A stretch of 64,000 nt of DNA from a virus. Taxonomy: Duplodnaviria; Caudoviricetes. Location of the stretch: the IMG/VR virus record IMGVR_UViG_3300032270_000543, positions 1-64,000 of that record; one strand, written 5' to 3'. Shown here piece by piece: positions 1 to 64,000 of this stretch (position 1 is the first letter of the stretch; each line of letters begins with the position of its first letter). The notes below the pieces were generated by a model. The model made no database searches, was not told the DNA's origin, and worked only from the letters and a program-made list of their open reading frames with translations. A program made the translations under genes and the position numbers.

Positions 1-1
1 A

Positions 2-730
2 CACCGCAAAGTGTGCGCCCTTGTAGCCCTTGGCGTTCACCGTCCACACCGACCGCTTGTTCTTCATGGGATTGTCTTCCCACTCCTTGCCCTGTAGTCC
101 GTGGTGCTTCAGTTTGGGATCGGTGGTTCCGTCACGCATCTCGGTGCGGTCACGGGTTCCCCAATTACGAGCAGGTTCCTTGATCGCTTCGTGATCGTAG
201 TAATACTTGGGCTTCTTGGACAGCAGGAAGATGTACTCATGCGACTTCGTGCAGCGGTCTTCCACGCTTTCGGGCATGGGATTGGGCTTGCTCCAAATAA
301 TGTCCTGCCGCAGATACCACCCGTCCGCTTGCAGCGCAAACGCTACGCGCCACGGAATGCCGATCAAGTCCTTCGTCTTCAGCCCCTTCTGATCCTTGCG
401 GTTTGCAGGAACAAAGTCTGAAGGCATTCCACGCTGACCGCCCTGCGTCTGCGGGGGCGGGGCGCAGTTCTTTGCGCTCATGTACGAGTCGCCAAGATTC
501 AGCCACAGCGTACCGTCATCACGCAGGATGCGGCGCACCTCGCGGAACACTTCAGTCATCTTCTGCACATAGCCGTCCACGGTGTCCTCCTGACCGATCT
601 CGCTGTCCCCGCCACCGTAGTCGCGGAGTCCAAAGTACGGTGGGGATGTAATGCAAGTCTGAACGCAGCCGTCAGGCAGCGTCTTCATGCCTTCAATGCA
701 GTCGCCAAGTATGATGCTGTGTGTGTTCAT
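2..730 (-). CDS. DNA N4-C/N6-A methyltransferase (beta class), truncated by the left window edge
   Basis: Not in the ORF track. Hand translation from ATG 730 gives MNTHSIILGDCIEGMKTLPDGCVQTCITSPPYFGLRDY...LRDDGTLWLNLGDSY...HEYIFLLSK...NKRSVWTV, with the TSPPY catalytic motif. Confidence 0.9.
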   Translation of the reverse strand, partial: MNTHSIILGDCIEGMKTLPDGCVQTCITSPPYFGLRDYGGGDSEIGQEDTVDGYVQKMTEVFREVRRILRDDGTLWLNLGDSYMSAKNCAPPPQTQGGQRGMPSDFVPANRKDQKGLKTKDLIGIPWRVAFALQADGWYLRQDIIWSKPNPMPESVEDRCTKSHEYIFLLSKKPKYYYDHEAIKEPARNWGTRDRTEMRDGTTDPKLKHHGLQGKEWEDNPMKNKRSVWTVNAKGYKGAHFAV

Positions 731-966
731 TTCTTTTTTTTCTTTTCTTGATGAAGTAGTTTCATTTGCTTTTTTGTAGGATTATGCTTCTTCAACTCTT
801 CCTCATACCAACGCAGAAACTCTTTATCCTCTTGGGTACGCTTTGCGTCTTCGGCATTGGCTCTTGAATTCAAAGAGCGAGGATTGTTCTTATAGCATTC
901 GGGAACCCGAAACGCAGCAGTCTTTCTGTGCCTATGAATGTGTTTTGGCAGTTTGTCTTCGTTCAT
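727..966 (-). CDS. small basic hypothetical protein (79 aa)
   Basis: 3' part of ORF 727..1155. ATG 966 lies just after the speD-like stop, and there is an ATGA overlap with the MTase. Confidence 0.6.
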   Translation of the reverse strand: MNEDKLPKHIHRHRKTAAFRVPECYKNNPRSLNSRANAEDAKRTQEDKEFLRWYEEELKKHNPTKKQMKLLHQEKKKKK

Positions 967-976
967 TGGAACACTG

Positions 977-1372
977 TCAGGCGATATCGCCGTATCCCTT
1001 GCCGCGTACAAAGAAGTTCTCTTCGTGCCCTTCAAAACCAAAGCATTCCCGTGCGTAGTCAAGAATGATCTGCTTGTCAAACTTGTTGCAGGAGTACACA
1101 TCAAGCGTGATGAACCGCTTTGGCTCCATTGAGTGAATCTGAATGCCGCTCTCAATGAGTGGAACCCAACCGCTCACCCCTGCCTTGTCGGGATACAGTT
1201 CTGTGCCGTGGTTGGTTGGACCGTGCATGACTACGGGCTGTGACATACGGGTCATGCCGATCTTGTCCACAACGCGCTCAAGAAAGCGGTAGTGCAACTC
1301 CAAGTCATCGGCTGCACCGATGCGGCAGTTGTACATATCAAGGTAATACGAATATCCGAATGGGTTGCTCAT
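977..1372 (-). CDS. speD: pyruvoyl-dependent S-adenosylmethionine decarboxylase-like proenzyme (SpeD family)
   Basis: GVSGWVPLIE-SGIQIH...LDVYSC matches the class 1b AdoMetDC pattern GxSxxxxIxESHxxIH...DxxxC. The E-S cleavage site and Cys are kept. Confidence 0.8.
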   Translation of the reverse strand: MSNPFGYSYYLDMYNCRIGAADDLELHYRFLERVVDKIGMTRMSQPVVMHGPTNHGTELYPDKAGVSGWVPLIESGIQIHSMEPKRFITLDVYSCNKFDKQIILDYARECFGFEGHEENFFVRGKGYGDIA

Positions 1373-2133
1373 GTGAAAAAATCCTCTAGTGTGGGCTTGC
1401 CCTTTAGTGGCTTGCCTGTGATCAATGCGTCCAAATCGTCTTCACCCAATCCCAATCCTTCTGCTAGTTGTCGCACAAACTCCCATGCTCGTTCAGGACT
1501 GACCCGCTCACTATACAGGCGAAAGTGTTCGGGCGCAAGAGCAATCGCTTCGGGAAGCAGTTTGTTATGCTTGGATTCATTTTCTCTACCATCAAGTATT
1601 CTCAAATTGACAGGATGATGTATTCCTCCGTGGTTAATTGGAAGAATATGGTCTATGTGATACTCTCGTCCTGTCTCCCTTTGGAGTTCTTGGCGAGTGC
1701 GTTCCATTGAGAGTATTTTCTCTTTTTCGTTGGCAGTCAAGCGAACTGACGAATTTTTCTTCTTACATCTCCGTCTTCTGTTGTTTTCACTTATGATGTC
1801 AGGATTGCGTTTCCGCCAAGCCTTTTTACCAGCCTCAACCCGTTCACGGTTCTGTTCGCGGTAAGCCTTCTTCCTCATCAAGGTTTTTTCGTGATTGCGT
1901 TCGCGGTAAGCCTTGTCGTAAGCCGCTTTTTTTTCGGGATTGAGTTTGTGCCAAGCCTTCATGTTCCTGGCTTTCCGTTCACGACTGCGTTCGCGGTAAG
2001 CCTTTTCTACCGCAGCGATCCGTTCACGATTGCGTTCGCGGTAAGCCTTACTTGTCGCCGCAGCCCTTTCACGATTGCGTTGATACCAAGACTTCTTGTA
2101 CTCCGCACTCTTTTTGGTATCTTTATACGGCAC
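1369..2133 (-). CDS. HNH endonuclease with N-terminal 15-aa basic repeats
   Basis: YHIDHILPINHGGIHHPVNLRILDGRENESKHNK HNH motif; repeats of KAYRERNRERI type. Confidence 0.85.
   Translation of the reverse strand: MPYKDTKKSAEYKKSWYQRNRERAAATSKAYRERNRERIAAVEKAYRERSRERKARNMKAWHKLNPEKKAAYDKAYRERNHEKTLMRKKAYREQNRERVEAGKKAWRKRNPDIISENNRRRRCKKKNSSVRLTANEKEKILSMERTRQELQRETGREYHIDHILPINHGGIHHPVNLRILDGRENESKHNKLLPEAIALAPEHFRLYSERVSPERAWEFVRQLAEGLGLGEDDLDALITGKPLKGKPTLEDFFT
1800..2085. repeat. degenerate 45-bp coding tandem repeat inside the HNH gene
   Basis: cgttcacgattgcgttcgcggtaagcctt-like units at about 1841, 1886, 1976, 2021 and 2066. Confidence 0.8.
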
Positions 2134-2136
2134 ACC

Positions 2137-2523
2137 TCACCCCCGCATCGCCTTCACGATCTTGTTCCAATACTTCAAAGTTGCATTGCGCTTATGACCC
2201 TGTGGTCCGCCGTTGTGGATACGCGCCAACTGTTCAACGGTCGCGCCCTTCGGGGCATAACGCGCCCAATACGCACGGATGATCCGCTCTGAATACGCCT
2301 TGTCCATGCAGTCTTCGTACTCCCCGCCGATGGACTTGTCGTGTTCCACCGCATCCTGCCAGTACTCGCGCCAAATCTGATACGGACCAATGGCTCTGCC
2401 GCCATCGCCAACCGTGATCTTGCCGTGATTGGATTCCACAGCGTACATGGCATCAAGCAGCGGACGAGTATCAACCGTGGGAGGAACAAGACAGATAACC
2501 GTAGACAGAATCAAACCAAACAT
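2137..2523 (-). CDS. invertebrate-type (destabilase-like) lysozyme, candidate endolysin
   Basis: AVES...GDGG.AIGPYQI...YWQDA and LARIHNGGP.G....TLKYW motifs; hydrophobic N-terminus. Confidence 0.75.
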   Translation of the reverse strand: MFGLILSTVICLVPPTVDTRPLLDAMYAVESNHGKITVGDGGRAIGPYQIWREYWQDAVEHDKSIGGEYEDCMDKAYSERIIRAYWARYAPKGATVEQLARIHNGGPQGHKRNATLKYWNKIVKAMRG

Positions 2524-3440
2524 GGTGCATGAACCTTTCTGTACTCAAGAAGTGCCAAGTCCTTTGCCTTGGCTTCAATCATCACATCGTATTCCACCGT
2601 GTCCGACAGCAGAGGTATTTCGTTGCGAATGTAATCGGAGTGTGCTTGGGGACGGGAACCTTCCTTGGATTCGGAGTAGTGAACCTTGGGGATTTCACAG
2701 AATCCCTGCCATGTACTGAACGCCATGTCAGCGGCTTCGCGCAGGGACTCGCGGTTGCAGAAGCGGTGGTGGTGAACATCCAACACCAACTTGATGGTAC
2801 AGTGCTTGGCAACTTCGGTGTACAGTTCCGTCATGCTCCACATTGTGGGCTTGTCGTCATTCTCAAGGGTAAGCCGCCGCTTGATTGCGGGAGGCAGCGC
2901 ACAGAATGACTTCAGGAACCGCCCTGCGGTGGAGTGCTTGTCGCCGTACACGCCGCCCATGTGGATGTTGATGGCAAACTCGTCACCGTACCCCAAGATG
3001 TCGGCAATGAGCGAGTGCATAGCCAAGCACTTGATGCTTTTCTCCACCGTGTGCGGATCAGGTGATGCAATGCAAGTGTACGGACCAGGATGGCATGACA
3101 GTCGCATCCTGTTCGTCTTGGCGTACCAACCCGCCATGATTAGCGATGCGCGGATGGAGGCTTCGTGTTCAGGCAGCAAGTCCGTGATCTCGTAGCCAAG
3201 CGTGGGGTGATCCATGAACGGAAACATTCCGCTGCCGATACGGAAGAACTTGATACCGTTCGCAACATTCCATTCAAGGATGGGGAGCAGATCAGCGGCG
3301 TTCCGCGCACCTAGTTCCCCCACCCGCTCAAGGGAAAAGCGATCCATCCGCAGTGTGCGGTCGGTGAACAGCCGATCTTTCGGCTTGCGCCCTGTTGCAA
3401 GGGAAAGGTTCTGACAGGCGTAGCCAAGGTGTCGAATCAT
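2511..3440 (-). CDS. uvsE: UV-damage endonuclease (UvsE/UVDE)
   Basis: LGYAC, FFRIGS, RLSCHPG, LENDDK, LDVHHH, KVHYSES, AHSDY and MIEAKAKDLA motifs. Confidence 0.93.
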   Translation of the reverse strand: MIRHLGYACQNLSLATGRKPKDRLFTDRTLRMDRFSLERVGELGARNAADLLPILEWNVANGIKFFRIGSGMFPFMDHPTLGYEITDLLPEHEASIRASLIMAGWYAKTNRMRLSCHPGPYTCIASPDPHTVEKSIKCLAMHSLIADILGYGDEFAINIHMGGVYGDKHSTAGRFLKSFCALPPAIKRRLTLENDDKPTMWSMTELYTEVAKHCTIKLVLDVHHHRFCNRESLREAADMAFSTWQGFCEIPKVHYSESKEGSRPQAHSDYIRNEIPLLSDTVEYDVMIEAKAKDLALLEYRKVHAPCLV

Positions 3441-3661
3441 GTCCCTAGTTTACCACCGTGCATATTTGAATCAACCCGTATCCCGAAAGTTCCATTTTTC
3501 CAAATGCGGATTTGATCAATTCGGAAATGCTTAATACTTGAATCTAAAAGCACAACACACCACACATCGTTTTCCCAAGTGCCGCCGTCACGAACATACA
3601 TGGCATATCCATCGCCCAAAGGCGTTACCACAGGGACGGGATTGCGGAATTCGTGGATCAC
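3437..3661 (-). CDS. hypothetical protein (74 aa)
   Basis: ATGA overlaps at both ends. Confidence 0.7.
   Translation of the reverse strand: MIHEFRNPVPVVTPLGDGYAMYVRDGGTWENDVWCVVLLDSSIKHFRIDQIRIWKNGTFGIRVDSNMHGGKLGT
3447..3474 (-). promoter_or_regulatory. sigma70-like promoter (TTGATT-16-TAAACT, extended -10) immediately upstream of uvsE
   Basis: -35 at 3474-3469, -10 at 3452-3447, ATG at 3440. Confidence 0.5.
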
Positions 3662-3987
3662 TTGCTCTTACGCTCTTCCTGTTCCTTCAGATACGCAGCA
3701 AGCAGCACCATGTAATTAATCACATCCACACAGGTGTCCATGAAGGACTCGTCCTGTACATTCATCTTGCCTGCGTGGATGAAAGACGACAGGCGGCTCA
3801 TCTTGTCCGTGAGGCGCACCATGAAGCCCTGCTCCGTCTTGCAGATGCCCATAGACTCCACGCGGGTAAAGTTGGCAAACGGTTCCGTGCCGTCCTTGCC
3901 TGCGTAGTCGCGGTTCTTCTTGCTCATCAGTTCGCGGGCTGCGCCGCACAGTTCAGCGTGAAATGCTAGTAGTTCTTCTCGCGTCAT
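3658..3987 (-). CDS. DUF1599/Nmad1-like all-alpha (MazG-like) nucleotide-modification-associated protein
   Basis: KKNRDYAG...PFANF...VRLTDKMSRL...DESFMDTCVDVINYMVL; start set to ATG 3987 because of a GGAG RBS. Confidence 0.7.
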   Translation of the reverse strand: MTREELLAFHAELCGAARELMSKKNRDYAGKDGTEPFANFTRVESMGICKTEQGFMVRLTDKMSRLSSFIHAGKMNVQDESFMDTCVDVINYMVLLAAYLKEQEERKSK

Positions 3988-3988
3988 T

Positions 3989-4561
3989 TTAGGCTCCCAT
4001 GTTTGCGTCAAAGTTATACAGCCCCGTGCTGCCGAATCCGCCTTCGCGCTGCGTCTTCTTTTGCGGGGGGTGATGAGTCTTCACAAGATCAACAGGCTGA
4101 TTGCGGACAAGTTCGGCTTGGCAGATTCGTGCGCCGTTGGGAATGCTCAAAAGGCACGAACTCTGCGTGGACACCATGACCTTGAGTTCATCGGTGTAGT
4201 CAGAATCAATCACGCCTTCAGCATTGGACAGCACAAAGCCGTCCTTCAGTGCCATGCCACTACGCGCATGGAGGCGCACCGAGTAGCCTTCAGGGATATC
4301 AAGGATGAGTCCCGTGGGCAGCAGGAACCGCCAACCTGGCGGGATGTCCAACACGCCCTGCGTGGGGTAGATTTCTGCCTTTACATTCTGTGGTCCGTAT
4401 GCGACCACAGGCTTCCACGCACCCCAATCCTCGTCAGAGTTTTCAGGATCGGGATGGAAACGCACACAGATGTCAAAACACGCAGAGCCGTCTGTGGCAA
4501 ATGCGGGAACCGTTGCATCGGTATCGGGAATGAGATAGAAACCAAGTGTAGGCTTGTCCAT
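3989..4561 (-). CDS. dut: trimeric dUTPase
   Basis: GSACFD, ARSG, GVIDSDY, RICQ and REGGFGSTG motifs I-V. Confidence 0.93.
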   Translation of the reverse strand: MDKPTLGFYLIPDTDATVPAFATDGSACFDICVRFHPDPENSDEDWGAWKPVVAYGPQNVKAEIYPTQGVLDIPPGWRFLLPTGLILDIPEGYSVRLHARSGMALKDGFVLSNAEGVIDSDYTDELKVMVSTQSSCLLSIPNGARICQAELVRNQPVDLVKTHHPPQKKTQREGGFGSTGLYNFDANMGA

Positions 4562-4582
4562 GATGAAGTCTCCTTATAGGGG

Positions 4583-4610
4583 AGTATAGCACAAGAAGCA
4601 GGGGAGTCAA
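4583..4610 (-). promoter_or_regulatory. sigma70-like promoter (TTGACT-16-TATACT with TGn extension) upstream of dut
   Basis: -35 at 4610-4605, -10 at 4588-4583, followed by an AAGGAG RBS. Confidence 0.7.
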
Positions 4611-4822
4611 TCACCCTGCTTCAAGATTCGTGTATAGTTTTTATTTTGAAGTATCACGCCCGTTTCACGATCCCGACGAAATACACTACTCTGATTGGAC
4701 TGCTTCAGTATTACGCCAGTCTTTTTAGGATAGACATCAAACTGTGTCCGCGCAACACAAATCTTGTCGTGCTGCTTCTTTGGTCGTATTTCCCAATCCG
4801 TGTATTTGAGTTTAAGTTTCAA
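4607..4822 (-). CDS. small basic hypothetical protein (71 aa)
   Basis: 3' part of ORF 4607..4909. TTG 4822 overlaps the upstream TGA, and the protein has an internal TGVIL repeat. Confidence 0.5.
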   Translation of the reverse strand: MKLKLKYTDWEIRPKKQHDKICVARTQFDVYPKKTGVILKQSNQSSVFRRDRETGVILQNKNYTRILKQGD

Positions 4823-5241
4823 TGGCTTGCCTTCGGAGCCACAACAAACCGTCCGTTTAGGAGTTCGTCTGTGGTGACTCCCTTGGTGACATCCAACGAA
4901 TATTTCCATTGTCCTGCGTGGATGTATCCCATCGTGGTGGAATCAACAGTAACGCGAATACCGCCCGTGAAGACTCCACCCGTTTCCCCGCTATTCAGGT
5001 ATATTCTACCAGAACCAGAAACTCCACCTGTTCCTGTATATGAACCCGTGGATCCGCCACTAGTTACTCCTGAAGTAGTGACTTCAAGATACTTTGTGCT
5101 GCTTTCTGTGTAAGGACGGACATGGAAACGCGCAGAATACCCTGTTAGGTTGACAGCGTTGCCGTCATTGTCGTACCACTCCACATGGAAATCAAATGTG
5201 GAATATTCTTGCGCGTTGATGTCGTAGAAGGCTGATGCCAT
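4819..5241 (-). CDS. small beta-sandwich (BppU-N/Ig-like) putative virion protein with a G/S/T-rich loop
   Basis: STFDFHVEW.D.DG.AVNLTGYSARFHVR...G.WKYSLDV......LLNGRFVV pattern typical of small T4-like structural proteins. Confidence 0.6.
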   Translation of the reverse strand: MASAFYDINAQEYSTFDFHVEWYDNDGNAVNLTGYSARFHVRPYTESSTKYLEVTTSGVTSGGSTGSYTGTGGVSGSGRIYLNSGETGGVFTGGIRVTVDSTTMGYIHAGQWKYSLDVTKGVTTDELLNGRFVVAPKASH

Positions 5242-5378
5242 TAGAGTGCCTTTGCTTTGTTGGCAGCGTCACGGGCGCGGTTCTCGCTTTTCCGTAGTGC
5301 TGCTGCCTTGCGATTGCGGCGAGTAATACTGCTTGCAAAACCGCCTCTTCCCTTGCCGCTTGGTGAGTTTCTTGCCAT
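5241..5378 (-). CDS. 45-aa basic peptide (below the ORF-track cutoff)
   Basis: MARNSPSGKGRGGFASSITRRNRKAAALRKSENRARDAANKAKAL; TAATG overlaps at both ends, GGAGG RBS, CTAAATA upstream. Confidence 0.7.
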   Translation of the reverse strand: MARNSPSGKGRGGFASSITRRNRKAAALRKSENRARDAANKAKAL

Positions 5379-6586
5379 TACTTCCTCCGCTTCTTGAAAG
5401 TCTTCACCTTATTTAGAACAGGAGCATCGGCAGGATTCACCACGGGAACGGATGGAAACTGTGGTTGACGCGCTTGCAGTTCCTTCAACTTTTCGATATA
5501 GGCAGCATGGTTTTTCCGAGTACGATCTATTTCGCTTTCTGGAAGTCTATTCTGCTTCAGAAGGACTTCACAAGCCTGAAAACCTGCCATGTGGTCATGC
5601 ACATAGAAAGCCGTGGCAGCCAGTTCATCTAGTGCCATCCACTTGTATATGTTCGTGTCGATGAACAGGATATCGTGCTGAGGATACGGTAGGTGTGCTG
5701 CTTCTTTTGCAAACAGATATGCAGCGCGTGGGCGACCGTTCATGCGTAGGAACCGAGCAATAGCGTGAAGTGGTTCGGCACGGCACGGGCGATAGTCGTA
5801 TGAGTCTAGGAACTTTTGCTGAACAACCGTCCAATTGCTTTCCTTCTGAATCTCACACAGCGCAATACGGAACAGCGAGTAGTAGCACTCCTCTTCCCAT
5901 CCGCCCATCTCCACCCGCTTGTAGTACGCTTCAATGGCTTTGTCCCACTGCTGCGAGTCAAAGTACGACTGCGCCAGATAGAACTGATAGCGAGAGTTCG
6001 TTGGATCAGTCTTCAAGGCTTCAATCAGAGTTTCTGCGTCCTTGGAGTACTTCTCCACCTGTGTAATGTTCACATTGCGGTGACCAAGGGTACGAGCCTC
6101 AAGCGCGTAGTCGCCTTCAATACGGAACTGCATGAGAGGCTGCTTTTCACAGTGAGCATACTCATGCAGAACACCAATGTACTTCCAGCCAATACCTGTC
6201 TTGAAGATTTGATTGCGCCACCACACACAGCCGTCACGACCGCACTTGAGTGCATACGCATCGTTCGTAAGATTCTTTCCATTGGGGTACTTGAAGTTGC
6301 CAACGATCTTGTCGTCTGCATCAATCATCCATGCGTAGTCTGCCTTGCCGTCACATAGGGCAAGGGCTTCGCTGCGGTTATGACCAAAGTTTACCCACGG
6401 ACGCTCAATGAGTTCGCCTGGAATTCCCTTCTCCGCAAAGTAGTTGCGGATCAGGTCTTGGGTTCCATCCGTGGAACCCGTGTCCACGATGACCCAATAG
6501 TCGATGTGCTGCCAAATAGAATCAAAGCACTCGCGGATAATGTGCGTTTCGTTTTTGACGATCATAGAGAGGCATACTGTAGACAT
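5378..6586 (-). CDS. GT2 glycosyltransferase with C-terminal TPRs
   Basis: CLSMIVKNE...IVDTGSTDGT...NFGHNRS...IDADD...GVLHE, followed by TPR-like helices (FYLAQSYFD...AIEAY). Confidence 0.9.
   Translation of the reverse strand: MSTVCLSMIVKNETHIIRECFDSIWQHIDYWVIVDTGSTDGTQDLIRNYFAEKGIPGELIERPWVNFGHNRSEALALCDGKADYAWMIDADDKIVGNFKYPNGKNLTNDAYALKCGRDGCVWWRNQIFKTGIGWKYIGVLHEYAHCEKQPLMQFRIEGDYALEARTLGHRNVNITQVEKYSKDAETLIEALKTDPTNSRYQFYLAQSYFDSQQWDKAIEAYYKRVEMGGWEEECYYSLFRIALCEIQKESNWTVVQQKFLDSYDYRPCRAEPLHAIARFLRMNGRPRAAYLFAKEAAHLPYPQHDILFIDTNIYKWMALDELAATAFYVHDHMAGFQACEVLLKQNRLPESEIDRTRKNHAAYIEKLKELQARQPQFPSVPVVNPADAPVLNKVKTFKKRRK
5410..5416 (-). promoter_or_regulatory. late-promoter motif CTAAATA
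   Basis: About 30 nt upstream of ATG 5378; same motif as before structural genes. Confidence 0.55.
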
Positions 6587-6605
6587 TCACGATCTCCTTG
6601 TACGG

Positions 6606-7538
6606 TTATTTATGCGCGGCAATCCAATCTTCAAGACGAACTTTGGAAGTCCATCCAAGATGCTTATTTGCTTTCAAGGCGTTGGCTAGTGTCACACGCG
6701 ACTCGCCAATACGAGCAGGAATATTTGCAGTTTCTCCACCCATCATTCGCGCAATCTCATTTATTGAATGATTCTTACCTGTACCAATGTTGTAGACCTG
6801 ACCCCACTCCCAAGCACGATATACAATTTCGTTCTCCACCAAATATTCAGGAGCCACGAACTGCGAAGCATTGATATTTGCTTGCACCACATCACTCACA
6901 TGAGTAAAGTCACGCCGCTGTTCACCGTCACCCACGATGGTCATGGGTTCTCCTGCTGCTCGCTGACGCAGGAAGATTCCAATCACGGGAGCATATTGAC
7001 CACGCAGGGGCTGACGCTCTCCGTACACATTGAAGTAGCGGAAGATGACAGTCTCCAATCCGTACAGTTTGGAGTACATTTTGCACAACTCTTCGCCTCC
7101 CGTCTTGGAAACCGAATACGGGTTCAGGCAATCGTTGGGCATGGTTTCCACAAGAGGTGGATTGTTCTTCAATCCGTAAGCAGCAGAAGTTGATGAATAG
7201 ATTACTCGCTTGACACCACAGACACGGGCGCACTGCAACACACTGGCTGTGCCAAGCATATTGGCTTCCACAGCCTTTAGCGGGTCTTCAATGCACGGCT
7301 GAATGCGGGCTTCCGCAGCAAGGTGAAACACCGTGTCCACACCCTCATACAGTTTACGAACCATTGTGTAGTCATTGATGTCGTACTTGTAGTTCTTGGC
7401 AGCAGGGTTCCAATAGAACTGATCATGTGCATCTGATGATTCATTGTCGATCACCGTGACTTCGTGACCGTCCGCAATCAGCCGATCAACGAGATTTGAT
7501 CCAATGAAACCCGCTCCACCTGTTACTAGTGCTTTCAT
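6606..7538 (-). CDS. NAD-dependent nucleotide-sugar epimerase (GalE-like extended SDR)
   Basis: TGGAGFIGS, HLAA, YSVSK (YxxxK), RYFNVYG and GDGEQRRDF motifs. Confidence 0.92.
   Translation of the reverse strand: MKALVTGGAGFIGSNLVDRLIADGHEVTVIDNESSDAHDQFYWNPAAKNYKYDINDYTMVRKLYEGVDTVFHLAAEARIQPCIEDPLKAVEANMLGTASVLQCARVCGVKRVIYSSTSAAYGLKNNPPLVETMPNDCLNPYSVSKTGGEELCKMYSKLYGLETVIFRYFNVYGERQPLRGQYAPVIGIFLRQRAAGEPMTIVGDGEQRRDFTHVSDVVQANINASQFVAPEYLVENEIVYRAWEWGQVYNIGTGKNHSINEIARMMGGETANIPARIGESRVTLANALKANKHLGWTSKVRLEDWIAAHK
6607..6613 (-). promoter_or_regulatory. late-promoter motif ATAAATA
   Basis: About 20 nt upstream of the GT2-TPR start, followed by AAGGAG. Confidence 0.55.
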
Positions 7539-8626
7539 CGCTCAATTTCCTTTTCGCTGCGTGTTAGGGCAGACCCCACCACTTGGTGCATATCGTAATA
7601 TTTGTAGTCTGCCAAACGACCACCGAATATGTATCTGTCGGTGTCGATCCTGTTCTTGTACTGCGTGTATAGTTCGTTATTTCTATCATCAGTCACTGGA
7701 TAGAACTTTTCTTTTGTGCTGTCCCAATTCTGCGGATACTCTCGGGTGATGACGGTGTGATCCTGTTTGCCGAATATGAAGTGCTTGTGTTCCACCACAC
7801 GAGTGTACGGAATCTTGGCATCGGTGTAGTTTATTGCTGCTACTCCCTGATAGTCAGGAATCTGAAGCGTCTGATGTTCAAATCGCAGGCTTCTCCACTC
7901 AAGACTGCCCAGATCGCAACCGAAGAATTCGTCTATGGCTCCCGTGTATACAACCTTTCGTGCCATGCCTTCAAGACGCTCACGATCTTTGAGAAAATCA
8001 ACACCCGTTTCAACGGGAATACCATTCAACAGTTTTTGAAAGATGGGTGTGTATCCGTCAACAGGTATGCCCTGATACTTGTCATCAAAGTAGTTGTCAT
8101 CGTAGGTGAGTCGAATGGGAAGCCGCTTGATGATGGACGCGGGGAGATCCTTGGGATCACGGTTCCACTGCTTTGTGGTGTAGCCCTTCACGAACTTCTC
8201 GTAAATCTCTTCACCAACTTGGGACAGCACCCACTCCTCTAGGTTGGATGGAGATGGAATGGCAACCCGCACTTGAGCCAGTTTGTCCCGTGCCTCTTGT
8301 GGAGTCTTCACGCCCCACAACTGATATAGAGTGAACAGATTGATAGGGAACGAGTACAGGTTGTCTCCGTGGATGACGCGAGGACGGTACACAAAATGGT
8401 TGAACCGTGTCCATCTGTTCATGTATTCCCATACACGGTCACTGCTTGTGTGGAATATGTGTGGACCGTATTCGTGGACATGAATGCCACCTTCGTCACG
8501 GGTATAGCAGTTTCCACCGATGTGGGTACGCTTGTCCACGACAAGACACCGCGCACCCGCATCAGTCATCTGTCGCGCAAATATTGCTCCAAATAGACCA
8601 GAACCAACAATCAGATAATCATACAT
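7535..8626 (-). CDS. glf: UDP-galactopyranose mutase
   Basis: IVGSGLFG, HIGGNCY, HEYGPHIFHT, GYTTKQW, YQGIP, RVVEHKHF and GRLADYKYYDMHQ motifs. Confidence 0.95.
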   Translation of the reverse strand: MYDYLIVGSGLFGAIFARQMTDAGARCLVVDKRTHIGGNCYTRDEGGIHVHEYGPHIFHTSSDRVWEYMNRWTRFNHFVYRPRVIHGDNLYSFPINLFTLYQLWGVKTPQEARDKLAQVRVAIPSPSNLEEWVLSQVGEEIYEKFVKGYTTKQWNRDPKDLPASIIKRLPIRLTYDDNYFDDKYQGIPVDGYTPIFQKLLNGIPVETGVDFLKDRERLEGMARKVVYTGAIDEFFGCDLGSLEWRSLRFEHQTLQIPDYQGVAAINYTDAKIPYTRVVEHKHFIFGKQDHTVITREYPQNWDSTKEKFYPVTDDRNNELYTQYKNRIDTDRYIFGGRLADYKYYDMHQVVGSALTRSEKEIER

Positions 8627-9278
8627 TGCAAACTATCCCACGATCTTCCACGGTGGTGCGGGAGCAGAGGCGCGGCTCCACCGTTTTGTGCGTCAAGAAG
8701 TAGTACCACAATTGCTCAAACATGATACCCAAACGCAAATCATTTAGTTCGGTCTGATCCATAATCCAATCGTAGCACTTCTGATAGAACGACAGAGGAT
8801 TCCTCAAGATGGACTCTCGGGGAGCCACGAACTGCGCGGACATCGTGTGTTCAAGTTTAGACGGGAACGGCAAATCAATGCAGTGCCACGCTAGTTTCAT
8901 GTGATCCCAAACAATCTGATCGGGACATCCTTCGAATAGCAGGTTGCGGTAGTACGGATTGTTCAGGGTATAGAACTCCTGCCCACGATAATCCTCAAGT
9001 GCTTCAAGAACTGTTCTGTCCTGATGCCAAGCAGTGTCATGTCCGTGACAGAAAGCAACATGGTCAGGAAGCGAATCGTACCGATCAATGATGAACTTCA
9101 GATACGAAGAGGTTTCCTTTCCTTTGTTGGGCAGCAACACAACTCGCTCGGGAGATATCCCGTACTTGGAAACCTCTGCTTCATTCTTGGAGTAGACCAC
9201 GAAATCGTATTCGGTCTGTTTCACCAACCATGTCAGATTTTCAGAATAGTGCGAGGCTAGGATCAGGGGCTTGTTCAT
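8619..9278 (-). CDS. DUF3431-like protein (putative glycosyltransferase)
   Basis: HYSENLTWL...PNKGKE...YL.FIIDRYDSLPD.VAFCHGH..AWH...AQFVA.RE.I...FEQLW; start chosen at an ATGA overlap. Confidence 0.7.
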   Translation of the reverse strand: MNKPLILASHYSENLTWLVKQTEYDFVVYSKNEAEVSKYGISPERVVLLPNKGKETSSYLKFIIDRYDSLPDHVAFCHGHDTAWHQDRTVLEALEDYRGQEFYTLNNPYYRNLLFEGCPDQIVWDHMKLAWHCIDLPFPSKLEHTMSAQFVAPRESILRNPLSFYQKCYDWIMDQTELNDLRLGIMFEQLWYYFLTHKTVEPRLCSRTTVEDRGIVCNV

Positions 9279-9715
9279 TGTTTGCTCCAATCTTCAGGAT
9301 GATCCGTACATACTCCAAGTGCATCTGCTGGTAGGCGACAATCCGCAGGACAGTCCTTCACCACGGTGATGCCTCCCGCGATGTGGTTGTCGGGATAGCA
9401 CCAAGGGAATCCTCTGCTAGTCAAAGTATAGCGGTCGGTTTCGTGCCAGAAGCAATGAATTGCCATAGACAGCATTTGCTCAAGAGCAGCAGCATTCTTT
9501 GCATGGCACCACAATACGCTTTTCAATTCATTAAGCCAAGTTCCATAGACTCGGTACTGCGGGGAATCGTGTCCAAGGTAATACTCGCCATCCACATACC
9601 ACACATCCACCTCAACATCATAGCCAGCATCTATCGCTGCCTGAATGTATGACGGATGATTCTCCTGTTCGGGAATCCTTCCGTTCAAGTTTCCTCGGTG
9701 TGATATGATCTTCAT
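9275..9715 (-). CDS. short glycerophosphodiester-phosphodiesterase-like protein
   Basis: IISHRGN...EN...GYDVEVDVW...LGHD...WCHAKN...GVCTD. Confidence 0.75.
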   Translation of the reverse strand: MKIISHRGNLNGRIPEQENHPSYIQAAIDAGYDVEVDVWYVDGEYYLGHDSPQYRVYGTWLNELKSVLWCHAKNAAALEQMLSMAIHCFWHETDRYTLTSRGFPWCYPDNHIAGGITVVKDCPADCRLPADALGVCTDHPEDWSKQ

Positions 9716-9718
9716 GGC

Positions 9719-10438
9719 TTATCGAACCGTCTTTGCCAAGAATGCGTTCAGGTCTTCAGGAGTGCCGATTCCGTGCATCTCCTGAACATAGAAAGGAACC
9801 ACCGTCTTGCCTGTGGCTATCATTTCGTTGTATACAGGAGCGATGTAGAACTCGTTGTTCACGCGAATGTTCTTGGCAATCATGCTTTCCGCAGCCTCAA
9901 CGAAATCCTTGCCGCGCCGATACCAGTATATTCCGCAAGTTGCTACATTTGAAATGGGAATCTTCTCTGCCACTTCAGACACGAAACCCGCACCATCAAT
10001 CTTTGCGAATGACCACTTGGGGTGAACCGCGTTGAATGTGAACACGATTCCATCCACCGATGTCAGTCTCTTCATCGTTATGAAATTCTCGGGACGGTAT
10101 TCGATTATCTGATCGGAATTTGCAATCAGCAGATCATCATCGTTGTTGATGTGTTCTTTTGCCAATAGAGCAGTGCAAGCAGCACCTTCTGTCAGACCAT
10201 CGACTTCAACAATCTTGAAGCGTCCACCCGTGATGCGGAGCAGAGTGGTCAGAAGCCCCTCATACTTTTCCAGATGCTCCTTGCGGACAAGAAAGATGAA
10301 CTCTGCGGGGAAACTCAGGTTTTCCACGACCTTTTGGATCATGGGCTTGCCGTCAACATCAATAAGCGGCTTTGGGAAGGTGTAGCCTTCCTTTGCAAAC
10401 CTGCTGCCTTCGCCAGCCATAGGAATCAGGATCTTCAT
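9719..10438 (-). CDS. sugar/polyol-phosphate nucleotidyltransferase
   Basis: ILIPMAGEGSRF...PKPLI...TEGAACT...ANSDQ...VAEK...EFYIAPVYN...GTPEDL. Confidence 0.88.
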   Translation of the reverse strand: MKILIPMAGEGSRFAKEGYTFPKPLIDVDGKPMIQKVVENLSFPAEFIFLVRKEHLEKYEGLLTTLLRITGGRFKIVEVDGLTEGAACTALLAKEHINNDDDLLIANSDQIIEYRPENFITMKRLTSVDGIVFTFNAVHPKWSFAKIDGAGFVSEVAEKIPISNVATCGIYWYRRGKDFVEAAESMIAKNIRVNNEFYIAPVYNEMIATGKTVVPFYVQEMHGIGTPEDLNAFLAKTVR

Positions 10439-11040
10439 TTCACAATCTCCTTGTAGTTTTCAAGAGTGACTTCTGATGGGTTTGCAACAACCCACAGATT
10501 AGGAACACACGATGCCCGCGCAGCCTCAATTCCTTTTGGAGAATCCTCAACGCAAATACACGAAGACGGATCGACACCAAGAGTCTTCACCGCAAAGTTG
10601 TAGCAATCGGGATATGGCTTATTTCGTGGAACATCTCCGTTGCTCACAACCAAATCCATAAATTTAATCTGTCCTGTCTGTCGCAACATGGCAGTCGCGG
10701 TAGTGTGAATAGAGTTTGTCACACAGGCAATCTTTATGCCTTGGCTCTTCAGATACGAATGCAATTCCTGCTTTTCGGGCATGATTTGCGCTTGCTCTGC
10801 TATGATCTCAAGAGTCTTCATCTGCTTTAGGACTTCAATCCGTGAAGCAGTCTGTGCTTCAAGCCCAAGCATTCGCAACTTCACGGCGGTAGGCAATCCA
10901 TTATACTTGCTAATGTGATCTTCTCGGGATATTTCAAACCCAACTATTTGACGCATGGCTTCATTCAATGCAGTATAGTGCCATTCGCAGGCATCAACCA
11001 AAACACCATCAAGATCAAATAGGACGCATTGAATGTTCAC
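10435..11040 (-). CDS. HAD-superfamily phosphatase
   Basis: FDLDGVLVD, VTNS, KPYPD and VEDSPKG motifs. Confidence 0.92.
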   Translation of the reverse strand: MNIQCVLFDLDGVLVDACEWHYTALNEAMRQIVGFEISREDHISKYNGLPTAVKLRMLGLEAQTASRIEVLKQMKTLEIIAEQAQIMPEKQELHSYLKSQGIKIACVTNSIHTTATAMLRQTGQIKFMDLVVSNGDVPRNKPYPDCYNFAVKTLGVDPSSCICVEDSPKGIEAARASCVPNLWVVANPSEVTLENYKEIVK

Positions 11041-11840
11041 GCTGTGCCTCTTTCCAATATGAGTTGAATGTCTGATGCGTAGGCATTGTACGGACGAACC
11101 GAATGAAAGTCAATATGTGTTCCCGCACTAAAAGCAGGAAGTTGTAATCCAATCCGTGATCTGCACAGCCTGTTCTGCGGAAGGATTCGTTGACCTGTAT
11201 TCACGATTCCACCTCTACGATAATACTCTCGCATAAGAGAAGACGAGTACATTTCGTCTATTCCCCACATACCGCCATTAGCAGCACTTGCCTTCTGCAA
11301 ATGAGTTTCGGGTGTAGAAGCAAATCCACTCCTGTACTCGCTGTAGTCTCTGTTGAGCAATTTCTGCATCTCATCGGCAAACGAATCAGAAAAGTCGTAG
11401 ACAGAATTGAGAATTTCCGTTGTCGCCAAATGGTAGCACACGGGAACTGTGATTCCATCTGACTTCCAGCAATCAAAGTTCCCTACATGGTAAGCGTCTG
11501 CGTTTAGATGAGTATAGACATCTGTGTTTGGCTCTGCGCTAATGAAGAACTGACGCGACAGCGGAAACATATCAATGTCACTGATCAGGCATAACTTATT
11601 GGGAAAGAACTTGGTGACCCAGAACCGCCCCCAAGTGGCAGCAACATAATCAGGAACCCCGTCCAACACATCGTGATACACCACTGTTCCGTGTTCTTCG
11701 GACAGGTCGGGATTGTCTTTTCCATAATAGAACAGCACGGGATGAATCCCGAACTGCTGCTTCCATTGCTTGGAAATTGGATTCCAGAACTCCCAGTAGA
11801 TGGGGTCATCATTACAAGAAAGGGTCACGATATCAATCAC
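11037..11840 (-). CDS. putative glycosyltransferase (DxD-containing orphan)
   Basis: LISDIDMFPL, PVCY, WGIDE and IDFHSVRP; located in the glycan cluster. Confidence 0.5.
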   Translation of the reverse strand: MIDIVTLSCNDDPIYWEFWNPISKQWKQQFGIHPVLFYYGKDNPDLSEEHGTVVYHDVLDGVPDYVAATWGRFWVTKFFPNKLCLISDIDMFPLSRQFFISAEPNTDVYTHLNADAYHVGNFDCWKSDGITVPVCYHLATTEILNSVYDFSDSFADEMQKLLNRDYSEYRSGFASTPETHLQKASAANGGMWGIDEMYSSSLMREYYRRGGIVNTGQRILPQNRLCRSRIGLQLPAFSAGTHIDFHSVRPYNAYASDIQLILERGTA

Positions 11841-11843
11841 GGG

Positions 11844-12485
11844 TTACCTCAAAGTGAATACTCTATCTTCTATGTAGCCGCGATCAAACTGCCTTCGCAA
11901 CAGAACCGTGTATTCAAAACGGTTCACCATCTCGCCTTGATTGTTGTGGCGATTTAGTATTTCAGAATGGCAGGGAATTCCACTCTCGCAATATGAACCT
12001 ATTCTCTGAAACATAGAGCAGTACTTGGACATGATTTTAGGTGAGGAAAAAGCCATCATGTCAAATAGCCCACCGCGCCAATCTCCACCAACAGGAACAT
12101 TCAGCATATTCATGTCAAAGTCCTTGAGGACGAGGGGATTAGTATACTTCAAATCGTATCGCGTCTTTATTACACAATCGTATTCACCTTCAATCAGACC
12201 AAACGCGATCTCAATATTTCTCCACTGACACATCAATCCGAATACATTCACTTCGGGTGCCTTGTTTGCTTCACAGGCAGCGGGAACAGGAAAAGTGACA
12301 GAAGACTTTTCTTCTAATACAAATCTCTTGGGAGAATAGGTTTTCAATACTTGTTCGGTGTTCTCGTCATTATACAAATGGAGGAACAGATCACAATCAT
12401 TTTGCGAAAGGATACAGGCATTCAGAGAAGGATAGCAGTCTCTGAAGGTTCGCGCATCACCCGCGATAATTATTGCGGTCTTCAT
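11844..12485 (-). CDS. putative glycan-modifying transferase (orphan)
   Basis: KTAIIIAGDARTF...YDCVIKTRYDL...DMMAF...HSE pattern of polysaccharide-locus hypotheticals. Confidence 0.5.
   Translation of the reverse strand: MKTAIIIAGDARTFRDCYPSLNACILSQNDCDLFLHLYNDENTEQVLKTYSPKRFVLEEKSSVTFPVPAACEANKAPEVNVFGLMCQWRNIEIAFGLIEGEYDCVIKTRYDLKYTNPLVLKDFDMNMLNVPVGGDWRGGLFDMMAFSSPKIMSKYCSMFQRIGSYCESGIPCHSEILNRHNNQGEMVNRFEYTVLLRRQFDRGYIEDRVFTLR
11871..11877 (-). promoter_or_regulatory. late-promoter variant CTACATA
   Basis: About 30 nt upstream of start 11840; the same variant precedes gp3. Confidence 0.4.
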
Positions 12486-12988
12486 CCAAGTATTGCTTGC
12501 AGATCGTACTTGTTGCTGACAACCGTGGTCTTTACGGGGAACACATCGTAATCGTAGACCGAACTAAAGTGTCCTTCCAAGTGCTTCCACCCGTATGAAG
12601 GCTCTTCGGAATCGTGATACAGTATCACATCAACCTTGTCCTTTAGCCGCAGGATATCCACGATGCGCCGCTCACCAGGCGCGTGATCCACGAAAGCAAT
12701 ACTCCACTGCTTGTTCCAGTCAACAACATCGTACACCGCATCCCAATTTCCGTTGGGAATGAAGTGCAAATTATGGTTGGGCTTCTTCCACAGGTTCTTT
12801 CCGTGAACTCCAGAACTCATCATCTTGTACCACGATTCGTTGGACTCAAAAGAACAGAGTTCACCTTCCACAAGAGTACACATCACAGGACTTGATCCCA
12901 TCCCTGTGCCGAATTCAATTACATTTCCACCAAACTTGGTAATACACTTTGCGAGAATTGGAATATGGGTAAGGCACGGATCAATCAT
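12482..12988 (-). CDS. class I SAM-dependent methyltransferase-like protein
   Basis: VIEFGTGMGSS motif I, SFESNESW, AFVD and LYHD. Confidence 0.65.
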   Translation of the reverse strand: MIDPCLTHIPILAKCITKFGGNVIEFGTGMGSSPVMCTLVEGELCSFESNESWYKMMSSGVHGKNLWKKPNHNLHFIPNGNWDAVYDVVDWNKQWSIAFVDHAPGERRIVDILRLKDKVDVILYHDSEEPSYGWKHLEGHFSSVYDYDVFPVKTTVVSNKYDLQAILG

Positions 12989-13683
12989 GGTGTTTCTGCT
13001 TTCTGCAATATGGCAATATCGGATTCACTATTATGGTTCTCGTTTTCATCAAAGCACTGTCCAACAAAGGTCACTCCTCCATTGGTGGCTCCCCGTGTAG
13101 CACCCGCAGGGAAAGGATTCTTCTGAAAGAAGGGATCGTGAACGCAAACGGTCAGTTCACCGTCCTTTACCTTGTCCCAAACCCATTCCCACAGGAAAGA
13201 CTGATCCTGTCCCTTGTCGCTGCTCGGCTGAAACTCTTCCATGTCGCGGGCAATACCCTTGAGTTTGCCGCCCTTCACGCCCCACATACCACCAAGCATG
13301 GGCACACCGTGATACGGATGGTCGCGCATCACATGGAGATCGGCTCCACTTGCAAGCCAAGCGTCCACCGCCAGCCGCTCACGATCAGACAGACGGGAAT
13401 CTGTATCGCGGCTCATCATGTACTCTACGCCCTCTTCGTCAGCGGGAAGGAAACGGTGGAACATACCACGACTGTCTGCGGTATTGTATTCACCTTCAAC
13501 ACGGCGCACAAGCACATTCGGACGAGATTCCAACTCTCTGATTATGTCTTCGGGGACGGAATCAAAGCAATAAAAAATGCAAGTCCAATCAGGAAACAGT
13601 TTAGCCGCCAGATCCGCATTGCGGATGGCACCCACCGTGTATGTGGGCTTGTCTCCCCACAGACTATATGAGATTGCTTTCAC
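12985..13683 (-). CDS. putative glycosyltransferase (SYSLWG/RDxDSR family)
   Basis: ISYSLWG...GAIRNA...MFHRFL...SRDTDSRLSDRE..AV..W...HVMRDHPYH...GGMWG; GTG start in a GTGA overlap. Confidence 0.55.
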   Translation of the reverse strand: MKAISYSLWGDKPTYTVGAIRNADLAAKLFPDWTCIFYCFDSVPEDIIRELESRPNVLVRRVEGEYNTADSRGMFHRFLPADEEGVEYMMSRDTDSRLSDRERLAVDAWLASGADLHVMRDHPYHGVPMLGGMWGVKGGKLKGIARDMEEFQPSSDKGQDQSFLWEWVWDKVKDGELTVCVHDPFFQKNPFPAGATRGATNGGVTFVGQCFDENENHNSESDIAILQKAETP

Positions 13684-14318
13684 TGCTGATCCTGCGCGAC
13701 AAAGGATGCCGTAGTCTTTGAATTCCAAATATACCCATGCAACGAATCATCAATGTGGTATTCAGTCTGAACCTTTGGGTACAGTCGCATAAGCCAGTCG
13801 ATGTCCTCGCTTGATTGACCCGCAGCACTATAACTCTGCACGAACTCTTCGCTCTGTGCAATCTCGCGCCGCCATACGCACATATGGTAAGGGGGACGCT
13901 TAATGTCTCCAAGGAAACCGTCCTCATCGCGCCACATATGACCATGAGGATTCCCGATTCCAAAATGAACATCCATCGGCTCTCCGTCAATACTGCACCA
14001 CTGATTGAATGTGATACAGTCCACATTGTTCTCGTCAATTGCCTTCAGGATCTTGCTCATGTAGTCTTTGCTGACTGCATCATCATCGTCAAGGAAAGCA
14101 ATGTACTTGCCACGCGCTGACCGTAGAAGATCGTTTCTCTTGTCTGCAATCGTCTTTGAACGATTGTCCAACAGCACAAGAATCTCAACAGCCTTGCCCT
14201 GCCCAAGAGCATCAGCCTGCTCCTGAAGATGCTTTACGGCAGCGGTCATGGACTGAATGCGTTCGGGAATGGACAGCATCAGAATGCTGAACTTGATTTC
14301 ACTTGCTGATACTGGCAT
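13680..14318 (-). CDS. GT2-family glycosyltransferase
   Basis: FSILMLS...KRNDLL..ARGKYIAFLDDDD...EDIDW. Confidence 0.85.
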   Translation of the reverse strand: MPVSASEIKFSILMLSIPERIQSMTAAVKHLQEQADALGQGKAVEILVLLDNRSKTIADKRNDLLRSARGKYIAFLDDDDAVSKDYMSKILKAIDENNVDCITFNQWCSIDGEPMDVHFGIGNPHGHMWRDEDGFLGDIKRPPYHMCVWRREIAQSEEFVQSYSAAGQSSEDIDWLMRLYPKVQTEYHIDDSLHGYIWNSKTTASFVAQDQQ

Positions 14319-15003
14319 TGAACATTACCTCCATGTCAAACTTGTTTGCGGCTCTACGCTTAAATGTTTCACCGTCCACCCCGTACATCTCCGCGTTCTC
14401 GTTACGGGCGTGGAGGGTATCCCACGGCTCACTTGTCCACTGGTGCTGAATAATGCAAAGATCGCAACGGCGCAACTTGTTCAGAGCAGCGCACACCTGT
14501 GTCTGCTCGTTATCGCAGTACAGAGACTTGTATTCAGGATTGTAGATGTAGCCAAACTGCTTGTACAGTGGGAAGCCCATGACCGTGAGGGTCATCAGCG
14601 GGTCTTCCTTGGGACGCAGCCCGTCCCAGAACTTGATGGCTCCATCGTAGTCGGGAAACGCTTGCTCATAGCACTTGGCAATAATGTCATCGTAACCCAT
14701 CTGCACGGGCACCATGTCATCAGACGCAAGCAGCAGCACATCGCCGTCCACGCCCTCTAGGTTGGCGTTGCAGGCTTGGATCTTGCTCTTGGAGTGCCCG
14801 TAGAAGCACTCAATCTGCGCGTTCTGTGCGCGAGTAGACAGCCACTGCTGCATCTCGGGGTTGTTCATGGTGGCATCGTCTTCGTCCATCGTAATGATGA
14901 AACGCACATCGTGCTGCCCACTCAAGAAAGTGAGGTAGCGACTGAAGACGCTCTTAAACTTTTCGGGACGATTGCGAGTCGGGAACTTGATCACCAGTTT
15001 CAT
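14299..15003 (-). CDS. GT2-like glycosyltransferase
   Basis: IKFPTRNRP...DEDD...KIQACN...LLASDDM...YNPEYKSLYCDNE...IQHQW. Confidence 0.75.
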   Translation of the reverse strand: MKLVIKFPTRNRPEKFKSVFSRYLTFLSGQHDVRFIITMDEDDATMNNPEMQQWLSTRAQNAQIECFYGHSKSKIQACNANLEGVDGDVLLLASDDMVPVQMGYDDIIAKCYEQAFPDYDGAIKFWDGLRPKEDPLMTLTVMGFPLYKQFGYIYNPEYKSLYCDNEQTQVCAALNKLRRCDLCIIQHQWTSEPWDTLHARNENAEMYGVDGETFKRRAANKFDMEVMFNASISK

Positions 15004-15019
15004 AATATATCTCCTGTTT

Positions 15020-15457
15020 TCACTCTTCGGGCTTCATGGTCTTCTTTGACCGCCCTATATGGTATTTAGGGCAGAGTTCCCACTCGCCCTTCTCCTTGAA
15101 TGGGAGAATCTTTATTTTGTTGAGGGGAACCTTGTCCGTGATCTTGGCTTTGTCCACGATCTTTACCAAGCCCCACTCTTCAAGCAGACACGCAACGGTG
15201 TTGCGCCGTCCCGTGTCTTCGCTGTTGATGGAGGTGGGCAGATCATCCAACGCAAACATCTCCTTGAAGTGGACAATGTAGTACTTGCCCTTCTTGTGGA
15301 GGATATGGCAGGATTGCCACAACTTCTTTTCGGTTCGGGAAGACACGCCAATACGGGTCAGCGTTTCACGGACTTTCAAAAAGTCATCAGGCTTCTGTAG
15401 AGTGACCTCAAGCAGATCACTGGTTTCAATATCAATATAGCGTTCGTCTTGTTCCAT
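15020..15457 (-). CDS. regA: translational repressor RegA
   Basis: DDFLKVRETLTRIG...QSCHILHKKGKYYIVHFKEMFALD...WELCPKYHIG. Confidence 0.96.
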   Translation of the reverse strand: MEQDERYIDIETSDLLEVTLQKPDDFLKVRETLTRIGVSSRTEKKLWQSCHILHKKGKYYIVHFKEMFALDDLPTSINSEDTGRRNTVACLLEEWGLVKIVDKAKITDKVPLNKIKILPFKEKGEWELCPKYHIGRSKKTMKPEE

Positions 15458-15491
15458 GCGTTCACTCCGAAAAATTGAACTGACACGGAAC

Positions 15492-15498
15492 TATTTAG
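15492..15498 (-). promoter_or_regulatory. late-promoter motif CTAAATA upstream of regA and the glycan block
   Basis: Intergenic, about 35 nt before the regA ATG; a second copy lies at 15063-15069 inside the regA 3' end. Confidence 0.6.
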
Positions 15499-15499
15499 A

Positions 15500-15892
15500 T
15501 TAACGCCGCTTTCCGCCTTTGTCTACAGCCGCCACGATCTCCTCCACATCGCCTTCAGAAAGCACGGACAGGGCTTCCCGCGCCTTCCGTGTGGAAATGC
15601 CGTAGTACTCCGTTAGAGCCGCTACACGGGCATCCTCCTCGCGCTTGAGCCACTTGGAGAACCGCTTGCGAGGACGCACCGCACCCCGCAGGAAATCAAA
15701 GTGCATTTTTGAATCCAAGTGGGGGCGGATGTTCATCTCGTTAGCCGCGAACAGCGTGTCAGGGAAATACGACAAGCAGCGCGTCACCACGAACGGAGGA
15801 TACGACTGCTTGGAGTAAGTCTCACTCTCATCCAAGAGCGGTTCCTTGCTCACATTGATGGCATTCAAATAATCAGTCAGTTGGTGGCTCAC
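15500..15892 (-). CDS. 62: clamp loader small subunit gp62
   Basis: DYLNAIN.SK...YPPFVV.RCLSYF.DT.FAANEMN...RKRFSKW; GTG start in a GTGA overlap. Confidence 0.9.
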   Translation of the reverse strand: MSHQLTDYLNAINVSKEPLLDESETYSKQSYPPFVVTRCLSYFPDTLFAANEMNIRPHLDSKMHFDFLRGAVRPRKRFSKWLKREEDARVAALTEYYGISTRKAREALSVLSEGDVEEIVAAVDKGGKRR

Positions 15893-16842
15893 TTGAACTT
15901 GACCTCCATCATCAACTGCACTAGACACGCCGTGAGATTGATCTCATGGTCGGCTGCAAACGCGGCTTTGTACTGATAGTCGCCAAGCACAAGAATGGCT
16001 TGAGGAATAGAACTAGGCTCCGCAGTCTCGTACAGGTTATCGTAGATGGCACGGAATATACGGGTCTGATCGTTGTCCAAGTTCTCCACCACCCACTTGC
16101 GGACAGCACCGAAATCCTTTGCCTTCATGTGCTTGACGAGTTCCTTGACCGCCACATCGCCAAGGGTGTTCAGGATGCCCACATCAATCTTGCCTCCTGC
16201 TGCGTACCGCTGCAACTCGTTCAGAGTGCGGCGGAAGTCAGGAAAGAACTTCATAATGACTTGGGCTACCACCTTCTCATCGTATTCCACACCCTCCGCT
16301 TCAAGGATTTCCGTGACCCGCGACATGAAACGGGAAGCAAGTGCGGGCTTCGCCTTGTTGGGAATACGGAAATCAATGCAGGTGCATCGGGAGTGCAGCG
16401 GCTCAATCACCCTGTTCTTGAAGTTGCAAGTCAGGATGAAACGGCAGTTGTCCGCAAACTCCTCAATGAAACCGCGAAGGGCGGGTTGAGTGGACTGTGC
16501 GTTCGAATAGTCGAACTCGTCCAAGATCACCACCTTCTTGACCCCATCGGTCAAGGACACCGTGGAAGCAAAACTGCGAATCTTTGTCCGAAGGGTATCA
16601 ATGTTTCCGTCTTCGGAGCAGTTCACCACTAGGGTATCGCACCCCAAATCATTGCAGAGTGCCTTCGCCACAGAAGTCTTGCCACAGCCTGGTCCTCCCG
16701 ACAACAGGAGGTTCTGTGGTTCTCCCCGTTCGACCATTAGCACGAAAGTGTCGTGCGTTTCCGATGGCAGAATGCAGTCTTCCACGGTCTGTGGACGATA
16801 CTTCTCAACCCAAAGACCCTTCACGGTTTCAGTTGTAGTCAC
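15889..16842 (-). CDS. 44: clamp loader large subunit gp44 (AAA+)
   Basis: WVEKYRP, GPGCGKTS, ILDEFD and PLHSRC motifs. Confidence 0.96.
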   Translation of the reverse strand: MTTTETVKGLWVEKYRPQTVEDCILPSETHDTFVLMVERGEPQNLLLSGGPGCGKTSVAKALCNDLGCDTLVVNCSEDGNIDTLRTKIRSFASTVSLTDGVKKVVILDEFDYSNAQSTQPALRGFIEEFADNCRFILTCNFKNRVIEPLHSRCTCIDFRIPNKAKPALASRFMSRVTEILEAEGVEYDEKVVAQVIMKFFPDFRRTLNELQRYAAGGKIDVGILNTLGDVAVKELVKHMKAKDFGAVRKWVVENLDNDQTRIFRAIYDNLYETAEPSSIPQAILVLGDYQYKAAFAADHEINLTACLVQLMMEVKFK

Positions 16843-16845
16843 GAA

Positions 16846-17553
16846 TTAAGCCTCGTATGTAGAGTCGGCGTTCAGAGCAATCCAATAAGTCAGGGGTTCA
16901 TTCTTGTTGGAGAAGGACGAAACCACCTTCTCCGAAATGGCTACGGTGTAATCACCAGGCAGGATCTTCAGGTTATCCACATCAAAGATGAACTCAAATG
17001 TGGATCCTGAAGTGTTGTCACCCACAACCAAAGAATAGAAGTTGGAAGTCACATCACCCTTGTCCGTTGCAGCCAGTTCAATCTTGCTGCCGTCCTCAGA
17101 AGAACGCACACACAGGTGTCCTACCTGAAGCACAGACGCTGCCTTGATGACTTCCGCAAAATCCTTTGCAGTAAGGTCAAACTTCACCACAGGGGAAGGC
17201 ACAGAAATCTTCTTGTTTGTGGAAGTCACCAATCGCGGATCGCAATAGTAGTAGCGGATGCTTGCCTTGCCACCCTGACTGCGAACGGTGATATAGTTGT
17301 CCTCAAACACGAACTCGGGATCCTTAAACAGACTCACCGTACCAAGGAATTTGTTTAGATCCCAAATGGCAAACTGCTTGGAGAACACCTCGTCTACCTT
17401 TGCTTCCGCAAGGATGTTCTTTGTGGACGAAAGGGTGTTCAGGGTGCTTCCCTCATTCACCAATAGTCCTGAGTTGATAGACGCGAAATTCTTGAGGATA
17501 TCAAGAGTCCGCTTACTGATTGTTACGGCATTAGTCTTCGTCTTCGTTGTCAT
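16846..17553 (-). CDS. 45: sliding clamp gp45
   Basis: ILKNFASINS...KNILAEA...FAIWDLNKFL...NLKILPGDY...YWIAL; start uncertain (17553 or 17559). Confidence 0.92.
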   Translation of the reverse strand: MTTKTKTNAVTISKRTLDILKNFASINSGLLVNEGSTLNTLSSTKNILAEAKVDEVFSKQFAIWDLNKFLGTVSLFKDPEFVFEDNYITVRSQGGKASIRYYYCDPRLVTSTNKKISVPSPVVKFDLTAKDFAEVIKAASVLQVGHLCVRSSEDGSKIELAATDKGDVTSNFYSLVVGDNTSGSTFEFIFDVDNLKILPGDYTVAISEKVVSSFSNKNEPLTYWIALNADSTYEA

Positions 17554-17704
17554 AATCATAATCTCGCTTTCCTGCATTGTAGTCTTCCACAAATCGCTTC
17601 AAGTTTTCCTTCTCATCGTGACGGATGCGACTCTTGTGTTTGCGCTCTACGCTCTTACGAGCCTTTCGTGCGCTGCGGTCTTCGTTTTCGTAGTTCTCAA
17701 ACAT
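17531..17704 (-). CDS. 57-aa charged hypothetical protein (below the ORF-track cutoff)
   Basis: MFENYENEDRSARKARKSVERKHKSRIRHDEKENLKRFVEDYNAGKRDYDYDNEDED; TGATG overlap with the rnh stop; fills the gap. Confidence 0.6.
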   Translation of the reverse strand: MFENYENEDRSARKARKSVERKHKSRIRHDEKENLKRFVEDYNAGKRDYDYDNEDED

Positions 17705-18552
17705 CAGAAGTCCTCTATATCCGAAATGAGGTTGCGTAGCCCCTTCTCTATCATGTAGTTCAGAATCTTGGCGCGAGAGGGTGTGAACGGTCTATTCCAC
17801 TCCGATTCAATCTTTGATTCGTACTTTGCGGGAATATTCAGCAAATTGATCAGGGTATTGTTCCTGTCCCAATTAACTGCGTACTTGTCAGACACCTTTC
17901 CCGTGTCCGCGTATTCTTTCAGAATTTCATCCATTCGCTTTTGGGTGATGGGCTTCTGTCTCTTTCCTGCGTCCATGAAGCAGTCGTCATCAGACAGCAG
18001 ATTAGGCACACCGTCAGTGGAATCACCCTTCACGATATGCTCAAGCAGAAACTGATGCGGATTGTCCACCGTGATGAACTTCTTTTGGATGGGTGCGTAC
18101 TGCACCACATTCTTGTGGATCAGTAGTTGACCAAAGTCCTTGTCTCCGCTGAGAATAAGAATCTTCTCGGTTGGAGCATAGGTCTTCACCAAATACGCAA
18201 TGATGTCATCGGCTTCACAGCCCTGTACAAGCACATTCCTGTACGGAAAGTTCTCTGCAACTTCCGCACGAATGCGGTTGATGATATCGTAGAAATGATC
18301 CCATTGCTCTGCGTTTTCCTTGCGGTCAGCCCGCCGCTTGGCTTTATACAGCGAAAAGAAATCACGCCGCCAAGACGCACCGCCGTCTTCGCAGATCACC
18401 AGTTCACCGTACTCGCGGAAAAACTTCTTGCGGTACATTCTGTAGGTGTTCAGCACCATGTGACGGCAAAGGTCTTCGTCAATCGCGCCCACATCTCGCG
18501 TCTGTGCAAAGATGGAGGACATCAGTACCTGTGTATTGTCAACGAGAATCAT
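17704..18552 (-). CDS. rnh: T4-type RNase H (5'-3' exonuclease)
   Basis: MILVD..Q, WRRD.F..YKA.R, EADDII, ILSGDKDF.QL and KGD.TDGVPN.LSDD; start in a TAATG overlap. Confidence 0.93.
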   Translation of the reverse strand: MILVDNTQVLMSSIFAQTRDVGAIDEDLCRHMVLNTYRMYRKKFFREYGELVICEDGGASWRRDFFSLYKAKRRADRKENAEQWDHFYDIINRIRAEVAENFPYRNVLVQGCEADDIIAYLVKTYAPTEKILILSGDKDFGQLLIHKNVVQYAPIQKKFITVDNPHQFLLEHIVKGDSTDGVPNLLSDDDCFMDAGKRQKPITQKRMDEILKEYADTGKVSDKYAVNWDRNNTLINLLNIPAKYESKIESEWNRPFTPSRAKILNYMIEKGLRNLISDIEDF

Positions 18553-19673
18553 TAGTTTACCTGTAGCAGTAGGCAGTGCTTGTTGATGCGACCTGTGGGT
18601 TCGCTTGGCTTGGTCTTCACGCCGTTGAGGTAACGCACCGCAGCGGTAAAAGTCTTGCGGCATCCGTCCGTGTTCTTGACGAACTCGTCTGGCTTACGCA
18701 CCGTCTTTTCAAAGGACTTTGCAGAATCAAACCCAAGCAAAGTGGAACCCTTCACCGACAGTCCGCTCTTCGGCTCAACTGCGATGAAGACGGTGGCTTT
18801 GTTGTTCTTGGTGTTGAACACGATCAGTCCTTGTGCCCCAATGATAGCCTCTGGCTTGGCAGAGTCAACCCCCAAATCCTCACTTCGGATGAGGAACTTC
18901 AGTCCCTTTATTTGCTTTTCGGCACTCTTGGGCTTGGTCTTGCGGGGCTTGCGGGACGCACGGAGAACCCCAAGGCGATCATCCAAATTTTGAATGGCTG
19001 TTTGGAGTATTTCAATCATATACTTCAAAGCCTTGGGAGTGAAGTGGGAATACCCTTCCTTTAGATCGGGGTCTTTGCCGCTGCTTGCCAGCAGAAACTC
19101 CTGAAGAACGGTATCCAACCGATCCCGCACCGCAAGTGCAAGGGGTCGATTCAAGTCGCTGCTCTTGATCCAATCAAGGATAGATGTGTCCTTGCGCTTG
19201 CCACCGCGCACCGCTGCCATAGCGTCATCAAGCACAGGCTCCAACAGGCACAGCACGGCATCAGCCTTTGCTGCCACCCGATCCGCCACACTTGGACGCT
19301 CTGCCACAGGGGCGTTTGCACGGGCACTGTCAAGCAGTTCCGCGAGGTGCTTTACGATCAGTTCTTGAGGCTTCGCTCCGAACGGAAAACCCCGAACAGC
19401 CATGCGGCAGTATGGAGCAAGGAATCGGAAGTGTTCCTTTCCTGCACGGGACACCAGTGCTGCGTCTTCGTCCCGTCCGTTCTGCTCCAAATATTCCCGC
19501 ACCCACACCTTGGCAACAGGAAGTTTGTAGTTCTGTCGGTACCAGTAAAGGGATTTTTCGATGACGAGTTCAAGATCGTCTGCCTTTGTGTTGGGGTCAT
19601 ACTGCGGTTCTGCCCCACCTGACAGAATGTTTCGCGCTCGTTCGTTTGAAATTTTCCGACTCATGGTTAGCAT
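18552..19673 (-). CDS. conserved T4-like phage hypothetical protein
   Basis: C-terminal P..IIGA..L.VFNTK...GLSVKGSTL.GFD...KTVRKP...GRIN pattern recalled from environmental T4-like phages; start may be 19664. Confidence 0.7.
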   Translation of the reverse strand: MLTMSRKISNERARNILSGGAEPQYDPNTKADDLELVIEKSLYWYRQNYKLPVAKVWVREYLEQNGRDEDAALVSRAGKEHFRFLAPYCRMAVRGFPFGAKPQELIVKHLAELLDSARANAPVAERPSVADRVAAKADAVLCLLEPVLDDAMAAVRGGKRKDTSILDWIKSSDLNRPLALAVRDRLDTVLQEFLLASSGKDPDLKEGYSHFTPKALKYMIEILQTAIQNLDDRLGVLRASRKPRKTKPKSAEKQIKGLKFLIRSEDLGVDSAKPEAIIGAQGLIVFNTKNNKATVFIAVEPKSGLSVKGSTLLGFDSAKSFEKTVRKPDEFVKNTDGCRKTFTAAVRYLNGVKTKPSEPTGRINKHCLLLQVN

Positions 19674-21379
19674 AGTTTGCTGAAGTTGTTGACCTTCTTG
19701 TAGGTCAAGATGTTCTGGAACTTATCTAGTAACTGGTCAGACTTGTGAGAGATCACAAAGATGTTGCTGCTTCCGCCCATGCCTTGCAGAATCTTGATTA
19801 CCTCTTCGGTGCCAACGGCATCAAGGGAAGAATCAAATACTTCGTCAAGGATGAGCAGGTTCGTGTTGGCACTGTTCTTCATTCTAGCAATGTCCCGCCA
19901 CGCAAGCAAGAGAGAAACATCAATCCTCAATTTTTCACCCTCGCTGAAATTTTCATACGAAAATTCGTCACGGTGGCGGCTCTTGATTATTTCATTAAAG
20001 TCCTCGTTCAGGGTGAACTGCGCGAAGAAATCCATTGAAATCAAATACTTGTTAATGATTTTGTTGAGAGCAGGAATGTATTTACGAATGATCTTACGCT
20101 TGATGCCGCTGTCTTTCAGCAGCACCGTGGCAATCTCCATCGTGTGCAAGTCCTCAACAAAATCCTTCTTATGCCCTTCTGCCGTGTCTTCTTCCGCTTG
20201 CAGGGCGGTCATGGCATCGCGTTCGGTCTGAATGGACGCCTTTTCACGCTGCGTCTTATCCGCGAGTTCCTGCAACTGCTTCAGGTACTTCTTTGAAGAC
20301 GCGATTGCAGAATCAGTCTTGTGCGATTCCTGCTTCTTGTCGTCAATCTGCTTTACCACATCATTCGCAATATCCAACTTGGTACGAGCGTCCTCAAGCA
20401 TACGCTCCATCTTCTGTAGAGCAAGTGCGAGTTCGGTTTCGCGGGATTCCTTCTTGCCGATCATGTCCTGACGGAACTCGTCAGGGAGTTCGTGCTTACA
20501 CACAGGGCATTCCTCGTTCTGCTCGTAGAATGTGCGCTCATCCTGCACCTTCTTGACATTGCCGTGCATCTGCTTGCGTAGAGCGGTCATCTGTGAGATG
20601 GAGTCACGCTGCTTGTCAACGGAGGACACGCTTTCGGCTAGGGCTGCAATCTCTTCTTGTAGTGCGGCTTTCTTCTCAAGCAGAGCCTGAAGGGATTCCT
20701 GTTCCTCCGTAGCGGACTTCTTGTACGAGTCCAGTTGCGAGTCGGACTTCTCCTCAATCTTCTTGATCATGTCCGCCTTGTGTTCGATCTTTAGGCGGAT
20801 TGTGCTGATGGAGGACTCCACGGAGCGTAGTTCTTCCTTCGTAGACAGCAGACGCGACTTCAGGGCTTCGTTCATCTTGGAGAACACATCAATGTCCAAC
20901 AGGTTCTCCACGATGTTGCGGCGATCCGCAGCAGGGAGGCGCATGAACGGCACATAGTTCGTGGAGCCAAGAATCACTACCTGACAGAATGTCTTGTAGT
21001 TCATCTTGAGGATTTGCCCCTCAAGAATGGCTTGGTAGTCCTTCGCATTAGCCGTTTGTGGAATTTCCTTACCGTCTTTTTCAATGGTGAACATCTTGGG
21101 AGACAGCCCACGAACAACCTTGTACTTGCTGCCGTTTGAGGTGAACTCAATCTCAACCACACAGTCCTTGCCGTTGATGGAGTTCACGATCTGCGGCAGA
21201 TTGATGTTTCGGAACGGCTTGCCGTAAAGCACAAAGGTGAGGGCATCCAACATGGTGGTCTTGCCCGCACCGTTCTCACCACAGATGAGTGTGGTGGAGT
21301 GCTTGTCCAACTGAATTTCGGTGAACACATTTCCCGTACTCAGCAAGTTCTTCCAACGGATTTTGTTGAATATAATCAT
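19667..21379 (-). CDS. 46: recombination endonuclease subunit gp46 (Rad50/SbcC-like)
   Basis: GENGAGKTT Walker A, CPVC zinc hook, FSEGEK signature and LILDEVFD. Confidence 0.96.
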   Translation of the reverse strand: MIIFNKIRWKNLLSTGNVFTEIQLDKHSTTLICGENGAGKTTMLDALTFVLYGKPFRNINLPQIVNSINGKDCVVEIEFTSNGSKYKVVRGLSPKMFTIEKDGKEIPQTANAKDYQAILEGQILKMNYKTFCQVVILGSTNYVPFMRLPAADRRNIVENLLDIDVFSKMNEALKSRLLSTKEELRSVESSISTIRLKIEHKADMIKKIEEKSDSQLDSYKKSATEEQESLQALLEKKAALQEEIAALAESVSSVDKQRDSISQMTALRKQMHGNVKKVQDERTFYEQNEECPVCKHELPDEFRQDMIGKKESRETELALALQKMERMLEDARTKLDIANDVVKQIDDKKQESHKTDSAIASSKKYLKQLQELADKTQREKASIQTERDAMTALQAEEDTAEGHKKDFVEDLHTMEIATVLLKDSGIKRKIIRKYIPALNKIINKYLISMDFFAQFTLNEDFNEIIKSRHRDEFSYENFSEGEKLRIDVSLLLAWRDIARMKNSANTNLLILDEVFDSSLDAVGTEEVIKILQGMGGSSNIFVISHKSDQLLDKFQNILTYKKVNNFSKLC

Positions 21380-22440
21380 GGCTTGGCAGTCTCGTTTGCA
21401 ATGCACTCCGCGTACAGATCACGCACAAGGTTCTTCAGCCGCTTGGGATCAGAAATATTCTGAAGGGCTTCGATCTCTTTGTTGATGATGGTGATGGTGT
21501 CTTCACCCAAATCAACGAGGTCGCTGTCCCCGTTTTGGTCGGGCTGAAGGTCTTCAATGATCGTGACCCCGTGAGGAGCGGAAGCGTACACCGAGTCCAC
21601 GAACTTCTCAAACAGGTACGGCTTCGTCTTCTTCTCCACGATGATACGCACAAACTTGCCGCGAGTGCGCTCTTCCTCTACCGAGAGAGGAACAGTCTCG
21701 CTGGCATCGGTGTCATCGTAGCGGATCTGCGTGAAAATCGTATGCGGATTCTTCACGAACTCCAACTCACGGGTTTCGGTGTCAAGAATGTGAAATCCCT
21801 TCTTGTCACCGTAGTCGTTCATGGTGATTTGGTACGGGCATCCCAAGTAATGGATATTCTCGCGGGAGTGACGAGTATGAAAGTGTCCCGTGTATACAGC
21901 AGAGAAACGCTTGAACGGCTCGGGACTCATTCCACCATCAAATGGAGTGTTACGCAGAACCTGATATCCGTTCAATTCAAGGTGCCCACACAGGATATCG
22001 GCGCGTGTTTCGGCAATGAACTTCAAGGATTCGGCTTCGTTCTCCTTGTTGATCCACGGCAGCAGCGCAATAGGCAGCCCGTCAAAGTCAAGCGTCACGG
22101 GCTTTTCATGGACAATGAACTTGTCGGAGAACAGTTCCTGAAGCGAGTTCACCTCGCTCTTGTTCTTGAAAAAGATGTCGTGGTTGCCAAGAATGCAGTG
22201 CATGGTGGCACCGCTTTCCTCAAGTCTCCGAATGAAACCGTTGCGAACGGCGTTCAGGGTGAGGAAGTTCACGAACTTGCGGCGGTCAAGAAAATCGCCC
22301 ATGTGAATGATTGTGGTGATGCCCTCCGCTTGGATGCGGGGGAAAAACACGCGGTCAAAGAACCGCATGAAGTGTTCCATGAACACAGGCGAATCATTAC
22401 GCGCACCAAAGTGCGTATCAGTCACAATGGCAATCTTCAC
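21376..22440 (-). CDS. 47: recombination endonuclease subunit gp47 (Mre11/SbcD-like)
   Basis: TDTHFGAR, GDFLDRRK, GNHD and GHFH phosphoesterase motifs. Confidence 0.96.
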   Translation of the reverse strand: MKIAIVTDTHFGARNDSPVFMEHFMRFFDRVFFPRIQAEGITTIIHMGDFLDRRKFVNFLTLNAVRNGFIRRLEESGATMHCILGNHDIFFKNKSEVNSLQELFSDKFIVHEKPVTLDFDGLPIALLPWINKENEAESLKFIAETRADILCGHLELNGYQVLRNTPFDGGMSPEPFKRFSAVYTGHFHTRHSRENIHYLGCPYQITMNDYGDKKGFHILDTETRELEFVKNPHTIFTQIRYDDTDASETVPLSVEEERTRGKFVRIIVEKKTKPYLFEKFVDSVYASAPHGVTIIEDLQPDQNGDSDLVDLGEDTITIINKEIEALQNISDPKRLKNLVRDLYAECIANETAKP

Positions 22441-23045
22441 TTCTTCTTGCCTTTCTTCACGGGCTTGGCTGTCTTCTTGGGCTTTGGCTTGCTCGGTTTC
22501 TTGGGCTTCGCAGCCTTTTTCGGGGCAGGCTCTTGCTCCGCTACAGGTTCGCCCTTTTTCTCAAATGACTCAATATCATTCTCTGTGAGGAATGTGGGCA
22601 GTGTATCAAAGTTTTCGCCAACCTTCAAGAAGTTCTCGCGGAACCACTTCTTCATCTGCGAGTCCACATCGCTCATCTCAATCTTCTTGAGTTTGATGTA
22701 CGCTTGCTTCTTCTCCTTCTGAATGCGGCGAAGAAAAGCGTAGTAGATGATCTGTGTGAAATATGAGAAAGGGTTTTTGGACTTTGATGGATCAAAGTTG
22801 TATGCGTACAGCAGGCAGTTTTCAATGCCGTCCGAGATCATCTCGTCCCTGTACGGATAGTTGATGAAGTTGGGCTTGCGGGACAGATGCTCCGCAATCT
22901 TCATAAAGCACTCACCAATGTAGTTCGTAACAGGAGGATGCTTCTCTCCCTTTGCATTCGCTGCATCAACCAACTCCTTCCACTCCTCCATAGCAGCGAA
23001 AAACTGTTGGTTGTCTATGTAATGTTCACTCTTCTTTTTTGCCAT
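22437..23045 (-). CDS. 55: late-transcription sigma factor gp55
   Basis: HYIDN...YIGECFMKIA.HLS.KPNFINY...MISDGIENC...KSKNPFSYFTQIIYYAFLRRIQKEKKQ. Confidence 0.95.
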   Translation of the reverse strand: MAKKKSEHYIDNQQFFAAMEEWKELVDAANAKGEKHPPVTNYIGECFMKIAEHLSRKPNFINYPYRDEMISDGIENCLLYAYNFDPSKSKNPFSYFTQIIYYAFLRRIQKEKKQAYIKLKKIEMSDVDSQMKKWFRENFLKVGENFDTLPTFLTENDIESFEKKGEPVAEQEPAPKKAAKPKKPSKPKPKKTAKPVKKGKKK

Positions 23046-23066
23046 CACGGTCCTTTCATTACAAAC

Positions 23067-23095
23067 ATTATCACTCAATAACGGGGGTTTGTCAA
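23067..23095 (-). promoter_or_regulatory. sigma70-like promoter (TTGACA-17-GATAAT) upstream of gp55
   Basis: -35 at 23095-23090, -10 at 23072-23067. Confidence 0.7.
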
Positions 23096-23913
23096 CCCTC
23101 TTCCTCATTTTTTGGAGGCTCGGGGACATCCAAATAGTCTTTCAAATACGGCGACCAGTCTTCGTGACTATTGCCGTAGTTGGGCTTCTTCTTCAGATCA
23201 TCAGCGGGTTCATTCCATTCATCTTTTGAGATTTTCTCCCGCTTATTCTTCTTCTTGGCTTTCTTGGGCTTCTGCGGAACATCATCAGCATCATCGTTCA
23301 TCATTTCTTCGATGAAACTAGTATCCGTGAAGTCTGCAATGCAGTCCTTCAAATAATCTACAAAGCCACTCTCAACCCAAGACGACAGAATATCATTTGG
23401 AATACTCACCGAAAATATGATGCCTTCGGGACGAGGTGGTACGCTAAACGGAAACGAAGATGGGGTCATTCCTTGTGCAGGAAAGTCGCCCGTTGCACCC
23501 TCTGCCGCCAACTGCTTGAGCATATCCTCAAGTTTCTTGTCTACTTCATTGGACAAGGCTTTCATTTCCTCTTCCGTGATTTCGGTGGGAGGCGCAAGTG
23601 GAGCAGGAGGACGATCCTGCACTTCAGTCTGACGGGCATAAAGACTGATCATATCGGGATCGGGTGAGAGGTCTACAACAATAAAATCTAATGGGATATC
23701 AGCGGTGATCTCTGATGTGGAGCCAAGCCAATCAGAGAAGAAGATGGTGTGTCGCTTCACGCCAGTATATGGGTCGGTTTGTATATTGTTCATTACGCGC
23801 ATAGGGCGGGCAAGTTTAATCTTGTCCTTGGTCTTGCCTGCAACCTTGGCAATGATTTCCTCGCCGCTTCTCAACTTGAAGACTCGGAGTTCATCTTTCT
23901 TCCGTCTGCTCAT
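23092..23913 (-). CDS. Sm-like-domain hypothetical protein of the uvsW-gp55 interval, with a long acidic extension
   Basis: N-terminal VFKLRSGEEIIAKV...L.RPM; conserved position in T4-like phages. Confidence 0.6.
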   Translation of the reverse strand: MSRRKKDELRVFKLRSGEEIIAKVAGKTKDKIKLARPMRVMNNIQTDPYTGVKRHTIFFSDWLGSTSEITADIPLDFIVVDLSPDPDMISLYARQTEVQDRPPAPLAPPTEITEEEMKALSNEVDKKLEDMLKQLAAEGATGDFPAQGMTPSSFPFSVPPRPEGIIFSVSIPNDILSSWVESGFVDYLKDCIADFTDTSFIEEMMNDDADDVPQKPKKAKKKNKREKISKDEWNEPADDLKKKPNYGNSHEDWSPYLKDYLDVPEPPKNEEEG

Positions 23914-25412
23914 AGGTCTTCTCCCAGTTGAATCTTGACAAGGCGGTATTCGAAGCCTTCGGCTTCATAAAGTTTCATGCGCTCATTCATGTGTCGCAGT
24001 GTGTGGTTCTTCCACGATTTAAACGAAAGATCGTCACCCAAATCATACAATTTTGCGGTTGTCTTGTCCTGTGATACACGCAACTGTCGTCCGATGCTCT
24101 GTAGAACGCGGATACGGGACTTGGATGGCGAAGCAAATATGATGTTGTGGAGGCGGCGAATTGAGATGCCTGTGCTGAATGTACCGTAAGAGGCAATGAT
24201 AATAGCATCGGATTCACTCTCAACAATCTTGCGAATCTCCTCTCTGTCCGCAGCCTCAGTGCCACCATGCACAAAGAATACCTTGCGTTCGGGGGGAACG
24301 CAAGCCCTCACAAGACTATTTAGTACCTTTCCGTGGTCTTCTACGAATTGAAATAGTATGAGCGAGTTGCCCTTCAACCGCTTGCACATATTCGCAATGA
24401 ACGCATTCCTGCGTGGAGATCCAATTATCCATCGTATCTCGTCCTGATACTTGGCGCGTTTCACGGCTTCGCGGTCAAGATCGGGATACGACAGCAGAAG
24501 ACAGTCAATCTTCAGGTCGCTCAGAATCTTCTTCTCCATCAACTCCTTCGTCTTCGTGACTTCGTAGGCGCGTCCAAACAGCCCCTCAAGCACAAGACGG
24601 TGGGTCTGTGTGCCATCCAGTGTACCTGTGGTGCCCACGCGGAATGGGCAGGTCTTCAATTTGGACATGATGGAAGTAAGCGACTTGGACTTGAACAGGT
24701 GGGCTTCATCACCGATCACCGCGCTGAACTGCTGAAACCACTTCTCGTTCTGCTTATATACGCTCTGCCATGTAGAAACTATCACACGCTTGTCTGTGCC
24801 TTTGTCTGCACCTGCCATGATCTTATGGCAGTTTGTATCGGTATCCCATCCGTTTGCTGACGAGTAATCCGTGAAATCTGACACCATCTGCTCTACAAGC
24901 GAAACGGTTGGAACCACAATCAGCACCTTCTTGTCCTTGGGAATTTTATCCAAGTAGTAGCGAAGCAGCGTATAGATGATGAGGCTTTTGCCGCTACCCG
25001 TGGGTGACAGGAGCAGGCATCGTTCTTCGTGCATTGCGTGGTGAACCGCATTCACTTGGTGATCATGTGCGTCCACTCGCTTGCCACCCACATGAACCTG
25101 TAAGAAATCCTGCATAAACTTTCTTACAGCATCAGAGGTAATGGTGTTGCTATTTTTGGAAGGCAGCGTAAGCGTGTAGCCGCGCTCTTCCGCAAACTTC
25201 TTGATGTATTCCGTCAGACCAGCGTACACAAACCCTGTGTGGACATTGAACAATTTGATTTCACCGTTCCACAGCCGCGCGCGATAGGCGGGCATGAACT
25301 TGTAGCCAGGCACCTTGAAAGTGAAATAGTCAGACAGTTCGTGAGCAATGCCTCGATTGCACTCCACACGAACATTGACCGAATCTACTTCACTTACATC
25401 AAGGTCAAACAT
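23910..25412 (-). CDS. uvsW: UvsW RNA-DNA/DNA helicase
   Basis: SPTGSGKS, GDEAH, TGT, YGTFSTG and QSIGR SF2 motifs. Confidence 0.96.
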   Translation of the reverse strand: MFDLDVSEVDSVNVRVECNRGIAHELSDYFTFKVPGYKFMPAYRARLWNGEIKLFNVHTGFVYAGLTEYIKKFAEERGYTLTLPSKNSNTITSDAVRKFMQDFLQVHVGGKRVDAHDHQVNAVHHAMHEERCLLLSPTGSGKSLIIYTLLRYYLDKIPKDKKVLIVVPTVSLVEQMVSDFTDYSSANGWDTDTNCHKIMAGADKGTDKRVIVSTWQSVYKQNEKWFQQFSAVIGDEAHLFKSKSLTSIMSKLKTCPFRVGTTGTLDGTQTHRLVLEGLFGRAYEVTKTKELMEKKILSDLKIDCLLLSYPDLDREAVKRAKYQDEIRWIIGSPRRNAFIANMCKRLKGNSLILFQFVEDHGKVLNSLVRACVPPERKVFFVHGGTEAADREEIRKIVESESDAIIIASYGTFSTGISIRRLHNIIFASPSKSRIRVLQSIGRQLRVSQDKTTAKLYDLGDDLSFKSWKNHTLRHMNERMKLYEAEGFEYRLVKIQLGEDL

Positions 25413-25964
25413 TTACTGCAAGTCCTCGTTTCCAACGGTCTGACCATTGAACCGTATACTGTATGTAGTCCCAAGGTCACCACTCCACCCAACCAGTTGG
25501 ACACCAGCATCGCGCAGCATCTCGCTGCCTGCTGTAATGGAGTCGCGCCATCTATATGGTGTACGAAGAAGCAATCCGTTCAGAGTAACCACACGCTTGA
25601 TGCCAAACTGTATCATGCAACGCGCACACTCCGCGCAAGAAGCCCATGTGCAGTACATCGTCAGACCATGCGTAGGCAACGCATTATGAATGGCTTTGTA
25701 TATAATCGCGCGTTCCGCGTGTTCGGTACAGAATCCCTTGTCGCTTACCTTGCGTGGATATCCCGCAGACTCTAGCACGGAAGGAACATGGTTCCATGAC
25801 TTCAGCACAACACCCATTCCGTTGGGAACAACCAAAACGGTTCCAACCTGTGTGTTTGGATCAGTGCTGTGTCTTGCAGCCGCAAATGCGTCCTGCAAGT
25901 ACATACGATCAATCCACCAGTTGTCTGCATCGGGTGGATACTGAATGGGCGGATCATTGTCCAT
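25413..25964 (-). CDS. dCMP deaminase-like protein
   Basis: S.DPNTQVG, EHAERAII and WASCAEC zinc-deaminase motifs. Confidence 0.8.
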   Translation of the reverse strand: MDNDPPIQYPPDADNWWIDRMYLQDAFAAARHSTDPNTQVGTVLVVPNGMGVVLKSWNHVPSVLESAGYPRKVSDKGFCTEHAERAIIYKAIHNALPTHGLTMYCTWASCAECARCMIQFGIKRVVTLNGLLLRTPYRWRDSITAGSEMLRDAGVQLVGWSGDLGTTYSIRFNGQTVGNEDLQ

Positions 25965-26388
25965 TAACAAACTTTCTCCAGTCAATGGCACACCGAATTT
26001 TCCAGTGGCGATTGTTTAGTTCTTTCACGATCTCTTCAAGGAGCGCGATCTTTTCCTTCTGATACACCACCTTCTGCTGTAGTTTGGCAAGGTCTGCATC
26101 AGCCTCCAAATACAGGTCAAGATCGTTCCGCAGAATCTTCAGGGAAAACTGCTCCCATCCGCGCACGGTCAACTCTTCCTGCGACATCTTGCCTGTGTAG
26201 TACTCCCACTTGGCGCGGAGCAGGGCTTTCAGATCAAACTCACACTTGGCAAGCGCAAGTTTCTCGTCCGTCAGGAAGTTTAGGTACTTGCTGTGTAGTT
26301 GTGGGATCTTCAGGGCTTCAAGATCCAAAGCCGCGTCATCCAAGCGCACATCGCGCTCAATCTCTTTACGAATGTCGTCTAGGGTCAT
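25954..26388 (-). CDS. uvsY: recombination mediator UvsY
   Basis: L..EALKIPQLHSKYL...KWEYYTGK...YLEAD.DL...R.W.I..AIDWRKF. Confidence 0.92.
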   Translation of the reverse strand: MTLDDIRKEIERDVRLDDAALDLEALKIPQLHSKYLNFLTDEKLALAKCEFDLKALLRAKWEYYTGKMSQEELTVRGWEQFSLKILRNDLDLYLEADADLAKLQQKVVYQKEKIALLEEIVKELNNRHWKIRCAIDWRKFVNGQ

Positions 26389-26409
26389 AGGAGTTCTCCG
26401 TATGTGGAG

Positions 26410-26437
26410 ATTCTACACTATGAGGTCATGCAGTCAA
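26410..26437 (-). promoter_or_regulatory. sigma70-like promoter (TTGACT-16-TAGAAT) upstream of uvsY
   Basis: -35 at 26437-26432, -10 at 26415-26410, then a GGAG RBS. Confidence 0.65.
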
Positions 26438-26456
26438 GCACGAATCACACGAAATA

Positions 26457-26984
26457 TCAAAACAGTTTGATGCTATAACTGCGATATCCAAATATGCAAG
26501 TTGCGACAAATGGCTCAGGATCAAGCACAGTGGAAGAGAAGTCGATAGACGAGAGATTTTTTGGATACAGACCATCAAACTGAACACTCATCTTTGGGTG
26601 CTTTGTGCTGTTCAATATAAACAGGGTTGCATTCGAAAGATGGGTGGACGGATCTTTGATTTCGTTAAAGTCTTCTGTTGTGGATGCCGAGCGCATCCAG
26701 TTGAATATCTCAAGCCAGTTCTTCATCTCTTCATCAACCACAAAGCCAATAGTCAAGTCATCAAACTCAATCTTGGATGGATACTTTGCGTACACAAAAG
26801 GGGTAGGCATCTGTACTTCCGTAAGCGTAACAGTAGGCAAAGAAGCACTCTGGCAGAAATATGATACCGTTGGAAGACGAGAAATGGAGAACTGATAGTA
26901 GGTCGGTAAGAGCGGATTCATCCGCTCGGGATACCGATTTTTAAAATCTTGAGGAAATGGGCTGAAGTATTTGGTTGTATCCAT
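26457..26984 (-). CDS. 3: tail completion / tube terminator gp3
   Basis: F.I.RLP.VSYFCQ.A.LP...FDDL.I.FVVDE.MKNW.EI.NWM; located right after gp23. Confidence 0.88.
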   Translation of the reverse strand: MDTTKYFSPFPQDFKNRYPERMNPLLPTYYQFSISRLPTVSYFCQSASLPTVTLTEVQMPTPFVYAKYPSKIEFDDLTIGFVVDEEMKNWLEIFNWMRSASTTEDFNEIKDPSTHLSNATLFILNSTKHPKMSVQFDGLYPKNLSSIDFSSTVLDPEPFVATCIFGYRSYSIKLF

Positions 26985-26989
26985 ATCAG

Positions 26990-26996
26990 TATGTAG
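26990..26996 (-). promoter_or_regulatory. late-promoter variant CTACATA
   Basis: Between the gp23 terminator and the gp3 ATG (5 nt gap). Confidence 0.55.
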
Positions 26997-27001
26997 AAAC
27001 G

Positions 27002-27029
27002 AAAAGGGGGAGAGGTTTCCCTCTCCCCC
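27002..27029 (-). terminator. intrinsic terminator after gp23
   Basis: 10-bp stem GGGGGAGAGG/CCTCTCCCCC, GAAA loop, followed by TTTTCGTTT on the minus strand. Confidence 0.9.
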
Positions 27030-27053
27030 GATCCGTAAGGTTAGTGCTGTCTA

Positions 27054-28529
27054 TTACGAAGCCACGCCGTGGAGGTTGTCCACGCGGAAGATACGATAGT
27101 AGACATTGGTACGAGCGGTGAGGCGACCCAGACCCTGAGTTGTGCCTTCCGCGAAGGGGTTCGCAACCATGCCGTAGCGGGTCTTGAACGCCATCTTGGG
27201 CTGGAAGGTATCAGTGGTCACAGCGCGCATCATCTGTAGCGGGACATAGGGGCAGTAGAACAGACCCGCATCATACGGGCTGGTTCCCTTATATCCAACG
27301 CAGACGAAGTTGGGAGCCGTGCTGGCGGTGCTGACATCGACATAGGGGTCAATGTAGACCTTGATCTTGCCGTTGAGCGTACCTGCGAAGGTGTTGCCCG
27401 TATCGTCAACATCAAGGCTGACATTCAGCGCAGGGCTGATGTTCAGGAAGCCACCCATTGCGAGGGCACTGGCAACATCTGCCGAGCAGATGATGAAGTT
27501 ACCCTTGCCACGACGAGTGTCCTTGGCGATCTGGTTGCACTCACGCTCAATCTGGAACATCAGACCACGGAACTTTTCCGCGCTCCAACGACCATCCGAG
27601 TCCTGAATGAGATCGTAGACACCACCGTAGACAGTACCAGCAGCAGCGGTTGTTAGACCACCAGTGACGGTACGGTAGTACAGGTCGTTCTGCTGTGCGC
27701 CGAGTTTAGCGGTGCGGTACACATTGCGGACAACTTCGCGGTTGATTTCAGCAAGGATTTCCGTGCTGAGAATGTTGGCGAGTTCTGTCTCAGCGTCAAG
27801 ACCGTGGATAGCCTTGAGATCCTGAGCCAGTTCGACCGAGTACGATGCAGCAAGCATACGGGTCGAAGCCTGAACGCCGACGCGCTCAATGCTGAATGCC
27901 ATTTCCTGAGGAGCGTTGCCTTCACCGTAGGAGGTGAGCAAGCCAGCACCTGTGGTCAGACCGCTGTTGCTGGTCGGATCAAGGTTTGTGCCTGCGTATC
28001 CGTAGAACGGATCAACACCCGTGTTTGGACCGAATCCAGCGGTGTTGCCGTAGGAGATACCACCTGCGGCAGTACCACCCGAAGCAAAGCCACTGGACGA
28101 AGGACCAGTCGAACCCGAGAAGGTAGCGGCTGCTTCGTTGTACAGGGCTTCGTTTCCAGCCTGACCAGCGTAACGGCTACGCATTGCGAAGATCAGACCT
28201 GTCGGAGCCGACATAGCCTGAACGCCGCAGATGTCATAAGCCATCAGGTTGGGCATAGCGCGACGAACCAACTGGATGAGAATTGGATCGTAGCCACGCA
28301 TTGCTGCGTTTTCGCCACCTGGAGCGAGTCCTGACATACCAGCACCGATGCCGTTGACAGGCGAAGCCTCAACGAGCATCTGCTCCTTGATAGCCTTCTC
28401 CTGATTCTCAAGCAGCGTAGCCAGTGTGGCACGCTTATGGGCATCCGCAATCGGAGCCATGTCCTTGTGATCAATGACGGGCTTCCACTTACGGATAGCC
28501 TGTTCTGTTAGAAACTTATTCTGTTCCAT
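27054..28529 (-). CDS. 23: major capsid protein gp23
   Basis: LLENQE, YDPILIQLVRRAMPNL, ELAQDLKAIHGLDAE.ELANILS.EI.AEINRE, FYCPYVPL and KTRYG motifs. Confidence 0.98.
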   Translation of the reverse strand: MEQNKFLTEQAIRKWKPVIDHKDMAPIADAHKRATLATLLENQEKAIKEQMLVEASPVNGIGAGMSGLAPGGENAAMRGYDPILIQLVRRAMPNLMAYDICGVQAMSAPTGLIFAMRSRYAGQAGNEALYNEAAATFSGSTGPSSSGFASGGTAAGGISYGNTAGFGPNTGVDPFYGYAGTNLDPTSNSGLTTGAGLLTSYGEGNAPQEMAFSIERVGVQASTRMLAASYSVELAQDLKAIHGLDAETELANILSTEILAEINREVVRNVYRTAKLGAQQNDLYYRTVTGGLTTAAAGTVYGGVYDLIQDSDGRWSAEKFRGLMFQIERECNQIAKDTRRGKGNFIICSADVASALAMGGFLNISPALNVSLDVDDTGNTFAGTLNGKIKVYIDPYVDVSTASTAPNFVCVGYKGTSPYDAGLFYCPYVPLQMMRAVTTDTFQPKMAFKTRYGMVANPFAEGTTQGLGRLTARTNVYYRIFRVDNLHGVAS

Positions 28530-28551
28530 TTTCCTACTCCTTGATTGTTAA

Positions 28552-28567
28552 CAGCCCACGCGGGCTG
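28552..28567 (-). promoter_or_regulatory. GC-rich hairpin in the gp22-gp23 intergenic leader
   Basis: CAGCCC-GCGT-GGGCTG just upstream of the AAGGAG RBS, with no U-tract; possible mRNA stabiliser or processing site. Confidence 0.4.
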
Positions 28568-28587
28568 AAAGAAACTGAATTTGAAGA

Positions 28588-29781
28588 TTACTCTTCCTTT
28601 TTGCTCATTGAGCGCACATACGCCTCAACGAGCGGGGACGCTTCGGTTGCCTCTTCGTAGGATTCCTCAAGGGACTCCTCCTCTGCGGTTTCCTCGGCAA
28701 CGCTTCCGATGCTTTCGATGTTCTCACGGAGAACACCGACCTTCTCGGCAAACTGCTCAACGGTGTCGAAGTCCAGGTCTTCTGCAAGACGACGGAGTTT
28801 TTCGACCTCTGTATCAGTTAGTCCTTCGGAAATCTCGCGGAAGACGATCTCGCACTTCAACTGCTCGACCTCCTCAACGAGTTCCATGTTCTTTTCAACC
28901 TGACTCTGTAGTTCACCGTCAAGGTTTTCGACCTCTTCAACGGTGGACTCAAACAGGTCCAACTTCTCTTCGGGAACCTCAATGTACGACTCGGCAAAGA
29001 GCGAACGGAGATTACCAATGAAGTTCTCGGTGATCTCGGTGCGGAGTCCCTGCTCAACAGCAAGGCGGTTCTCCTGCATCCACTCCTCAACCACATAGTT
29101 CAGGTAGTCGTCAATACGCTCAACGAGTTCTTCGGTGACAGCAACAGTGTGCTGCTCCAGCAGATCCTCGTACTGTGCTTGAACTTCTTCTTCAATCTGA
29201 CGAGTGCGCTCGTTGAGGTGAGCCTCAAACAGAGTAGCAGCCGAAGTCTTGAAGTCCTCGGAGAGTTCCTGACCACTGAACAGGGCGTCAATGTCTTCTT
29301 TGACAGCCTTGGGCTTCTCGACCTTGCCGTTGGCATCGCTCTTCTTAGCCTTGATGCTGCCCTGATTCTTGCCACTGGCATCGCCTGTTGGCGCAACGAT
29401 CTCTGCACCCTTGCCGTTGGCAGTCTGGTACAGTTTCTTGTCGGCGTAGTCGGACACGGCTTCTTCCACCTCGGTCTTGCCCTTCTTGCCGAACTTGCCC
29501 TTGAGGAAAGCAGGCATCTTCTTCTTGCCCTTGCTGTCCTCCTCTTCGGAGTCTTCTTCCTCGTCTTCGTCCTCGGACTCCTCGTCTTCGGACTCTTCGT
29601 CCTCCGACTCCTCTTCCTTGGCTTCTTCGATTTCTTCTTCGTGGAGTTCTTCCTCAGCGATGGCTTCCTCATCGGAGGTGTCCTCGCCCTCGGTGATCTC
29701 CTGCTCCTCGGCGTTCTCCGCAAGGAAGCCTTCGCCCAGGATTACCTTCTTGATGACATCTTCGATCTTTTCGTTAGCCAT
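28588..29781 (-). CDS. 22: prohead core scaffold gp22
   Basis: Highly acidic; LSEDFK..A..LFEA and IDDYLNYVVEEWM.EN.LAVE.GLR.EI.E.F motifs. Confidence 0.94.
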   Translation of the reverse strand: MANEKIEDVIKKVILGEGFLAENAEEQEITEGEDTSDEEAIAEEELHEEEIEEAKEEESEDEESEDEESEDEDEEEDSEEEDSKGKKKMPAFLKGKFGKKGKTEVEEAVSDYADKKLYQTANGKGAEIVAPTGDASGKNQGSIKAKKSDANGKVEKPKAVKEDIDALFSGQELSEDFKTSAATLFEAHLNERTRQIEEEVQAQYEDLLEQHTVAVTEELVERIDDYLNYVVEEWMQENRLAVEQGLRTEITENFIGNLRSLFAESYIEVPEEKLDLFESTVEEVENLDGELQSQVEKNMELVEEVEQLKCEIVFREISEGLTDTEVEKLRRLAEDLDFDTVEQFAEKVGVLRENIESIGSVAEETAEEESLEESYEEATEASPLVEAYVRSMSKKEE

Positions 29782-29805
29782 GACTGTTGATCTCCTTCTA
29801 TGAGA

Positions 29806-29812
29806 TATTTAG
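29806..29812 (-). promoter_or_regulatory. late-promoter motif CTAAATA upstream of gp22
   Basis: Intergenic, followed by AAGGAG. Confidence 0.75.
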
Positions 29813-29817
29813 ACTCG

Positions 29818-30459
29818 TCAGAGTTTTGAAATGAAGTCCTTGAACAGCCGCATGGCTTGTTCTTCCAAATTGCGAGATGAGGTCTTTTCGATGATCTTCT
29901 TGTAGTTCTCAACCTCTACAGGCTTGAGGACTCCACCATCCCAAATCCACTCCCGTCCTTCCATGATGCCGTTGACAAAAGCATTGGGAGCAGAAGGATC
30001 TGCCACCACATCCACCGCAGCCAGCATGAAGTCTTCCTGCACCACATTCACCCCGTCCTGCTCCTTCAGACTGCCCATGCCACGGGACGAAACGCCCAGT
30101 TTGACACCTTCGTCTATGAGGTTGCGGACAATCTTGCCGTATGGGGTATCAAGAATCTTGGCTTTGCCGTAGATGTCGTTGCCTTCTAGGCGCAGATCCT
30201 TGATGAGGTGAGAAACGCGCTCTAGGTTCACGGTTGGACCCTCGGGGTGTCCAAGTTCGCCCATAGCGCGGTTGGTTTTTACATATTCGTTGTTGTACCG
30301 CTTCAATTCCTTCTCCATGACAGGCATGGGGTACACGCGACCGTTGCGATTCTTCGCTTCAGCCTGCATGAACACGCCTTCAATGAAGTAGTGCTTCTGA
30401 CCGTTCTTTTCTTCGGTCAGAATGTTGATGTCCTGAACGGTTTCGGTAATGAGTTTCAT
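29818..30459 (-). CDS. 21: prohead protease gp21
   Basis: MKLITE, NRNGRVYP, GELGHP, GVSSRGMGS and DVVADPSAP.AFV.GIME motifs. Confidence 0.97.
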   Translation of the reverse strand: MKLITETVQDINILTEEKNGQKHYFIEGVFMQAEAKNRNGRVYPMPVMEKELKRYNNEYVKTNRAMGELGHPEGPTVNLERVSHLIKDLRLEGNDIYGKAKILDTPYGKIVRNLIDEGVKLGVSSRGMGSLKEQDGVNVVQEDFMLAAVDVVADPSAPNAFVNGIMEGREWIWDGGVLKPVEVENYKKIIEKTSSRNLEEQAMRLFKDFISKL

Positions 30460-31148
30460 TAGTCCTTGCCCGCCTTCTTGTTGTGCAGTTTCCAAGCAGT
30501 GGCGTACATGACGCTCTTGCCGCGCTTGCCGTACTGCTTGGCAAACGAAGCCTTGGTGTGCTTGGAGCCTGTCATCTTCTCCATGTCGGGAGGGGAAACT
30601 TCATCCAACTGCTCTGTTTCTTCCTTCACGGGTGTGATCTTGCCTACAACTTTGCCACCTTTGCCGTACAGTCGGGTGTTGTCGCCCTTCTCTTTGTAGT
30701 TTTTGTCGGCTACTTTAGCCAACTTCTTGTTAGCAGCCTTTGTATTCTTGAGACTGCCCTTCTTGCCCATTACCGAATTGTACCATTTATCGGCTGCGAC
30801 CTTTTGCTTCATATCCATTTCATCGGAACGCTCACGGGTCTGCGCCATCTCGTCCAGTTCGGCTTCTTCCTTCATCGCACCAGCGGGAACGCCCTTGCCC
30901 AGTTTAGCCTTGTAGCCTGCCTTCTTCACCGTATCCCGAGCAGCCTTGAACTTGTCTTCGCTTGCACCAGCGGGAACGCCAGTGTCGGGAGCAGTCTTGG
31001 CTTCGTTGAACACACCGTTAGCAACAGCAAAGCGAGCCTCGTCAAGAGCGAGTGATGCCTTGGCATAGAGTGACTTGAAGACCAATTCCTTGGCTTCGGC
31101 AAAACTCTTGTTCAACAGGGCTTTAGCAATCTGCTTGTTTGTGTCCAT
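30459..31148 (-). CDS. prohead core / internal head protein (gp67/68 position)
   Basis: Between portal and protease; Lys-rich segments separated by xxE sites; YATAWK C-terminal motif. Confidence 0.65.
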   Translation of the reverse strand: MDTNKQIAKALLNKSFAEAKELVFKSLYAKASLALDEARFAVANGVFNEAKTAPDTGVPAGASEDKFKAARDTVKKAGYKAKLGKGVPAGAMKEEAELDEMAQTRERSDEMDMKQKVAADKWYNSVMGKKGSLKNTKAANKKLAKVADKNYKEKGDNTRLYGKGGKVVGKITPVKEETEQLDEVSPPDMEKMTGSKHTKASFAKQYGKRGKSVMYATAWKLHNKKAGKD

Positions 31149-31171
31149 GTGCTGTCTCCTTTACGACCCAT

Positions 31172-31178
31172 TATTTAG
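31172..31178 (-). promoter_or_regulatory. late-promoter motif CTAAATA
   Basis: About 24 nt upstream of ATG 31148. Confidence 0.7.
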
Positions 31179-31342
31179 TTATGTTCAGCGTTTGACTCGG
31201 AATCTGCTTCGTCCGATTGCGTGATTTCTCCCCGCAAAAGACTGTTTGAAATAATTTCTCGCTCGGTTTCAAGCCGTTCTGCCACCTTATCACGGAGCGA
31301 TGCGTAGATGCCTGCTTTAAATTGTTCGTATGATTCTGGCAT
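31175..31342 (-). CDS. 55-aa gp67-like prohead core peptide
   Basis: MPESYEQFKAGIYASLRDKVAERLETEREIISNSLLRGEITQSDEADSESNAEHN; GAGG RBS; different frame from track ORF 31171..31353. Confidence 0.65.
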   Translation of the reverse strand: MPESYEQFKAGIYASLRDKVAERLETEREIISNSLLRGEITQSDEADSESNAEHN

Positions 31343-31349
31343 AATGACC

Positions 31350-33008
31350 TCACTGATTTAGTCCACGATCAGGATCGTCCTCGGGAGCGATCTCACCAAT
31401 AGTCACTTCGGGATCTTGTTCCTGTGGCTGTGCTTGCGGTGCGCCCTGTGGCTGTTCTCCACCCGCCACGGGTGCGCCTTCTGGTGGTGCTGCACCTTCT
31501 GGAGCCGCAATCAGACCAGCAGCCTGTTCTTCCTTGACCTGTTTGTCGATTTGCTCAATATCGTCATCGGTCTGCCGCAGCACATACTTGCGGATCCACT
31601 CGCGGGAATAGTACTTGCCTACGAAATCCTCAGCATCTCTTGCACTAGCAAGGCGATCCTTGAGAATTTCACTTTCCTTTAGTTCAGAGAAGTGCGAGTC
31701 CTTAGCAAATCGGAATCCGATCTTGCCTTCCATATCTTCCCACTCTTCATCCTTGATGATGCCTTTCAGCACCAACTGAATTCGCAGTAGTTCAAGGAAT
31801 AGTTCAGAGAACTTCATGCGTAGACGGTCAATGAAGTGTGAGAACTTCACCTCATCGCGGCTGATCTCCGATGCCTTGCCCATATTGAAACCAGTGGTTT
31901 CCTCAAGACGAGACACAGGCACATTGAGTGCTTGGAACAGTTTCTTCTGGAAATACTTGACATCATCCATTTCCGAAAGATTCTGTCCGCCTTCAAGCGT
32001 GGAGATTTCAGTACCACGCCCACCTTCGCGGCGCGGCATCCAGAAGTCTTCAAGCATGGACAGGTGCTTGCGCGAATCCGCAACCTCACCTGTCGCGGGA
32101 TCGTACATGAGTTTGTTGCGGTACTTCTGCATGAGTCCGCGCACATACTCTTCAGCCTTCTGCTTGGGCAGGTTGCCGACATCCACATAGAATACGCGCC
32201 GCTCGGGGGCGCGGGTGATGCGATAGATCACCACTGCGTCCTCAATCATGCGGAGTTGGTTCAAGGCTTTGATAGCCTTGTGCAGGTAGCCGATGATCTT
32301 CTTCTTGTATGCGTCGTACAGCCCGCTGTGGACAAAGCAAATGGAGTCTGGCTGAATCTTCAGCCCTTCCATCGACAGGGCGGTGGAGTTCGGCTCGCTC
32401 TCGTTGTACACATAGAATTCTTCAACCGAAGTCACTACCTGTGCGCCTTGTGCGCGATTCTGATCCAGTGGCTTCTTGTTGATGCGACGAATCTTACGCA
32501 TCTTCACGGGATCAATAGGACGCAACTCCTTGATGCCCTTCTTCTTATTGGATTCGTCAACAATGATATGGTAATACAGACGGCTATCAATATACCATTT
32601 CCGAAAAATCTCAAAACCTCTACGATTGAAGTTGAGCAGTTTCAGAACAGTTTCGAACTCCAATTCGATCTTATTCTTGATGTTCTGCGACACCTCGATA
32701 TTGGCTGTGTCGATCTTTACGGTTGACAGTGTATCGTCATATACAATCGCTTCATTGCAAATATCCGAGATTGCCGACTCCACTTCGGGGTGGAGTGCCA
32801 TGTCTCGGTACTTGCGAATCAGGTCGATGTCGGTCTTGATTGAACCATCGAAATCAACTATCTGACCAAAGTATCCACCAACCTCAATCGGAACCGCACC
32901 GTCATCGTAGTCAGGTGGGACAAAGGAAAGAGACTTCTTGGGAGTTTCCTCCTTCGAAGTCTCCTTATCCTTTTTGGAGATAGAAAAGCCAAATAGGTTG
33001 ATAGCCAT
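31350..33008 (-). CDS. 20: portal vertex protein gp20
   Basis: YR.MALHPEVESAI.DI.NE, NQLRMIEDAVVIYRITRAPERRVFYVDVGNLPK and EDFWMPRREGGRGTEI motifs. Confidence 0.98.
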   Translation of the reverse strand: MAINLFGFSISKKDKETSKEETPKKSLSFVPPDYDDGAVPIEVGGYFGQIVDFDGSIKTDIDLIRKYRDMALHPEVESAISDICNEAIVYDDTLSTVKIDTANIEVSQNIKNKIELEFETVLKLLNFNRRGFEIFRKWYIDSRLYYHIIVDESNKKKGIKELRPIDPVKMRKIRRINKKPLDQNRAQGAQVVTSVEEFYVYNESEPNSTALSMEGLKIQPDSICFVHSGLYDAYKKKIIGYLHKAIKALNQLRMIEDAVVIYRITRAPERRVFYVDVGNLPKQKAEEYVRGLMQKYRNKLMYDPATGEVADSRKHLSMLEDFWMPRREGGRGTEISTLEGGQNLSEMDDVKYFQKKLFQALNVPVSRLEETTGFNMGKASEISRDEVKFSHFIDRLRMKFSELFLELLRIQLVLKGIIKDEEWEDMEGKIGFRFAKDSHFSELKESEILKDRLASARDAEDFVGKYYSREWIRKYVLRQTDDDIEQIDKQVKEEQAAGLIAAPEGAAPPEGAPVAGGEQPQGAPQAQPQEQDPEVTIGEIAPEDDPDRGLNQ

Positions 33009-33036
33009 GAATAAAGAATCCTGTCAAAAAGACTGA

Positions 33037-33624
33037 TTAGAACGAAACTGGGACGGGAGCCAATACGGGAGTGACTTCCGAGAACTTCGGAACAGTCGAT
33101 CCCTGAGCGGCTTCCCACCAAGAGTAGTTCAGCGTCACTGGGAATTCTGCAATCTGATCGTTGTTTTCATACGACAGATCAATCGCGCCGACTTCACTTG
33201 GGAAGCAGCCGATGAAACTATACGAACGGAGAGCCGAACCATCGCGGTTCAGTTGGGTAACCGTCCATGTCTTCATCAGGCTCATAAAGTTTGGCGTAGT
33301 GATGTTGCCGACATGAGAGTTGAACTGCGCGCTCCAGTATTCAAAAGCAGAACGCAGGCTGTATCCTGTGTCGGAAATCACCGTGATGCTCCAATCCTGG
33401 AACGAACGATCTCCAGGAATCTTGATGCGGCGACCGCGATACGGGATTTCGATGGTTCCGAGCGATGAGTTCGGGATCTGTGCAGCCTTGATAAGGAACT
33501 GCACATTGCGAGCATCACCGTTGTAACCAGGAATCTCGCCGCTGACGGCAAAAAGGTTGGTACGAACGCCACCACCAGCAAAAGCATTTACGAAACCTGA
33601 AATGTTATTAGTGTTGATTGGCAT
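33037..33624 (-). CDS. 19: tail tube protein gp19
   Basis: GGG.RTNLF, KAAQIP.S.LG.IEIPYRGR.IK..GDR.F.DW and FP.EVG.IDLSY motifs. Confidence 0.95.
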   Translation of the reverse strand: MPINTNNISGFVNAFAGGGVRTNLFAVSGEIPGYNGDARNVQFLIKAAQIPNSSLGTIEIPYRGRRIKIPGDRSFQDWSITVISDTGYSLRSAFEYWSAQFNSHVGNITTPNFMSLMKTWTVTQLNRDGSALRSYSFIGCFPSEVGAIDLSYENNDQIAEFPVTLNYSWWEAAQGSTVPKFSEVTPVLAPVPVSF

Positions 33625-33650
33625 GGATTACTCCTTGTGTCTTCCTGTCC

Positions 33651-33657
33651 TATTTAG
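33651..33657 (-). promoter_or_regulatory. late-promoter motif CTAAATA upstream of gp19
   Basis: Intergenic, followed by AAGGAG. Confidence 0.75.
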
Positions 33658-33660
33658 ACA

Positions 33661-35757
33661 TTAGCCGCCAACTTCGGTGAAACTTACGCCAGTCTTTGTG
33701 GCAATAAAGTTCAGCGAGATAAAGTTGATGCTACGGGTGGGCTTGACGAAAATATCGGCTACAAACTCATTGCGGTCGATTACTTCGCCAGTATTGTTGC
33801 TTTCATCGCAGACCACCTTGAAATCGGTGATACCACGGCGAGCGGTTACCGTCTTGAGGAACGGAGTAACCAAGTTCACGAACTGTGCGCGAGTGAACGC
33901 ATCGTTCTGCTCGAACAGGAAGAACTTGGAAGCCGTTGCAATTGCCTTTTCAAGTACGATGAAGAGGCGACGGACATTGATGCGGTCAAAAGCAGACGGC
34001 TTGGTCTGTGCAGTCTTGTCTCCGTAGAGGATGACTCCCTGACCAGGGAACGACACGACTGGATTCACCTGACGGCTGTAAAGTTCGTCGCGGTGAGCCT
34101 CTTGTGTGGCGTTGTAGGGCAGTTTGACCACATTCTTGATCTGACCACGGTTGAAACCAGCGGGGCTGAACCACGCTTCGTTGGTGAACTCTGTACGAGC
34201 CACCAGACCAGCGATGTCGGGGTTCAGGGGCATGACACGAACAATGTTGTTGTAGGTGTCAAGTTGCTGCTTCCATCCGCTGTCGATGACTGCGTAAGAC
34301 GAATTGATGTTGAGTGTGCTGTCGCGGAAAGTCTTGATGCTGTTCAAGGCTTCATACGGCAACTTATTGACAACATCGGTCTGCGCTGGCGAGATGAACG
34401 CCATGCAGTCCAAACGCTTCTCGCAGAGATTCTGAACAATCAGTTTGGTCAGAGTAGCGGAAGCATTGCCTGTTGGAAGCAGAGACACATCGTATGCGTC
34501 TGCATCGGCAAACTTGCTCCAACCATTGCTCCAACGCACCGAATCATCAGCAAGAGCGTCAGCAGAACCAGTGAGTCCAAGCGAGTTTACACCAAAACCA
34601 ACAGTGCTTGCTGCGGACAGTGGCGAACCAACCGAGGTCCAGTTGGTCTTGTCCGATGTAAAGGCTGTGTCAGCCTGAACATCCTGCGACAGTGCCCACA
34701 CATAGGTTGACTGATCGTTGATCACTGTGCGATAGTAGTTGCTGCTGCCATCGAACTTGCGAGCATCCGAAGCGCGCGACAGTGCCTCAAACTTCTCAAT
34801 CAGACCGTTTGCGGTGCCAGTCCACTTGCCGTCCTTGTCAAGAACAAGGACATTGATATTGTCACCACTTCCACCCTTGCTGTCAGCGTAGGCAGTTGTT
34901 GTGGCTGTGTTGCTGACATACTTGGCGTAAACGCTCTTGATGTTGAAGGTGTTTCCTGCCGCCTGTGCCTTGGGCAGCGGAGAAGACAGATTCAGACGGA
35001 AAGCAGCATAGGTTGTACCCCATGAAGCGGAAGCAGCGTTCCAACCAGTTGTAACACCGATGATATCAGAATATGTGCCTGTGGTGGCAGTTCCGAACGA
35101 AGCGTTGTAAGCAGCAGTTGTGCCTGGAACAGTGCCACTAGCCAACTGCACGCTGGCAACACTTGCCTGTGTTCCGTCTGTGAAGACAACATCATCTCCC
35201 ACAGCGAAGTATCCAGCAGCACCCGAGGTGCCTGCGTACATATCAATGAAGGTGGCTCCGAGAGAAGCAGCAACCGCCAACGAAGCACCAGTAATTCCTG
35301 TGCCGTTGGTGATTACAACCTTGATGCTGTTACCAAGATCGCCAGGATACTTGGAAGCAAACAGAACACCGTTGGTGGCAGGAGTCGATCCAAGCACGCC
35401 TGCGCTTGCGCCGAAATCGGTTTCGTTGTTGATGATGAGATTCAGACCGTTGGTGGCGGTAGTTCCGCTCTTGATAGCGTGGCTGTTGTATGCCGTGGCA
35501 CCAACAACGCGAACAACTTGCATATTGTTGCCGTAGGCAAGGAAGTTGCCAACAGAGAAGAAGTCCACATAGTTGTCGTTCTCTGGAGTTCCGAAGATTT
35601 TAGCCAGTTCGTTCTGGCTGGTGACGGTCACTACCTCGTTCACTGGTCCCCAGTGGAAGTAGCCTGCGTAACCACCAGGTGTGGTGGCAACCGCAGGAAC
35701 GATTGTGGTCAGGTCGATTTCTTTGATGCTTACGCCAGGGCTTACTCTAAATGCCAT
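33661..35757 (-). CDS. 18: tail sheath protein gp18
   Basis: SPGVSIKEIDLT, WFSPAGFNRG, GDKT...SAFDRINVRRLF and VCDESNNT..VIDRNEF motifs. Confidence 0.98.
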   Translation of the reverse strand: MAFRVSPGVSIKEIDLTTIVPAVATTPGGYAGYFHWGPVNEVVTVTSQNELAKIFGTPENDNYVDFFSVGNFLAYGNNMQVVRVVGATAYNSHAIKSGTTATNGLNLIINNETDFGASAGVLGSTPATNGVLFASKYPGDLGNSIKVVITNGTGITGASLAVAASLGATFIDMYAGTSGAAGYFAVGDDVVFTDGTQASVASVQLASGTVPGTTAAYNASFGTATTGTYSDIIGVTTGWNAASASWGTTYAAFRLNLSSPLPKAQAAGNTFNIKSVYAKYVSNTATTTAYADSKGGSGDNINVLVLDKDGKWTGTANGLIEKFEALSRASDARKFDGSSNYYRTVINDQSTYVWALSQDVQADTAFTSDKTNWTSVGSPLSAASTVGFGVNSLGLTGSADALADDSVRWSNGWSKFADADAYDVSLLPTGNASATLTKLIVQNLCEKRLDCMAFISPAQTDVVNKLPYEALNSIKTFRDSTLNINSSYAVIDSGWKQQLDTYNNIVRVMPLNPDIAGLVARTEFTNEAWFSPAGFNRGQIKNVVKLPYNATQEAHRDELYSRQVNPVVSFPGQGVILYGDKTAQTKPSAFDRINVRRLFIVLEKAIATASKFFLFEQNDAFTRAQFVNLVTPFLKTVTARRGITDFKVVCDESNNTGEVIDRNEFVADIFVKPTRSINFISLNFIATKTGVSFTEVGG

Positions 35758-35813
35758 TTTGGGTTCTCCTTCGTGAAGAAGTCAATTTTGACTGCGCTTC
35801 TGCTTGTATGTAT

Positions 35814-35820
35814 TATTTAG
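35814..35820 (-). promoter_or_regulatory. late-promoter motif CTAAATA upstream of gp18
   Basis: Intergenic; a small AGTCAA-AA-TTGACT inverted repeat (35780-35793) lies in the leader. Confidence 0.75.
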
Positions 35821-35836
35821 AAGATTCACGAATGGG

Positions 35837-37507
35837 TTAGAAACTCCACCCCATATCTAGGTTTTCTTGCTGTCCCATTTTCCATGCGGTGCCGTTTCCG
35901 TCAACAATATGCGTTTCGGATGAACCGTCATCCACAAAGCCAAACGGGGTCATTTCCTCTTCCAAAACCTTCATTTGATCCTCGTATAGATCCTTGCGGA
36001 TGTCGCTGCCAGTGATCTGTTTGAAATATGCCTGTGTAGTTAGCCATCCAAACAGCACCAGCGTCATCACCAAGTCATCGTGATGGTTTTCTTCAGCCTC
36101 GAACGAGTCGCCCTTTGCAACAAAGGAGCAGAACTCGTCTACGGTATTAAAGTCCTCAACAATTAGTTTGGTGTCTTCAATCAGATTTTTCAGAATGGAG
36201 CAGCCAATCCTCTTTACTGCCGTGGAGGTTTTTACGCCCTTCATGGACGAACCTTTTCCTCCAAAGCCTCCGTTCACCACCTGACCCTTACGACCCTGCA
36301 TTGACACATAGATCACATTGTCGTACTCCAATTCATCGTGCAGGATGTCTGCAACCTGACCGCCAATATCGTTCACCTCAATAAGGCAGTACGAATTGTT
36401 GTACTGCCGCAGTATGGGATAGATGGCATTGGGGTACAACATGGGCGGCATTTCATTATTTCGAAATGTAGCCACAACTTTGTACGGCATGGACGACACA
36501 TCAATCACCGAATACGCATGGTAGTCGAGTCCCTGTCCCCGCGCCGTGTCCACCACCGTGATGTATTTGTGGTTGGGAACGGGTTTGTGATACACCCGCA
36601 ATCCCTCACCATTCCAATATTCAGGAGTCTTATACACCAAACACTTGAGTTTTTCAGGATGCACAAGGGTGTGCATGGAGCCAAGAAACTCGCACTCAAA
36701 CTCAGTGCGGAACTGCTCTTCGCTAGTGTTTGCAATGGTCTGCTTTTTCCACTTTTCATCACGACCAGGCACATCGCTCCAATGCACCTCCATTGGTACA
36801 TAGTCATTTTTGCCTTCTTCACCAGGCTTCTTGTTGGCATTCACCCAGAAGCGGTAGAACATATTCAAGCCCTTGGGGGTCGAAATGATCGTGACCTTCG
36901 TGCTTTGACCGCTGGTGATGGTTGGATACACGGACGAGAAAAACTCTTCCGCAACATTCTGCGGAACATACGCAAACTCGTCAAGGAAGATGTAGTTGAA
37001 CGATCCACCACGCACAGCAGACGAAGATGTGGCAGACGCAAGAATCTTGGAGCCGTTCTCCAGTACGATTGATCCCTTGTTCCACTCCACCACGCCCTGC
37101 TGCAACCACATGGGCAGATACTCGTAGGCTAACTGCAAACGCCCAAGCAGTTCGCGGGCTGTGGTCAACTTGTTCGCAAGAATCGCAACACTCATGCTCT
37201 GATTGAACAGAACATAGTGGAGAAGATACGCGATGATCGTGGTGGATTTACCTGTCTGACGGGGCAGTTTGCCGATCACGAAACGGTTTTCGTGAATGGT
37301 GCGGATCATGTTCTCCTGATAGTCATACGGCTCAAACGGCACCAAGCCCTTGTCAAGCGACACGATCTTCACATAGTTCTTGATGAAGTACAGGGGATCT
37401 TGTGAGCATTTCACATATTCCTCAATCTGCTCGGGAGAGAAGTTGACATTCACCCCCGCTGCCTTGAGGTTGGAGTTTCCCAAATATTTGGTGCTGCGAT
37501 TACTCAT
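35837..37507 (-). CDS. 17: terminase large subunit gp17
   Basis: PRQTGKST, IFLDEFA, ISTPKG, EFECEF and HDDLVM motifs; uninterrupted (no intein or intron). Confidence 0.98.
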   Translation of the reverse strand: MSNRSTKYLGNSNLKAAGVNVNFSPEQIEEYVKCSQDPLYFIKNYVKIVSLDKGLVPFEPYDYQENMIRTIHENRFVIGKLPRQTGKSTTIIAYLLHYVLFNQSMSVAILANKLTTARELLGRLQLAYEYLPMWLQQGVVEWNKGSIVLENGSKILASATSSSAVRGGSFNYIFLDEFAYVPQNVAEEFFSSVYPTITSGQSTKVTIISTPKGLNMFYRFWVNANKKPGEEGKNDYVPMEVHWSDVPGRDEKWKKQTIANTSEEQFRTEFECEFLGSMHTLVHPEKLKCLVYKTPEYWNGEGLRVYHKPVPNHKYITVVDTARGQGLDYHAYSVIDVSSMPYKVVATFRNNEMPPMLYPNAIYPILRQYNNSYCLIEVNDIGGQVADILHDELEYDNVIYVSMQGRKGQVVNGGFGGKGSSMKGVKTSTAVKRIGCSILKNLIEDTKLIVEDFNTVDEFCSFVAKGDSFEAEENHHDDLVMTLVLFGWLTTQAYFKQITGSDIRKDLYEDQMKVLEEEMTPFGFVDDGSSETHIVDGNGTAWKMGQQENLDMGWSF

Positions 37508-38006
37508 TGGTCTTGTCGTCTTCTATGATCTGCCGCACATCGGGGCGATTATCGAACGCCTTTGTGGACGAACGCGCAGAGTTGATTATGTCCTGTAGTT
37601 CCTTGGTGGAACCCACATAGATGGACTGATTGGTAGTGCTGTTGTTAGTCACGCTCTGATCCACCTTGCGGATGGTCTTCACGCGGTTGTGCAGATCCAT
37701 GAGTTCCCGATTGGTTTCGGAAAGCGTCTTGATCATTTGGGCTACAACCTCATAAGCCCGTGGCGAGTCGCCCTCCTGCGCCACCTGAATCACGCCGTCA
37801 AGCGCGTTCTTGCCCATGTCAACTAGTTCCTTCAGATTGTCGCGCACCAGTTGATAGTCTGTCTTGAGGTCTTTCTCAAGCCGTTCATCCGTCAATGGGA
37901 CGGGATCAACCTTGGCAACGATTGCGTTCTGCGGAACACCTTCACCACTCAAGGGCTGGCTTGGCTGTACGCCAAGTGCCTTTTCAATATTGTCAAATCC
38001 ACTCAT
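37500..38006 (-). CDS. 16: terminase small subunit gp16
   Basis: DY..VR.NL..L...G..AL......A....PRAYEV and N.IYVGST.ELQ motifs. Confidence 0.92.
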   Translation of the reverse strand: MSGFDNIEKALGVQPSQPLSGEGVPQNAIVAKVDPVPLTDERLEKDLKTDYQLVRDNLKELVDMGKNALDGVIQVAQEGDSPRAYEVVAQMIKTLSETNRELMDLHNRVKTIRKVDQSVTNNSTTNQSIYVGSTKELQDIINSARSSTKAFDNRPDVRQIIEDDKTNE

Positions 38007-38016
38007 AGTCTACCTC

Positions 38017-38889
38017 TCAAAGATTCCAATCAACAGTGATGCCTCCAGATGCCATTCCTGATGCGTATGTGCTTCCGCCTGCTGGCTTGTCGTTCTGATA
38101 CACCTTGGCATACGGCTCGTAATTGTTCATGTTGGAGTTGGCACCGCTCGGACCACTGATGCCGTCCGTGATCAACACATAGTTTGGAGTATCAGTGGTA
38201 TTTCCTGGCTGATACGAAATTCCACCGAGGAAGTTGTCTCCAAACACATCGTAGTTCCACAGTCCTGCCTGCATGACACGAATTTCTTTGTAGTTCTTGG
38301 TGGGACCAAACAAGTAGGTCTTCATCGTGAAGTTCAAAGTAAAGATGATGCTTCGTCTAGTTGTGAAGTCGCCTTCGTAGTCTTCTTCCGTTGAAACGGA
38401 GTTCAAGTAGATAGGAACATCAACCTTGGTGTTAATGGAATCAAAGTTCACCGTGACAACAAACTCAGGAGAAAAGTATGGAAGAATCTGCTCAACAATA
38501 CGCAATCCATCATCCATGTTACGAACATAGATGTATAGTCCAAAGTCAATGTTGTATGGAACTTCGGCGTAAGTGTAATCCACCTTGGATGGATTTGATG
38601 TTGTGGGGCGAACAACATGACGAGCAAGCGAGTTTCTTTTTCTTGACGGATCGTAATTGTATCCCGTGATCTCAAAAGCCATGCGAGGTAACACGATCTG
38701 ATTGGGATTGTTCAGATATGGATCGCCTGCAAGACGCACCTTGTATTTTTCTTTAGGGGAATATGCAAGGGGAACAAGAAACTGCTTTGTGCCATCGCTT
38801 TCGATCTTGTCAATGTATAGCGAGTTGAACAGCGATCCGAACGCTACAACCATCTTGCGAATTGTGCCATTGTAGAAGTTCGTGAACAT
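38017..38889 (-). CDS. 15: tail sheath stabiliser / terminator gp15
   Basis: FY...IRK.VVAFG.LFN, VPLAY.PKEK, LPRMAFEI and IVEQILPYF.P motifs. Confidence 0.95.
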   Translation of the reverse strand: MFTNFYNGTIRKMVVAFGSLFNSLYIDKIESDGTKQFLVPLAYSPKEKYKVRLAGDPYLNNPNQIVLPRMAFEITGYNYDPSRKRNSLARHVVRPTTSNPSKVDYTYAEVPYNIDFGLYIYVRNMDDGLRIVEQILPYFSPEFVVTVNFDSINTKVDVPIYLNSVSTEEDYEGDFTTRRSIIFTLNFTMKTYLFGPTKNYKEIRVMQAGLWNYDVFGDNFLGGISYQPGNTTDTPNYVLITDGISGPSGANSNMNNYEPYAKVYQNDKPAGGSTYASGMASGGITVDWNL

Positions 38890-39773
38890 CAGTAGTTGCC
38901 TTCCGAGAACGGATCCTTCTCCGTGAAGTCGAAGATGTTGTCGCGGTTTGTCTCAAGATCAATCTGTCCGTTGTCCTGCTGATCTTCGTGGTCGATGCGC
39001 GTGTCTGTGTCTGCGATTGAGCCAACAGTATATGAAGCACCGCTGACAACTCCAATAAGAAGATCGCCAATTTGGAACTTGCCTTCCTGCATATTGACAT
39101 TGACAACCTTCGAACCAACGATAGGAGTCACGAAACTCACCACCGTGGCGTAAGCCTTCTTTTGATCCACGGGACCAGTGTAAATCTGTTCGCCTGCCGC
39201 GAAAGTTCCATTTCCGCTCGACAAGGTGATCCCCTGCATATACGAGGAGTAAGTGGACACGATTGTGTCCATCTCTGTCTCGCCTGTGTTGAACTTCTCG
39301 CTGCTGGACTTGAATGCTTCACAGTCCAACTTGAACGAATAGCGGTCGCCGCCTGGATAGAAAGGATTGTCGTGTTTGACGAACTTGATCTCAAACAGAT
39401 TGTATGGATAGTCAAAGAAGATCAGGTCGCCTTCACGGGGACGCTGAACTCTGCGAATATCGGGATGATGCCCCATGACTTCCATGAATCGCTTTCGGGA
39501 AACAATGAAAGTGGCACTGTCGCGGATGTCAAGACCAAAACGACTCATCTCTGATTCGCCCTGATAACCCTCGGCATCCTCAAGATACATTTCGATGCGG
39601 TTAGCATCGTAGAACTCCGACACCTCTTCACCCAGAATCTTGTCGTTCTGTACCGTTTCTCGCGGAATGTAGATCATCTCATGCCCGTGGATCTTGATCG
39701 CCTCGGTCGTGAGTGATTCAAGGAGATTCTGCTCTCCCTTTACATTCCTGCGAAAATACGGATTGATGGTCAT
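38889..39773 (-). CDS. 14: neck protein gp14
   Basis: NPYF, EQ.L.E.L..EAIKI.G, RP.EGDLIF and DFTEKDPF.E motifs. Confidence 0.93.
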   Translation of the reverse strand: MTINPYFRRNVKGEQNLLESLTTEAIKIHGHEMIYIPRETVQNDKILGEEVSEFYDANRIEMYLEDAEGYQGESEMSRFGLDIRDSATFIVSRKRFMEVMGHHPDIRRVQRPREGDLIFFDYPYNLFEIKFVKHDNPFYPGGDRYSFKLDCEAFKSSSEKFNTGETEMDTIVSTYSSYMQGITLSSGNGTFAAGEQIYTGPVDQKKAYATVVSFVTPIVGSKVVNVNMQEGKFQIGDLLIGVVSGASYTVGSIADTDTRIDHEDQQDNGQIDLETNRDNIFDFTEKDPFSEGNY

Positions 39774-39775
39774 GT

Positions 39776-40540
39776 TTATCCTGTGATGAAGTCAGGTGGT
39801 TCCTGATAGGTGGTCAATACTTGTTCTTCAATCTTAGCAATCTCTTCTAGGGCTTCCTGATAGATACGCTGACCATTGAAGGTGATGTTTCCTGGCAGCG
39901 GGATGCCCTCGTACTTCGACAGGTTCGCACCCCACTGCCTTTTGATTAGAGCCGTTGTATATTTCTTCAGCATGGGGTCTTCGTAGACCTTGCTGAATGT
40001 ATCAGGATCAAGTCCCGTGTACGCTTCAATCAACAAGTACTGACCGACTACAAAGTCTCCCCAGTTCATGTGAATGGTAAGGCGATCCTTGTAACGGCTG
40101 TAGGTGACTTGTTTTTCGGGATCAAGCAGTTGCTGCAACATCTCAATGTACTGCATGGTAGACACGAAGAAATTCAAGTTCATCTGTCCTGTACGCAGAC
40201 CGTAGAAGTCATTGAGTGCCATCTGGTAGCGCACATTGAACACATTGTTGATCTGTAGATTGAAGCCTACCTGAAACACACGGCTAACGGAAATGACTTC
40301 ACCGTTTTCGGGATCAAGGTTTGCCGTGCTGATGTAGCCGTTGGCTTGATCCTGTGTGGTGACCTGGTACTTGTAGTACTTCTTTTCGGTGGCAAAGGAG
40401 TTCCAGTCAAGGAAATAGCGCAACGCCTCGTCAATACGATCCTCAACCTGTGAATCGTCAACATTGATTTCGATTACAGGTGCGCCCAAAGCGCGGAGGC
40501 AATAGTCTTTGAGTTCTTGTCGTGTCCGAGGATGCGCCAT
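39776..40540 (-). CDS. 13: neck protein gp13
   Basis: L.DYCLR.LGAPVIEINVD..QVEDRIDEAL and KRQWGANLSKY.G..LPG.IT.NG motifs. Confidence 0.95.
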   Translation of the reverse strand: MAHPRTRQELKDYCLRALGAPVIEINVDDSQVEDRIDEALRYFLDWNSFATEKKYYKYQVTTQDQANGYISTANLDPENGEVISVSRVFQVGFNLQINNVFNVRYQMALNDFYGLRTGQMNLNFFVSTMQYIEMLQQLLDPEKQVTYSRYKDRLTIHMNWGDFVVGQYLLIEAYTGLDPDTFSKVYEDPMLKKYTTALIKRQWGANLSKYEGIPLPGNITFNGQRIYQEALEEIAKIEEQVLTTYQEPPDFITG

Positions 40541-40558
40541 TCCGTTCTCCTTTTCAAG

Positions 40559-40565
40559 TATTTAG
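40559..40565 (-). promoter_or_regulatory. late-promoter motif CTAAATA upstream of gp13
   Basis: About 19 nt before the ATG, followed by AAGGAG. Confidence 0.75.
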
Positions 40566-40843
40566 GAGACTTGCGTGCCTTCGGTTTCCCGTTCTAAACG
40601 CTTAACAAGACGGGCAAGTTCATCCTCACGGAGACAAATCTTGTCGCAATACGGATCATCAAGTGGAAGGTACACCGTGTTCCGCCCGTCCGTGATGTAG
40701 TGTCTTACTCCCTTTTCATACACACGGATCGGAAAGTCATATGACACGGAGTACCGAGGTTCTAGTTTCAAAAAATCACAAAACCTGTACTCGTTGTTGT
40801 TGATCCGTATCGTGTCGTTGCGTCCATGATGAATAAGTTTCAC
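40562..40843 (-). CDS. hypothetical protein (93 aa)
   Basis: Fills the gap between the LamG-like gene and gp13. Confidence 0.65.
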   Translation of the reverse strand: MKLIHHGRNDTIRINNNEYRFCDFLKLEPRYSVSYDFPIRVYEKGVRHYITDGRNTVYLPLDDPYCDKICLREDELARLVKRLERETEGTQVS

Positions 40844-40845
40844 GA

Positions 40846-42687
40846 TTAAACCTCATCAATTCCTATGATGCCCTTAATGTCGATGACAGCCTGAGTTTCA
40901 GGAGTATTTGTCTTCTTTGTTGCTCTGGCTTTTCCACTCAAGTACAGCATTCCACTTGAATCCACACGAGGAGCAAGTTTCTGTATCACACCAGAATCAG
41001 AAATTCCGTTTAGAGACAGCAAATTTGTTGCGTTAGTTACCCCTGCAATTGCATTTCTATATGTGGTTCCCGCCGCAAAAGCATTTGCCTGATAGTTAAC
41101 AATGTCTCCGTACAGATTTTTGATTCCACCTGTAGAGAAGGTGTACATATTACCTTCGAAATCGGACAGGTAGTATGTTCCCGTGCTTCCAACAATAGTG
41201 ATGTTGTCGTACAGGCTGCGTACCATTGAAACATTTGCCGCAACAGGCATGAAACTAAATGTTCTGCCAGAGAACGATCCCGCAGTTCCACGAAGCAGCA
41301 GCGGGAAATCTCCAACCGAACCGCAAGTTCCGCGCATAGCCGTGGAACCAAACAGGTAAGTAATGGTGTGGTCTACGAGCGATCCCTTCACTTTTTGCAA
41401 ATCAGCAAGAACATATCCTGATGTGACTCCCGAAATCACCATGCACGCGCCACTGTTGTATCCAAACAAATACCCCGAATTAGAGGCAGAACTAGAGCCA
41501 GTGTGTCCGCCGTTCAAACCAGTGAACAAGGTTGTGCCGTGGTTTGATGTGTTTTCACGATTCACATTTGCAACACCAATCTTTCCGCCAAGAGTATCGG
41601 TGAATGTCACAGTGGAAATCACACGCTTAGTGCTTGCACAGGGAAACAGACTGCTGCCAACAGGACCATTCATGGTCAGCGCATATACCGTATAATCGCC
41701 TGCGAATTGAGCCGCTGCATCTGTGGGTGCTGTCAAACCGTGATTGAACTCACGCAAAGCAGTAGTTACACCTCCCATGCTGACCATTATGTGTTCAACC
41801 CAACCCTTGAATGGGCGGTCGCCTGAAGCACCGCTACCGAGCATGAAATATCCAGTGCTGTTCTTGAGATATCCCGTGATTCCTGTGGTTTGGGCGTAAC
41901 GATTGCCGTTCCAATACGATGAAACACACGCCGAACCACCCTGATTGGAATACGCAATCGCAAATTGGTGCCACTGATTCAGGGTAACTCCGTTTGCAGG
42001 AGACACATTTGTGATGGCTTGATAGCCAGCACTGCCGTAGTTTGTGGTGGCAAAGTGGAACTGCAACTGCTTATTGCTTGTATCATATTCCAAACGGAAC
42101 GAATCATTTGTGTTATCCGTTTTTCCATTGCTGCTACGAGTCACGATGATGGGATCGTATGCGCCACTTGGCTCCGCTTCAAGATACACGAAACCAGACA
42201 ACATGAAGTACGGAACCGTTGTGGTAGTGAAAGACGGCAACTGCAATCCTGCTGCCTTGGTGTCCGTGTCGAGATACGAACCCATGAACTGAATGGAACG
42301 ATTTCCAAGTTCTGGTCCGCTTATACCGATGGTTCCAACTGTTGGATTGTAATCAGTAGCCGTGACACCAGACAGGGTAAGATTGTTCACAATAACGGGA
42401 ATGTACTGTCCTTGGAAGACAGTTTCATCCACTTGGAAGTTGCCGTAAATTGTTCCAAATAGGATTTGTTCCGTGGCAGGACTCACCAAAATTTGACTAT
42501 TGTAGGTGCTGCCATCAGGATTGCGTAGAGTCTTTGTGGAAGAAACCGATGGCAGATCAGCAGCCACAACGAAAGGAATCTCATTGGGAGAAAACGATGC
42601 TGTCATAAAGTTGGAGTAATCGTATCCGTTTACTTCGCGGATTACTTCACCAGTCTTGCGATTTGTAACTATGAGTTTCTTGTTCAT
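40846..42687 (-). CDS. virion protein with a LamG/concanavalin-A-like domain
   Basis: FMLSGFVY...LNQWHQFAIAY...YWNG...MLGSG...FKGWVEHIMVS LamG pattern. Confidence 0.65.
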   Translation of the reverse strand: MNKKLIVTNRKTGEVIREVNGYDYSNFMTASFSPNEIPFVVAADLPSVSSTKTLRNPDGSTYNSQILVSPATEQILFGTIYGNFQVDETVFQGQYIPVIVNNLTLSGVTATDYNPTVGTIGISGPELGNRSIQFMGSYLDTDTKAAGLQLPSFTTTTVPYFMLSGFVYLEAEPSGAYDPIIVTRSSNGKTDNTNDSFRLEYDTSNKQLQFHFATTNYGSAGYQAITNVSPANGVTLNQWHQFAIAYSNQGGSACVSSYWNGNRYAQTTGITGYLKNSTGYFMLGSGASGDRPFKGWVEHIMVSMGGVTTALREFNHGLTAPTDAAAQFAGDYTVYALTMNGPVGSSLFPCASTKRVISTVTFTDTLGGKIGVANVNRENTSNHGTTLFTGLNGGHTGSSSASNSGYLFGYNSGACMVISGVTSGYVLADLQKVKGSLVDHTITYLFGSTAMRGTCGSVGDFPLLLRGTAGSFSGRTFSFMPVAANVSMVRSLYDNITIVGSTGTYYLSDFEGNMYTFSTGGIKNLYGDIVNYQANAFAAGTTYRNAIAGVTNATNLLSLNGISDSGVIQKLAPRVDSSGMLYLSGKARATKKTNTPETQAVIDIKGIIGIDEV

Positions 42688-42702
42688 GGATAGCCTGTTT
42701 CT

Positions 42703-45700
42703 TTAACGGAAGCGTATTACTTTTCCGAAGTTCTCAACATATGACGACCATGTGATTCCTGGTCCAGGAACGCCGACTCCACCGCCGCTATTCTCTGATG
42801 GTTCGCTGCCGTCAGCATTACCTATGTTCATGCCACAAGTGGTGAATCCATCACCAACAAATGTTGGAAATTTTCCTTGCCAAGCACGAACAGCACCCGA
42901 ATTGTTGTACAGGAATGTGTCGCCATTACGGGTGACCAACCTCTGTGTTGCTCGCTGATCCAATACAATACGATACGATGCGGCAGAATCCGTCCAATCA
43001 TCAGACGATGTTGTCTGCAATGCTCCAGCAGAAGTTAGGCTGATAGTGGAATCATCATATGAATTCGTCACTGAAGCCCTTCTGAATATGGGATTCAACA
43101 AGTCAGGGGTTCTCATATCAGCAGACGCGCCGTCAAATGCAAACACCGATTCTGTTGAATCGTATATCGTGATGCTGCTGCGATTTCTCGCATAAATCAT
43201 GCCTTGAGAATACGAATCAGATGTGTGCAATCCATATACCGTGTTAGCATATGATGTAAACACACCAGGTGCGGTATCAGCATTGATTGTTCTGCCTGGC
43301 ACGCCAACAATGTATGCTCGTCCTAAATCCAAAGACGAAAGGCTGTTTACGCTAACGGTTTCCACTTCTGTGCTGGTGCTGTTTACCTGTGCGGGATCAC
43401 CGTGCAGGTTGTTCTTTGCAAAAATCGCTCCAACATGACCACGGCTGTTGTTGGAAAGATGCAGTGCGCTCTTGGAATATCCACGCACACACAGCGAACC
43501 AACCACAGGATTTGGTGTTGGATCGTATGCAGGATTTGCACTATTCGCGGAACTGCTAGTCTGCAAGTCACCGACAATGACAGTAGAACCGTTTCTGACA
43601 TCCACTGCACGATATCCGCCGTTCACTACACTCAAGCATTTTTCAATCTCTAGTTGAGATCCATCATAGACAGCAACGGCATTTGCAGCAGAGTTCATGT
43701 ACACCGAAGCATCGTTTCCGCCAAACGAAACAAAGTTGTTGATGTACGCTTTTCCACTGATAACATTCGTGTATCCAGTGGTGACACCATCTCGCCCGCT
43801 GACTAGAACACTGGTGTTTCCAACAAAATATTGGGCAGAGACACCCGATAGAGCAGAATCCTTGTAGAACTTGATGGAAAAGGTTGTTCCACCGTCAAGT
43901 TGAAAATTTAAGTCTTCGCGTGAGACTGTTTTGAGGGAAACTAATGGAAAAGTTGTAACTTTTACACCATACAGCGTGTAGTAACGGTATTCGGTTGCGT
44001 CTGAACCAGTAATCAATGATGCTCCGCTAGTGGAACCAAACAGAGTGGTTCCGATACCACCAGGCACAATTCCCCCCGCTACAACATAATTCACATATCC
44101 AATGTCAAAAGCGGTTCCAGTAGTATTGATCCAAGACAGTTTTGCAGCAGGATACACATTAGAGAATTCAGTTGTGTCCTGATATGCAGGGAAAGACGCT
44201 TTCGCATTTGTCTTGTCACCCATTCCTGTGAAAACAGGAACCACGATGTCCATCTTGAACTTTGGCAAATCACTGTCGCAGCGAACATGAACAGAGTTTG
44301 CGGTGAACTTGCTGTTGAACAATTCAACGGAACGAGCAGTGCTTGAAATGTATGAACCGTTGTGGCGATAATCGGCTCCGTAGTTGCGATTCAATCCTGA
44401 ACCATTTGTGAAATCTATTACAGAATTTTTAGCAACAATACCGTGTTTGCACTGTGCGGTACAAATGACTGGCGCATTGTCAAGCGTGTTCTGAACAGCA
44501 TAAGAACTCTGTCCGCTCTGTGAAGCGGAAGGAGTGCCCATAGTGAAACCTGTGTTGTCGTAGTAGGCGTAAACCTTTGAACCGTATGCAGACAGAGCGG
44601 TTCCCGTTCCAAGGAATCCAAGATGGCGAATGCCTACGCTTGAATTCTCTAAAAGCAGAGCAGTTCCGTTTGATGTGGGTGCAATGTTCTGATTGGTGAT
44701 CGCAGACAGTGCCTGAGAATAGTTTGCAGTGCTGCCTGTGGTTCCGTTGTACAGTGTGTATGGAGCAGCATTGTTAATGAAGAATATATTGCGGATTCCC
44801 TTCAGGGTTCCGTTCTTCAAGAACAGCGTTCCGTAATTAGATCCGTATGCTGCACGAATAGTCACAGGATATGTGGACAGCACATACGGATCTGTAGTGA
44901 CAGTAACGGTTGCAGAAGTACTTGCTTTGGTTGGATACAGAGTAACGGTAGAAAAATCACTTGTCCATGTGTTGTCACCGCCGTAGTAACCGTTTGGTTG
45001 AGAGTACTGTGATTCTGGATAGTTAGAACCAACACCAGCCCATGTGGATACATTGTTCAATCCACCAGCCACATCCAACGACGGACAACGAACATCTGTG
45101 TTGGTGTTTTGGAATTGTACCGCCAACAGTGAATCGCTGGTGGTGGCTCCAAGAATTCTGCCGATGCCAAGAATGCCTTCGCCTTCTTCAAACGAGCAGC
45201 CGTGATTGAAAAAGCGGTCGCCGTAGAACTGTGTAGTGTACGAACCGTCACTTGTCGTGTTGCTGTTGATGCCGAATCCACTCGCTGAACTGCTAGTTTG
45301 ATATCCGTCACGCGATCCGATTGCGGCATTCGTTATAGTGAAATACATTCCCTGATCAGGAGAAGTAAAACCGTGCTTTGTGGTGTTTGCCGTGTTTGTA
45401 GTAACACCATCAAACAGACGAATACTGCCTGTGTGTCCACCACCAGCAAAGTTCTGAATATTCCAAGTATAGTTTTGAACCTGATACAGTGTACGCTGAT
45501 TGAATGCGGCGGGATCGCCTTCAATCACGATGTTTGATCCCTGTGGGTGATACAGGTTCACGGGAGTGGAAATGGTGTACTCTCCACGCAGCAGGCGAAT
45601 GTACAGAGTGGCAGTCCCGACAATCGTATAGGTGTTTGCGACCTGAAGGGCTTTCGCAAGCGTCAAATATGGCTTTGCAAGCGTGCCGTCACCCGTGCCG

Positions 45701-45807
45701 TCATCACCCGTGGTGGCAACATAGAACACCGTATCGCTGGTGATGGTGTTGAGCGACTGTGCTGCACTGCTGCTGCTCGTTGGATACGGTAGGTGTGAAT
45801 AAGCCAT
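42703..45807 (-). CDS. large spike/fibre protein, probably with a beta-helix (pectin-lyase-like) region
   Basis: N-terminal FYVATTGDDGTGDGT.AKPY.TLAKAL...I.L..GEY...IVIEG typical of beta-helix starts; G/S/T/N-rich. Confidence 0.6.
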   Translation of the reverse strand: MAYSHLPYPTSSSSAAQSLNTITSDTVFYVATTGDDGTGDGTLAKPYLTLAKALQVANTYTIVGTATLYIRLLRGEYTISTPVNLYHPQGSNIVIEGDPAAFNQRTLYQVQNYTWNIQNFAGGGHTGSIRLFDGVTTNTANTTKHGFTSPDQGMYFTITNAAIGSRDGYQTSSSASGFGINSNTTSDGSYTTQFYGDRFFNHGCSFEEGEGILGIGRILGATTSDSLLAVQFQNTNTDVRCPSLDVAGGLNNVSTWAGVGSNYPESQYSQPNGYYGGDNTWTSDFSTVTLYPTKASTSATVTVTTDPYVLSTYPVTIRAAYGSNYGTLFLKNGTLKGIRNIFFINNAAPYTLYNGTTGSTANYSQALSAITNQNIAPTSNGTALLLENSSVGIRHLGFLGTGTALSAYGSKVYAYYDNTGFTMGTPSASQSGQSSYAVQNTLDNAPVICTAQCKHGIVAKNSVIDFTNGSGLNRNYGADYRHNGSYISSTARSVELFNSKFTANSVHVRCDSDLPKFKMDIVVPVFTGMGDKTNAKASFPAYQDTTEFSNVYPAAKLSWINTTGTAFDIGYVNYVVAGGIVPGGIGTTLFGSTSGASLITGSDATEYRYYTLYGVKVTTFPLVSLKTVSREDLNFQLDGGTTFSIKFYKDSALSGVSAQYFVGNTSVLVSGRDGVTTGYTNVISGKAYINNFVSFGGNDASVYMNSAANAVAVYDGSQLEIEKCLSVVNGGYRAVDVRNGSTVIVGDLQTSSSANSANPAYDPTPNPVVGSLCVRGYSKSALHLSNNSRGHVGAIFAKNNLHGDPAQVNSTSTEVETVSVNSLSSLDLGRAYIVGVPGRTINADTAPGVFTSYANTVYGLHTSDSYSQGMIYARNRSSITIYDSTESVFAFDGASADMRTPDLLNPIFRRASVTNSYDDSTISLTSAGALQTTSSDDWTDSAASYRIVLDQRATQRLVTRNGDTFLYNNSGAVRAWQGKFPTFVGDGFTTCGMNIGNADGSEPSENSGGGVGVPGPGITWSSYVENFGKVIRFR

Positions 45808-45827
45808 TTAGTGTTCCCTGATTCTAG

Positions 45828-47915
45828 TTAGGAGATGCGCCAAGCGAATCCGCTGAAATTGAAGTGTGCTGCCGCAGCAACAACTTGCGATCCACCAGCA
45901 TTCACTCCAGCATAAGATGGTTGCTGACCGTTGCTGCTATAATCAAGTCTAGTGCTTCTCGTTACATGGTACATCCATGTCTGATCGGAACTTCCAGGAA
46001 GAACAACTGGAAAATTTGTAAAAGTATTTATTGCCACGATCTGCCCAACACCAGAGTTGCTTGTCGCCTTGGGCATGAAGTTTGTGGGTGTCACCAAAAC
46101 GCTGTCAACATAATCTTTTGTCGTGAGTGTCTTTGAATGCGAACCTGCTGTGGTGCCGATGCTGCTGCGAGCCTGACCAGTAATGTCGAGCGCAACAGCA
46201 GGAGTCGTGTTTCCAATACCCACGCGACCACCGCTTGGCTGAATGGATAGAGTCAAGCCTCCGCTATTCAGCCAACCGTCAATCCAAGCCACATTGTTTG
46301 TATCGCTTACACCAAACTGCAACTGCTTGGTTCCGTTTCCAACAATCAGATTTCCGCGACTCGCTGCTCCATGATTGTTTGCAGCATGGGTAATTGTGGT
46401 GTTTGCGGACGCGACACGCAGGCGTTCCGTGTTTCCCACATTTGCAATCACATAGGAAGAACTGGACGAATTTCCGCCCTTGTCCGCTTCGAGGAACAGC
46501 GCACCAAGTTGACTGCCATTGCTGTTTGCGTTTACTTGAGCGTACTTGCCAGTGGTATCATCGCTGTCTTGCAGACGAATCTGCGGAGAAGAAGATGAAA
46601 TGTGAAGCGTGGTCTGTGGAGAAGTGGTTCCGATTCCCAGTTTTCCTGCATTGCTGAGGCGCATCTGTTCAATGCCAGAGATTCCGTCATTGGTACGGAA
46701 GATCAGGTCAGCACCAGCGTTGGTGGGTAGGATCGTTCCGTCACGCAGATCACCAACAAGCAGATTCTCGTATGGGATGTCTACACCACCAATGATGGCA
46801 GCGCGTGTATACGGCTTTGCCTTGATGATGTACCGCACCGCCAGATACGGCGGCATATTGTTTAGTACATCGTTCGACAACGGCTTGAGTACAGTTTTCG
46901 TGGTTCCACTTGCAGCAGTTGTGGTATCAAGTGTGTTCTTTTCTTCTCCACCAAATGTGCTGATAGGATATGGATTGGAAACAGCAGAGTTTGCCGCATC
47001 GGTGTATCCAAGCGGAAACCGCCCGCTCATGTTGGGCGTGTTGAAGTGGGTGAGCGATGTTCCTGTTACGGTAAATGTTCCAACTTCGCCAGAAGTTCGG
47101 AAACTGATGCTTACGCTTCCCGTTGCAAAAAATTGATTCGGAACATAGAAGTTCTGATTTGCAGACGAGAACGAATTCTTTGTTTGTACTGTTATGGTTT
47201 TCGTTGTGGTGTTTACGGCAATAACATCACCAGCAAGCGAACTGTTTCCGTCAGAAGAGGTCTGTGTGACACCATCACCAACAGTGATTCCTGTCACGCT
47301 GCTCAATGTCAGTACAGCCACATGACCGTACATGGGAGCGCGAACGCCAGAAGTGAAACGAATCTTCGCAAGTAGTTCAGGATACAGAGAAACCGAAATC
47401 GTCGTACCATCGCAAGCCAACCAAGTGATCGGAATATCGCCACCCGCAAACGGAATAACTGTTCCTACAGGTTGAATCTCGTCAATCGCAACGGTCGAAG
47501 ATCCACCAATCTGTGTTCCAAGGAAGTTGTTCAGAACATACTCTTGAGTTGACTGGTTGCGAATCAAGATGGGCTTGATGACAGCACCAATCAGACTCGG
47601 TGGCGTGAGCATGAGTTTTCCTGAATCGCTGTCGCTCAAGAACAGTACAGGAACCGTTGCGCCAGAAAGATATCCAACCGCAGACAGATCAATTTTTCCT
47701 GCAATCACAAGAGTGAACTGCGTTCCTGTAGCACTACCCACAACGCCAACAACTTCGGAGTTCAGTGCGCTATCAGCCTGAGCCTTGACATAGGTACCGC
47801 TGCTGACATCCCACCGCAGAACATCACCCACCGAAAACGAGTTTGACTGTGAAACAGTCTTGACCAGTTGATCCGTGGTTTGAACGCCGCCTGATAGGTA
47901 AAGTGATGATCCCAT
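45828..47915 (-). CDS. tail fibre protein with a tail-collar domain
   Basis: PVGTVIPFAG...WLACDG...YPEL...FNTPNMSGRFPLG...NNMPPYLAVRYIIKA collar; G.LGIGTTSP/GRVGIGNTTP fibre repeats. Confidence 0.8.
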   Translation of the reverse strand: MGSSLYLSGGVQTTDQLVKTVSQSNSFSVGDVLRWDVSSGTYVKAQADSALNSEVVGVVGSATGTQFTLVIAGKIDLSAVGYLSGATVPVLFLSDSDSGKLMLTPPSLIGAVIKPILIRNQSTQEYVLNNFLGTQIGGSSTVAIDEIQPVGTVIPFAGGDIPITWLACDGTTISVSLYPELLAKIRFTSGVRAPMYGHVAVLTLSSVTGITVGDGVTQTSSDGNSSLAGDVIAVNTTTKTITVQTKNSFSSANQNFYVPNQFFATGSVSISFRTSGEVGTFTVTGTSLTHFNTPNMSGRFPLGYTDAANSAVSNPYPISTFGGEEKNTLDTTTAASGTTKTVLKPLSNDVLNNMPPYLAVRYIIKAKPYTRAAIIGGVDIPYENLLVGDLRDGTILPTNAGADLIFRTNDGISGIEQMRLSNAGKLGIGTTSPQTTLHISSSSPQIRLQDSDDTTGKYAQVNANSNGSQLGALFLEADKGGNSSSSSYVIANVGNTERLRVASANTTITHAANNHGAASRGNLIVGNGTKQLQFGVSDTNNVAWIDGWLNSGGLTLSIQPSGGRVGIGNTTPAVALDITGQARSSIGTTAGSHSKTLTTKDYVDSVLVTPTNFMPKATSNSGVGQIVAINTFTNFPVVLPGSSDQTWMYHVTRSTRLDYSSNGQQPSYAGVNAGGSQVVAAAAHFNFSGFAWRIS

Positions 47916-50581
47916 TAGGAAATTCTCCATCCAACGATGTTCAGATTCTCATTGCTGCTAATTCCCAAATCATCCGTAAATGCTTTGGCAAGAACGGGTG
48001 CTGTTATTACTTTGATGGTCAAGCCACGAGTATTACCATCGTTGTCCGTTCCGTTTTTTACTATGCACATCCATGTCTGACTAGTTCGTCCAATGGTAAT
48101 TGCAGAACCAGCCGAAGTAACATCTATTTGGAAAGGCTGACCTACCTGTGGATTTGGATTTGCTGCTTCGTTTGCTGGATTCGTAGAAAACAGAGTAGTT
48201 CCACCAGGCTTCGGCATGACATTACTTGCTGCAAAGTTTCCAACAGTGATTCCTGCGCTTGCTGTGATCAATCCTGTTGCAGTCAGGCTTCCGCCAACGG
48301 TGGCAGCACCTGTAACGCTGAGTGTGGAACGAACAGTAGCAGCACCATTTACATCAAGTGTGGTGCTTGGCAAGGTTATTCCAATGCCAACATTTCCACC
48401 CATGTATGTCATCTTGGAAGTGTTGACAACCAACAGATCGTTCATAGTGAGAGTAACGCCAACCGTAGCGGAAGTCGCAGAGGCGGTTCTCAGCAGCAAT
48501 CCACCGTTACCGAGGGTGTTTCCGACTTCAAGAGCCACACGGGGTCTGTTGCTCGATCCTGTGGTGCTTTGGTAGCCCAACGCACTTGGAACTGGACGCA
48601 ATCCGTAACCGACTACGGTGTTTCCGCTGCTGTATTGTGTACCGATTGTGTTGAGAGTTTCGGGATATGCACTGTTGTTTCCCGACTCGTTGAAGCGACT
48701 GGCGAGCAGCACGCTTCCCTGATCAGACTGATTATTTCCCGAAACAATCGTGCCTGCCACATCAAGAGTTGAGCCGCCAGATCCTGATCCAAAGAATCCA
48801 ATCTGAACGCTGCCTTTGCGATCCTTGGGGAAACGCATGACTTTCGTACCACCTGCGGTGTCTGCACCATCACGCACACCAAACTCAAGATCAGCCACGG
48901 GACCAGTCGAACCAAGGTTCCGAATCAGTAGATCGCTTAGAGTGATGTTCGTAAGATCGTTTGCTGTGGCTGCCTTGTCTCCACGATACGAGAACAGGTA
49001 TCCCGACAGGCTTCCTTCGTCATTACTAGTAGCCATGAACAGCGGCTTGCGAATGGAACCAGAGGTCAGGGGATAACTCGAACTGAATGGAGCAGTGTTG
49101 CTTTCGTATGCACCCGTGGTTCCTGCACAGTCCTTGCTCAAGAAATATACGGTTCCGCTGTTGACGGCTCCGTATTGTGCAGGTAGACAAATTCCTTGGA
49201 AAAATCCGTCCATGAGAACCGAGAACGAGCCATTAATTCCAGAGGATGCACCAGGTCCACCAATGTCTGTCACAGCAACAACCATACCAGCAACTTCGGC
49301 TTCGGCATCGCTATTAGCCTGTGCCTTTACATACACACCTTGTGTATATGTTCCTGTGGTGGCTCCATAAGTAAGACTTGTCACCGTGGAATTCCACCGC
49401 ACAAAATCGCCAATCTTGAACTGGTTGTACTGCTGAATCTCAACGCCTAGTGAGGTGGAGGTAGAAGTGTTTTGAGTTGCGCTCAGAATACCACCCGTAA
49501 ACGGATACACGATTCCAGAATTGGTTCCTGTGGCAATCAGTACTGCTTTGTGTACCTGTCCCGCTGCGATTGGAAGGGTTGGAGTGATCTTTCCTGCGGT
49601 GAACGGACTCAAGTAATACACAGTTCCTGCCACAAGAGATCCACCACCCGAAATAGCATCTATGAAATCGCCGTATATTTCACCCAAGAAAGTGATTTCA
49701 AAATTGCTCGCGTCAATTACCCGAGACACGAGTCCCACGACTTCTGCAAGCGGAGCAGAAGAAGCCCTTGCCGCAGTATAGGTTCCTGCGTTCAGGTACA
49801 CAGGCTCGCCAAACCAGAATCCGTGGTCTGCCTGATTGACAATCTTCTTGTTTACACCACCGTAGATGCTGACTGATGGCTGCGCTCCGTAAGTCGCGCC
49901 GCCGAACACTTCCATGAACACCGTAGCACCCGTTGGTGCAGTACGCGCAAACTGCGTGACACGATCTGCATAGGTGGTTCCGCTGAATGAAATCTTGAAT
50001 CCGTGATCGGATGTGTTTCCGCCGTCAATCCACAGACCCGTGCCGTGAACAGGAAGAATGCCACCATCAGCAGGATAAATTCCACTTGACGCTCCGCTGA
50101 ATCCAATACTAGTGTTTGCACGCCAGTATCCAGTGACACCACGAACCTGATTGTATTGCCACAGCCACTCTGCGGTATTTCCGCTTCCGCGATTCAGGAT
50201 CAGACCACCGCCGCCAGCAGTGTTAATGTTGGCATCGCTTGCAGCAGCAGTATCGCCAAGCACGATGTTATAGTCATCAATTGTGACCACATTTGCATTC
50301 ACGGTAAAGTGATTGGCGTTGAATGTGACATCGCCATCAAATACTATTGGACCTTCAAATGTGTGTCCCGTTTGAATGGTTTCTGCCAGATACATGGCAG
50401 CAGTACCACCATCACTAGTCACCACGGTGATGCTGCCCGTGCTGACTCCCTCGTAGACCTTCAGTTTGTTCAGTTTGTAGACACCAGTATTGGTGATGTC
50501 GCGCCAAACATTGAAAGTGTCCCCGAGTTCTACTTCGGGGATGATATACGAGTTACTGTCTGGTCCTGTGTATGAAGCCAT
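47915..50581 (-). CDS. fibre / baseplate-associated structural protein
   Basis: DTFNVWR..TN N-terminus, IDD.NIVLG...GGGL.L and GNVGIG...P.TTLDVNG repeats. Confidence 0.7.
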   Translation of the reverse strand: MASYTGPDSNSYIIPEVELGDTFNVWRDITNTGVYKLNKLKVYEGVSTGSITVVTSDGGTAAMYLAETIQTGHTFEGPIVFDGDVTFNANHFTVNANVVTIDDYNIVLGDTAAASDANINTAGGGGLILNRGSGNTAEWLWQYNQVRGVTGYWRANTSIGFSGASSGIYPADGGILPVHGTGLWIDGGNTSDHGFKISFSGTTYADRVTQFARTAPTGATVFMEVFGGATYGAQPSVSIYGGVNKKIVNQADHGFWFGEPVYLNAGTYTAARASSAPLAEVVGLVSRVIDASNFEITFLGEIYGDFIDAISGGGSLVAGTVYYLSPFTAGKITPTLPIAAGQVHKAVLIATGTNSGIVYPFTGGILSATQNTSTSTSLGVEIQQYNQFKIGDFVRWNSTVTSLTYGATTGTYTQGVYVKAQANSDAEAEVAGMVVAVTDIGGPGASSGINGSFSVLMDGFFQGICLPAQYGAVNSGTVYFLSKDCAGTTGAYESNTAPFSSSYPLTSGSIRKPLFMATSNDEGSLSGYLFSYRGDKAATANDLTNITLSDLLIRNLGSTGPVADLEFGVRDGADTAGGTKVMRFPKDRKGSVQIGFFGSGSGGSTLDVAGTIVSGNNQSDQGSVLLASRFNESGNNSAYPETLNTIGTQYSSGNTVVGYGLRPVPSALGYQSTTGSSNRPRVALEVGNTLGNGGLLLRTASATSATVGVTLTMNDLLVVNTSKMTYMGGNVGIGITLPSTTLDVNGAATVRSTLSVTGAATVGGSLTATGLITASAGITVGNFAASNVMPKPGGTTLFSTNPANEAANPNPQVGQPFQIDVTSAGSAITIGRTSQTWMCIVKNGTDNDGNTRGLTIKVITAPVLAKAFTDDLGISSNENLNIVGWRIS

Positions 50582-50584
50582 TGT

Positions 50585-50773
50585 TTACCGTTTCTCGTTG
50601 GTTTCCAGTAGTGATTTCAGGGCTTGCAAATCGTGCTGCAACCTATTTATTTCGGCTTTCATGGCATCCATAGCGTCCGTGACATTCTTTTTTTGCAAGT
50701 AATCACGCATTGCCGATTTGTCGGCAAGCACTGCCGCCCCACTTCTGATGTCTCGTTTGTATTTTTCACTCAT
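50585..50773 (-). CDS. small coiled-coil protein downstream of the VrlC-like gene
   Basis: YKRD..SGAAV..D....RDY...MKAEI..L..DL..LKSLL; contains ATAAATA (50644-50650) upstream of the next gene. Confidence 0.7.
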   Translation of the reverse strand: MSEKYKRDIRSGAAVLADKSAMRDYLQKKNVTDAMDAMKAEINRLQHDLQALKSLLETNEKR

Positions 50774-50777
50774 TGCT

Positions 50778-53700
50778 TTACAGATAGAAACTGATCGTCC
50801 TGACATTTTTCAATGCAGGAGTTTCATAGTAAGTAGCAGAAGAGCCGTTCTCAGACCACATATCAACCTTGACCTGATAAGACTTGAACTCCTTGTTGGC
50901 ATCGTAGAAACGATATACTGCCTCACGGAAGTCTAGTTCCGATGTACTGGTGAAAGACGCATTTTTGCGATCAAGAGCAGTCCACGGCTTCGTGAAGATA
51001 TCGCTCTCTCCCGTCTGAGAACAACGGAAGTATACTGCAATCTGTGCTGTACTGGGAAGATTTGCGTCAAGGAACACCTGCAATCCATTCGAAACAACAT
51101 CGGGATCAAGTGTTACCACCCGTGAAACATACGATGACGGCGTAGTATCATTCAGACGCATCTCAATGCCTACCCCATACAGGGTCTGCGTATCCAAGAT
51201 CGGACTGACTGCCGTGCTTGCACCGTTCGACAGCGTATAACGCAACTGCGGAGAGTTCTCAAGCATATTCCTCAAATACAGGTTCTCATTGTTTGCAATG
51301 GCTGTATTTTCTACTCTACGGGTGATTCTGCATCCAACGGGGCTGACTTCGGATGCCGCAAACTTGATTATTTGCTTTGCCGAGCAGTTGGTTGTGCTGA
51401 AGGTAACCGTATTGTTGTTGCCGATGAATACGCAGCGTTCCATCGTGAACATCAGGTCGGTGTTGTTGTCCTGAACTGCTGGTCCGATTCCCTGCGGGAA
51501 ATACAGGGTTCCGACACGCTGATTGTTTCCACCGCGTCCCGCAATAGCATCACCGTTTGCAGTTGTGTTTATTGAACTGCCAACAGCATAGAGCGAATAC
51601 AGATTGCTGTTTGCAATAATGCAGATGGCGTACTCACCCGACTCAAGGAACACAGGGCTGCTGAACTTGAACACCGTTCCCGATGGAGAGTTTGCATCAG
51701 CATTCACAGCAGAAGCCTGTTTGGTGACTGTGCTGAACGGAACAACAACGGACGGTGAAGGATAGCCATTCACGGTTGGACGAATCTGAACCGTGACAGG
51801 CAGGCTACTGTCCTTTGTGGCAAAGAAGAGAGTAAGGCTCTTCAGGAATATGCCTTCGGGATTAGCCTTGCGGTCAACAAAGAATGTCTGCGCCAGTGGA
51901 TCGCACCACGCTGAATTTTCAAGAACATCATACGCCAGATCCACATTGAATGGATCCTTGACGATTCCTTCGCTACCAACAGTACGGCGGCGCAAAACAG
52001 GAGGACGAGTCGATACACATCCAGAATCACGCTGATTAAGAATTCCCGTGCAGTAGTACACCACCTCGGCAGCAGTGGTAGCATTCTCCGCAGAAGCAGA
52101 ATCGCTGATACGGACAACTTTCTCGCCTGCAAGAAACTGACCCGCAGGAATGCTGAAAGTTACTCCAGACACCGTTCCCGTAAAATCTGTAGTGATTCCG
52201 CTTATGACTGTATCACCATCAAAGTAAACAGATACACCAGTGTTGGGCTTTAGACCGTGGGCAGTAACTCCAATCACAGACGAGGGAACATACGGCACAA
52301 CGCTGCGATCAACCACCCTAGATCCAACAACAGTCTTGATGCGATTCTTCATTCGTGCTTGACGAATAAAGTTGCTGGTCTTCTGATTTAGTGTATCGAC
52401 AGAACGGCTAGATCCAACATGGACGCTTCCCGAATTGATATTAGGAATCACCGAAGAGTTGTTTGAATGGGGAACCTCGAATGTTCTCTTGTTGATTTCG
52501 TCTTGCTCTTCGGGTGTCTGCGGAATACCCGTCCACAGACTTTCCCAATCGTTCCATTGTGTGCCAAATCCGCGGGCATTGTTTGCATTGGACGAAAGCC
52601 AGTTGTCATTCTCCGATAGAGAGTTTGTCTTCACAACAGGACGGTACTCAAGATCAAAGAACGGAGACACCGATGTAGACAACTGCATGAATCCAAGCCA
52701 GTTCAAAGTATTGGATGGATTGACCTTTACTGTTTTGGTGTACTGCTTGTTTTCGATATAGGTAACACCGCTGTAGTTCAGAGTAATAATACCATCTGCT
52801 GAAAGAGTAGTGCCAGACAGTTCGGTAATGGTGAGGGTAGGCTTGTACTCTGTGAAGAACGGACGCAATTCTCCCCACTCATAATCAACAGAGCAGATAT
52901 TCTCACCAGAACTTACATCGGCAACAGAATGACCAAAGAATTCATCAGAGTAAACGGATGTCTTCAGGGGTTCTGTTGCAGCAGAAGATGTCTTTAGTGA
53001 ACGGGCTTCAATCTCTGCTTCGCTCAACGACAACTTGGTGAATACTTCAATATCATCCACACGCTTCTGTATCTTACCGATATCAGCCATCGTAAAGCGT
53101 TGAGTATCAACCTGTGTAACGCTTACATTAGATGGGCTATGGGTATATGCGGGAACAGAGAGTGTGCATATCGTAAGTGCATCTTCCACATCAGCGGGAG
53201 TTGATGGAGATAGGTCGGGAGTTCCCGAAACCACGAAGAACTGCGCCGAATTATCGGTAGGATTGTTACGCAGACACACCTTGTCGATTCGCGGCAGATA
53301 GTGATCATACGAAACTTCGGTGGCTGTGAATTCACCAATGGAGAATTCAGAGGTTCCGTATGGCTTCATAACAAACGACGAATCAGGATGTACATGGCGG
53401 AAATCCAAGCAGTTCGCCAAAGATACAGTGTTTCCTGTTCGTGTATTCGTAAAGAGCGGAATAGCACCATACGAAATGTCGGGATACGACAACTTTCCTA
53501 CGAATGGAGCAGACGCAAGACCACGATGTTCGAAATACGAATACGAAACCGTGAGCGTATCTTCCGCATCCCACGAAGCAACTTCAGCAACATACGATGG
53601 CTTGACAACCAATCGTCCGTATGTGTAATAAGCCTCGCGCTGACCGTCATCGTACTCAAAGTAATCGGTGACATCCGATGTTTCTGCGGTGACCGCGTTT

Positions 53701-55694
53701 CTGATGGTTACGCTGCTAACGGAGAACACATCGACGCGAGACAGTTCAAAAATGCTTCGTCCGTTTTCAGAAATCTTGTCGCTGACAAGGATGTTTTCTT
53801 CTGGAGCAATAACCAATTGCTTCCATCTGTAGTAACCAGTGCTGTCCTGAAGATTGCTTTGATCGTAGACAATTGGCATTGTCACGCGGATTCCGCCTTC
53901 GGTGAATCCCGCAAGACGATTGTCTGCATTGTTTGTTATATTGAGTGTTACACTGCTACCATCTGTCGTTCCTTGAGCGGTGACAAATGCAGAATCAAGT
54001 TGCAGAGCAAGTCCATCGGAGTTGACTAGTTGAATTTCGGATATCACAGAAGAGATATCGCGGTTCAGAGGAAAGCGATATACCGTTCCTGTTTCAGCCT
54101 TCAGAGTTTCAGAAAACTCATTGATGGTAAGCGTAATTGTCATTACGCTATTGCCGTAAGTGAAGAAATCTGTCAGGTCATCGCTTGTTGCCTTGCCTGT
54201 AAACTTCAAGTTCTTGATAGCGTTAACGGCATACGATGGCTTGAGTTCAAACACCAAACTCTGATTTGCCGTAGACACTCCAGCAGAGGTCACGGTTGCC
54301 TTTCCAAGTATGGTTCCATCACCAACAGATTTAATGGTTCCGATGTTGCCTACCGCAACCGCTCCCGAAACTCCATACAGGTACAGATTGTACTGATATC
54401 CACTGGTTGAACCAGACGGTATTGCTCCGTGAACAAAACCAGTAGCAGTCCGAGTTCCTGCGTTATTGATGAATTCGATTGCAGCAGCACCACCGTTTAC
54501 CGTAGTGATTCCGCTGCCGAATGTAGTTCCGTAATCAGTGGCATTTCCGATTGTGACTCCATAGATGTTTCCAACGGAAAAATCCAAGAAAATGTTGTTC
54601 TCGTCTACCGTGGTTCGTGCCTTGTCCACGGAAAGTGTCTGTGGATACGCAGACTCAAGTTCATGCCCAAGCACATAGGCTTTGCCTGTTCCAAGCACGA
54701 TGTTGAACATTGTTTCATCGGACGCGCTCTTGATACTTACATCGAAAGGTCGAACCGTATAAGAACCCGATTCATCATATGTACGGCGAGCAAGAGTGTT
54801 TTCAATCTCTCCATAGGTGATCCGTTCGACCTTCTTGGTGATCGTGCCGTCTTCAAAACGGATAAGTTCAAGAAAATCAGTGGGAGTTTCGGTTAGATCA
54901 GCCTGTGCGAGTGTGAGTTCAATCTTGTAGCGGTCAGCACCAGGCGCATTGTAGTTGTACGAACCAATTGCAGTATCACGGAGAGTATTGTCTTCTTGAT
55001 CGGTAACATAGTTGCGATACAGAGAGAAGCCAACCTTTTTATTCAACTCGGCAAAATCCGTACCAAACTGAAAGTCGCGGTACTTTCCTGTGGTGTTGCT
55101 GTAGTACGGAGAGAAAGTCTGATCGCTTGTTGTAACGAAAAAACCATCAACATAGAACACACCACCGCCAACGGTGATAAGTTTGCACTTTCCGCTGTTC
55201 CACGAGTTTCCGTTTTCAGTACCAAACACGCCACCTACTAGCAGAGTTCCGTCTGCAAGAGTAATCGTAAATTGGTTGTCTGCAAAAGCAGTTCCTGAAG
55301 TATAATCCACAACCAGCACAAGTTTGTTGTCTGTTGCAGAATCTGGATTCACATAATGAACAACTTTCGCGCTGATAGCCGAATCAGAGGTCTTTAGGAT
55401 CGCGCCCATCAGCGCAGAATAATCGTAAATACCGTAAGCATTCAGTGCATCCACAGACATCATAATGAACGAGGTGGTGCGAATGGAGATGTTTCCACCG
55501 ACAACCCGCGATCCGTCCTTGAACAGATTGTCACCAATCTTTGAAATTTGATTCTGAAGAATCGTCTGTGCCTGTGTCAATTCACGGGCTTGCAAAGCGT
55601 AGCCAGGCTTGAACAACACCCGCAGAAACGCTTTCTGTGCGTCAAAATCGTCATAGTACGGGCTGATGTTGAAAATGCTAGGATCGTATGCCAT
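50778..55694 (-). CDS. large baseplate/structural protein (VrlC/DUF4815-like)
   Basis: FNISPYYDDF...VLFKPG..LQARELTQ.Q.ILQNQ, APGADR.KI, LARRTYDESGSY, YLPRIDK, FTM.DIG....R and DPLAQTF motifs. Confidence 0.88.
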   Translation of the reverse strand: MAYDPSIFNISPYYDDFDAQKAFLRVLFKPGYALQARELTQAQTILQNQISKIGDNLFKDGSRVVGGNISIRTTSFIMMSVDALNAYGIYDYSALMGAILKTSDSAISAKVVHYVNPDSATDNKLVLVVDYTSGTAFADNQFTITLADGTLLVGGVFGTENGNSWNSGKCKLITVGGGVFYVDGFFVTTSDQTFSPYYSNTTGKYRDFQFGTDFAELNKKVGFSLYRNYVTDQEDNTLRDTAIGSYNYNAPGADRYKIELTLAQADLTETPTDFLELIRFEDGTITKKVERITYGEIENTLARRTYDESGSYTVRPFDVSIKSASDETMFNIVLGTGKAYVLGHELESAYPQTLSVDKARTTVDENNIFLDFSVGNIYGVTIGNATDYGTTFGSGITTVNGGAAAIEFINNAGTRTATGFVHGAIPSGSTSGYQYNLYLYGVSGAVAVGNIGTIKSVGDGTILGKATVTSAGVSTANQSLVFELKPSYAVNAIKNLKFTGKATSDDLTDFFTYGNSVMTITLTINEFSETLKAETGTVYRFPLNRDISSVISEIQLVNSDGLALQLDSAFVTAQGTTDGSSVTLNITNNADNRLAGFTEGGIRVTMPIVYDQSNLQDSTGYYRWKQLVIAPEENILVSDKISENGRSIFELSRVDVFSVSSVTIRNAVTAETSDVTDYFEYDDGQREAYYTYGRLVVKPSYVAEVASWDAEDTLTVSYSYFEHRGLASAPFVGKLSYPDISYGAIPLFTNTRTGNTVSLANCLDFRHVHPDSSFVMKPYGTSEFSIGEFTATEVSYDHYLPRIDKVCLRNNPTDNSAQFFVVSGTPDLSPSTPADVEDALTICTLSVPAYTHSPSNVSVTQVDTQRFTMADIGKIQKRVDDIEVFTKLSLSEAEIEARSLKTSSAATEPLKTSVYSDEFFGHSVADVSSGENICSVDYEWGELRPFFTEYKPTLTITELSGTTLSADGIITLNYSGVTYIENKQYTKTVKVNPSNTLNWLGFMQLSTSVSPFFDLEYRPVVKTNSLSENDNWLSSNANNARGFGTQWNDWESLWTGIPQTPEEQDEINKRTFEVPHSNNSSVIPNINSGSVHVGSSRSVDTLNQKTSNFIRQARMKNRIKTVVGSRVVDRSVVPYVPSSVIGVTAHGLKPNTGVSVYFDGDTVISGITTDFTGTVSGVTFSIPAGQFLAGEKVVRISDSASAENATTAAEVVYYCTGILNQRDSGCVSTRPPVLRRRTVGSEGIVKDPFNVDLAYDVLENSAWCDPLAQTFFVDRKANPEGIFLKSLTLFFATKDSSLPVTVQIRPTVNGYPSPSVVVPFSTVTKQASAVNADANSPSGTVFKFSSPVFLESGEYAICIIANSNLYSLYAVGSSINTTANGDAIAGRGGNNQRVGTLYFPQGIGPAVQDNNTDLMFTMERCVFIGNNNTVTFSTTNCSAKQIIKFAASEVSPVGCRITRRVENTAIANNENLYLRNMLENSPQLRYTLSNGASTAVSPILDTQTLYGVGIEMRLNDTTPSSYVSRVVTLDPDVVSNGLQVFLDANLPSTAQIAVYFRCSQTGESDIFTKPWTALDRKNASFTSTSELDFREAVYRFYDANKEFKSYQVKVDMWSENGSSATYYETPALKNVRTISFYL

Positions 55695-55704
55695 GTGTTC
55701 CTCT

Positions 55705-58107
55705 TCAGAAGCCTAGACGGAGCCTGAACTCTTCCTTTTGACCAGGAATTCTATTGATGGCTCGTATATTGTCTATGTATAACACCTCGCCCGAGTTCCT
55801 GTCGATCTCTGGTTTCACCGAATCGTATGCAATATACGCTCCGACCGTGGCTCCAACAGCAAAGTTGGTGCCCAAAGTTGCACCCGTGGAACCACGACGA
55901 TTGTCTTGAACTGTCTTGAATACCCCAAGGACATCCGTCAGCCACAAGTTTCCATAAGATGCGTTGACATAATCCCACTGGTATACGATTCCAGATGCGT
56001 AGTCAGAAGAGTAACTTCCACTGACTCCCTGCTGAATAAAGTCTCCATTCGAGAAAGAAGTCCGTGTCAGAGGAGATGCAGTGACATCAACCGCGCCAGT
56101 GATGCCACTGACACTAGTGGTAAGCATCAGTTTGTGCAGACCACAATAGGATGGGCTGTTGCTTTCGTCAAAATACGGCTCACTTACCTCAAGAACTTTG
56201 AACATCTTATTGTTCGTTCCTTCGGTGTACATGGTGACCGCACCATCTACTTCGTTTAGCACCCAAACATATTCACCATATTTTGGTTTGATGGCTATGA
56301 TGTCGGCTGTGGCTCCAGACTCAACGCCAGTCAAATAGTTGGATGTGCCTGTGACAAAACCCCCATCAAGATACCTGACTTCCATAGTATATCCACTTGA
56401 CGATAGCACCTGTCCCGTGGAAATAATGTCGTATGAAAAGGAAACTCCGCTTGGCAGTGTTGTACCAGCCAGAATTGTCTGCTTGACTGTTTCTCCAATA
56501 TGATACGGAAATCTAGGTGCAGACTCGAAAGACAAAACATAATCATTCGGACGATCCAGATAAGTAACGAACCCACCAGAATTATTAAGCACTTTCACCG
56601 TTACTCGGGTCTGATCTTCAAGAGTCGAGGGCTTATTGGAGGAAACAACCTTGCAAGTAGTGATGGTTTCGGTTCCAACAATCAGATTGGTGCCGCTAGT
56701 CTTGAATATCGTTCCCTGTATGAGTGATGGGCTGCTTCCCTCGTAACTCATAATGATGTCTCTGTAATACGGAGTATTTTTACCAGCAATTGAACCAGAG
56801 CCATCGCTCAACACAGGATTTTTGATTATTCCAAACTGACGATACGATCCACCCGTAATGAATTTCTCTGAGTCGTACTCAGACAGATTGATGATGAGCA
56901 GAATATCCTTTGCATTCAGTTCTCGCAGAATATTGCTGCCGTGTCCTCCTTTGGGAGACAACACAGTGGTCAGTGTAGGTGCTGTTGTACCAACCTTGAC
57001 AGGGGTTCCAACCGCTGCATCTGCTCGGGAATAGTTGTGCCCACCATCAAACAGATCGACTCCAATAATGCTGTCTCCCGTACTTCCTCCCATTATTGGG
57101 AAGGCATAAGCACCAGATCCATCACCGTATATTTTGATGTACGGAATGATCTCAACGGACGCAAAGGACTGATCTCCCTGACCAGGCGTGACACGGAATC
57201 CCTGAACATCATCGGTGAGATAGAATGTTGCGCGGGGCTGACCAAACGCAGTCTCGTATATTGCATTGGTGATGATTGCGTAGTTACCAATTTCGGCAGG
57301 ATCTTGGTTACTGTTATCGACACGCACCACATAACCAATATACTGAGAAATGCTGGTTGATTGAATCTTGCCAGCACCACCGAAAGCATTTGGGTCTGTG
57401 ACCGTAATCGAACGGATGCCGCCCCCAACATCAGAATTGAATTCAGCAACACGAATGGTTGGACCGCTTCCGCTATTCGTGATCGTGTACGGATACTGCC
57501 CGTTTGTCAAGGTAGTATCAATTCGAGTAATCGAACCGTTTACTGCCTCTAGTTGGGTTGTGTATTGATTTACAGTTTCGGTGTCCGTGCTTGTTGTGAC
57601 AAAATCAACAGGAATGTAGTCCGTCAGATCATAAGGAAGATCGGTTTCCTTTATCGTTCCGAGATACTTCCAAACATAACCTTCCCCCGTCTTGAACGGA
57701 GACACGATGGTTTGATTGGGCTTGTCGGTTGACTTGATGCCACCGTTGTTGGACAAGCACTTGTAGATGTTGTTGTCTTCTGTTACCACATAAAAGAGAA
57801 CGGGATTGCTTTCAGAAAACAGATCAATGGTATCATCGTACTGGCTATACACCGTTCCAGATGTCCAAGTATGACGGGGAAGCGCGAACAGTATGTTCTG
57901 CGGGTTCAATTTCTTATATGCAATAATGTTGTTCAGAACGGTGTATTCGCTCTTTACAGAATCGACATATGGATCTGGAGAGTTGGGATCAGTCCACTCC
58001 GTTGTCTTGGCGACAAAGAAGAAATACTGGTTGCTGTTACGCTCCAGTTCAGCCAAGAAGTTCTCGGCATACGACCGCTTGATTGATGCTTTTAGGTAAC
58101 TAGCCAT
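55705..58107 (-). CDS. 8: baseplate wedge protein gp8 (enlarged)
   Basis: W.SGT.Y..YD, FYVVT....IYKCL.NNGG, GYVWKYL, SP.GGHG...EL, RQFGIIKNP and SGEVLYIDN motifs. Confidence 0.88.
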   Translation of the reverse strand: MASYLKASIKRSYAENFLAELERNSNQYFFFVAKTTEWTDPNSPDPYVDSVKSEYTVLNNIIAYKKLNPQNILFALPRHTWTSGTVYSQYDDTIDLFSESNPVLFYVVTEDNNIYKCLSNNGGIKSTDKPNQTIVSPFKTGEGYVWKYLGTIKETDLPYDLTDYIPVDFVTTSTDTETVNQYTTQLEAVNGSITRIDTTLTNGQYPYTITNSGSGPTIRVAEFNSDVGGGIRSITVTDPNAFGGAGKIQSTSISQYIGYVVRVDNSNQDPAEIGNYAIITNAIYETAFGQPRATFYLTDDVQGFRVTPGQGDQSFASVEIIPYIKIYGDGSGAYAFPIMGGSTGDSIIGVDLFDGGHNYSRADAAVGTPVKVGTTAPTLTTVLSPKGGHGSNILRELNAKDILLIINLSEYDSEKFITGGSYRQFGIIKNPVLSDGSGSIAGKNTPYYRDIIMSYEGSSPSLIQGTIFKTSGTNLIVGTETITTCKVVSSNKPSTLEDQTRVTVKVLNNSGGFVTYLDRPNDYVLSFESAPRFPYHIGETVKQTILAGTTLPSGVSFSYDIISTGQVLSSSGYTMEVRYLDGGFVTGTSNYLTGVESGATADIIAIKPKYGEYVWVLNEVDGAVTMYTEGTNNKMFKVLEVSEPYFDESNSPSYCGLHKLMLTTSVSGITGAVDVTASPLTRTSFSNGDFIQQGVSGSYSSDYASGIVYQWDYVNASYGNLWLTDVLGVFKTVQDNRRGSTGATLGTNFAVGATVGAYIAYDSVKPEIDRNSGEVLYIDNIRAINRIPGQKEEFRLRLGF

Positions 58108-58119
58108 TTATGTCCTCTA

Positions 58120-61014
58120 TCATACGCTTGTGTATGTATCGCCTGTCAACACTGTTCCATTCGCAAGCACAGTTCCTTCAGACTTGTATATGAGTATCGG
58201 CATATTGAAGAAGTTGGTCAGTGTGATTCCCGAGAATGAAATTCCGCTTGGAATGGTTGTCAGATTTTTTGTATTTGGGTGGTGCTGTATTGCCCAATAT
58301 GTCACTCCGAACGGATATGTGCTTGGATGTGCCTGTTTGTATGAATCTGGTAGAGCGGCGTCTAGTTTGTATTTACGCGACAAGTAACCATATACATTCT
58401 TGCGCTCTTGATCGTTCAACTTACGATTGAACACAATCACTTCATAAAGAACTCCGCGGAATCCATAAGAAGGATTCGCTGTGACACCTCTAACCCACGA
58501 TGCTGTACCAAAAACATTGTCAGAAGACACACCACTCAGATGATATGCTCCAAATCTTCCAATATTGATGGCAGCATCACACAAAGGAATACGAGAATCC
58601 GAATACGGCTCGTCATTTGCAGAAACACGAATTCCCGTAGACCGCGATTGATTGATTGCGGGATCTCCATTTGCAAAAGCGTAAAGACCGTCTTTCTCTC
58701 TCGCTACTTCTCCGACCACCACGCCCGTACTTGCTCCAGACACATGAGGATCATAGGAAATGCTTACTCGGTTAAAAGTATAATCAATAGGAATGATTCC
58801 ACTGTAATCAACCGCTCCCCAAGGGCGCATTCCGATCATTCCCGTTCCAGTTGGATATCTCTTTGTGCCGTCACTCGCAATAGTGTAAAATTTGGATGTC
58901 TGCTGCGCGGGATTTGCGTCAACAGAGTTCCACGAACGAGAGAATATGATGTAGTCAGAAAAACTCTTGAAGTAACTGTCTGTGAACTTCTTGTTCGAAG
59001 ACACCAATCCAAGACCGTAATACGGTGAATCAACAACTGGTCGATAGACCATGATGACATCCATATCGGCAGTAAAGGTGATTCCATTTTTCAGATAGAA
59101 GTGGCGACCAACAAGAAGTTTTTCACCCGTAGAACCTGGAACAAAGGTTAGAGATGTGCCAAGAGTGTATCCCGAACGAAACTCGTATCCTGAAGTTCTG
59201 TAAACTCCTGCTTCATTCCATACAGTTTGTGGACCACAAATGACTCCACCGTCAAAAGATATTCCTGTGGCTCCAACAACTCCATTATCGTTTATGACCA
59301 AAGTTGGGCGCAGTTGATCCACAGTAACACCAGCATATGCCCCATTGGTTGTCCATCTATCCCATGTTGGAGGAACAGCATGATTTCCGCTAGGAGAAGC
59401 ATCTAGCCAAAAATCCATGCTTGCACCGTTGGCTACCGATCCGCACACACCAATATTTTCTGGCTTGAGCCACAATACAAGCCCACGCATACCCTGTGGA
59501 CTCAAACGACTTTCGTTTCCGCTGTACCACGAAGTGGTGCTACCCAGTGGGGCACCGATAGGATTGTGAGCAGTTCGTCCACCCTCGGGAACATAGCAAT
59601 ATGTGTATCCCAGTGATGTTCCAACGAACAGAGTTCCTAGAGATGTGGTCTTTCCACTTGGTCCTGCTTGGAGAGTGCTGCCGATAAACGGATTGTAGCC
59701 TAGCGGATACAGATCGCCTGTTGCTCCCAACCAATATCCGCTAGAGGTGACTCCGTTTGCACGCAGATCAAGAGTTGTTCCAAATTTATACGGCGTGTAC
59801 TTACCAACAATCGGCGTTTCTTTCTCCGTCATTTGCGACGAAGACACTGGTGTGTTTTGAAGTCCGCGTTTGACTAGAATGCTTCCAAACATACGCATAC
59901 CAGCAGGGTGAGCAATGGTTTTCAGAACCGAAAAGTATCGGTCAAAAGAAACCTCGCTCTTCAACTCATACGAAAAATCCTGATAGTAGTTTCCGTCTTG
60001 GATGTGCTTGTTAGACGAAACCTTGCCATGATTTCCTTGAAAGTATCCAGGATAGTTTGTAATGGCAGTCTTCACGCCAATGATCTTCGCGGTCTGTTTT
60101 CCGTTTGCAGAAATGATTGTGAGTACAAGACTGTCGGCAAAATACCGCAAGCCTGAGTTGATGATCGACACTTTTTTGATAGAGCCACCATATCCAGTCT
60201 GTTCTATCTTTGCTTTGAAGCCTGCTCCTGTTGTGTCAATCACAGTTGCGTACTCTCCAACTGAATATCCGTTGCCTGGCAATTCAATAAAGAGTTCACC
60301 AAGCACAGAATACGCATATTCGGTGTAGTCGCCTTCTGCTGTTTGTATAGTAACATTCTGCTCAGGCAAAAACTCACCGCTGATGTTCGTCAAAAAGAAT
60401 TCGGTGACAGGCAATCCATTTGCTGTATACTGAACCACGGAATCTACGAATGCAGAAGCCCGCGTTTCGGAGCCAGCATTCTGAACAATCTGTCCGCCCT
60501 TTGCTACAAACAGGTTCATTCCGTTCAGGCTTGTGGTCTTGATGGATCGTGATTCTATCCAACGACCATCAGAAGCCTTGATGATGTCTTCTTTTGGATA
60601 GTAGAAGTTGACATCACTATCATACAGCACACGGAAAACGAACTCATATGCACCTTCGGTTCCTTTGTTTCCATAGAACTCGCGTATCTTCTTCAAGACA
60701 GTTTTTTCATTTGGTGTTTCGCCATCGGTGTTGGTGGCAAAGAAACTCGGAAAACCATCAAGATATGTGTGTCTAAAGTGAGAATAGAACTGATTCAAGT
60801 TCTCGTCCACATCGGTCACACTGTCCATGTGAGCCAAAACATAACCTGAGTTATCCTTCTGCTCTAGCCACTCATAATACGCTTTGATGAAAGCAATCAA
60901 CTTTCTGTATTCAGATCGCATGAACAGCGGAAACTGCTCTTCGATGAAAGGAGACAGTATACGCTCAAGAGCGTCCGTACTGTTGTTAGTGACAATCTCC
61001 TTTATGTCTGCCAT
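58120..61014 (-). CDS. baseplate wedge gp7-like protein with a C-terminal LamG-like domain
   Basis: FP.F.......F.KAYYEWLE, IREFY..KGT, IQD..YYQDFSY and HPAGM.MFG; C-terminal LVLWL...W.D.S..GNHA...F.G.LYEVIVFNRKL...ER..V.GYL..KY. Confidence 0.8.
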   Translation of the reverse strand: MADIKEIVTNNSTDALERILSPFIEEQFPLFMRSEYRKLIAFIKAYYEWLEQKDNSGYVLAHMDSVTDVDENLNQFYSHFRHTYLDGFPSFFATNTDGETPNEKTVLKKIREFYGNKGTEGAYEFVFRVLYDSDVNFYYPKEDIIKASDGRWIESRSIKTTSLNGMNLFVAKGGQIVQNAGSETRASAFVDSVVQYTANGLPVTEFFLTNISGEFLPEQNVTIQTAEGDYTEYAYSVLGELFIELPGNGYSVGEYATVIDTTGAGFKAKIEQTGYGGSIKKVSIINSGLRYFADSLVLTIISANGKQTAKIIGVKTAITNYPGYFQGNHGKVSSNKHIQDGNYYQDFSYELKSEVSFDRYFSVLKTIAHPAGMRMFGSILVKRGLQNTPVSSSQMTEKETPIVGKYTPYKFGTTLDLRANGVTSSGYWLGATGDLYPLGYNPFIGSTLQAGPSGKTTSLGTLFVGTSLGYTYCYVPEGGRTAHNPIGAPLGSTTSWYSGNESRLSPQGMRGLVLWLKPENIGVCGSVANGASMDFWLDASPSGNHAVPPTWDRWTTNGAYAGVTVDQLRPTLVINDNGVVGATGISFDGGVICGPQTVWNEAGVYRTSGYEFRSGYTLGTSLTFVPGSTGEKLLVGRHFYLKNGITFTADMDVIMVYRPVVDSPYYGLGLVSSNKKFTDSYFKSFSDYIIFSRSWNSVDANPAQQTSKFYTIASDGTKRYPTGTGMIGMRPWGAVDYSGIIPIDYTFNRVSISYDPHVSGASTGVVVGEVAREKDGLYAFANGDPAINQSRSTGIRVSANDEPYSDSRIPLCDAAINIGRFGAYHLSGVSSDNVFGTASWVRGVTANPSYGFRGVLYEVIVFNRKLNDQERKNVYGYLSRKYKLDAALPDSYKQAHPSTYPFGVTYWAIQHHPNTKNLTTIPSGISFSGITLTNFFNMPILIYKSEGTVLANGTVLTGDTYTSV

Positions 61015-61015
61015 G

Positions 61016-62839
61016 TTATGCCTTCAGATTTTCCTTGCGGGTAGACTGCCGAACAACAGACACCTTCACAGAATCCGTATAGCCCCTGTTGACACGAACC
61101 ATCTTATTTTCAAAAACAAACAAGTCTGTGTTCTTTGGCTGAACAGTCAAAGTCAGAAGAGTCACACCAGTGGGAGAGAAAGCAGTATTAAACCGCACGA
61201 TTCCCTTCGTGTAATCTACGGTTCCGATCTTTGAATAGATCACGATCTGCTTTCCCGTGGAATCATAGTTGACCAAATTCAGAACACCGTAGCCGTCATC
61301 AGAAACCACGACATCAACGGGATCTCCACCTACTTTGGGAGTGTGCTGAAATGAACTGCTCTTTACCACGGGAGAATGACCATCGTGAGGATGGAACAGA
61401 GGATTCATAAAGTCAACCACGAATCCATTGGATGCAGTGACCGTGCTGATATTAAGCGTCTTACGCATATTCACTGTGGTCTGATTGCTTAGAATGGATG
61501 GATTCAATCCGTTGATTCCCTGAATGATTTGCGACAGATAGAAGTTTGATCCAAACGATTCAAGGCTACTGCTTGAATATGTGAGGATGTACGCAACCAC
61601 CAATGCCTTGAGTGTTCCCTCACCAAACGAGAGTAGTGCTGGATCATATGTGACAATCGTATCGAACACCAAGTCGATGTAATCTGGATCTACTATTTCA
61701 GGAACAATAGCCATTACCGCTGCATTCTTACGCAAAGTACGAACTAGAGTGGATTTCTCCTCAGTAGTGAGAGCAGAACCAGATTTTGGCTTCAGAGCAA
61801 TGAACACCTTACCGTATTGCGGTGGAGTTACTGTCTCGCCACCATATACGAAAATAGAAGAAGTATTGGGGTATTCCTTGCGGACGATTGCAGTATAGTC
61901 ATTCTCCGTTACTGCCCGCCCCTGAGTAGCGTAATACTTTGGAGCAAGGAACTTGATCTCTTCGATACTTTCTTCCTGTGTTCCACCACTCGAAACATCT
62001 GCACTTTGAATAGTGATGCTGGCTATATCTGTGCTGAAATCAGAGATGCCATTAGCAGCATCACCGTTTGTTTCCAGATATTCAATCACTATGACATTTC
62101 CTACTTCAGGCTTCTGCCCAAGGAAGTTGTCACCGAAGTACAGTTCATACATTCCCTGTTCGCGCTCTTGCAGGAAGAACACCTTTGAGGTTGGAGTCAA
62201 GTCGATGTATGAAGTCGCTAGTGTCCATGTATCAGCAAATCCATCAACATCAGTAGGAGAGTTCTGAACACGAACACGAATGGTCGAAGTGTCGATCTTA
62301 TCGTTGGGCATCAGCAGATACGATGCCTGCTTTACATTTGGGTTATAAATGTAACTGATGCGGCGCAGAGTGCCTTCATATGCCTTTACATTTTCAAACA
62401 CGCGAGTCTGCGAATTGGCATAGACTGTATCAAGCAGAACAAACCGATACTCAATTCCTGCGGGATCTATTCCACGGAAAACCGATCCGCGAGACAGATA
62501 GGTGTTCTCTGTGACATTCTCGGAATCAGCAATCTTCAAGTTCATAACACTGTACGCAGCACGCTTTGAAGCAGGAACATATCCCAGTGCTTTTGCGTGC
62601 GACACCACAGATGGACGCAGGATTGCGCTGTCAAGGAACATCTCATTGGCTACCATATTGGCATAGAACGCCTGATAGTGGGTGTTGTACGCCAGCACAT
62701 CCAAGATAGTGCTGAGAACCGACCCATCAAAATTGTAGTCCTTGAGGGTTTCCTGTGTGGACAGGTATGCCTTCAGAGAATCTTTTGTCTCATCGAAATC
62801 AAGTCCGATGATGTTGAAACTGTTGTTGGTGACTCCCAT
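61016..62839 (-). CDS. 6: baseplate wedge protein gp6
   Basis: LDFD..K.SLK.YL, DY.FDGS.LS.ILDVLAYNTHY..FYANM..NE.FLDSA, Q.RAVT..DY and PPQYGKVFI motifs. Confidence 0.96.
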   Translation of the reverse strand: MGVTNNSFNIIGLDFDETKDSLKAYLSTQETLKDYNFDGSVLSTILDVLAYNTHYQAFYANMVANEMFLDSAILRPSVVSHAKALGYVPASKRAAYSVMNLKIADSENVTENTYLSRGSVFRGIDPAGIEYRFVLLDTVYANSQTRVFENVKAYEGTLRRISYIYNPNVKQASYLLMPNDKIDTSTIRVRVQNSPTDVDGFADTWTLATSYIDLTPTSKVFFLQEREQGMYELYFGDNFLGQKPEVGNVIVIEYLETNGDAANGISDFSTDIASITIQSADVSSGGTQEESIEEIKFLAPKYYATQGRAVTENDYTAIVRKEYPNTSSIFVYGGETVTPPQYGKVFIALKPKSGSALTTEEKSTLVRTLRKNAAVMAIVPEIVDPDYIDLVFDTIVTYDPALLSFGEGTLKALVVAYILTYSSSSLESFGSNFYLSQIIQGINGLNPSILSNQTTVNMRKTLNISTVTASNGFVVDFMNPLFHPHDGHSPVVKSSSFQHTPKVGGDPVDVVVSDDGYGVLNLVNYDSTGKQIVIYSKIGTVDYTKGIVRFNTAFSPTGVTLLTLTVQPKNTDLFVFENKMVRVNRGYTDSVKVSVVRQSTRKENLKA

Positions 62840-62840
62840 G

Positions 62841-63248
62841 TTACCTTATCCTCTGAAGAACTAGATTGATTCGATCTGCTCTGCCTATTCCGTTTATGGA
62901 ATATTCTACGGTGACATTGTATGTGTTTTCGTCCGCAAGCGACACTATGTCAACCAACACATCAGCGATACGAGGCTCATTGTCCAACAGCGTCTTTAAA
63001 ACTCGGTCGCGCATCTCCATAGCGGTGATGGCATCAATAGGTTCAAACAGCAGCGGACGCAGAGAGCCGCCAATGTTTGGCTGAAACAGGCGTTCACCAA
63101 ATGCGGTGGATAGCAGATTGTGTACCGAAGCCCGTATTGCCTTCTCGTCCTTTAAAAGCAACAGATCACTGGTCTTCGGACTCCGAATGAAATTCGGGTC
63201 GATATCAGTAAAGACAGGCTGATTATTGCCGCTGATCTGTGTCGCCAT
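62841..63248 (-). CDS. 25: baseplate wedge / sheath initiator gp25
   Basis: F.DID..F, AIR.SV.NL..T..GER.FQP..G..L..LLFE and EPR motifs. Confidence 0.93.
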   Translation of the reverse strand: MATQISGNNQPVFTDIDPNFIRSPKTSDLLLLKDEKAIRASVHNLLSTAFGERLFQPNIGGSLRPLLFEPIDAITAMEMRDRVLKTLLDNEPRIADVLVDIVSLADENTYNVTVEYSINGIGRADRINLVLQRIR

Positions 63249-63919
63249 TACTTCTGCTCTGCCTTTTTGTAAGCCAGATGGTTGTTGATATTGCCTACGC
63301 TGCCCTCAATCACCTGCTCTATGGCGTTCTGCGAGATGCCTTCTTTTTCGATGGTATCTAATTCATCCGCAGAACACCAATGGCAGCACACAAATCCAAG
63401 TGGTGTAAGTCCGTCCAAACACTTCAGCGGACTGATGCTGAAGTATTCAACGCTATTTATCTCAAGTCCAGAACGGAATGCAGAGGGAGCAAGAGCCGAA
63501 ACACGAAGAATCTTGTTGCTGCTGTCCTCAAGAGTCTTGACCAGTTCCATGTAACGAGTAAGCAGAACATCTTGAGATTCAAGAATCATGCTAGTTACGC
63601 CGCTGTCACATGACTCATGGGTAACCGAGAAACGCTTGATGGAAGTTCCGTCTGCAAAAGAACCACCATTGTGAAATTGAAATACTAGACAGCGGGAAGC
63701 GCGGACGGTGATTCGCAGTTCGGTCAAGAGTTCGTGTATCTGCGAGTGCTTCACAATGAATTTTTGATTTTTCTGATGAGTCCATTTTATGGAACTGCTT
63801 TTCTTCTTCAACGCCCCGAACACACCCACACCTATGCCCATGATGACAGCACCGAGGAGTTCCCCCATGCCGACCGCGTACTCCTTCATGGACGATAGTG
63901 TGTCCTGTGCTTCTATCAT
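63248..63919 (-). CDS. single-TM protein with a GAF-like domain; candidate T-type holin
   Basis: Hydrophobic LLGAVIMGIGVGVFGAL followed by L.ELR....ASR..VFQFHNGG...FSVTHE...ISPL...LGFVCCHW (GAF-like pattern). Confidence 0.5.
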   Translation of the reverse strand: MIEAQDTLSSMKEYAVGMGELLGAVIMGIGVGVFGALKKKSSSIKWTHQKNQKFIVKHSQIHELLTELRITVRASRCLVFQFHNGGSFADGTSIKRFSVTHESCDSGVTSMILESQDVLLTRYMELVKTLEDSSNKILRVSALAPSAFRSGLEINSVEYFSISPLKCLDGLTPLGFVCCHWCSADELDTIEKEGISQNAIEQVIEGSVGNINNHLAYKKAEQK

Positions 63920-63999
63920 GTCAGGTTCCTGGTAGTTTTGGGGTGTTTGCCTTTACAACATTGATAAAGTCTGGCGTTATGACATTTTCTTTTAGGCTA
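63916..63999 (-). CDS. 3' end of a gene truncated by the right window edge
   Basis: Open frame ...SLKENVITPDFINVVKANTPKTTRNLT* with an ATGA overlap into the next gene. Confidence 0.45.
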
Positions 64000-64000
64000 G

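Follow-up and report, generated by a model that had tools for sequence, protein, structure and literature searches.

The genes between regA and dut in this uncultured T4-like phage are best read as a late-expressed, cytoplasmic protein O-glycosylation system, and glycosylation of the virion is the interpretation we favor, at about even confidence. Soluble sugar genes, an enzyme of protein-glycosylating type and an apparent late switch occur together here, which suggests that the phage probably sugar-coats the proteins of its own particle. The window analyzed comprises 64,000 nucleotides (positions 1 to 64,000 of IMG/VR virus record IMGVR_UViG_3300032270_000543).

Between regA, encoding the translational repressor at the upstream boundary (15020..15457, minus strand; PF01818, E 4e-42), and the dUTPase-family gene dut at the downstream boundary (3989-4561), thirteen co-directional ORFs, designated A to M, are tightly packed on the minus strand. 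Adjoining ORFs overlap by 4-49 nt or are separated by gaps of at most 19 nt, confirming the initial annotation of thirteen contiguous, mostly overlapping genes. Three more small ORFs lie between M and dut. The G+C content of the island interior is 44-46%, as compared to 50-54% in the flanks. Membrane-spanning segments are present in none of the block proteins (maximum 19-residue hydropathy 1.11). The initial annotation had seen neither a flippase nor a polymerase nor a lipid-carrier initiating transferase, and indeed flippase, polymerase and initiating phosphoglycosyl transferase are absent from the block as well as from the equivalent islands of 80 relatives. This supports that the encoded pathway is soluble.

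The last gene of the block, M (5378..6586, minus strand), encodes a GT2-TPR protein matching PF00535 and TPR families, which is predicted to be the initiating protein O-glycosyltransferase (SgtA/GmaR/SunS type). Its motifs DTGSTD and DADD are invariant. In profile searches against the PDB, M matched GmaR (E 6e-15) and SunS (E 2e-9). When its AF2 model (pLDDT 91) was submitted to Foldseek, SunS was matched over the full length (7msn; E 1e-15, TM 0.58, ~397 columns) and ThuS with E 1.3e-14, the next fold being TarS (E 7e-7, TM 0.33); identity to SunS/ThuS in the fold alignments is ~14-17%. Sequence profile and predicted fold both support placing M in the protein/peptide glycosyltransferase group, in keeping with its earlier label as a GT2-TPR of protein-glycosylating type. 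GmaR and SunS/ThuS have protein or peptide acceptors (PMC9638930), and enzymes of the TPR-plus-GT type recognize entire proteins as substrates (PMC9638930, PMC7591256). Homologues of M were found in at least 123 viral contigs, in every one between regA and dut, while tblastn detected none in any cyanophage record. The minimal locus regA-M-dut also occurs, a whole clade having nothing else there, which argues that M works without the other island genes.

Promoter-type sequences indicate that the block is apparently switched on late. A late-type box CTAAATA is located ~40 nt 5' of regA (15492..15498, minus strand), and a TAAATA box is present ~42 nt 5' of regA in 23 of 23 relatives. Another CTAAATA box lies within the 3' end of regA, 65 nt upstream of A (15063..15069, minus strand); it is kept in 9 of the 11 relatives possessing gene A, and in minimal loci it is the predicted promoter directly for the GT2-TPR gene. 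The start of M itself is preceded at 26 nt by the late-type box CATAAATA (6607..6614, minus strand). TAAATA boxes occur at most 100 nt upstream of the GT2-TPR gene in 53/80 relatives, where they cluster at 26-29 or 52-55 nt. The small ORFs, too, have a CTAAATA box upstream, within the 3' end of M (5410..5416, minus strand). Genome-wide, 25 of 51 TAAATA boxes fall within 80 nt upstream of a same-strand start (~2 expected). At the downstream boundary, a hairpin, AAGCAGGG...CCCTGCTT (4583..4622, minus strand), encloses the dut promoter TTGACT-N16-TATACT, which is of the early sigma-70-type, unlike the late-type boxes of the block. A sigma-70-type promoter is found 5' of dut in most relatives whose upstream sequence was inspected, and a TAAATA box upstream of dut in 1/36. 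There is no terminator between the block and the upstream genes gp45-gp44-gp62, so early or middle read-through into the block is possible. Hence, the earlier designation as a late block stands as regards the boxes, which are present and conserved in relatives, but not necessarily in the sense of late-only expression.

Among the genes upstream of M, all on the minus strand, four code for well supported sugar-nucleotide and related enzymes. K (7535..8626) is identified as UDP-galactopyranose mutase (Glf) by a TIGR00031 score of 361 bits, exceeding the cut-off of 304, and by PF03275 (E 5e-75). L (6606..7538; PF01370, E 5e-57) matches as an SDR epimerase of the NDP-sugar 4-epimerase/dehydratase type; this extended SDR is GalE-like with 153 bits, short of the TIGR01179 cut-off of 262, so that its specificity may differ from that of GalE. 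Profiles likewise assign G (10435..11040) as a HAD hydrolase or mutase of the beta-phosphoglucomutase family (PF13419, E 2e-30; TIGR02009, E 3e-30, 105.7 bits, short of the cut-off of 153.35) and H (9719..10438) as a sugar-phosphate nucleotidyltransferase (PF00483, NTP_transferase, E 1e-8), which matches RmlA-, GlmU-, AglF- and MurU-like models, every one below its cut-off. The earlier labels of these four genes hold on Pfam/TIGRFAM-type profile matches, the GalE-like one below cut-off. For two further labels, GDPD-like (I) and methyltransferase (D), the PDB profile matches were weak. Gene I (9275..9715; 146 aa) may encode a mini-GDPD; it matches GDPD 7e0v (E 3e-4) in the N-terminal motif only. 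This motif, HRG...E.EN...E.D, is invariant across 14 homologues, and H and I are found together in 18-20 relatives. Gene D (12482..12988; 168 aa) possibly codes for a class I SAM methyltransferase, as hinted at by profile matches to 2yvl (E 0.0046) and 8k1f (E 0.099) and by an EFGTGMGS motif; methyltransferases are common in the islands of its relatives.

Up to seven transferases had been proposed for the block. Of these, the GT2-TPR and B stand and A does so weakly, whereas C, E, F and J lack Pfam or PDB support as transferases. B (13680..14318; 212 aa) is well supported as a GT2 glycosyltransferase (PF00535, E 2.5e-10; PHROG 8858, E 5e-32). A (14299..15003; 234 aa), which adjoins regA in 13 relatives, may be a glycosyltransferase according to PHROG 14945 ('glycosyltransferase', E 5e-8); it has no match in Pfam or PDB. 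C (12985..13728; 247 aa) carries an invariant RDTDSR motif and matched neither Pfam nor PDB; in the ESM Atlas it falls into virus-only unnamed clusters, the nearest named one being GT8/Nucleotid_trans (weak, 0.91). E (11844..12485; 213 aa; PHROG 13607) matches DUF7796 below cut-off (E 2.6e-5) and nothing in the PDB. F (11037..11840; 267 aa) belongs to a large family of uncharacterised proteins in which D88-x-D90 is invariant; its homologues, at least 194, are each annotated 'hypothetical', none of 54 members scanned has a Pfam match, and the PDB search was also empty. J (8619..9290) is a DUF3431 protein (PF11913, E 4e-30) without PDB match, and a search for functional literature on DUF3431 found none. 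For C, E, F and J, the ESM Atlas provided weak leads only.

The survey of relatives covered the islands of 80 loci out of the at least 123 viral contigs with M. Their 844 ORFs form 298 clusters, mostly NDP-sugar enzymes, methyltransferases and glycosyltransferases, with GT25, WavE, DegT, epimerases and FkbM methyltransferases among the Pfam families; no cluster comprises multi-spanning membrane proteins. Island content turns over among relatives sharing 91-95% identical flanking genes. Insertions in the 80 loci are always placed between the regA late box and M, in one orientation and with tight overlaps, and the inserted genes are almost exclusively glycan genes in all of them. Judged by these comparisons, M is a fixed anchor and the genes between regA and M constitute a highly variable, O-antigen-like sugar island. 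Since it is swapped between close relatives like an O-antigen locus, the glycan would be strain-specific.

Downstream of M, a highly basic 45-aa ORF (5241..5378, minus strand; net charge +11), kept in 11 relatives with a median identity of 74%, is joined by TAATG overlaps to M and to a 140-aa ORF (4819..5241, minus strand). The latter encodes an Ig-like protein of the BppU-N / T5 p132-type according to AF2 and Foldseek. Its model has a pLDDT of 86, dropping below 50 in a disordered Gly/Ser/Thr loop (~residues 63-77), and matches the T5 tail tip (7qg9), the DT57C baseplate, 'minor tail proteins' and the phiM12 BppU-N protein with TM 0.6-0.73. From this predicted structure, the 140-aa protein is a candidate virion protein and candidate acceptor of M, its loop being the best acceptor candidate in this genome. 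The gene comes right after M in 59/80 relatives. The M tree shows just one joint gain or loss of M and the 140-aa protein, so their co-occurrence counts as a single event; the clade without island also lacks the Ig-like gene. The last ORF before dut (4607..4822, minus strand) codes for ~71 basic residues (start uncertain) and is weakly conserved in 19 relatives.

Collagen-like genes, mostly of the Gly-x-Thr type, are located just 3' of M in 23/80 viral loci, and Gly-x-Thr collagen-like (BclA-like) genes adjoin M homologues in 22/80 bacterial loci, an arrangement that is by analogy that of SgtA-BclA3. The Gly-x-Thr collagen repeat is absent from this genome and from the complete close relative G003, and thus the best-supported acceptor class is absent here. 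In virion proteins, G-x-T-[GA] was observed 35 times versus 17 expected (z 4.2); the excess is concentrated in fibre-type structural repeats, so the motif may be architectural rather than a sequon.

In the pathway we propose, family and context suggest that M would grip a phage late protein via its TPR domain and move the first sugar onto Ser or Thr in Gly/Ser/Thr-rich segments, as C. difficile SgtA does on BclA3 Gly-x-Thr repeats and GmaR on flagellin. L and K, identified by their profiles, would yield UDP-galactofuranose, and G, H and I a second activated donor. B could extend the glycan, probably together with A and perhaps with C, E, F and J, and D may methylate the glycan. The modified proteins would then enter the virion, the prime candidate here being the 140-aa Ig-like protein and in many relatives a Gly-x-Thr collagen-like fibre whose gene occupies that position after M. 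It is from their position only that we infer the twelve upstream genes to act on the same acceptor as M. The pathway would not be self-sufficient as annotated initially, since it still needs host UDP-glucose or similar.

The soluble enzymes might instead act on host lipid-linked LPS, capsule or EPS intermediates, using the host's initiating transferase and exporter, and the changed surface could prevent superinfection or alter recognition. In their Pfam content, the islands look like O-antigen and LPS loci, and cytoplasmic O-antigen transferases, too, are usually soluble. Envelope remodelling is also how 'LPS genes' of T4-like cyanophages are usually explained, and cyanomyovirus clusters with up to 13 transferases plus epimerases are so interpreted (PMC12801897). 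However, the conserved anchor M is a TPR-domain enzyme of the protein/peptide type and lacks a cyanophage homologue (tblastn), late-type promoters would be unexpected for a role in exclusion or surface change, a membrane component occurs in 0/80 islands, and the block adjoins a virion-type Ig-like gene, or fibre genes in relatives; we therefore regard this explanation as unlikely. We give rather less credence to the idea that M adds a single host-supplied sugar to a phage or host protein and that the twelve upstream genes are an unrelated cassette at a recombination hotspot by regA, which for example alters sugar-nucleotide pools or produces a soluble glycoconjugate. The clade with regA-M-dut and no other genes, the lower island G+C and the content turnover between relatives with 91-95% identical flanks would fit, but not the invariable insertion between the regA late box and M, the common orientation and tight overlaps, the almost pure glycan gene content of all 80 loci and the missing Ig-like gene in the island-less clade.

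Modification of a host flagellin, pilin or enzyme by M, leading to cell takeover or receptor disabling, could be modelled on GmaR and FlmG, which modify flagellin. Indeed, flagellin O-GlcNAc transferase GmaR is the closest solved relative of M by sequence, and TPR-plus-GT enzymes recognize whole protein substrates (PMC9638930, PMC7591256). Takeover is at odds with the late promoter, and M adjoins phage structural-type genes; we consider this explanation improbable. Finally, the transferases could decorate modified DNA bases to evade restriction, as do the T4 alpha/beta-glucosyltransferases and the GT-A/GT-B enzymes described by Pyle et al. The block adjoins the replication genes gp45, gp44, gp62 and dut, GT-plus-epimerase pairs by clamp genes are typical of DNA-modifying clusters (bioRxiv 10.1101/2023.12.21.572611), and variability of the glycans would be expected in an arms race with restriction systems. 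However, such hypermodification needs a ThyA-family hydroxymethylase, or a C5-methyltransferase plus a TET-like oxygenase. No ThyA-family hydroxymethylase is encoded in the whole 149,886-bp contig; PF00303 and PF00145 occur neither in this contig nor in five relatives, of which one is represented by a complete genome with terminal repeats, and PF12851 is absent from the same six genomes, less certainly so as its control matched in no genome. The earlier observation of no hmC/hmU synthase in the window is thus borne out, with no hydroxymethyl-base pathway here or in the five relatives. ThyX is present, pointing to normal thymidylate synthesis, and M is not of the JGT/TarP type by fold comparison. 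DNA is hence an unlikely acceptor by gene content, and we assign this explanation very little probability.

The preferred reading, virion glycosylation, has its nearest parallel in C. difficile SgtA, a GT-A plus TPR enzyme encoded beside bclA3, which transfers GlcNAc onto Thr of Gly-x-Thr repeats in vitro, the glycan then being extended by other, still unidentified enzymes (PMC7157674). SgtA (358 aa) is soluble, similar in size to M, and has an N-terminal GT-A domain and C-terminal TPRs, a likeness in described architecture. In contrast to the spore coat context of SgtA-BclA3, M resides in a phage late operon, with an attached 12-gene donor and extension island, and an Ig-like protein bearing a Gly/Ser/Thr loop takes the place of a Gly-x-Thr collagen next to it. 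The best solved-structure matches, GmaR (Listeria flagellin O-GlcNAc transferase) and SunS/ThuS (glycocin S-glycosyltransferases), share with M a GT-A domain with DxD motif followed by a TPR-like helical domain. However, M lacks the antirepressor domain of GmaR, and unlike with SunS/ThuS, its neighboring ORFs are not glycocin-like, having few or no Cys and no leader peptide.

Among viruses, chloroviruses and mimiviruses are reported to encode pathways that make unusual sugars in the cytoplasm, independently of membranes, and attach them to capsid or fibril proteins (PMC9614988, PMC5408694); these are eukaryotic viruses, and the likeness to the phage block lies in the described pathway. Mycobacteriophage transferases modify the phages' own structural proteins, as summarized from Freeman et al. 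2023 (PMC12619734, PMC12801897). As far as those accounts go, the glycans reside on the C-termini of capsid and tail-tube subunits of siphoviruses with actinobacterial hosts, whereas the gp23 and gp19 homologues of this T4-like phage have ordinary T4-type C-termini. The mycobacteriophages of that study reportedly carry only a few transferase genes, and we know of no donor-synthesis island of such size and variability from them. The novelty initially claimed for a glycan of this complexity on a T4-like particle must be tempered, as multi-transferase clusters are already described in T4-like cyanophages: P-SSM2, S-SCSM1 and S-SCSM2R encode numerous transferases and NDP-sugar epimerases with no assigned acceptor (PMC12801897). 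While these 'LPS / cell-wall modification' clusters are taken to modify the host surface or phage DNA, the clade studied here is distinguished by a fixed regA-to-dut position, late boxes and an anchor enzyme of the protein type.

The window covers positions 1-64,000 of an IMG/VR viral contig of 149,886 bp, which is 83% complete by CheckV estimate. Clamp, clamp loader, regA and structural genes were all found and place the virus among the T4-like phages; the identity of its gp44 homologue to those of cyanomyoviruses does not exceed 57%. All genes relevant here lie on the minus strand. ORF layout and family searches showed that the contiguous 13-gene block proposed in the initial annotation, with regA (15020-15457, -) as upstream and dut (3989-4561, -) as downstream neighbor, is real. 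The 13 ORFs, designated A (14299-15003, -) to M (5378-6586, -), extend from the end of regA down to position 5378 with no real gaps, as they either overlap by 4-49 nt or are spaced by at most 19 nt. Three small ORFs lie between M and dut, encoding a basic 45-aa protein (5241-5378), a 140-aa protein (4819-5241, -) and a basic protein of ~71 aa (4607-4822), and the first two are chained via TAATG stop/start overlaps. A nucleotide search of phage records with the block returned no match. G+C content is 44-46% over genes D to G (10500-13000) compared with 50-54% in the flanks, consistent with a recent exchange of cassettes within the island, i.e. the genes located between regA and M.

Gene M encodes a soluble protein of 402 aa with an N-terminal GT-A (GT2) domain (PF00535, E = 1e-10), in which the nucleotide-binding DTGSTD sequence and D89-A-D91-D92 are invariant across 58 homologues. 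TPR_17 and TPR_14 score above their cut-offs in the C-terminal part, the AlphaFold (AF2) model (pLDDT 91.4) displays helical repeats at residues 176-373, and TPR structures were matched in both the PDB profile and the fold search. The profile of M, built from 16 sequences, retrieved GmaR (6e-15) as well as SunS (2e-9) and ThuS (2e-8), the latter two known for peptide glycosylation. Full-length SunS/ThuS aligned with the model over ~397 columns (E = 1e-15, TM 0.58), and the next folds were TarS/TarP (E ~1e-6, TM ~0.3). The label of a protein-type glycosyltransferase, given to M from the sequence alone, therefore passed profile and fold tests, its nearest characterized relatives being protein and peptide glycosyltransferases, ahead of enzymes acting on polysaccharides, teichoic acid (TarS/TarP) or DNA. 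M is predicted to be a protein or peptide glycosyltransferase of the SgtA/GmaR/SunS type. GmaR transfers GlcNAc onto flagellin, and its TPR domain has been proposed to recognize the protein substrate (PMC9638930).

When 50,697 phage records were searched by tblastn, the matches of M were limited to Tunturi_5, three short contigs and four records of huge phages; cyanophages were not among them. Tunturiibacter phage Tunturi_5 (locus L170; PP885688.1, 30077-45126) is a cultured 309-kb phage with an acidobacterial host, and its gp35 shares 37.5% identity with M. This gene is flanked by a dUTPase/replication block on one side and, divergently, by four paralogous ~285-aa ORFs and a tail-fibre gene on the other. 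Tunturi_5 could serve as an experimental model.

Family searches also placed K, L, G, H, J and B. K exceeds the NCBIfam cut-off as a UDP-galactopyranose mutase. L, a GalE-like extended SDR, stays below its cut-off, and its specificity is therefore not fixed as that of GalE. G, from the beta-phosphoglucomutase family of HAD enzymes, has weak matches to MupP and beta-PGM, H is a sugar-phosphate nucleotidyltransferase weakly matching MurU/RmlA/AglF, J belongs to DUF3431 and B to GT2. Weak matches were also obtained for A (a transferase, in PHROG only), for D (a methyltransferase, PDB 2yvl, E = 0.0046) and for I, which resembles a truncated GDPD (HRG/EN/ExD motif; PDB 7e0v, E = 3e-4). H and I co-travel in 18-20 relatives, often along with the HAD gene G (the three genes at 9275-11040, -). 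PDB profile searches of A, C, E, F and J yielded nothing significant, in the case of F even with a 54-sequence alignment. No signal was obtained when the profiles of these five proteins were compared with that of the M GT-A domain, or those of C and F with each other, the alignments being too shallow. Up to seven transferases and a methyltransferase had originally been counted in the block. This number stands as an upper bound: the GT2 B and the GT2-TPR M are firm, A and D are weak, and C, E, F and J are candidate transferases. The family of F (11037-11840, -) counts at least 194 'hypothetical' members; they derive from metagenomes, Tara samples among them, with contigs as long as 298 kb. A Pfam scan of 54 members gave no match and the PDB search no relative. 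D88-x-D90, H246 and R249 are invariant, which makes it a candidate new family of nucleotide-sugar enzymes. None of the block proteins reached the membrane-helix threshold in a hydropathy scan.

Timing of expression was addressed through promoter-like boxes. In this phage CTAAATA is found ~20-65 nt before the start codons of structural genes, and 25 of 51 TAAATA boxes genome-wide are located no more than 80 nt upstream of a start on the same strand, where an estimated ~2 would be expected by chance. The block holds four such boxes, all in sense orientation: one each ahead of regA, gene A (here within the regA 3' end), M and the small ORFs. In relatives the box is kept before regA (23/23), before A (9/11) and, at fixed distances, before M (53/80), whereas dut has it in only one of 36 cases and possesses a sigma-70-type promoter instead. 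Since the boxes are in sense and conserved, and dut differs, the sequence supports late transcription of the block. Thus the earlier description of the block as late gains conserved promoter-like boxes in its favor; read-through into the block from gp45-gp62 is possible. The end of the operon is marked by a hairpin (4583-4622, -), whose loop and 3' arm contain the sigma-70-type promoter of dut (TTGACT-N16-TATACT), so that the terminator of a late operon and an early promoter would be superimposed within 40 nt.

At least 123 relatives of M are present in IMG/VR, of which 80 loci were fetched. Wherever the flanks were captured in these loci, M is located between regA upstream and dut downstream. 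In the minimal form regA is followed after 33-48 nt by M and, after a further 100-220 nt, by dut; in the expanded form 7 to more than 10 kb are inserted between the late box of regA and M, and the 140-aa gene then follows M. Co-occurrence of M, island and Ig-like gene was rejected as independent evidence, because in the M tree all minimal, island-less loci group into one clade. The C-terminus of M (5378-5470, -) consists of a disordered linker and a basic tail (K-x-F-K-K-R-R-K), which is present in most island-bearing relatives and missing in the minimal-locus clade. The full A-to-M set is common to only two relatives. The middle of the island is replaced even when the flanks are 91-95% identical, while the A, B, C end and the epimerase end are often kept. 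Clustering of the 844 ORFs from 80 islands gave 298 clusters, mostly epimerases/dehydratases, aminotransferases, C-/O-methyltransferases, UDP-sugar dehydrogenases and transferases of the GT2, GT25, GT47, WavE and RXYLT1-like types. No multi-spanning membrane protein was detected among the 844 ORFs, each having at most two weak hydrophobic segments. As judged from gene content, the island is an O-antigen-like, hypervariable and entirely soluble glycan island. One relative, G003 (the contig of locus L026; 147,410 bp), is complete with direct terminal repeats and encodes a major capsid protein 81% identical to that of the present phage; it is useful as a reference for sequence possibly missing from the 83%-complete contig.

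Candidate acceptors were sought among the neighbors of M and the virion proteins. The neighbor in the window, the 140-aa protein, is Ig-like with a Gly/Ser/Thr loop rather than a collagen. Its model (pLDDT 86) is an Ig-like sandwich with a Gly/Ser/Thr-rich loop that is disordered (residues ~63-77), and matches the tail-tip collar protein of T5 and DT57C, the baseplate of staphylococcal phage 80alpha, 'minor tail proteins' and a BppU N-terminal domain protein of the T4-like phage phiM12, all with TM 0.6-0.73. By tblastn the protein had no match in phage records. This loop is our best guess for the acceptor in this phage. In 23 of the 80 viral loci M is followed by a same-strand collagen-like gene, mostly with Thr at the Y position (GPT, GAT, GNT, GST); examples of the Gly-x-Thr collagen-like ORFs in relatives are L011:12315-13286 and L058:8273-9856. 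In a scan with the M profile, bacterial homologues likewise had a Gly-x-Thr collagen-like gene within ~2 kb in 22 of the 80 best loci (e.g. L165:6001-8184, L146:6001-8244 and L121:4788-7092, from the bacterial set L090-L169). The 22 loci span very different phyla, with Streptomyces, Bacillus, Clostridia, Chloroflexia and mycobacteria represented alongside several MAGs, and the representative of the main neighbor cluster has a BclA C-terminal domain. This arrangement suggests that GT2-TPR and Gly-x-Thr collagen form a widespread enzyme-substrate pair beyond spore-formers.

Of five related phage genomes, four have perfect (Gly-x-Thr)5 repeats, one of these four with a minimal locus, and Gly-x-Thr collagen was found neither in the present genome nor in the complete relative G003. 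The sole collagen-like stretch of the present genome (142445-142939, -, outside the window) comprises 55 triplets of the charged GER/GEK type and is located close to thyX (143422-144057). G-x-T-[GA] is enriched in virion proteins (35 observed versus 17 expected, z = 4.2, composition-corrected), with no such excess in enzymes. The largest share of the excess comes from a probable fibre of 1293 aa (135590-139471, -, outside the window) with many NG(L/V)TGAVT-type repeats. Because such structural repeats drive most of the excess, this 'sequon' was discounted and is not relied on here. A glycocin-type peptide substrate was likewise rejected, the small ORFs containing few or no Cys residues. Comparison of the major capsid protein between island-bearing and island-less relatives revealed no discriminating extension or loop; variable Gly/Ser/Thr loops are present in all.

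Virion glycosylation is the best-supported reading of the block, and we give it about an even chance. Sugar hypermodification of phage DNA would offer another use for a glycan block, but DNA glycosylation requires hydroxymethyl pyrimidines (bioRxiv 10.1101/2023.12.21.572611). No match to the ThyA-family hydroxymethylase (PF00303), C5-methyltransferase (PF00145) or TET/JBP oxygenase (PF12851) models was obtained in the 149.9-kb contig, itself an estimated 83% complete, and five relatives, one of them complete, the absence of PF12851 being less certain as its control search had no match in any genome. Moreover, ThyX is present, and DNA modification appears very improbable. Remodelling of the host surface, or 'LPS / cell-wall modification', is how genes of this kind are generally interpreted in cyanophages (PMC12801897), yet it agrees less well with the late boxes, with an anchor enzyme of the protein type and with the structural neighbors, and we consider it unlikely. 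It could also be that M and the island are functionally separate, or that M acts on a host protein.

Virion glycosylation can be extended to a joint reading, which we put forward as tentative and rather doubtful as a whole. In this reading, a widespread uncultured T4-like clade of at least 123 contigs would coat its virions with strain-specific O-antigen-like oligosaccharides, containing galactofuranose and perhaps a methylated sugar in the present phage. These would be built wholly in the cytoplasm on Ser/Thr of Gly/Ser/Thr-rich loops and on Gly-x-Thr collagen fibres, with the SgtA-like GT2-TPR initiating and the recombining soluble cassette extending the glycan, and phage particles would thereby have their own 'serotypes'. 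Some of the long-puzzling 'LPS genes' known from T4-like cyanophages might then serve virion glycosylation, and C, E, F and J would represent new, virus-only glycosyltransferase families, several of them lacking a Pfam model. To our knowledge, some mycobacteriophages are the only tailed phages whose virions have been shown by experiment to be glycosylated. Giant viruses are known to build complex glycans; if the reading is true, T4-like phages of aquatic bacteria too build complex particle glycans, varying as fast as bacterial O-antigens. This would bear on the adsorption, stability and grazing of phages, on how they stick to mucus or particles and are recognized by immune systems, and on the annotation of 'auxiliary' sugar genes in viromes. 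Reagents for a test are at hand: the soluble 402-aa M with a candidate 140-aa substrate beside it, Gly-x-Thr fibre substrates in relatives, and the cultured phage Tunturi_5 with its homologue.

Among known systems, the glycosylated mycobacteriophage virions have their acceptor regions, according to a secondary description (PMC12619734), at the C-termini of capsid and tail-tube subunits. The present phage differs in this respect, as its gp23 and gp19 homologues have conserved T4-type ends with no C-terminal extension. Wzx/Wzy- or ABC-dependent O-antigen and capsule loci encode an initiating phosphoglycosyl transferase, a flippase or ABC transporter and a polymerase or ligase, and the block differs from them in lacking such multi-spanning membrane proteins. 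The 'LPS / cell-wall modification' clusters of cyanomyoviruses, which combine glycosyltransferases and NDP-sugar epimerases in a T4-like genome, share this content with the block (two GT2, epimerase, Glf). With regard to the key enzymes of P-SSM2, S-SCSM1 and S-SCSM2R, the comparison covers M alone, which has no tblastn match to any cyanophage. C. difficile SgtA is a protein of 358 aa with a GT-A domain and four TPRs, and its gene directly precedes bclA3; in vitro SgtA places the first sugar, a beta-O-GlcNAc, on Thr of the collagen repeats, and the extending enzymes are not known (PMC7157674). A GT-TPR gene beside a Gly-x-Thr collagen gene, as in SgtA-BclA3, is also the layout at 22 of the 80 best loci of the bacterial homologues of M. 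The block is thus best read, at the sequence level, as putative SgtA-type phage protein glycosylation combined with a soluble glycan island of unusual size and variability.

Follow-up and report, generated by a model that had tools for sequence, protein, structure and literature searches.

Virion genes and the glycan block

The window, that is, the whole 64,000-nucleotide stretch of DNA analysed here, belongs to an uncultured T4-like phage whose clade is known from metagenomes only, and the genes located in this section all lie on its minus strand. The strongest single case of an excess of the tripeptide G-x-[S/T] is the gp18 tail sheath protein (698 aa; 33661..35757), whose cluster matches PF04984/PF17482 and which carries 20 sites against 10.8 expected. 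Fourteen of these fall within residues 86-297, the variable, presumably outer part of the protein as judged from an alignment with clade relatives, cyanophage S-SSM7 and T4. Among 27 clade sequences both the G and the S/T are kept at a level of at least 90% in only four of the 20 sites, and several positions retain G and S/T clade-wide amid varying neighbours. The predicted model of gp18 is poor overall (mean pLDDT 38.8) and confident only for residues 145-280, where the sites are predicted to lie at loop-to-strand junctions: G142-N-S is placed before strand 145-150, G154 before strand 155-160 and G167-A-T before strand 170-173, while T270 opens strand 270-274.

The major capsid protein gp23 (491 aa; 27054..28529) has 11 sites against 7.4 expected, five of them within a G/S/T-rich loop at residues 139-170 whose counterpart in S-SSM7 gp23 is likewise G/S/T-rich. 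The sites of the gp15-like tail completion protein (290 aa; 38017..38889; 8 against 3.2 expected) and of the gp7-like baseplate wedge protein (964 aa; 58120..61014; 28 against 17.7) are concentrated towards one end, with seven of the eight in the C-terminal 95 residues of the former and 25 of the 28 in the C-terminal ~560 residues of the latter. Higher counts than expected are also found in a LamG/ConA-like protein (613 aa; 40846..42687; PF13385, E 2.4e-11; 21 against 14.4) and in a G-rich (13.6%) fibre-like protein (888 aa; 47915..50581; 34 against 24.8). On the other hand, a 1034-aa tail protein (42703..45807; 25 against 24.7) is an outer protein without excess, and little or none is seen in a 1638-aa structural protein (phrog_358; 50778-55694; 28 against 23.4) or in the gp8-like wedge protein (phrog_438; 55705-58107; 18 against 15.4). 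There are four sites in gp14, and one, two and two in gp20, gp21 and gp22, respectively, the latter three being proteins that an earlier note on this DNA had called comparatively poor in the motif. The motif copies lie where that note placed them and its hand counts proved exact, the recount giving 21 for the LamG protein, 25 for the C-terminal ~560 residues of the gp7-like protein and five for gp46.

At some distance from these genes lies a glycosyltransferase, GT2-TPR (5378..6586), the enzyme that a glycosylation sequon would require, which combines an N-terminal GT2 (GT-A) domain (PF00535, E 1.3e-10, residues 8-93) with TPR repeats C-terminal to it. Within residues 182-238 two Pfam models, TPR_17 (25.2 bits) and TPR_14 (23.8 bits), score above their cut-offs, further TPR models fall short of theirs, and designed TPR proteins are matched as well. 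The nearest solved GT domains in a sparse PDB sample are GmaR (E 1.5e-7), 7msk (4.8e-5) and SunS (2.5e-3), and these similarities make GT2-TPR a putative protein glycosyltransferase. Its counterparts in three clade relatives share 79-84% identity with it, against only 64-68% for their gp18. The rest of the glycan block (6606..15457) encodes a GalE-like epimerase, a UDP-galactopyranose mutase, a DUF3431 protein, a nucleotidyltransferase, a HAD protein, a second GT2 and further proteins. The box CTAAATA occurs at 15492-15498 and 15063-15069, and the box is common to the head of this block and to the late genes gp13, gp18, gp19 and gp22, each of which it precedes; a further late-type box (5410-5416) precedes a 140-aa G/S/T-rich protein directly downstream of GT2-TPR. 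The genome has no member of the ThyA/dCMP-hydroxymethylase family, which would point to glycosylation of DNA. Glycosylation of the virion by the conserved GT2-TPR is plausible, but the tripeptide statistics do not locate it.

Coupling of Gly to Ser/Thr at offset +2

When 23 virion proteins (12,044 aa) are pooled, Ser or Thr stands two residues after Gly 251 times, against about 191 expected from composition, and the counts at the other offsets are 229 (+1), 187 (+3), 193 (+4), 225 (-1) and 191 (-2). Relative to whole-protein shuffles the +2 count is raised 1.30-fold (z 4.9), and relative to local shuffles of 10 aa it is raised 1.24-fold (z 4.2); +1 and -1 are elevated too (1.11-1.19), and the remaining offsets give 0.88-1.06, with 0.93-0.98 at +3 and 0.96-1.01 at +4. 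Because the +2 excess survives the shuffles while +3, +4 and -2 stay at about 1.0, the coupling is real and position-specific beyond mere richness in G, S and T. It is also small, amounting to some 50-60 extra sites; the position-specific over-representation that a sequon should leave is present with a small effect size. The earlier note had asked for enrichment at +2 over +1 and +3: the advantage over +3 is clear after shuffling, whereas +1, itself elevated, is barely exceeded (251 against 229). The excess is distributed across unrelated proteins and tandem repeats are not its source, as the virion genes have none except an acidic repeat in gp22; tandem arrays of G-x-y triplets are absent from the window and no triplet runs occur in the translations read.

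Composition accounts for most of what catches the eye. Structural proteins carry 20.8 sites per 1000 aa and non-structural ones 8.1, a 2.6-fold contrast, but their contents of G (8.9% versus 5.7%) and of S+T (17.4% versus 11.4%) alone predict a contrast of 2.4-fold. Almost all of the density contrast is thus due to composition, and about three quarters of the virion sites follow from richness in Gly, Ser and Thr. The dense occurrence of the motif in structural proteins, as described earlier, therefore holds as an observation and includes a genuine +2 excess, while its density is for the most part compositional. Moreover, the motif was picked post hoc, after the sequences had been read.

The coupling is not confined to the virion. 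The pooled non-structural set gives a +2 ratio of 1.20-1.26 (71 observed, z ~2), like that of the virion proteins. This set is heterogeneous: at 15889-26984, 12 enzymes of replication and nucleotide metabolism have 35 sites against 20.9 expected, whereas the 23 proteins at 2-15928, which are metabolic and glycan enzymes, match expectation (36 against 36.0), and a uniform genome-wide baseline of 1.25 does not exist for this reason. The large terminase gp17 (35837..37507, minus strand), which presumably acts in the cytoplasm and is absent from the finished virion as in T4, has nine sites against 5.2 expected, the G-K-S of its Walker A motif among them. In the span 19667..25991 (minus strand) gp46 (5 against 2.6), gp47 (5 against 2.1), a 273-aa protein, UvsW (7 against 3.9) and dCMP deaminase (5 against 2.1) together have 27 against 12.0, a sum that leaves out a 230-aa ORF with zero sites in the same span (22437-23129). 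Some of these sites belong to catalytic motifs, among them the G-K-S of Walker A and a G-I-S interpreted as motif V of a helicase. The +2 ratio is highest in cytoplasmic enzymes, namely gp46, gp47, UvsW, dCMP deaminase and the terminase. An excess limited to exposed virion proteins that the transferase can reach is not what is found, because these cytoplasmic enzymes are enriched and three large outer proteins are not, and the earlier proposal of selection on exposed proteins is not supported on this point.

T4 and S-SSM7, neither of which has a homologue of GT2-TPR, provide the sole contrast, since the enzyme was found in all three clade relatives checked. Their virion proteins, counted in-frame by hand, have 179 pairs at +2, 239 at +3 and 193 at +4, so that these two outgroups show no +2 excess (+2/+4 0.93 +/- 0.10). 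In a 2x2 test of +2 against +4 on such hand counts, the phage under study differs from them with z ~2.4, or ~1.8 without T4 gp5. Enrichment in relatives lacking the transferase, which had been named as a refutation, is therefore not seen, albeit at this level of significance. T4 gp5 contains 18 in-frame G-x-x-[ST], mostly 24 nt apart and matching its beta-helix, and S-SSM7 gp7 contains 93, many of them G-I-x-T; these Gly...Thr couplings of phages without the transferase are equally position-specific and plainly structural. The sequon hypothesis weakly passes two of its own refutation tests.

Weighing the explanations

The reading that we favour, with a probability of roughly 0.55, is that the residual +2 coupling stems from a local habit of protein structure rather than from a recognition signal. 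The density of G-x-[S/T] arises, as shown above, mainly from the composition of the outer proteins, and such G/S/T richness is usual in beta-rich baseplate, fibre and sheath-surface domains. On top of this, Gly would close a turn, the next residue, often aliphatic or beta-branched, would point inward, and the Ser/Thr at +2 would start or cap the following beta-strand, the tripeptide then having no function of its own. Among 64 sites read, the middle residue is V/I in 18, A/L/M/W in 12, S/T in 17 and charged in only four, which is a strand-like pattern. The similar ratio in non-virion proteins, with its maximum in cytoplasmic enzymes, the three very large outer proteins without excess, the predicted loop-to-strand position of the gp18 sites in the confident part of the model, and the structural couplings of T4 gp5 and S-SSM7 gp7 all argue for this habit. 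However, it should produce the same +2 excess in T4 and S-SSM7, where there is none (179 versus 193 at +4; here 251 versus 193), and same-face periodicity of beta-strands should lift +4 too, which stays at unity. The scatter over unrelated proteins without tandem repeats, the gp18 positions that keep G and S/T while their neighbours vary, the absence of excess in the enzymes at 2-15928 and the poor gp18 model also weigh against it.

It is improbable that G-x-[S/T] is, in line with the earlier note, all or part of the acceptor context of GT2-TPR as a protein O-glycosyltransferase, enriched by selection to give a glycan coat. The persistence of the +2 excess under local shuffling and its absence from the two phages without the enzyme are in keeping with this, as are the kinship of the GT domain to protein and peptide glycosyltransferases, its conservation above that of gp18, the boxes shared by late genes and the glycan block, the lack of a ThyA-family enzyme and the precedent of Thr O-glycosylation in G-x-T of BclA. 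The effect, however, is only 1.25-1.3-fold, equal or stronger in cytoplasmic gp17, gp46, gp47, UvsW and dCMP deaminase and missing from three of the largest outer proteins; +1 and -1 are raised too, few gp18 sites are conserved, the motif was selected after reading and the outgroup contrast is modest and hand-counted. The full picture, in which a GmaR/SunS-like GT2-TPR with a preference for Ser/Thr at +2 from a turn Gly would late in infection add a galactofuranose-containing O-glycan coat from capsid loop to baseplate in a widespread uncultured T4-like clade, with the +2 excess as its footprint, seems quite improbable. Somewhat better placed, although still unlikely, is glycosylation that follows no strict sequon and falls on flexible G/S/T-rich loops and tails, with the tripeptide as a by-product of low-complexity stretches; the candidates are the gp23 loop at residues 139-170, the C-terminal 95 residues of gp15 and the 140-aa protein beside the transferase. 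The evidence from the enzyme, the CTAAATA boxes and the missing ThyA family bears on it equally, G/S/T-rich stretches concentrate in variable, probably exposed parts, a late-type box stands before that 140-aa protein, and C-terminal glycans are reported for mycobacteriophage capsid and tail-tube subunits (PMC12619734, citing Freeman et al. 2023). Nevertheless, the +2 coupling outlasts the 10-aa shuffles and so exceeds low-complexity clustering, S-SSM7 gp23 has a similar loop without the enzyme, and the glycan block could instead modify the host or another target. That the +2 excess reflects selection of the motif, chance or a genome-specific oligonucleotide bias of the DNA, and is meaningless at the protein level, is very unlikely: the post hoc choice of motif and an excess in replication enzymes of this genome that two other genomes lack would fit, but the z of 4.2-4.9 withstands correction for ~1600 choices of residue pair and offset, no excess is seen in this genome's own glycan-block enzymes, and the shuffles were made at the protein level.

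Significance and comparison with known systems

Because most sites reflect composition and the small but real excess extends to cytoplasmic enzymes, G-x-[S/T] cannot yet be taken as evidence of a signal for attaching sugars. A true sequon would be the first glycosylation code of a tailed phage readable from sequence and searchable across metagenomes, and it would imply that a T4-type virion is shielded by glycans, with consequences for host recognition, stability and evasion of immunity or defence. For now the finding is chiefly a warning that the density of a motif on G/S/T-rich structural proteins needs to be compared with what composition, adjacent offsets, cytoplasmic proteins and outgroup phages give. 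Of the two leads the tripeptide is the weaker, and the clade-conserved GT2-TPR, a putative, probably late-expressed protein glycosyltransferase behind a late-type promoter box and with a UDP-galactofuranose pathway, appears the more promising.

Defined bacterial sequons, such as N-x-S/T and the Bacteroidetes D-S/T-[A/I/L/V/M/T], likewise place a hydroxyl residue in a short motif, but they are defined by mapped glycans and confined to exported proteins, whereas G-x-[S/T] is over-represented in cytoplasmic enzymes too and is known here from sequence alone. In the collagen-like G-x-T (GPT) repeats of Bacillus BclA the O-glycosylated residue is the Thr two after Gly, within long tandem G-x-y arrays of a kind that the window does not contain. 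Listeria GmaR, a flagellin O-GlcNAc transferase, and peptide glycosyltransferases of the SunS/ThuS type share an N-terminal GT2 domain with the phage protein, and the layout of GmaR is also GT2 plus TPR, although sequence similarity is low (E 1.5e-7 to 4e-3 across ~90 residues); we know of no G-x-S/T consensus described for GmaR.

To our knowledge, nothing comparable to the virion glycosylation of mycobacteriophages has been shown for T4-like phages. For mycobacteriophages, too, it is proposed that phage-encoded glycosyltransferases located beside or within the late genes modify capsid and tail proteins (PMC12619734). These are siphoviruses of Actinobacteria whose capsid and tail-tube subunits are reported to bear the glycans C-terminally, in contrast to the T4-like phage studied here, and that secondary account mentions no G-x-S/T sequon (PMC12619734, citing Freeman et al. 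2023). The beta-helix of T4 gp5 and the repeats of S-SSM7 gp7 resemble the present case in having a position-specific coupling of Gly to a downstream Ser or Thr in baseplate and fibre proteins, which in those phages involves no glycosyltransferase; there the offset is +3 in periodic repeats within one protein, whereas here it is +2 and scattered over many proteins without tandem repeats.

Phage, clade and virion module

The window makes up the first 64 kb of a T4-like myovirus record of 149,886 bp, and all genes in it lie on the minus strand. Its gp23 shares about 55% identity with cyanomyovirus gp23, while metagenomic relatives of gp18 (64-76% identity) number in the hundreds, part of them on contigs longer than 100 kb, and the phage therefore belongs to a large uncultured clade. 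The finding described here extends over the virion module, in which PHROG and Pfam searches identified gp6 (61016-62839), a gp7-like wedge protein (58120-61014), a gp8-like wedge protein (55705-58107), a tail-collar-domain protein (45828-47930) and a LamG-type protein (40846-42687); gp13-gp15, gp16/17 and gp19-gp22 were named by gene order against cyanophage S-SSM7 and T4. The ORF at 25413-25991 (minus strand), between uvsW and uvsY, was ruled out as a tail protein, as it represents a dCMP deaminase (phrog_174, E 6e-26). The only tandem repeats of the virion module, of 15/21/30 nt, occur in the scaffold gene gp22 (29537-29629) and, in our reading of the reverse complement, would encode an acidic Glu/Asp-rich run.

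Extent and distribution of the G-x-[S/T] excess

The tripeptide G-x-[S/T], with Ser or Thr two residues after Gly (+2; other offsets are named likewise), is found 21 times in the LamG-type protein, 20 times in gp18, 11 times in gp23, eight times in gp15, four times in gp14 and 28 times in the gp7-like protein, where 25 copies fall in the C-terminal ~560 aa, as compared to five in gp46 and one, two and two in gp20, gp21 and gp22, respectively. It had been suggested in the earlier note that this tripeptide is a putative O-glycosylation sequon on exposed virion proteins, and the hand counts given there for the LamG-type protein, the gp7-like C-terminal part and gp46 were accurate. When the 23 virion proteins (12,044 aa) are pooled, Ser/Thr follows Gly 229, 251, 187 and 193 times at +1, +2, +3 and +4, and precedes it 225 and 191 times at -1 and -2. 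Whole-protein shuffles give a ratio of 1.30 at +2 (z 4.9), and shuffles within blocks of 40, 20 and 10 aa give 1.27, 1.26 and 1.24 (z 4.2 for the last), with ratios of 1.11-1.19 at +1 and -1 and of about 1 at the remaining offsets. Since the excess survives local shuffles and other offsets stay close to 1, the coupling is real, directional and goes beyond local G/S/T clustering; the proposed enrichment thus holds for +2 over +3, though +1 is raised too. The coupling is nevertheless small, because composition alone predicts 191 of the 251 sites (per-protein expectations summed). Similarly, site density is 2.6-fold higher in virion than in non-virion proteins (20.8 versus 8.1 per 1000 aa), of which composition predicts a 2.4-fold contrast (G 8.9 versus 5.7%, S+T 17.4 versus 11.4%).

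The 35 non-virion proteins of the window, when pooled, exhibit a +2 ratio of 1.20-1.26 (71 observed, z ~2), the same as the virion set. This initially led to a reading of the bias as a general protein property. Sums of per-protein observed and expected counts revealed, however, that this set is heterogeneous: 23 proteins at 2-15928, including all sugar enzymes, contain 36 sites versus 36.0 expected, whereas 12 replication/nucleotide proteins at 15889-26984 contain 35 versus 20.9. Most of the latter excess comes from five proteins, i.e. gp46 (5 versus 2.6), gp47 (5 versus 2.1), UvsW (7 versus 3.9), the dCMP deaminase (5 versus 2.1) and a 273-aa protein (5 versus 1.3); for the terminase gp17 the values are 9 and 5.2. 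Part of these cytoplasmic sites are textbook motifs such as the Walker A G-K-S, and one enzyme G-I-S site corresponds, by our reading, to a putative helicase motif V. On the other hand, three of the largest outer proteins show no excess (25 versus 24.7, 28 versus 23.4 and 18 versus 15.4). With an excess in cytoplasmic enzymes and none in these outer proteins, the distribution is unlike that of selection on exposed proteins, and the earlier claim of such selection is not supported; the excess is not specific to exposed proteins.

Site context, outgroups and readings of the motif

Among 64 sites that were read, the middle residue is V/I in 18, A/L/M/W in 12, S/T in 17 and charged in only four, and Thr (39) outnumbers Ser (25). 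Virion genes hold no tandem or collagen-like G-x-[S/T] arrays. In gp18, 14 of the 20 sites fall at aa 86-297, the variable part of the alignment, which in T4 gp18 makes up the outward-facing domains. Across the clade G154-x-T, G167-x-S/T and G142-N-S keep G and S/T while their neighbours change. At only four gp18 sites are both residues retained in at least 90% of 27 sequences. An AlphaFold model of gp18 based on 27 close relatives is poor (pLDDT 38.8) and usable only at aa 145-280, where the sites are predicted to lie at loop-to-strand junctions. S-SSM7 gp23 is likewise G/S/T-rich in the loop matching that of gp23 (27054-28529, minus strand). At aa ~279-303 the latter also carries a ~20-residue insertion with G-G-L-T-T, which is absent from S-SSM7 and T4 gp23.

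No homologue of GT2-TPR, the glycosyltransferase that a sequon would need, was found in T4 or S-SSM7 at E <= 0.01. Outgroup sites were counted as GGN(4/7/10)WC matches in limited ranges of their virion regions, a pattern that covers only Ser/Thr coded by WCN, and filtered by hand for plus-strand matches in the frame of an annotated gene, with a few arithmetic slips possible; for gp18, counts by eye (16/11/12 at +2/+3/+4) agree with the filtered lists (14/9/12). Among the matches listed, the +2/+3/+4 counts are 34/43/40 for T4 gp53 to gp11, 43/44/47 for S-SSM7 gp13 to gp22 and 95/142/99 for S-SSM7 gp7, SSSM7_102 and gp8, while T4 gp18, counted by eye from the alignment, gives 7/10/7. The pooled outgroups thus reach 179/239/193, versus 251/187/193 for the window phage, and show no +2 excess among the matches listed (0.93 +/- 0.10 relative to +4). 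The +2 difference between window phage and outgroups is about 2.4 standard errors for two hand-filtered genomes, and about 1.8 in the comparison of +2 with +3 and +4, without T4 gp5 and without the S-SSM7 baseplate counts.

The general-property reading is weakened by these data, because the replication module is the sole source of the non-structural excess, because the glycan-block enzymes sit at 1.00 and because T4 and S-SSM7 lack a +2 excess. The latter result also keeps the sequon idea alive, within the bounds of two genomes and hand filtering, although a true acceptor context appears improbable given the excess in cytoplasmic enzymes. That the +2 excess is an artefact specific to this genome or to the way the motif was selected is judged the least probable reading. 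Glycosylation of G/S/T-rich loops that requires no sequon is somewhat easier to envisage but still unlikely; such a loop is found in gp23 and also in its S-SSM7 counterpart. The best reading, to which we assign a probability of roughly 55%, is that the pattern reflects composition together with a local habit, in which a turn Gly followed by Ser/Thr at the start of a strand would give rise to the +2 coupling. The counts of the earlier note are hence right and its statistics partly so, while its sequon interpretation is not established.

T4 and S-SSM7 possess Gly...Thr registers of their own at +3, which are position-specific and stronger than that of the window phage: T4 gp5 has at least 18 sites at +3, mostly 24 nt apart in its beta-helix. 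Position-specific Gly...Thr couplings are an ordinary outcome of beta-structure repeats. A striking repeat register is present in gp7 of S-SSM7, a phage without GT2-TPR, as this 3001-aa baseplate protein (L083:3651-12656 on the S-SSM7 sequence) contains at least 93 in-frame G-x-x-[S/T], many of them G-I-x-T.

Glycan block and its probable late expression

The glycan block (5378-15457) encodes GT2-TPR (5378-6586, minus strand), a GalE-like epimerase, UDP-galactopyranose mutase, DUF3431, a nucleotidyltransferase, a HAD protein and a second GT2. Each of the three long relatives open to searching carries a GT2-TPR homologue (G001:C1:54918-56147, G002:C1:32902-34107 and G003:C1:42565-43689) of 79-84% identity, better conserved than gp18 in the same relatives (64-68%). 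This conservation above the tail sheath points to strong purifying selection acting on the transferase. The few homologues in isolated or named phages are confined to the Acidobacteria jumbo phage Tunturiibacter phage Tunturi_5 (PP885688.1 37077-38126, 37.5% identity) and several huge-phage records of 630-735 kb, including LR756501.1 and LR745206.1. The best matches of the GT domain among solved structures are GmaR (E 1.5e-7), 7msk and SunS; the substrates of GmaR and SunS are proteins or peptides.

The heptamer CTAAATA occurs nine times in the window (5410, 15063, 15492, 24317, 29806, 31172, 33651, 35814 and 40559, all on the minus strand), where 3.2 copies are expected. Every copy is on the coding strand, and the heptamer is likely the core of a late promoter, whereas TATAAATA, the canonical late promoter of T4, is absent from the window. 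The majority of copies lie just upstream of late structural genes (gp13, gp18, gp19 and gp22) or start the glycan block, which has two at its head; one more precedes the gene at 31148, and another lies where the GT2-TPR gene ends (3'). Behind this last box (5410-5416), downstream of GT2-TPR, lie a very basic 45-aa ORF (5240-5377, minus strand), directly adjacent, and a 140-aa protein (4819-5241, minus strand; phrog_1084, no function assigned). The latter consists of 14% Gly and 24% Ser+Thr, contains an extended G/S/T loop, and may serve in the virion as a small structural or decoration protein, or else as a dedicated acceptor of the transferase.

A role of the block in DNA glycosylation finds no support in a family search of the genome, which returned no ThyA/dCMP-hydroxymethylase member, though the block may still act on DNA. 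Virion glycosylation has been documented in mycobacteriophages, whose capsid and tail-tube proteins carry the glycans at their C-termini (PMC12619734, citing Freeman et al. 2023). Taken with this precedent, the GT2-TPR matches, the CTAAATA boxes and the lack of a ThyA family member make late protein glycosylation in the window phage, apart from the tripeptide, a reasonable hypothesis.
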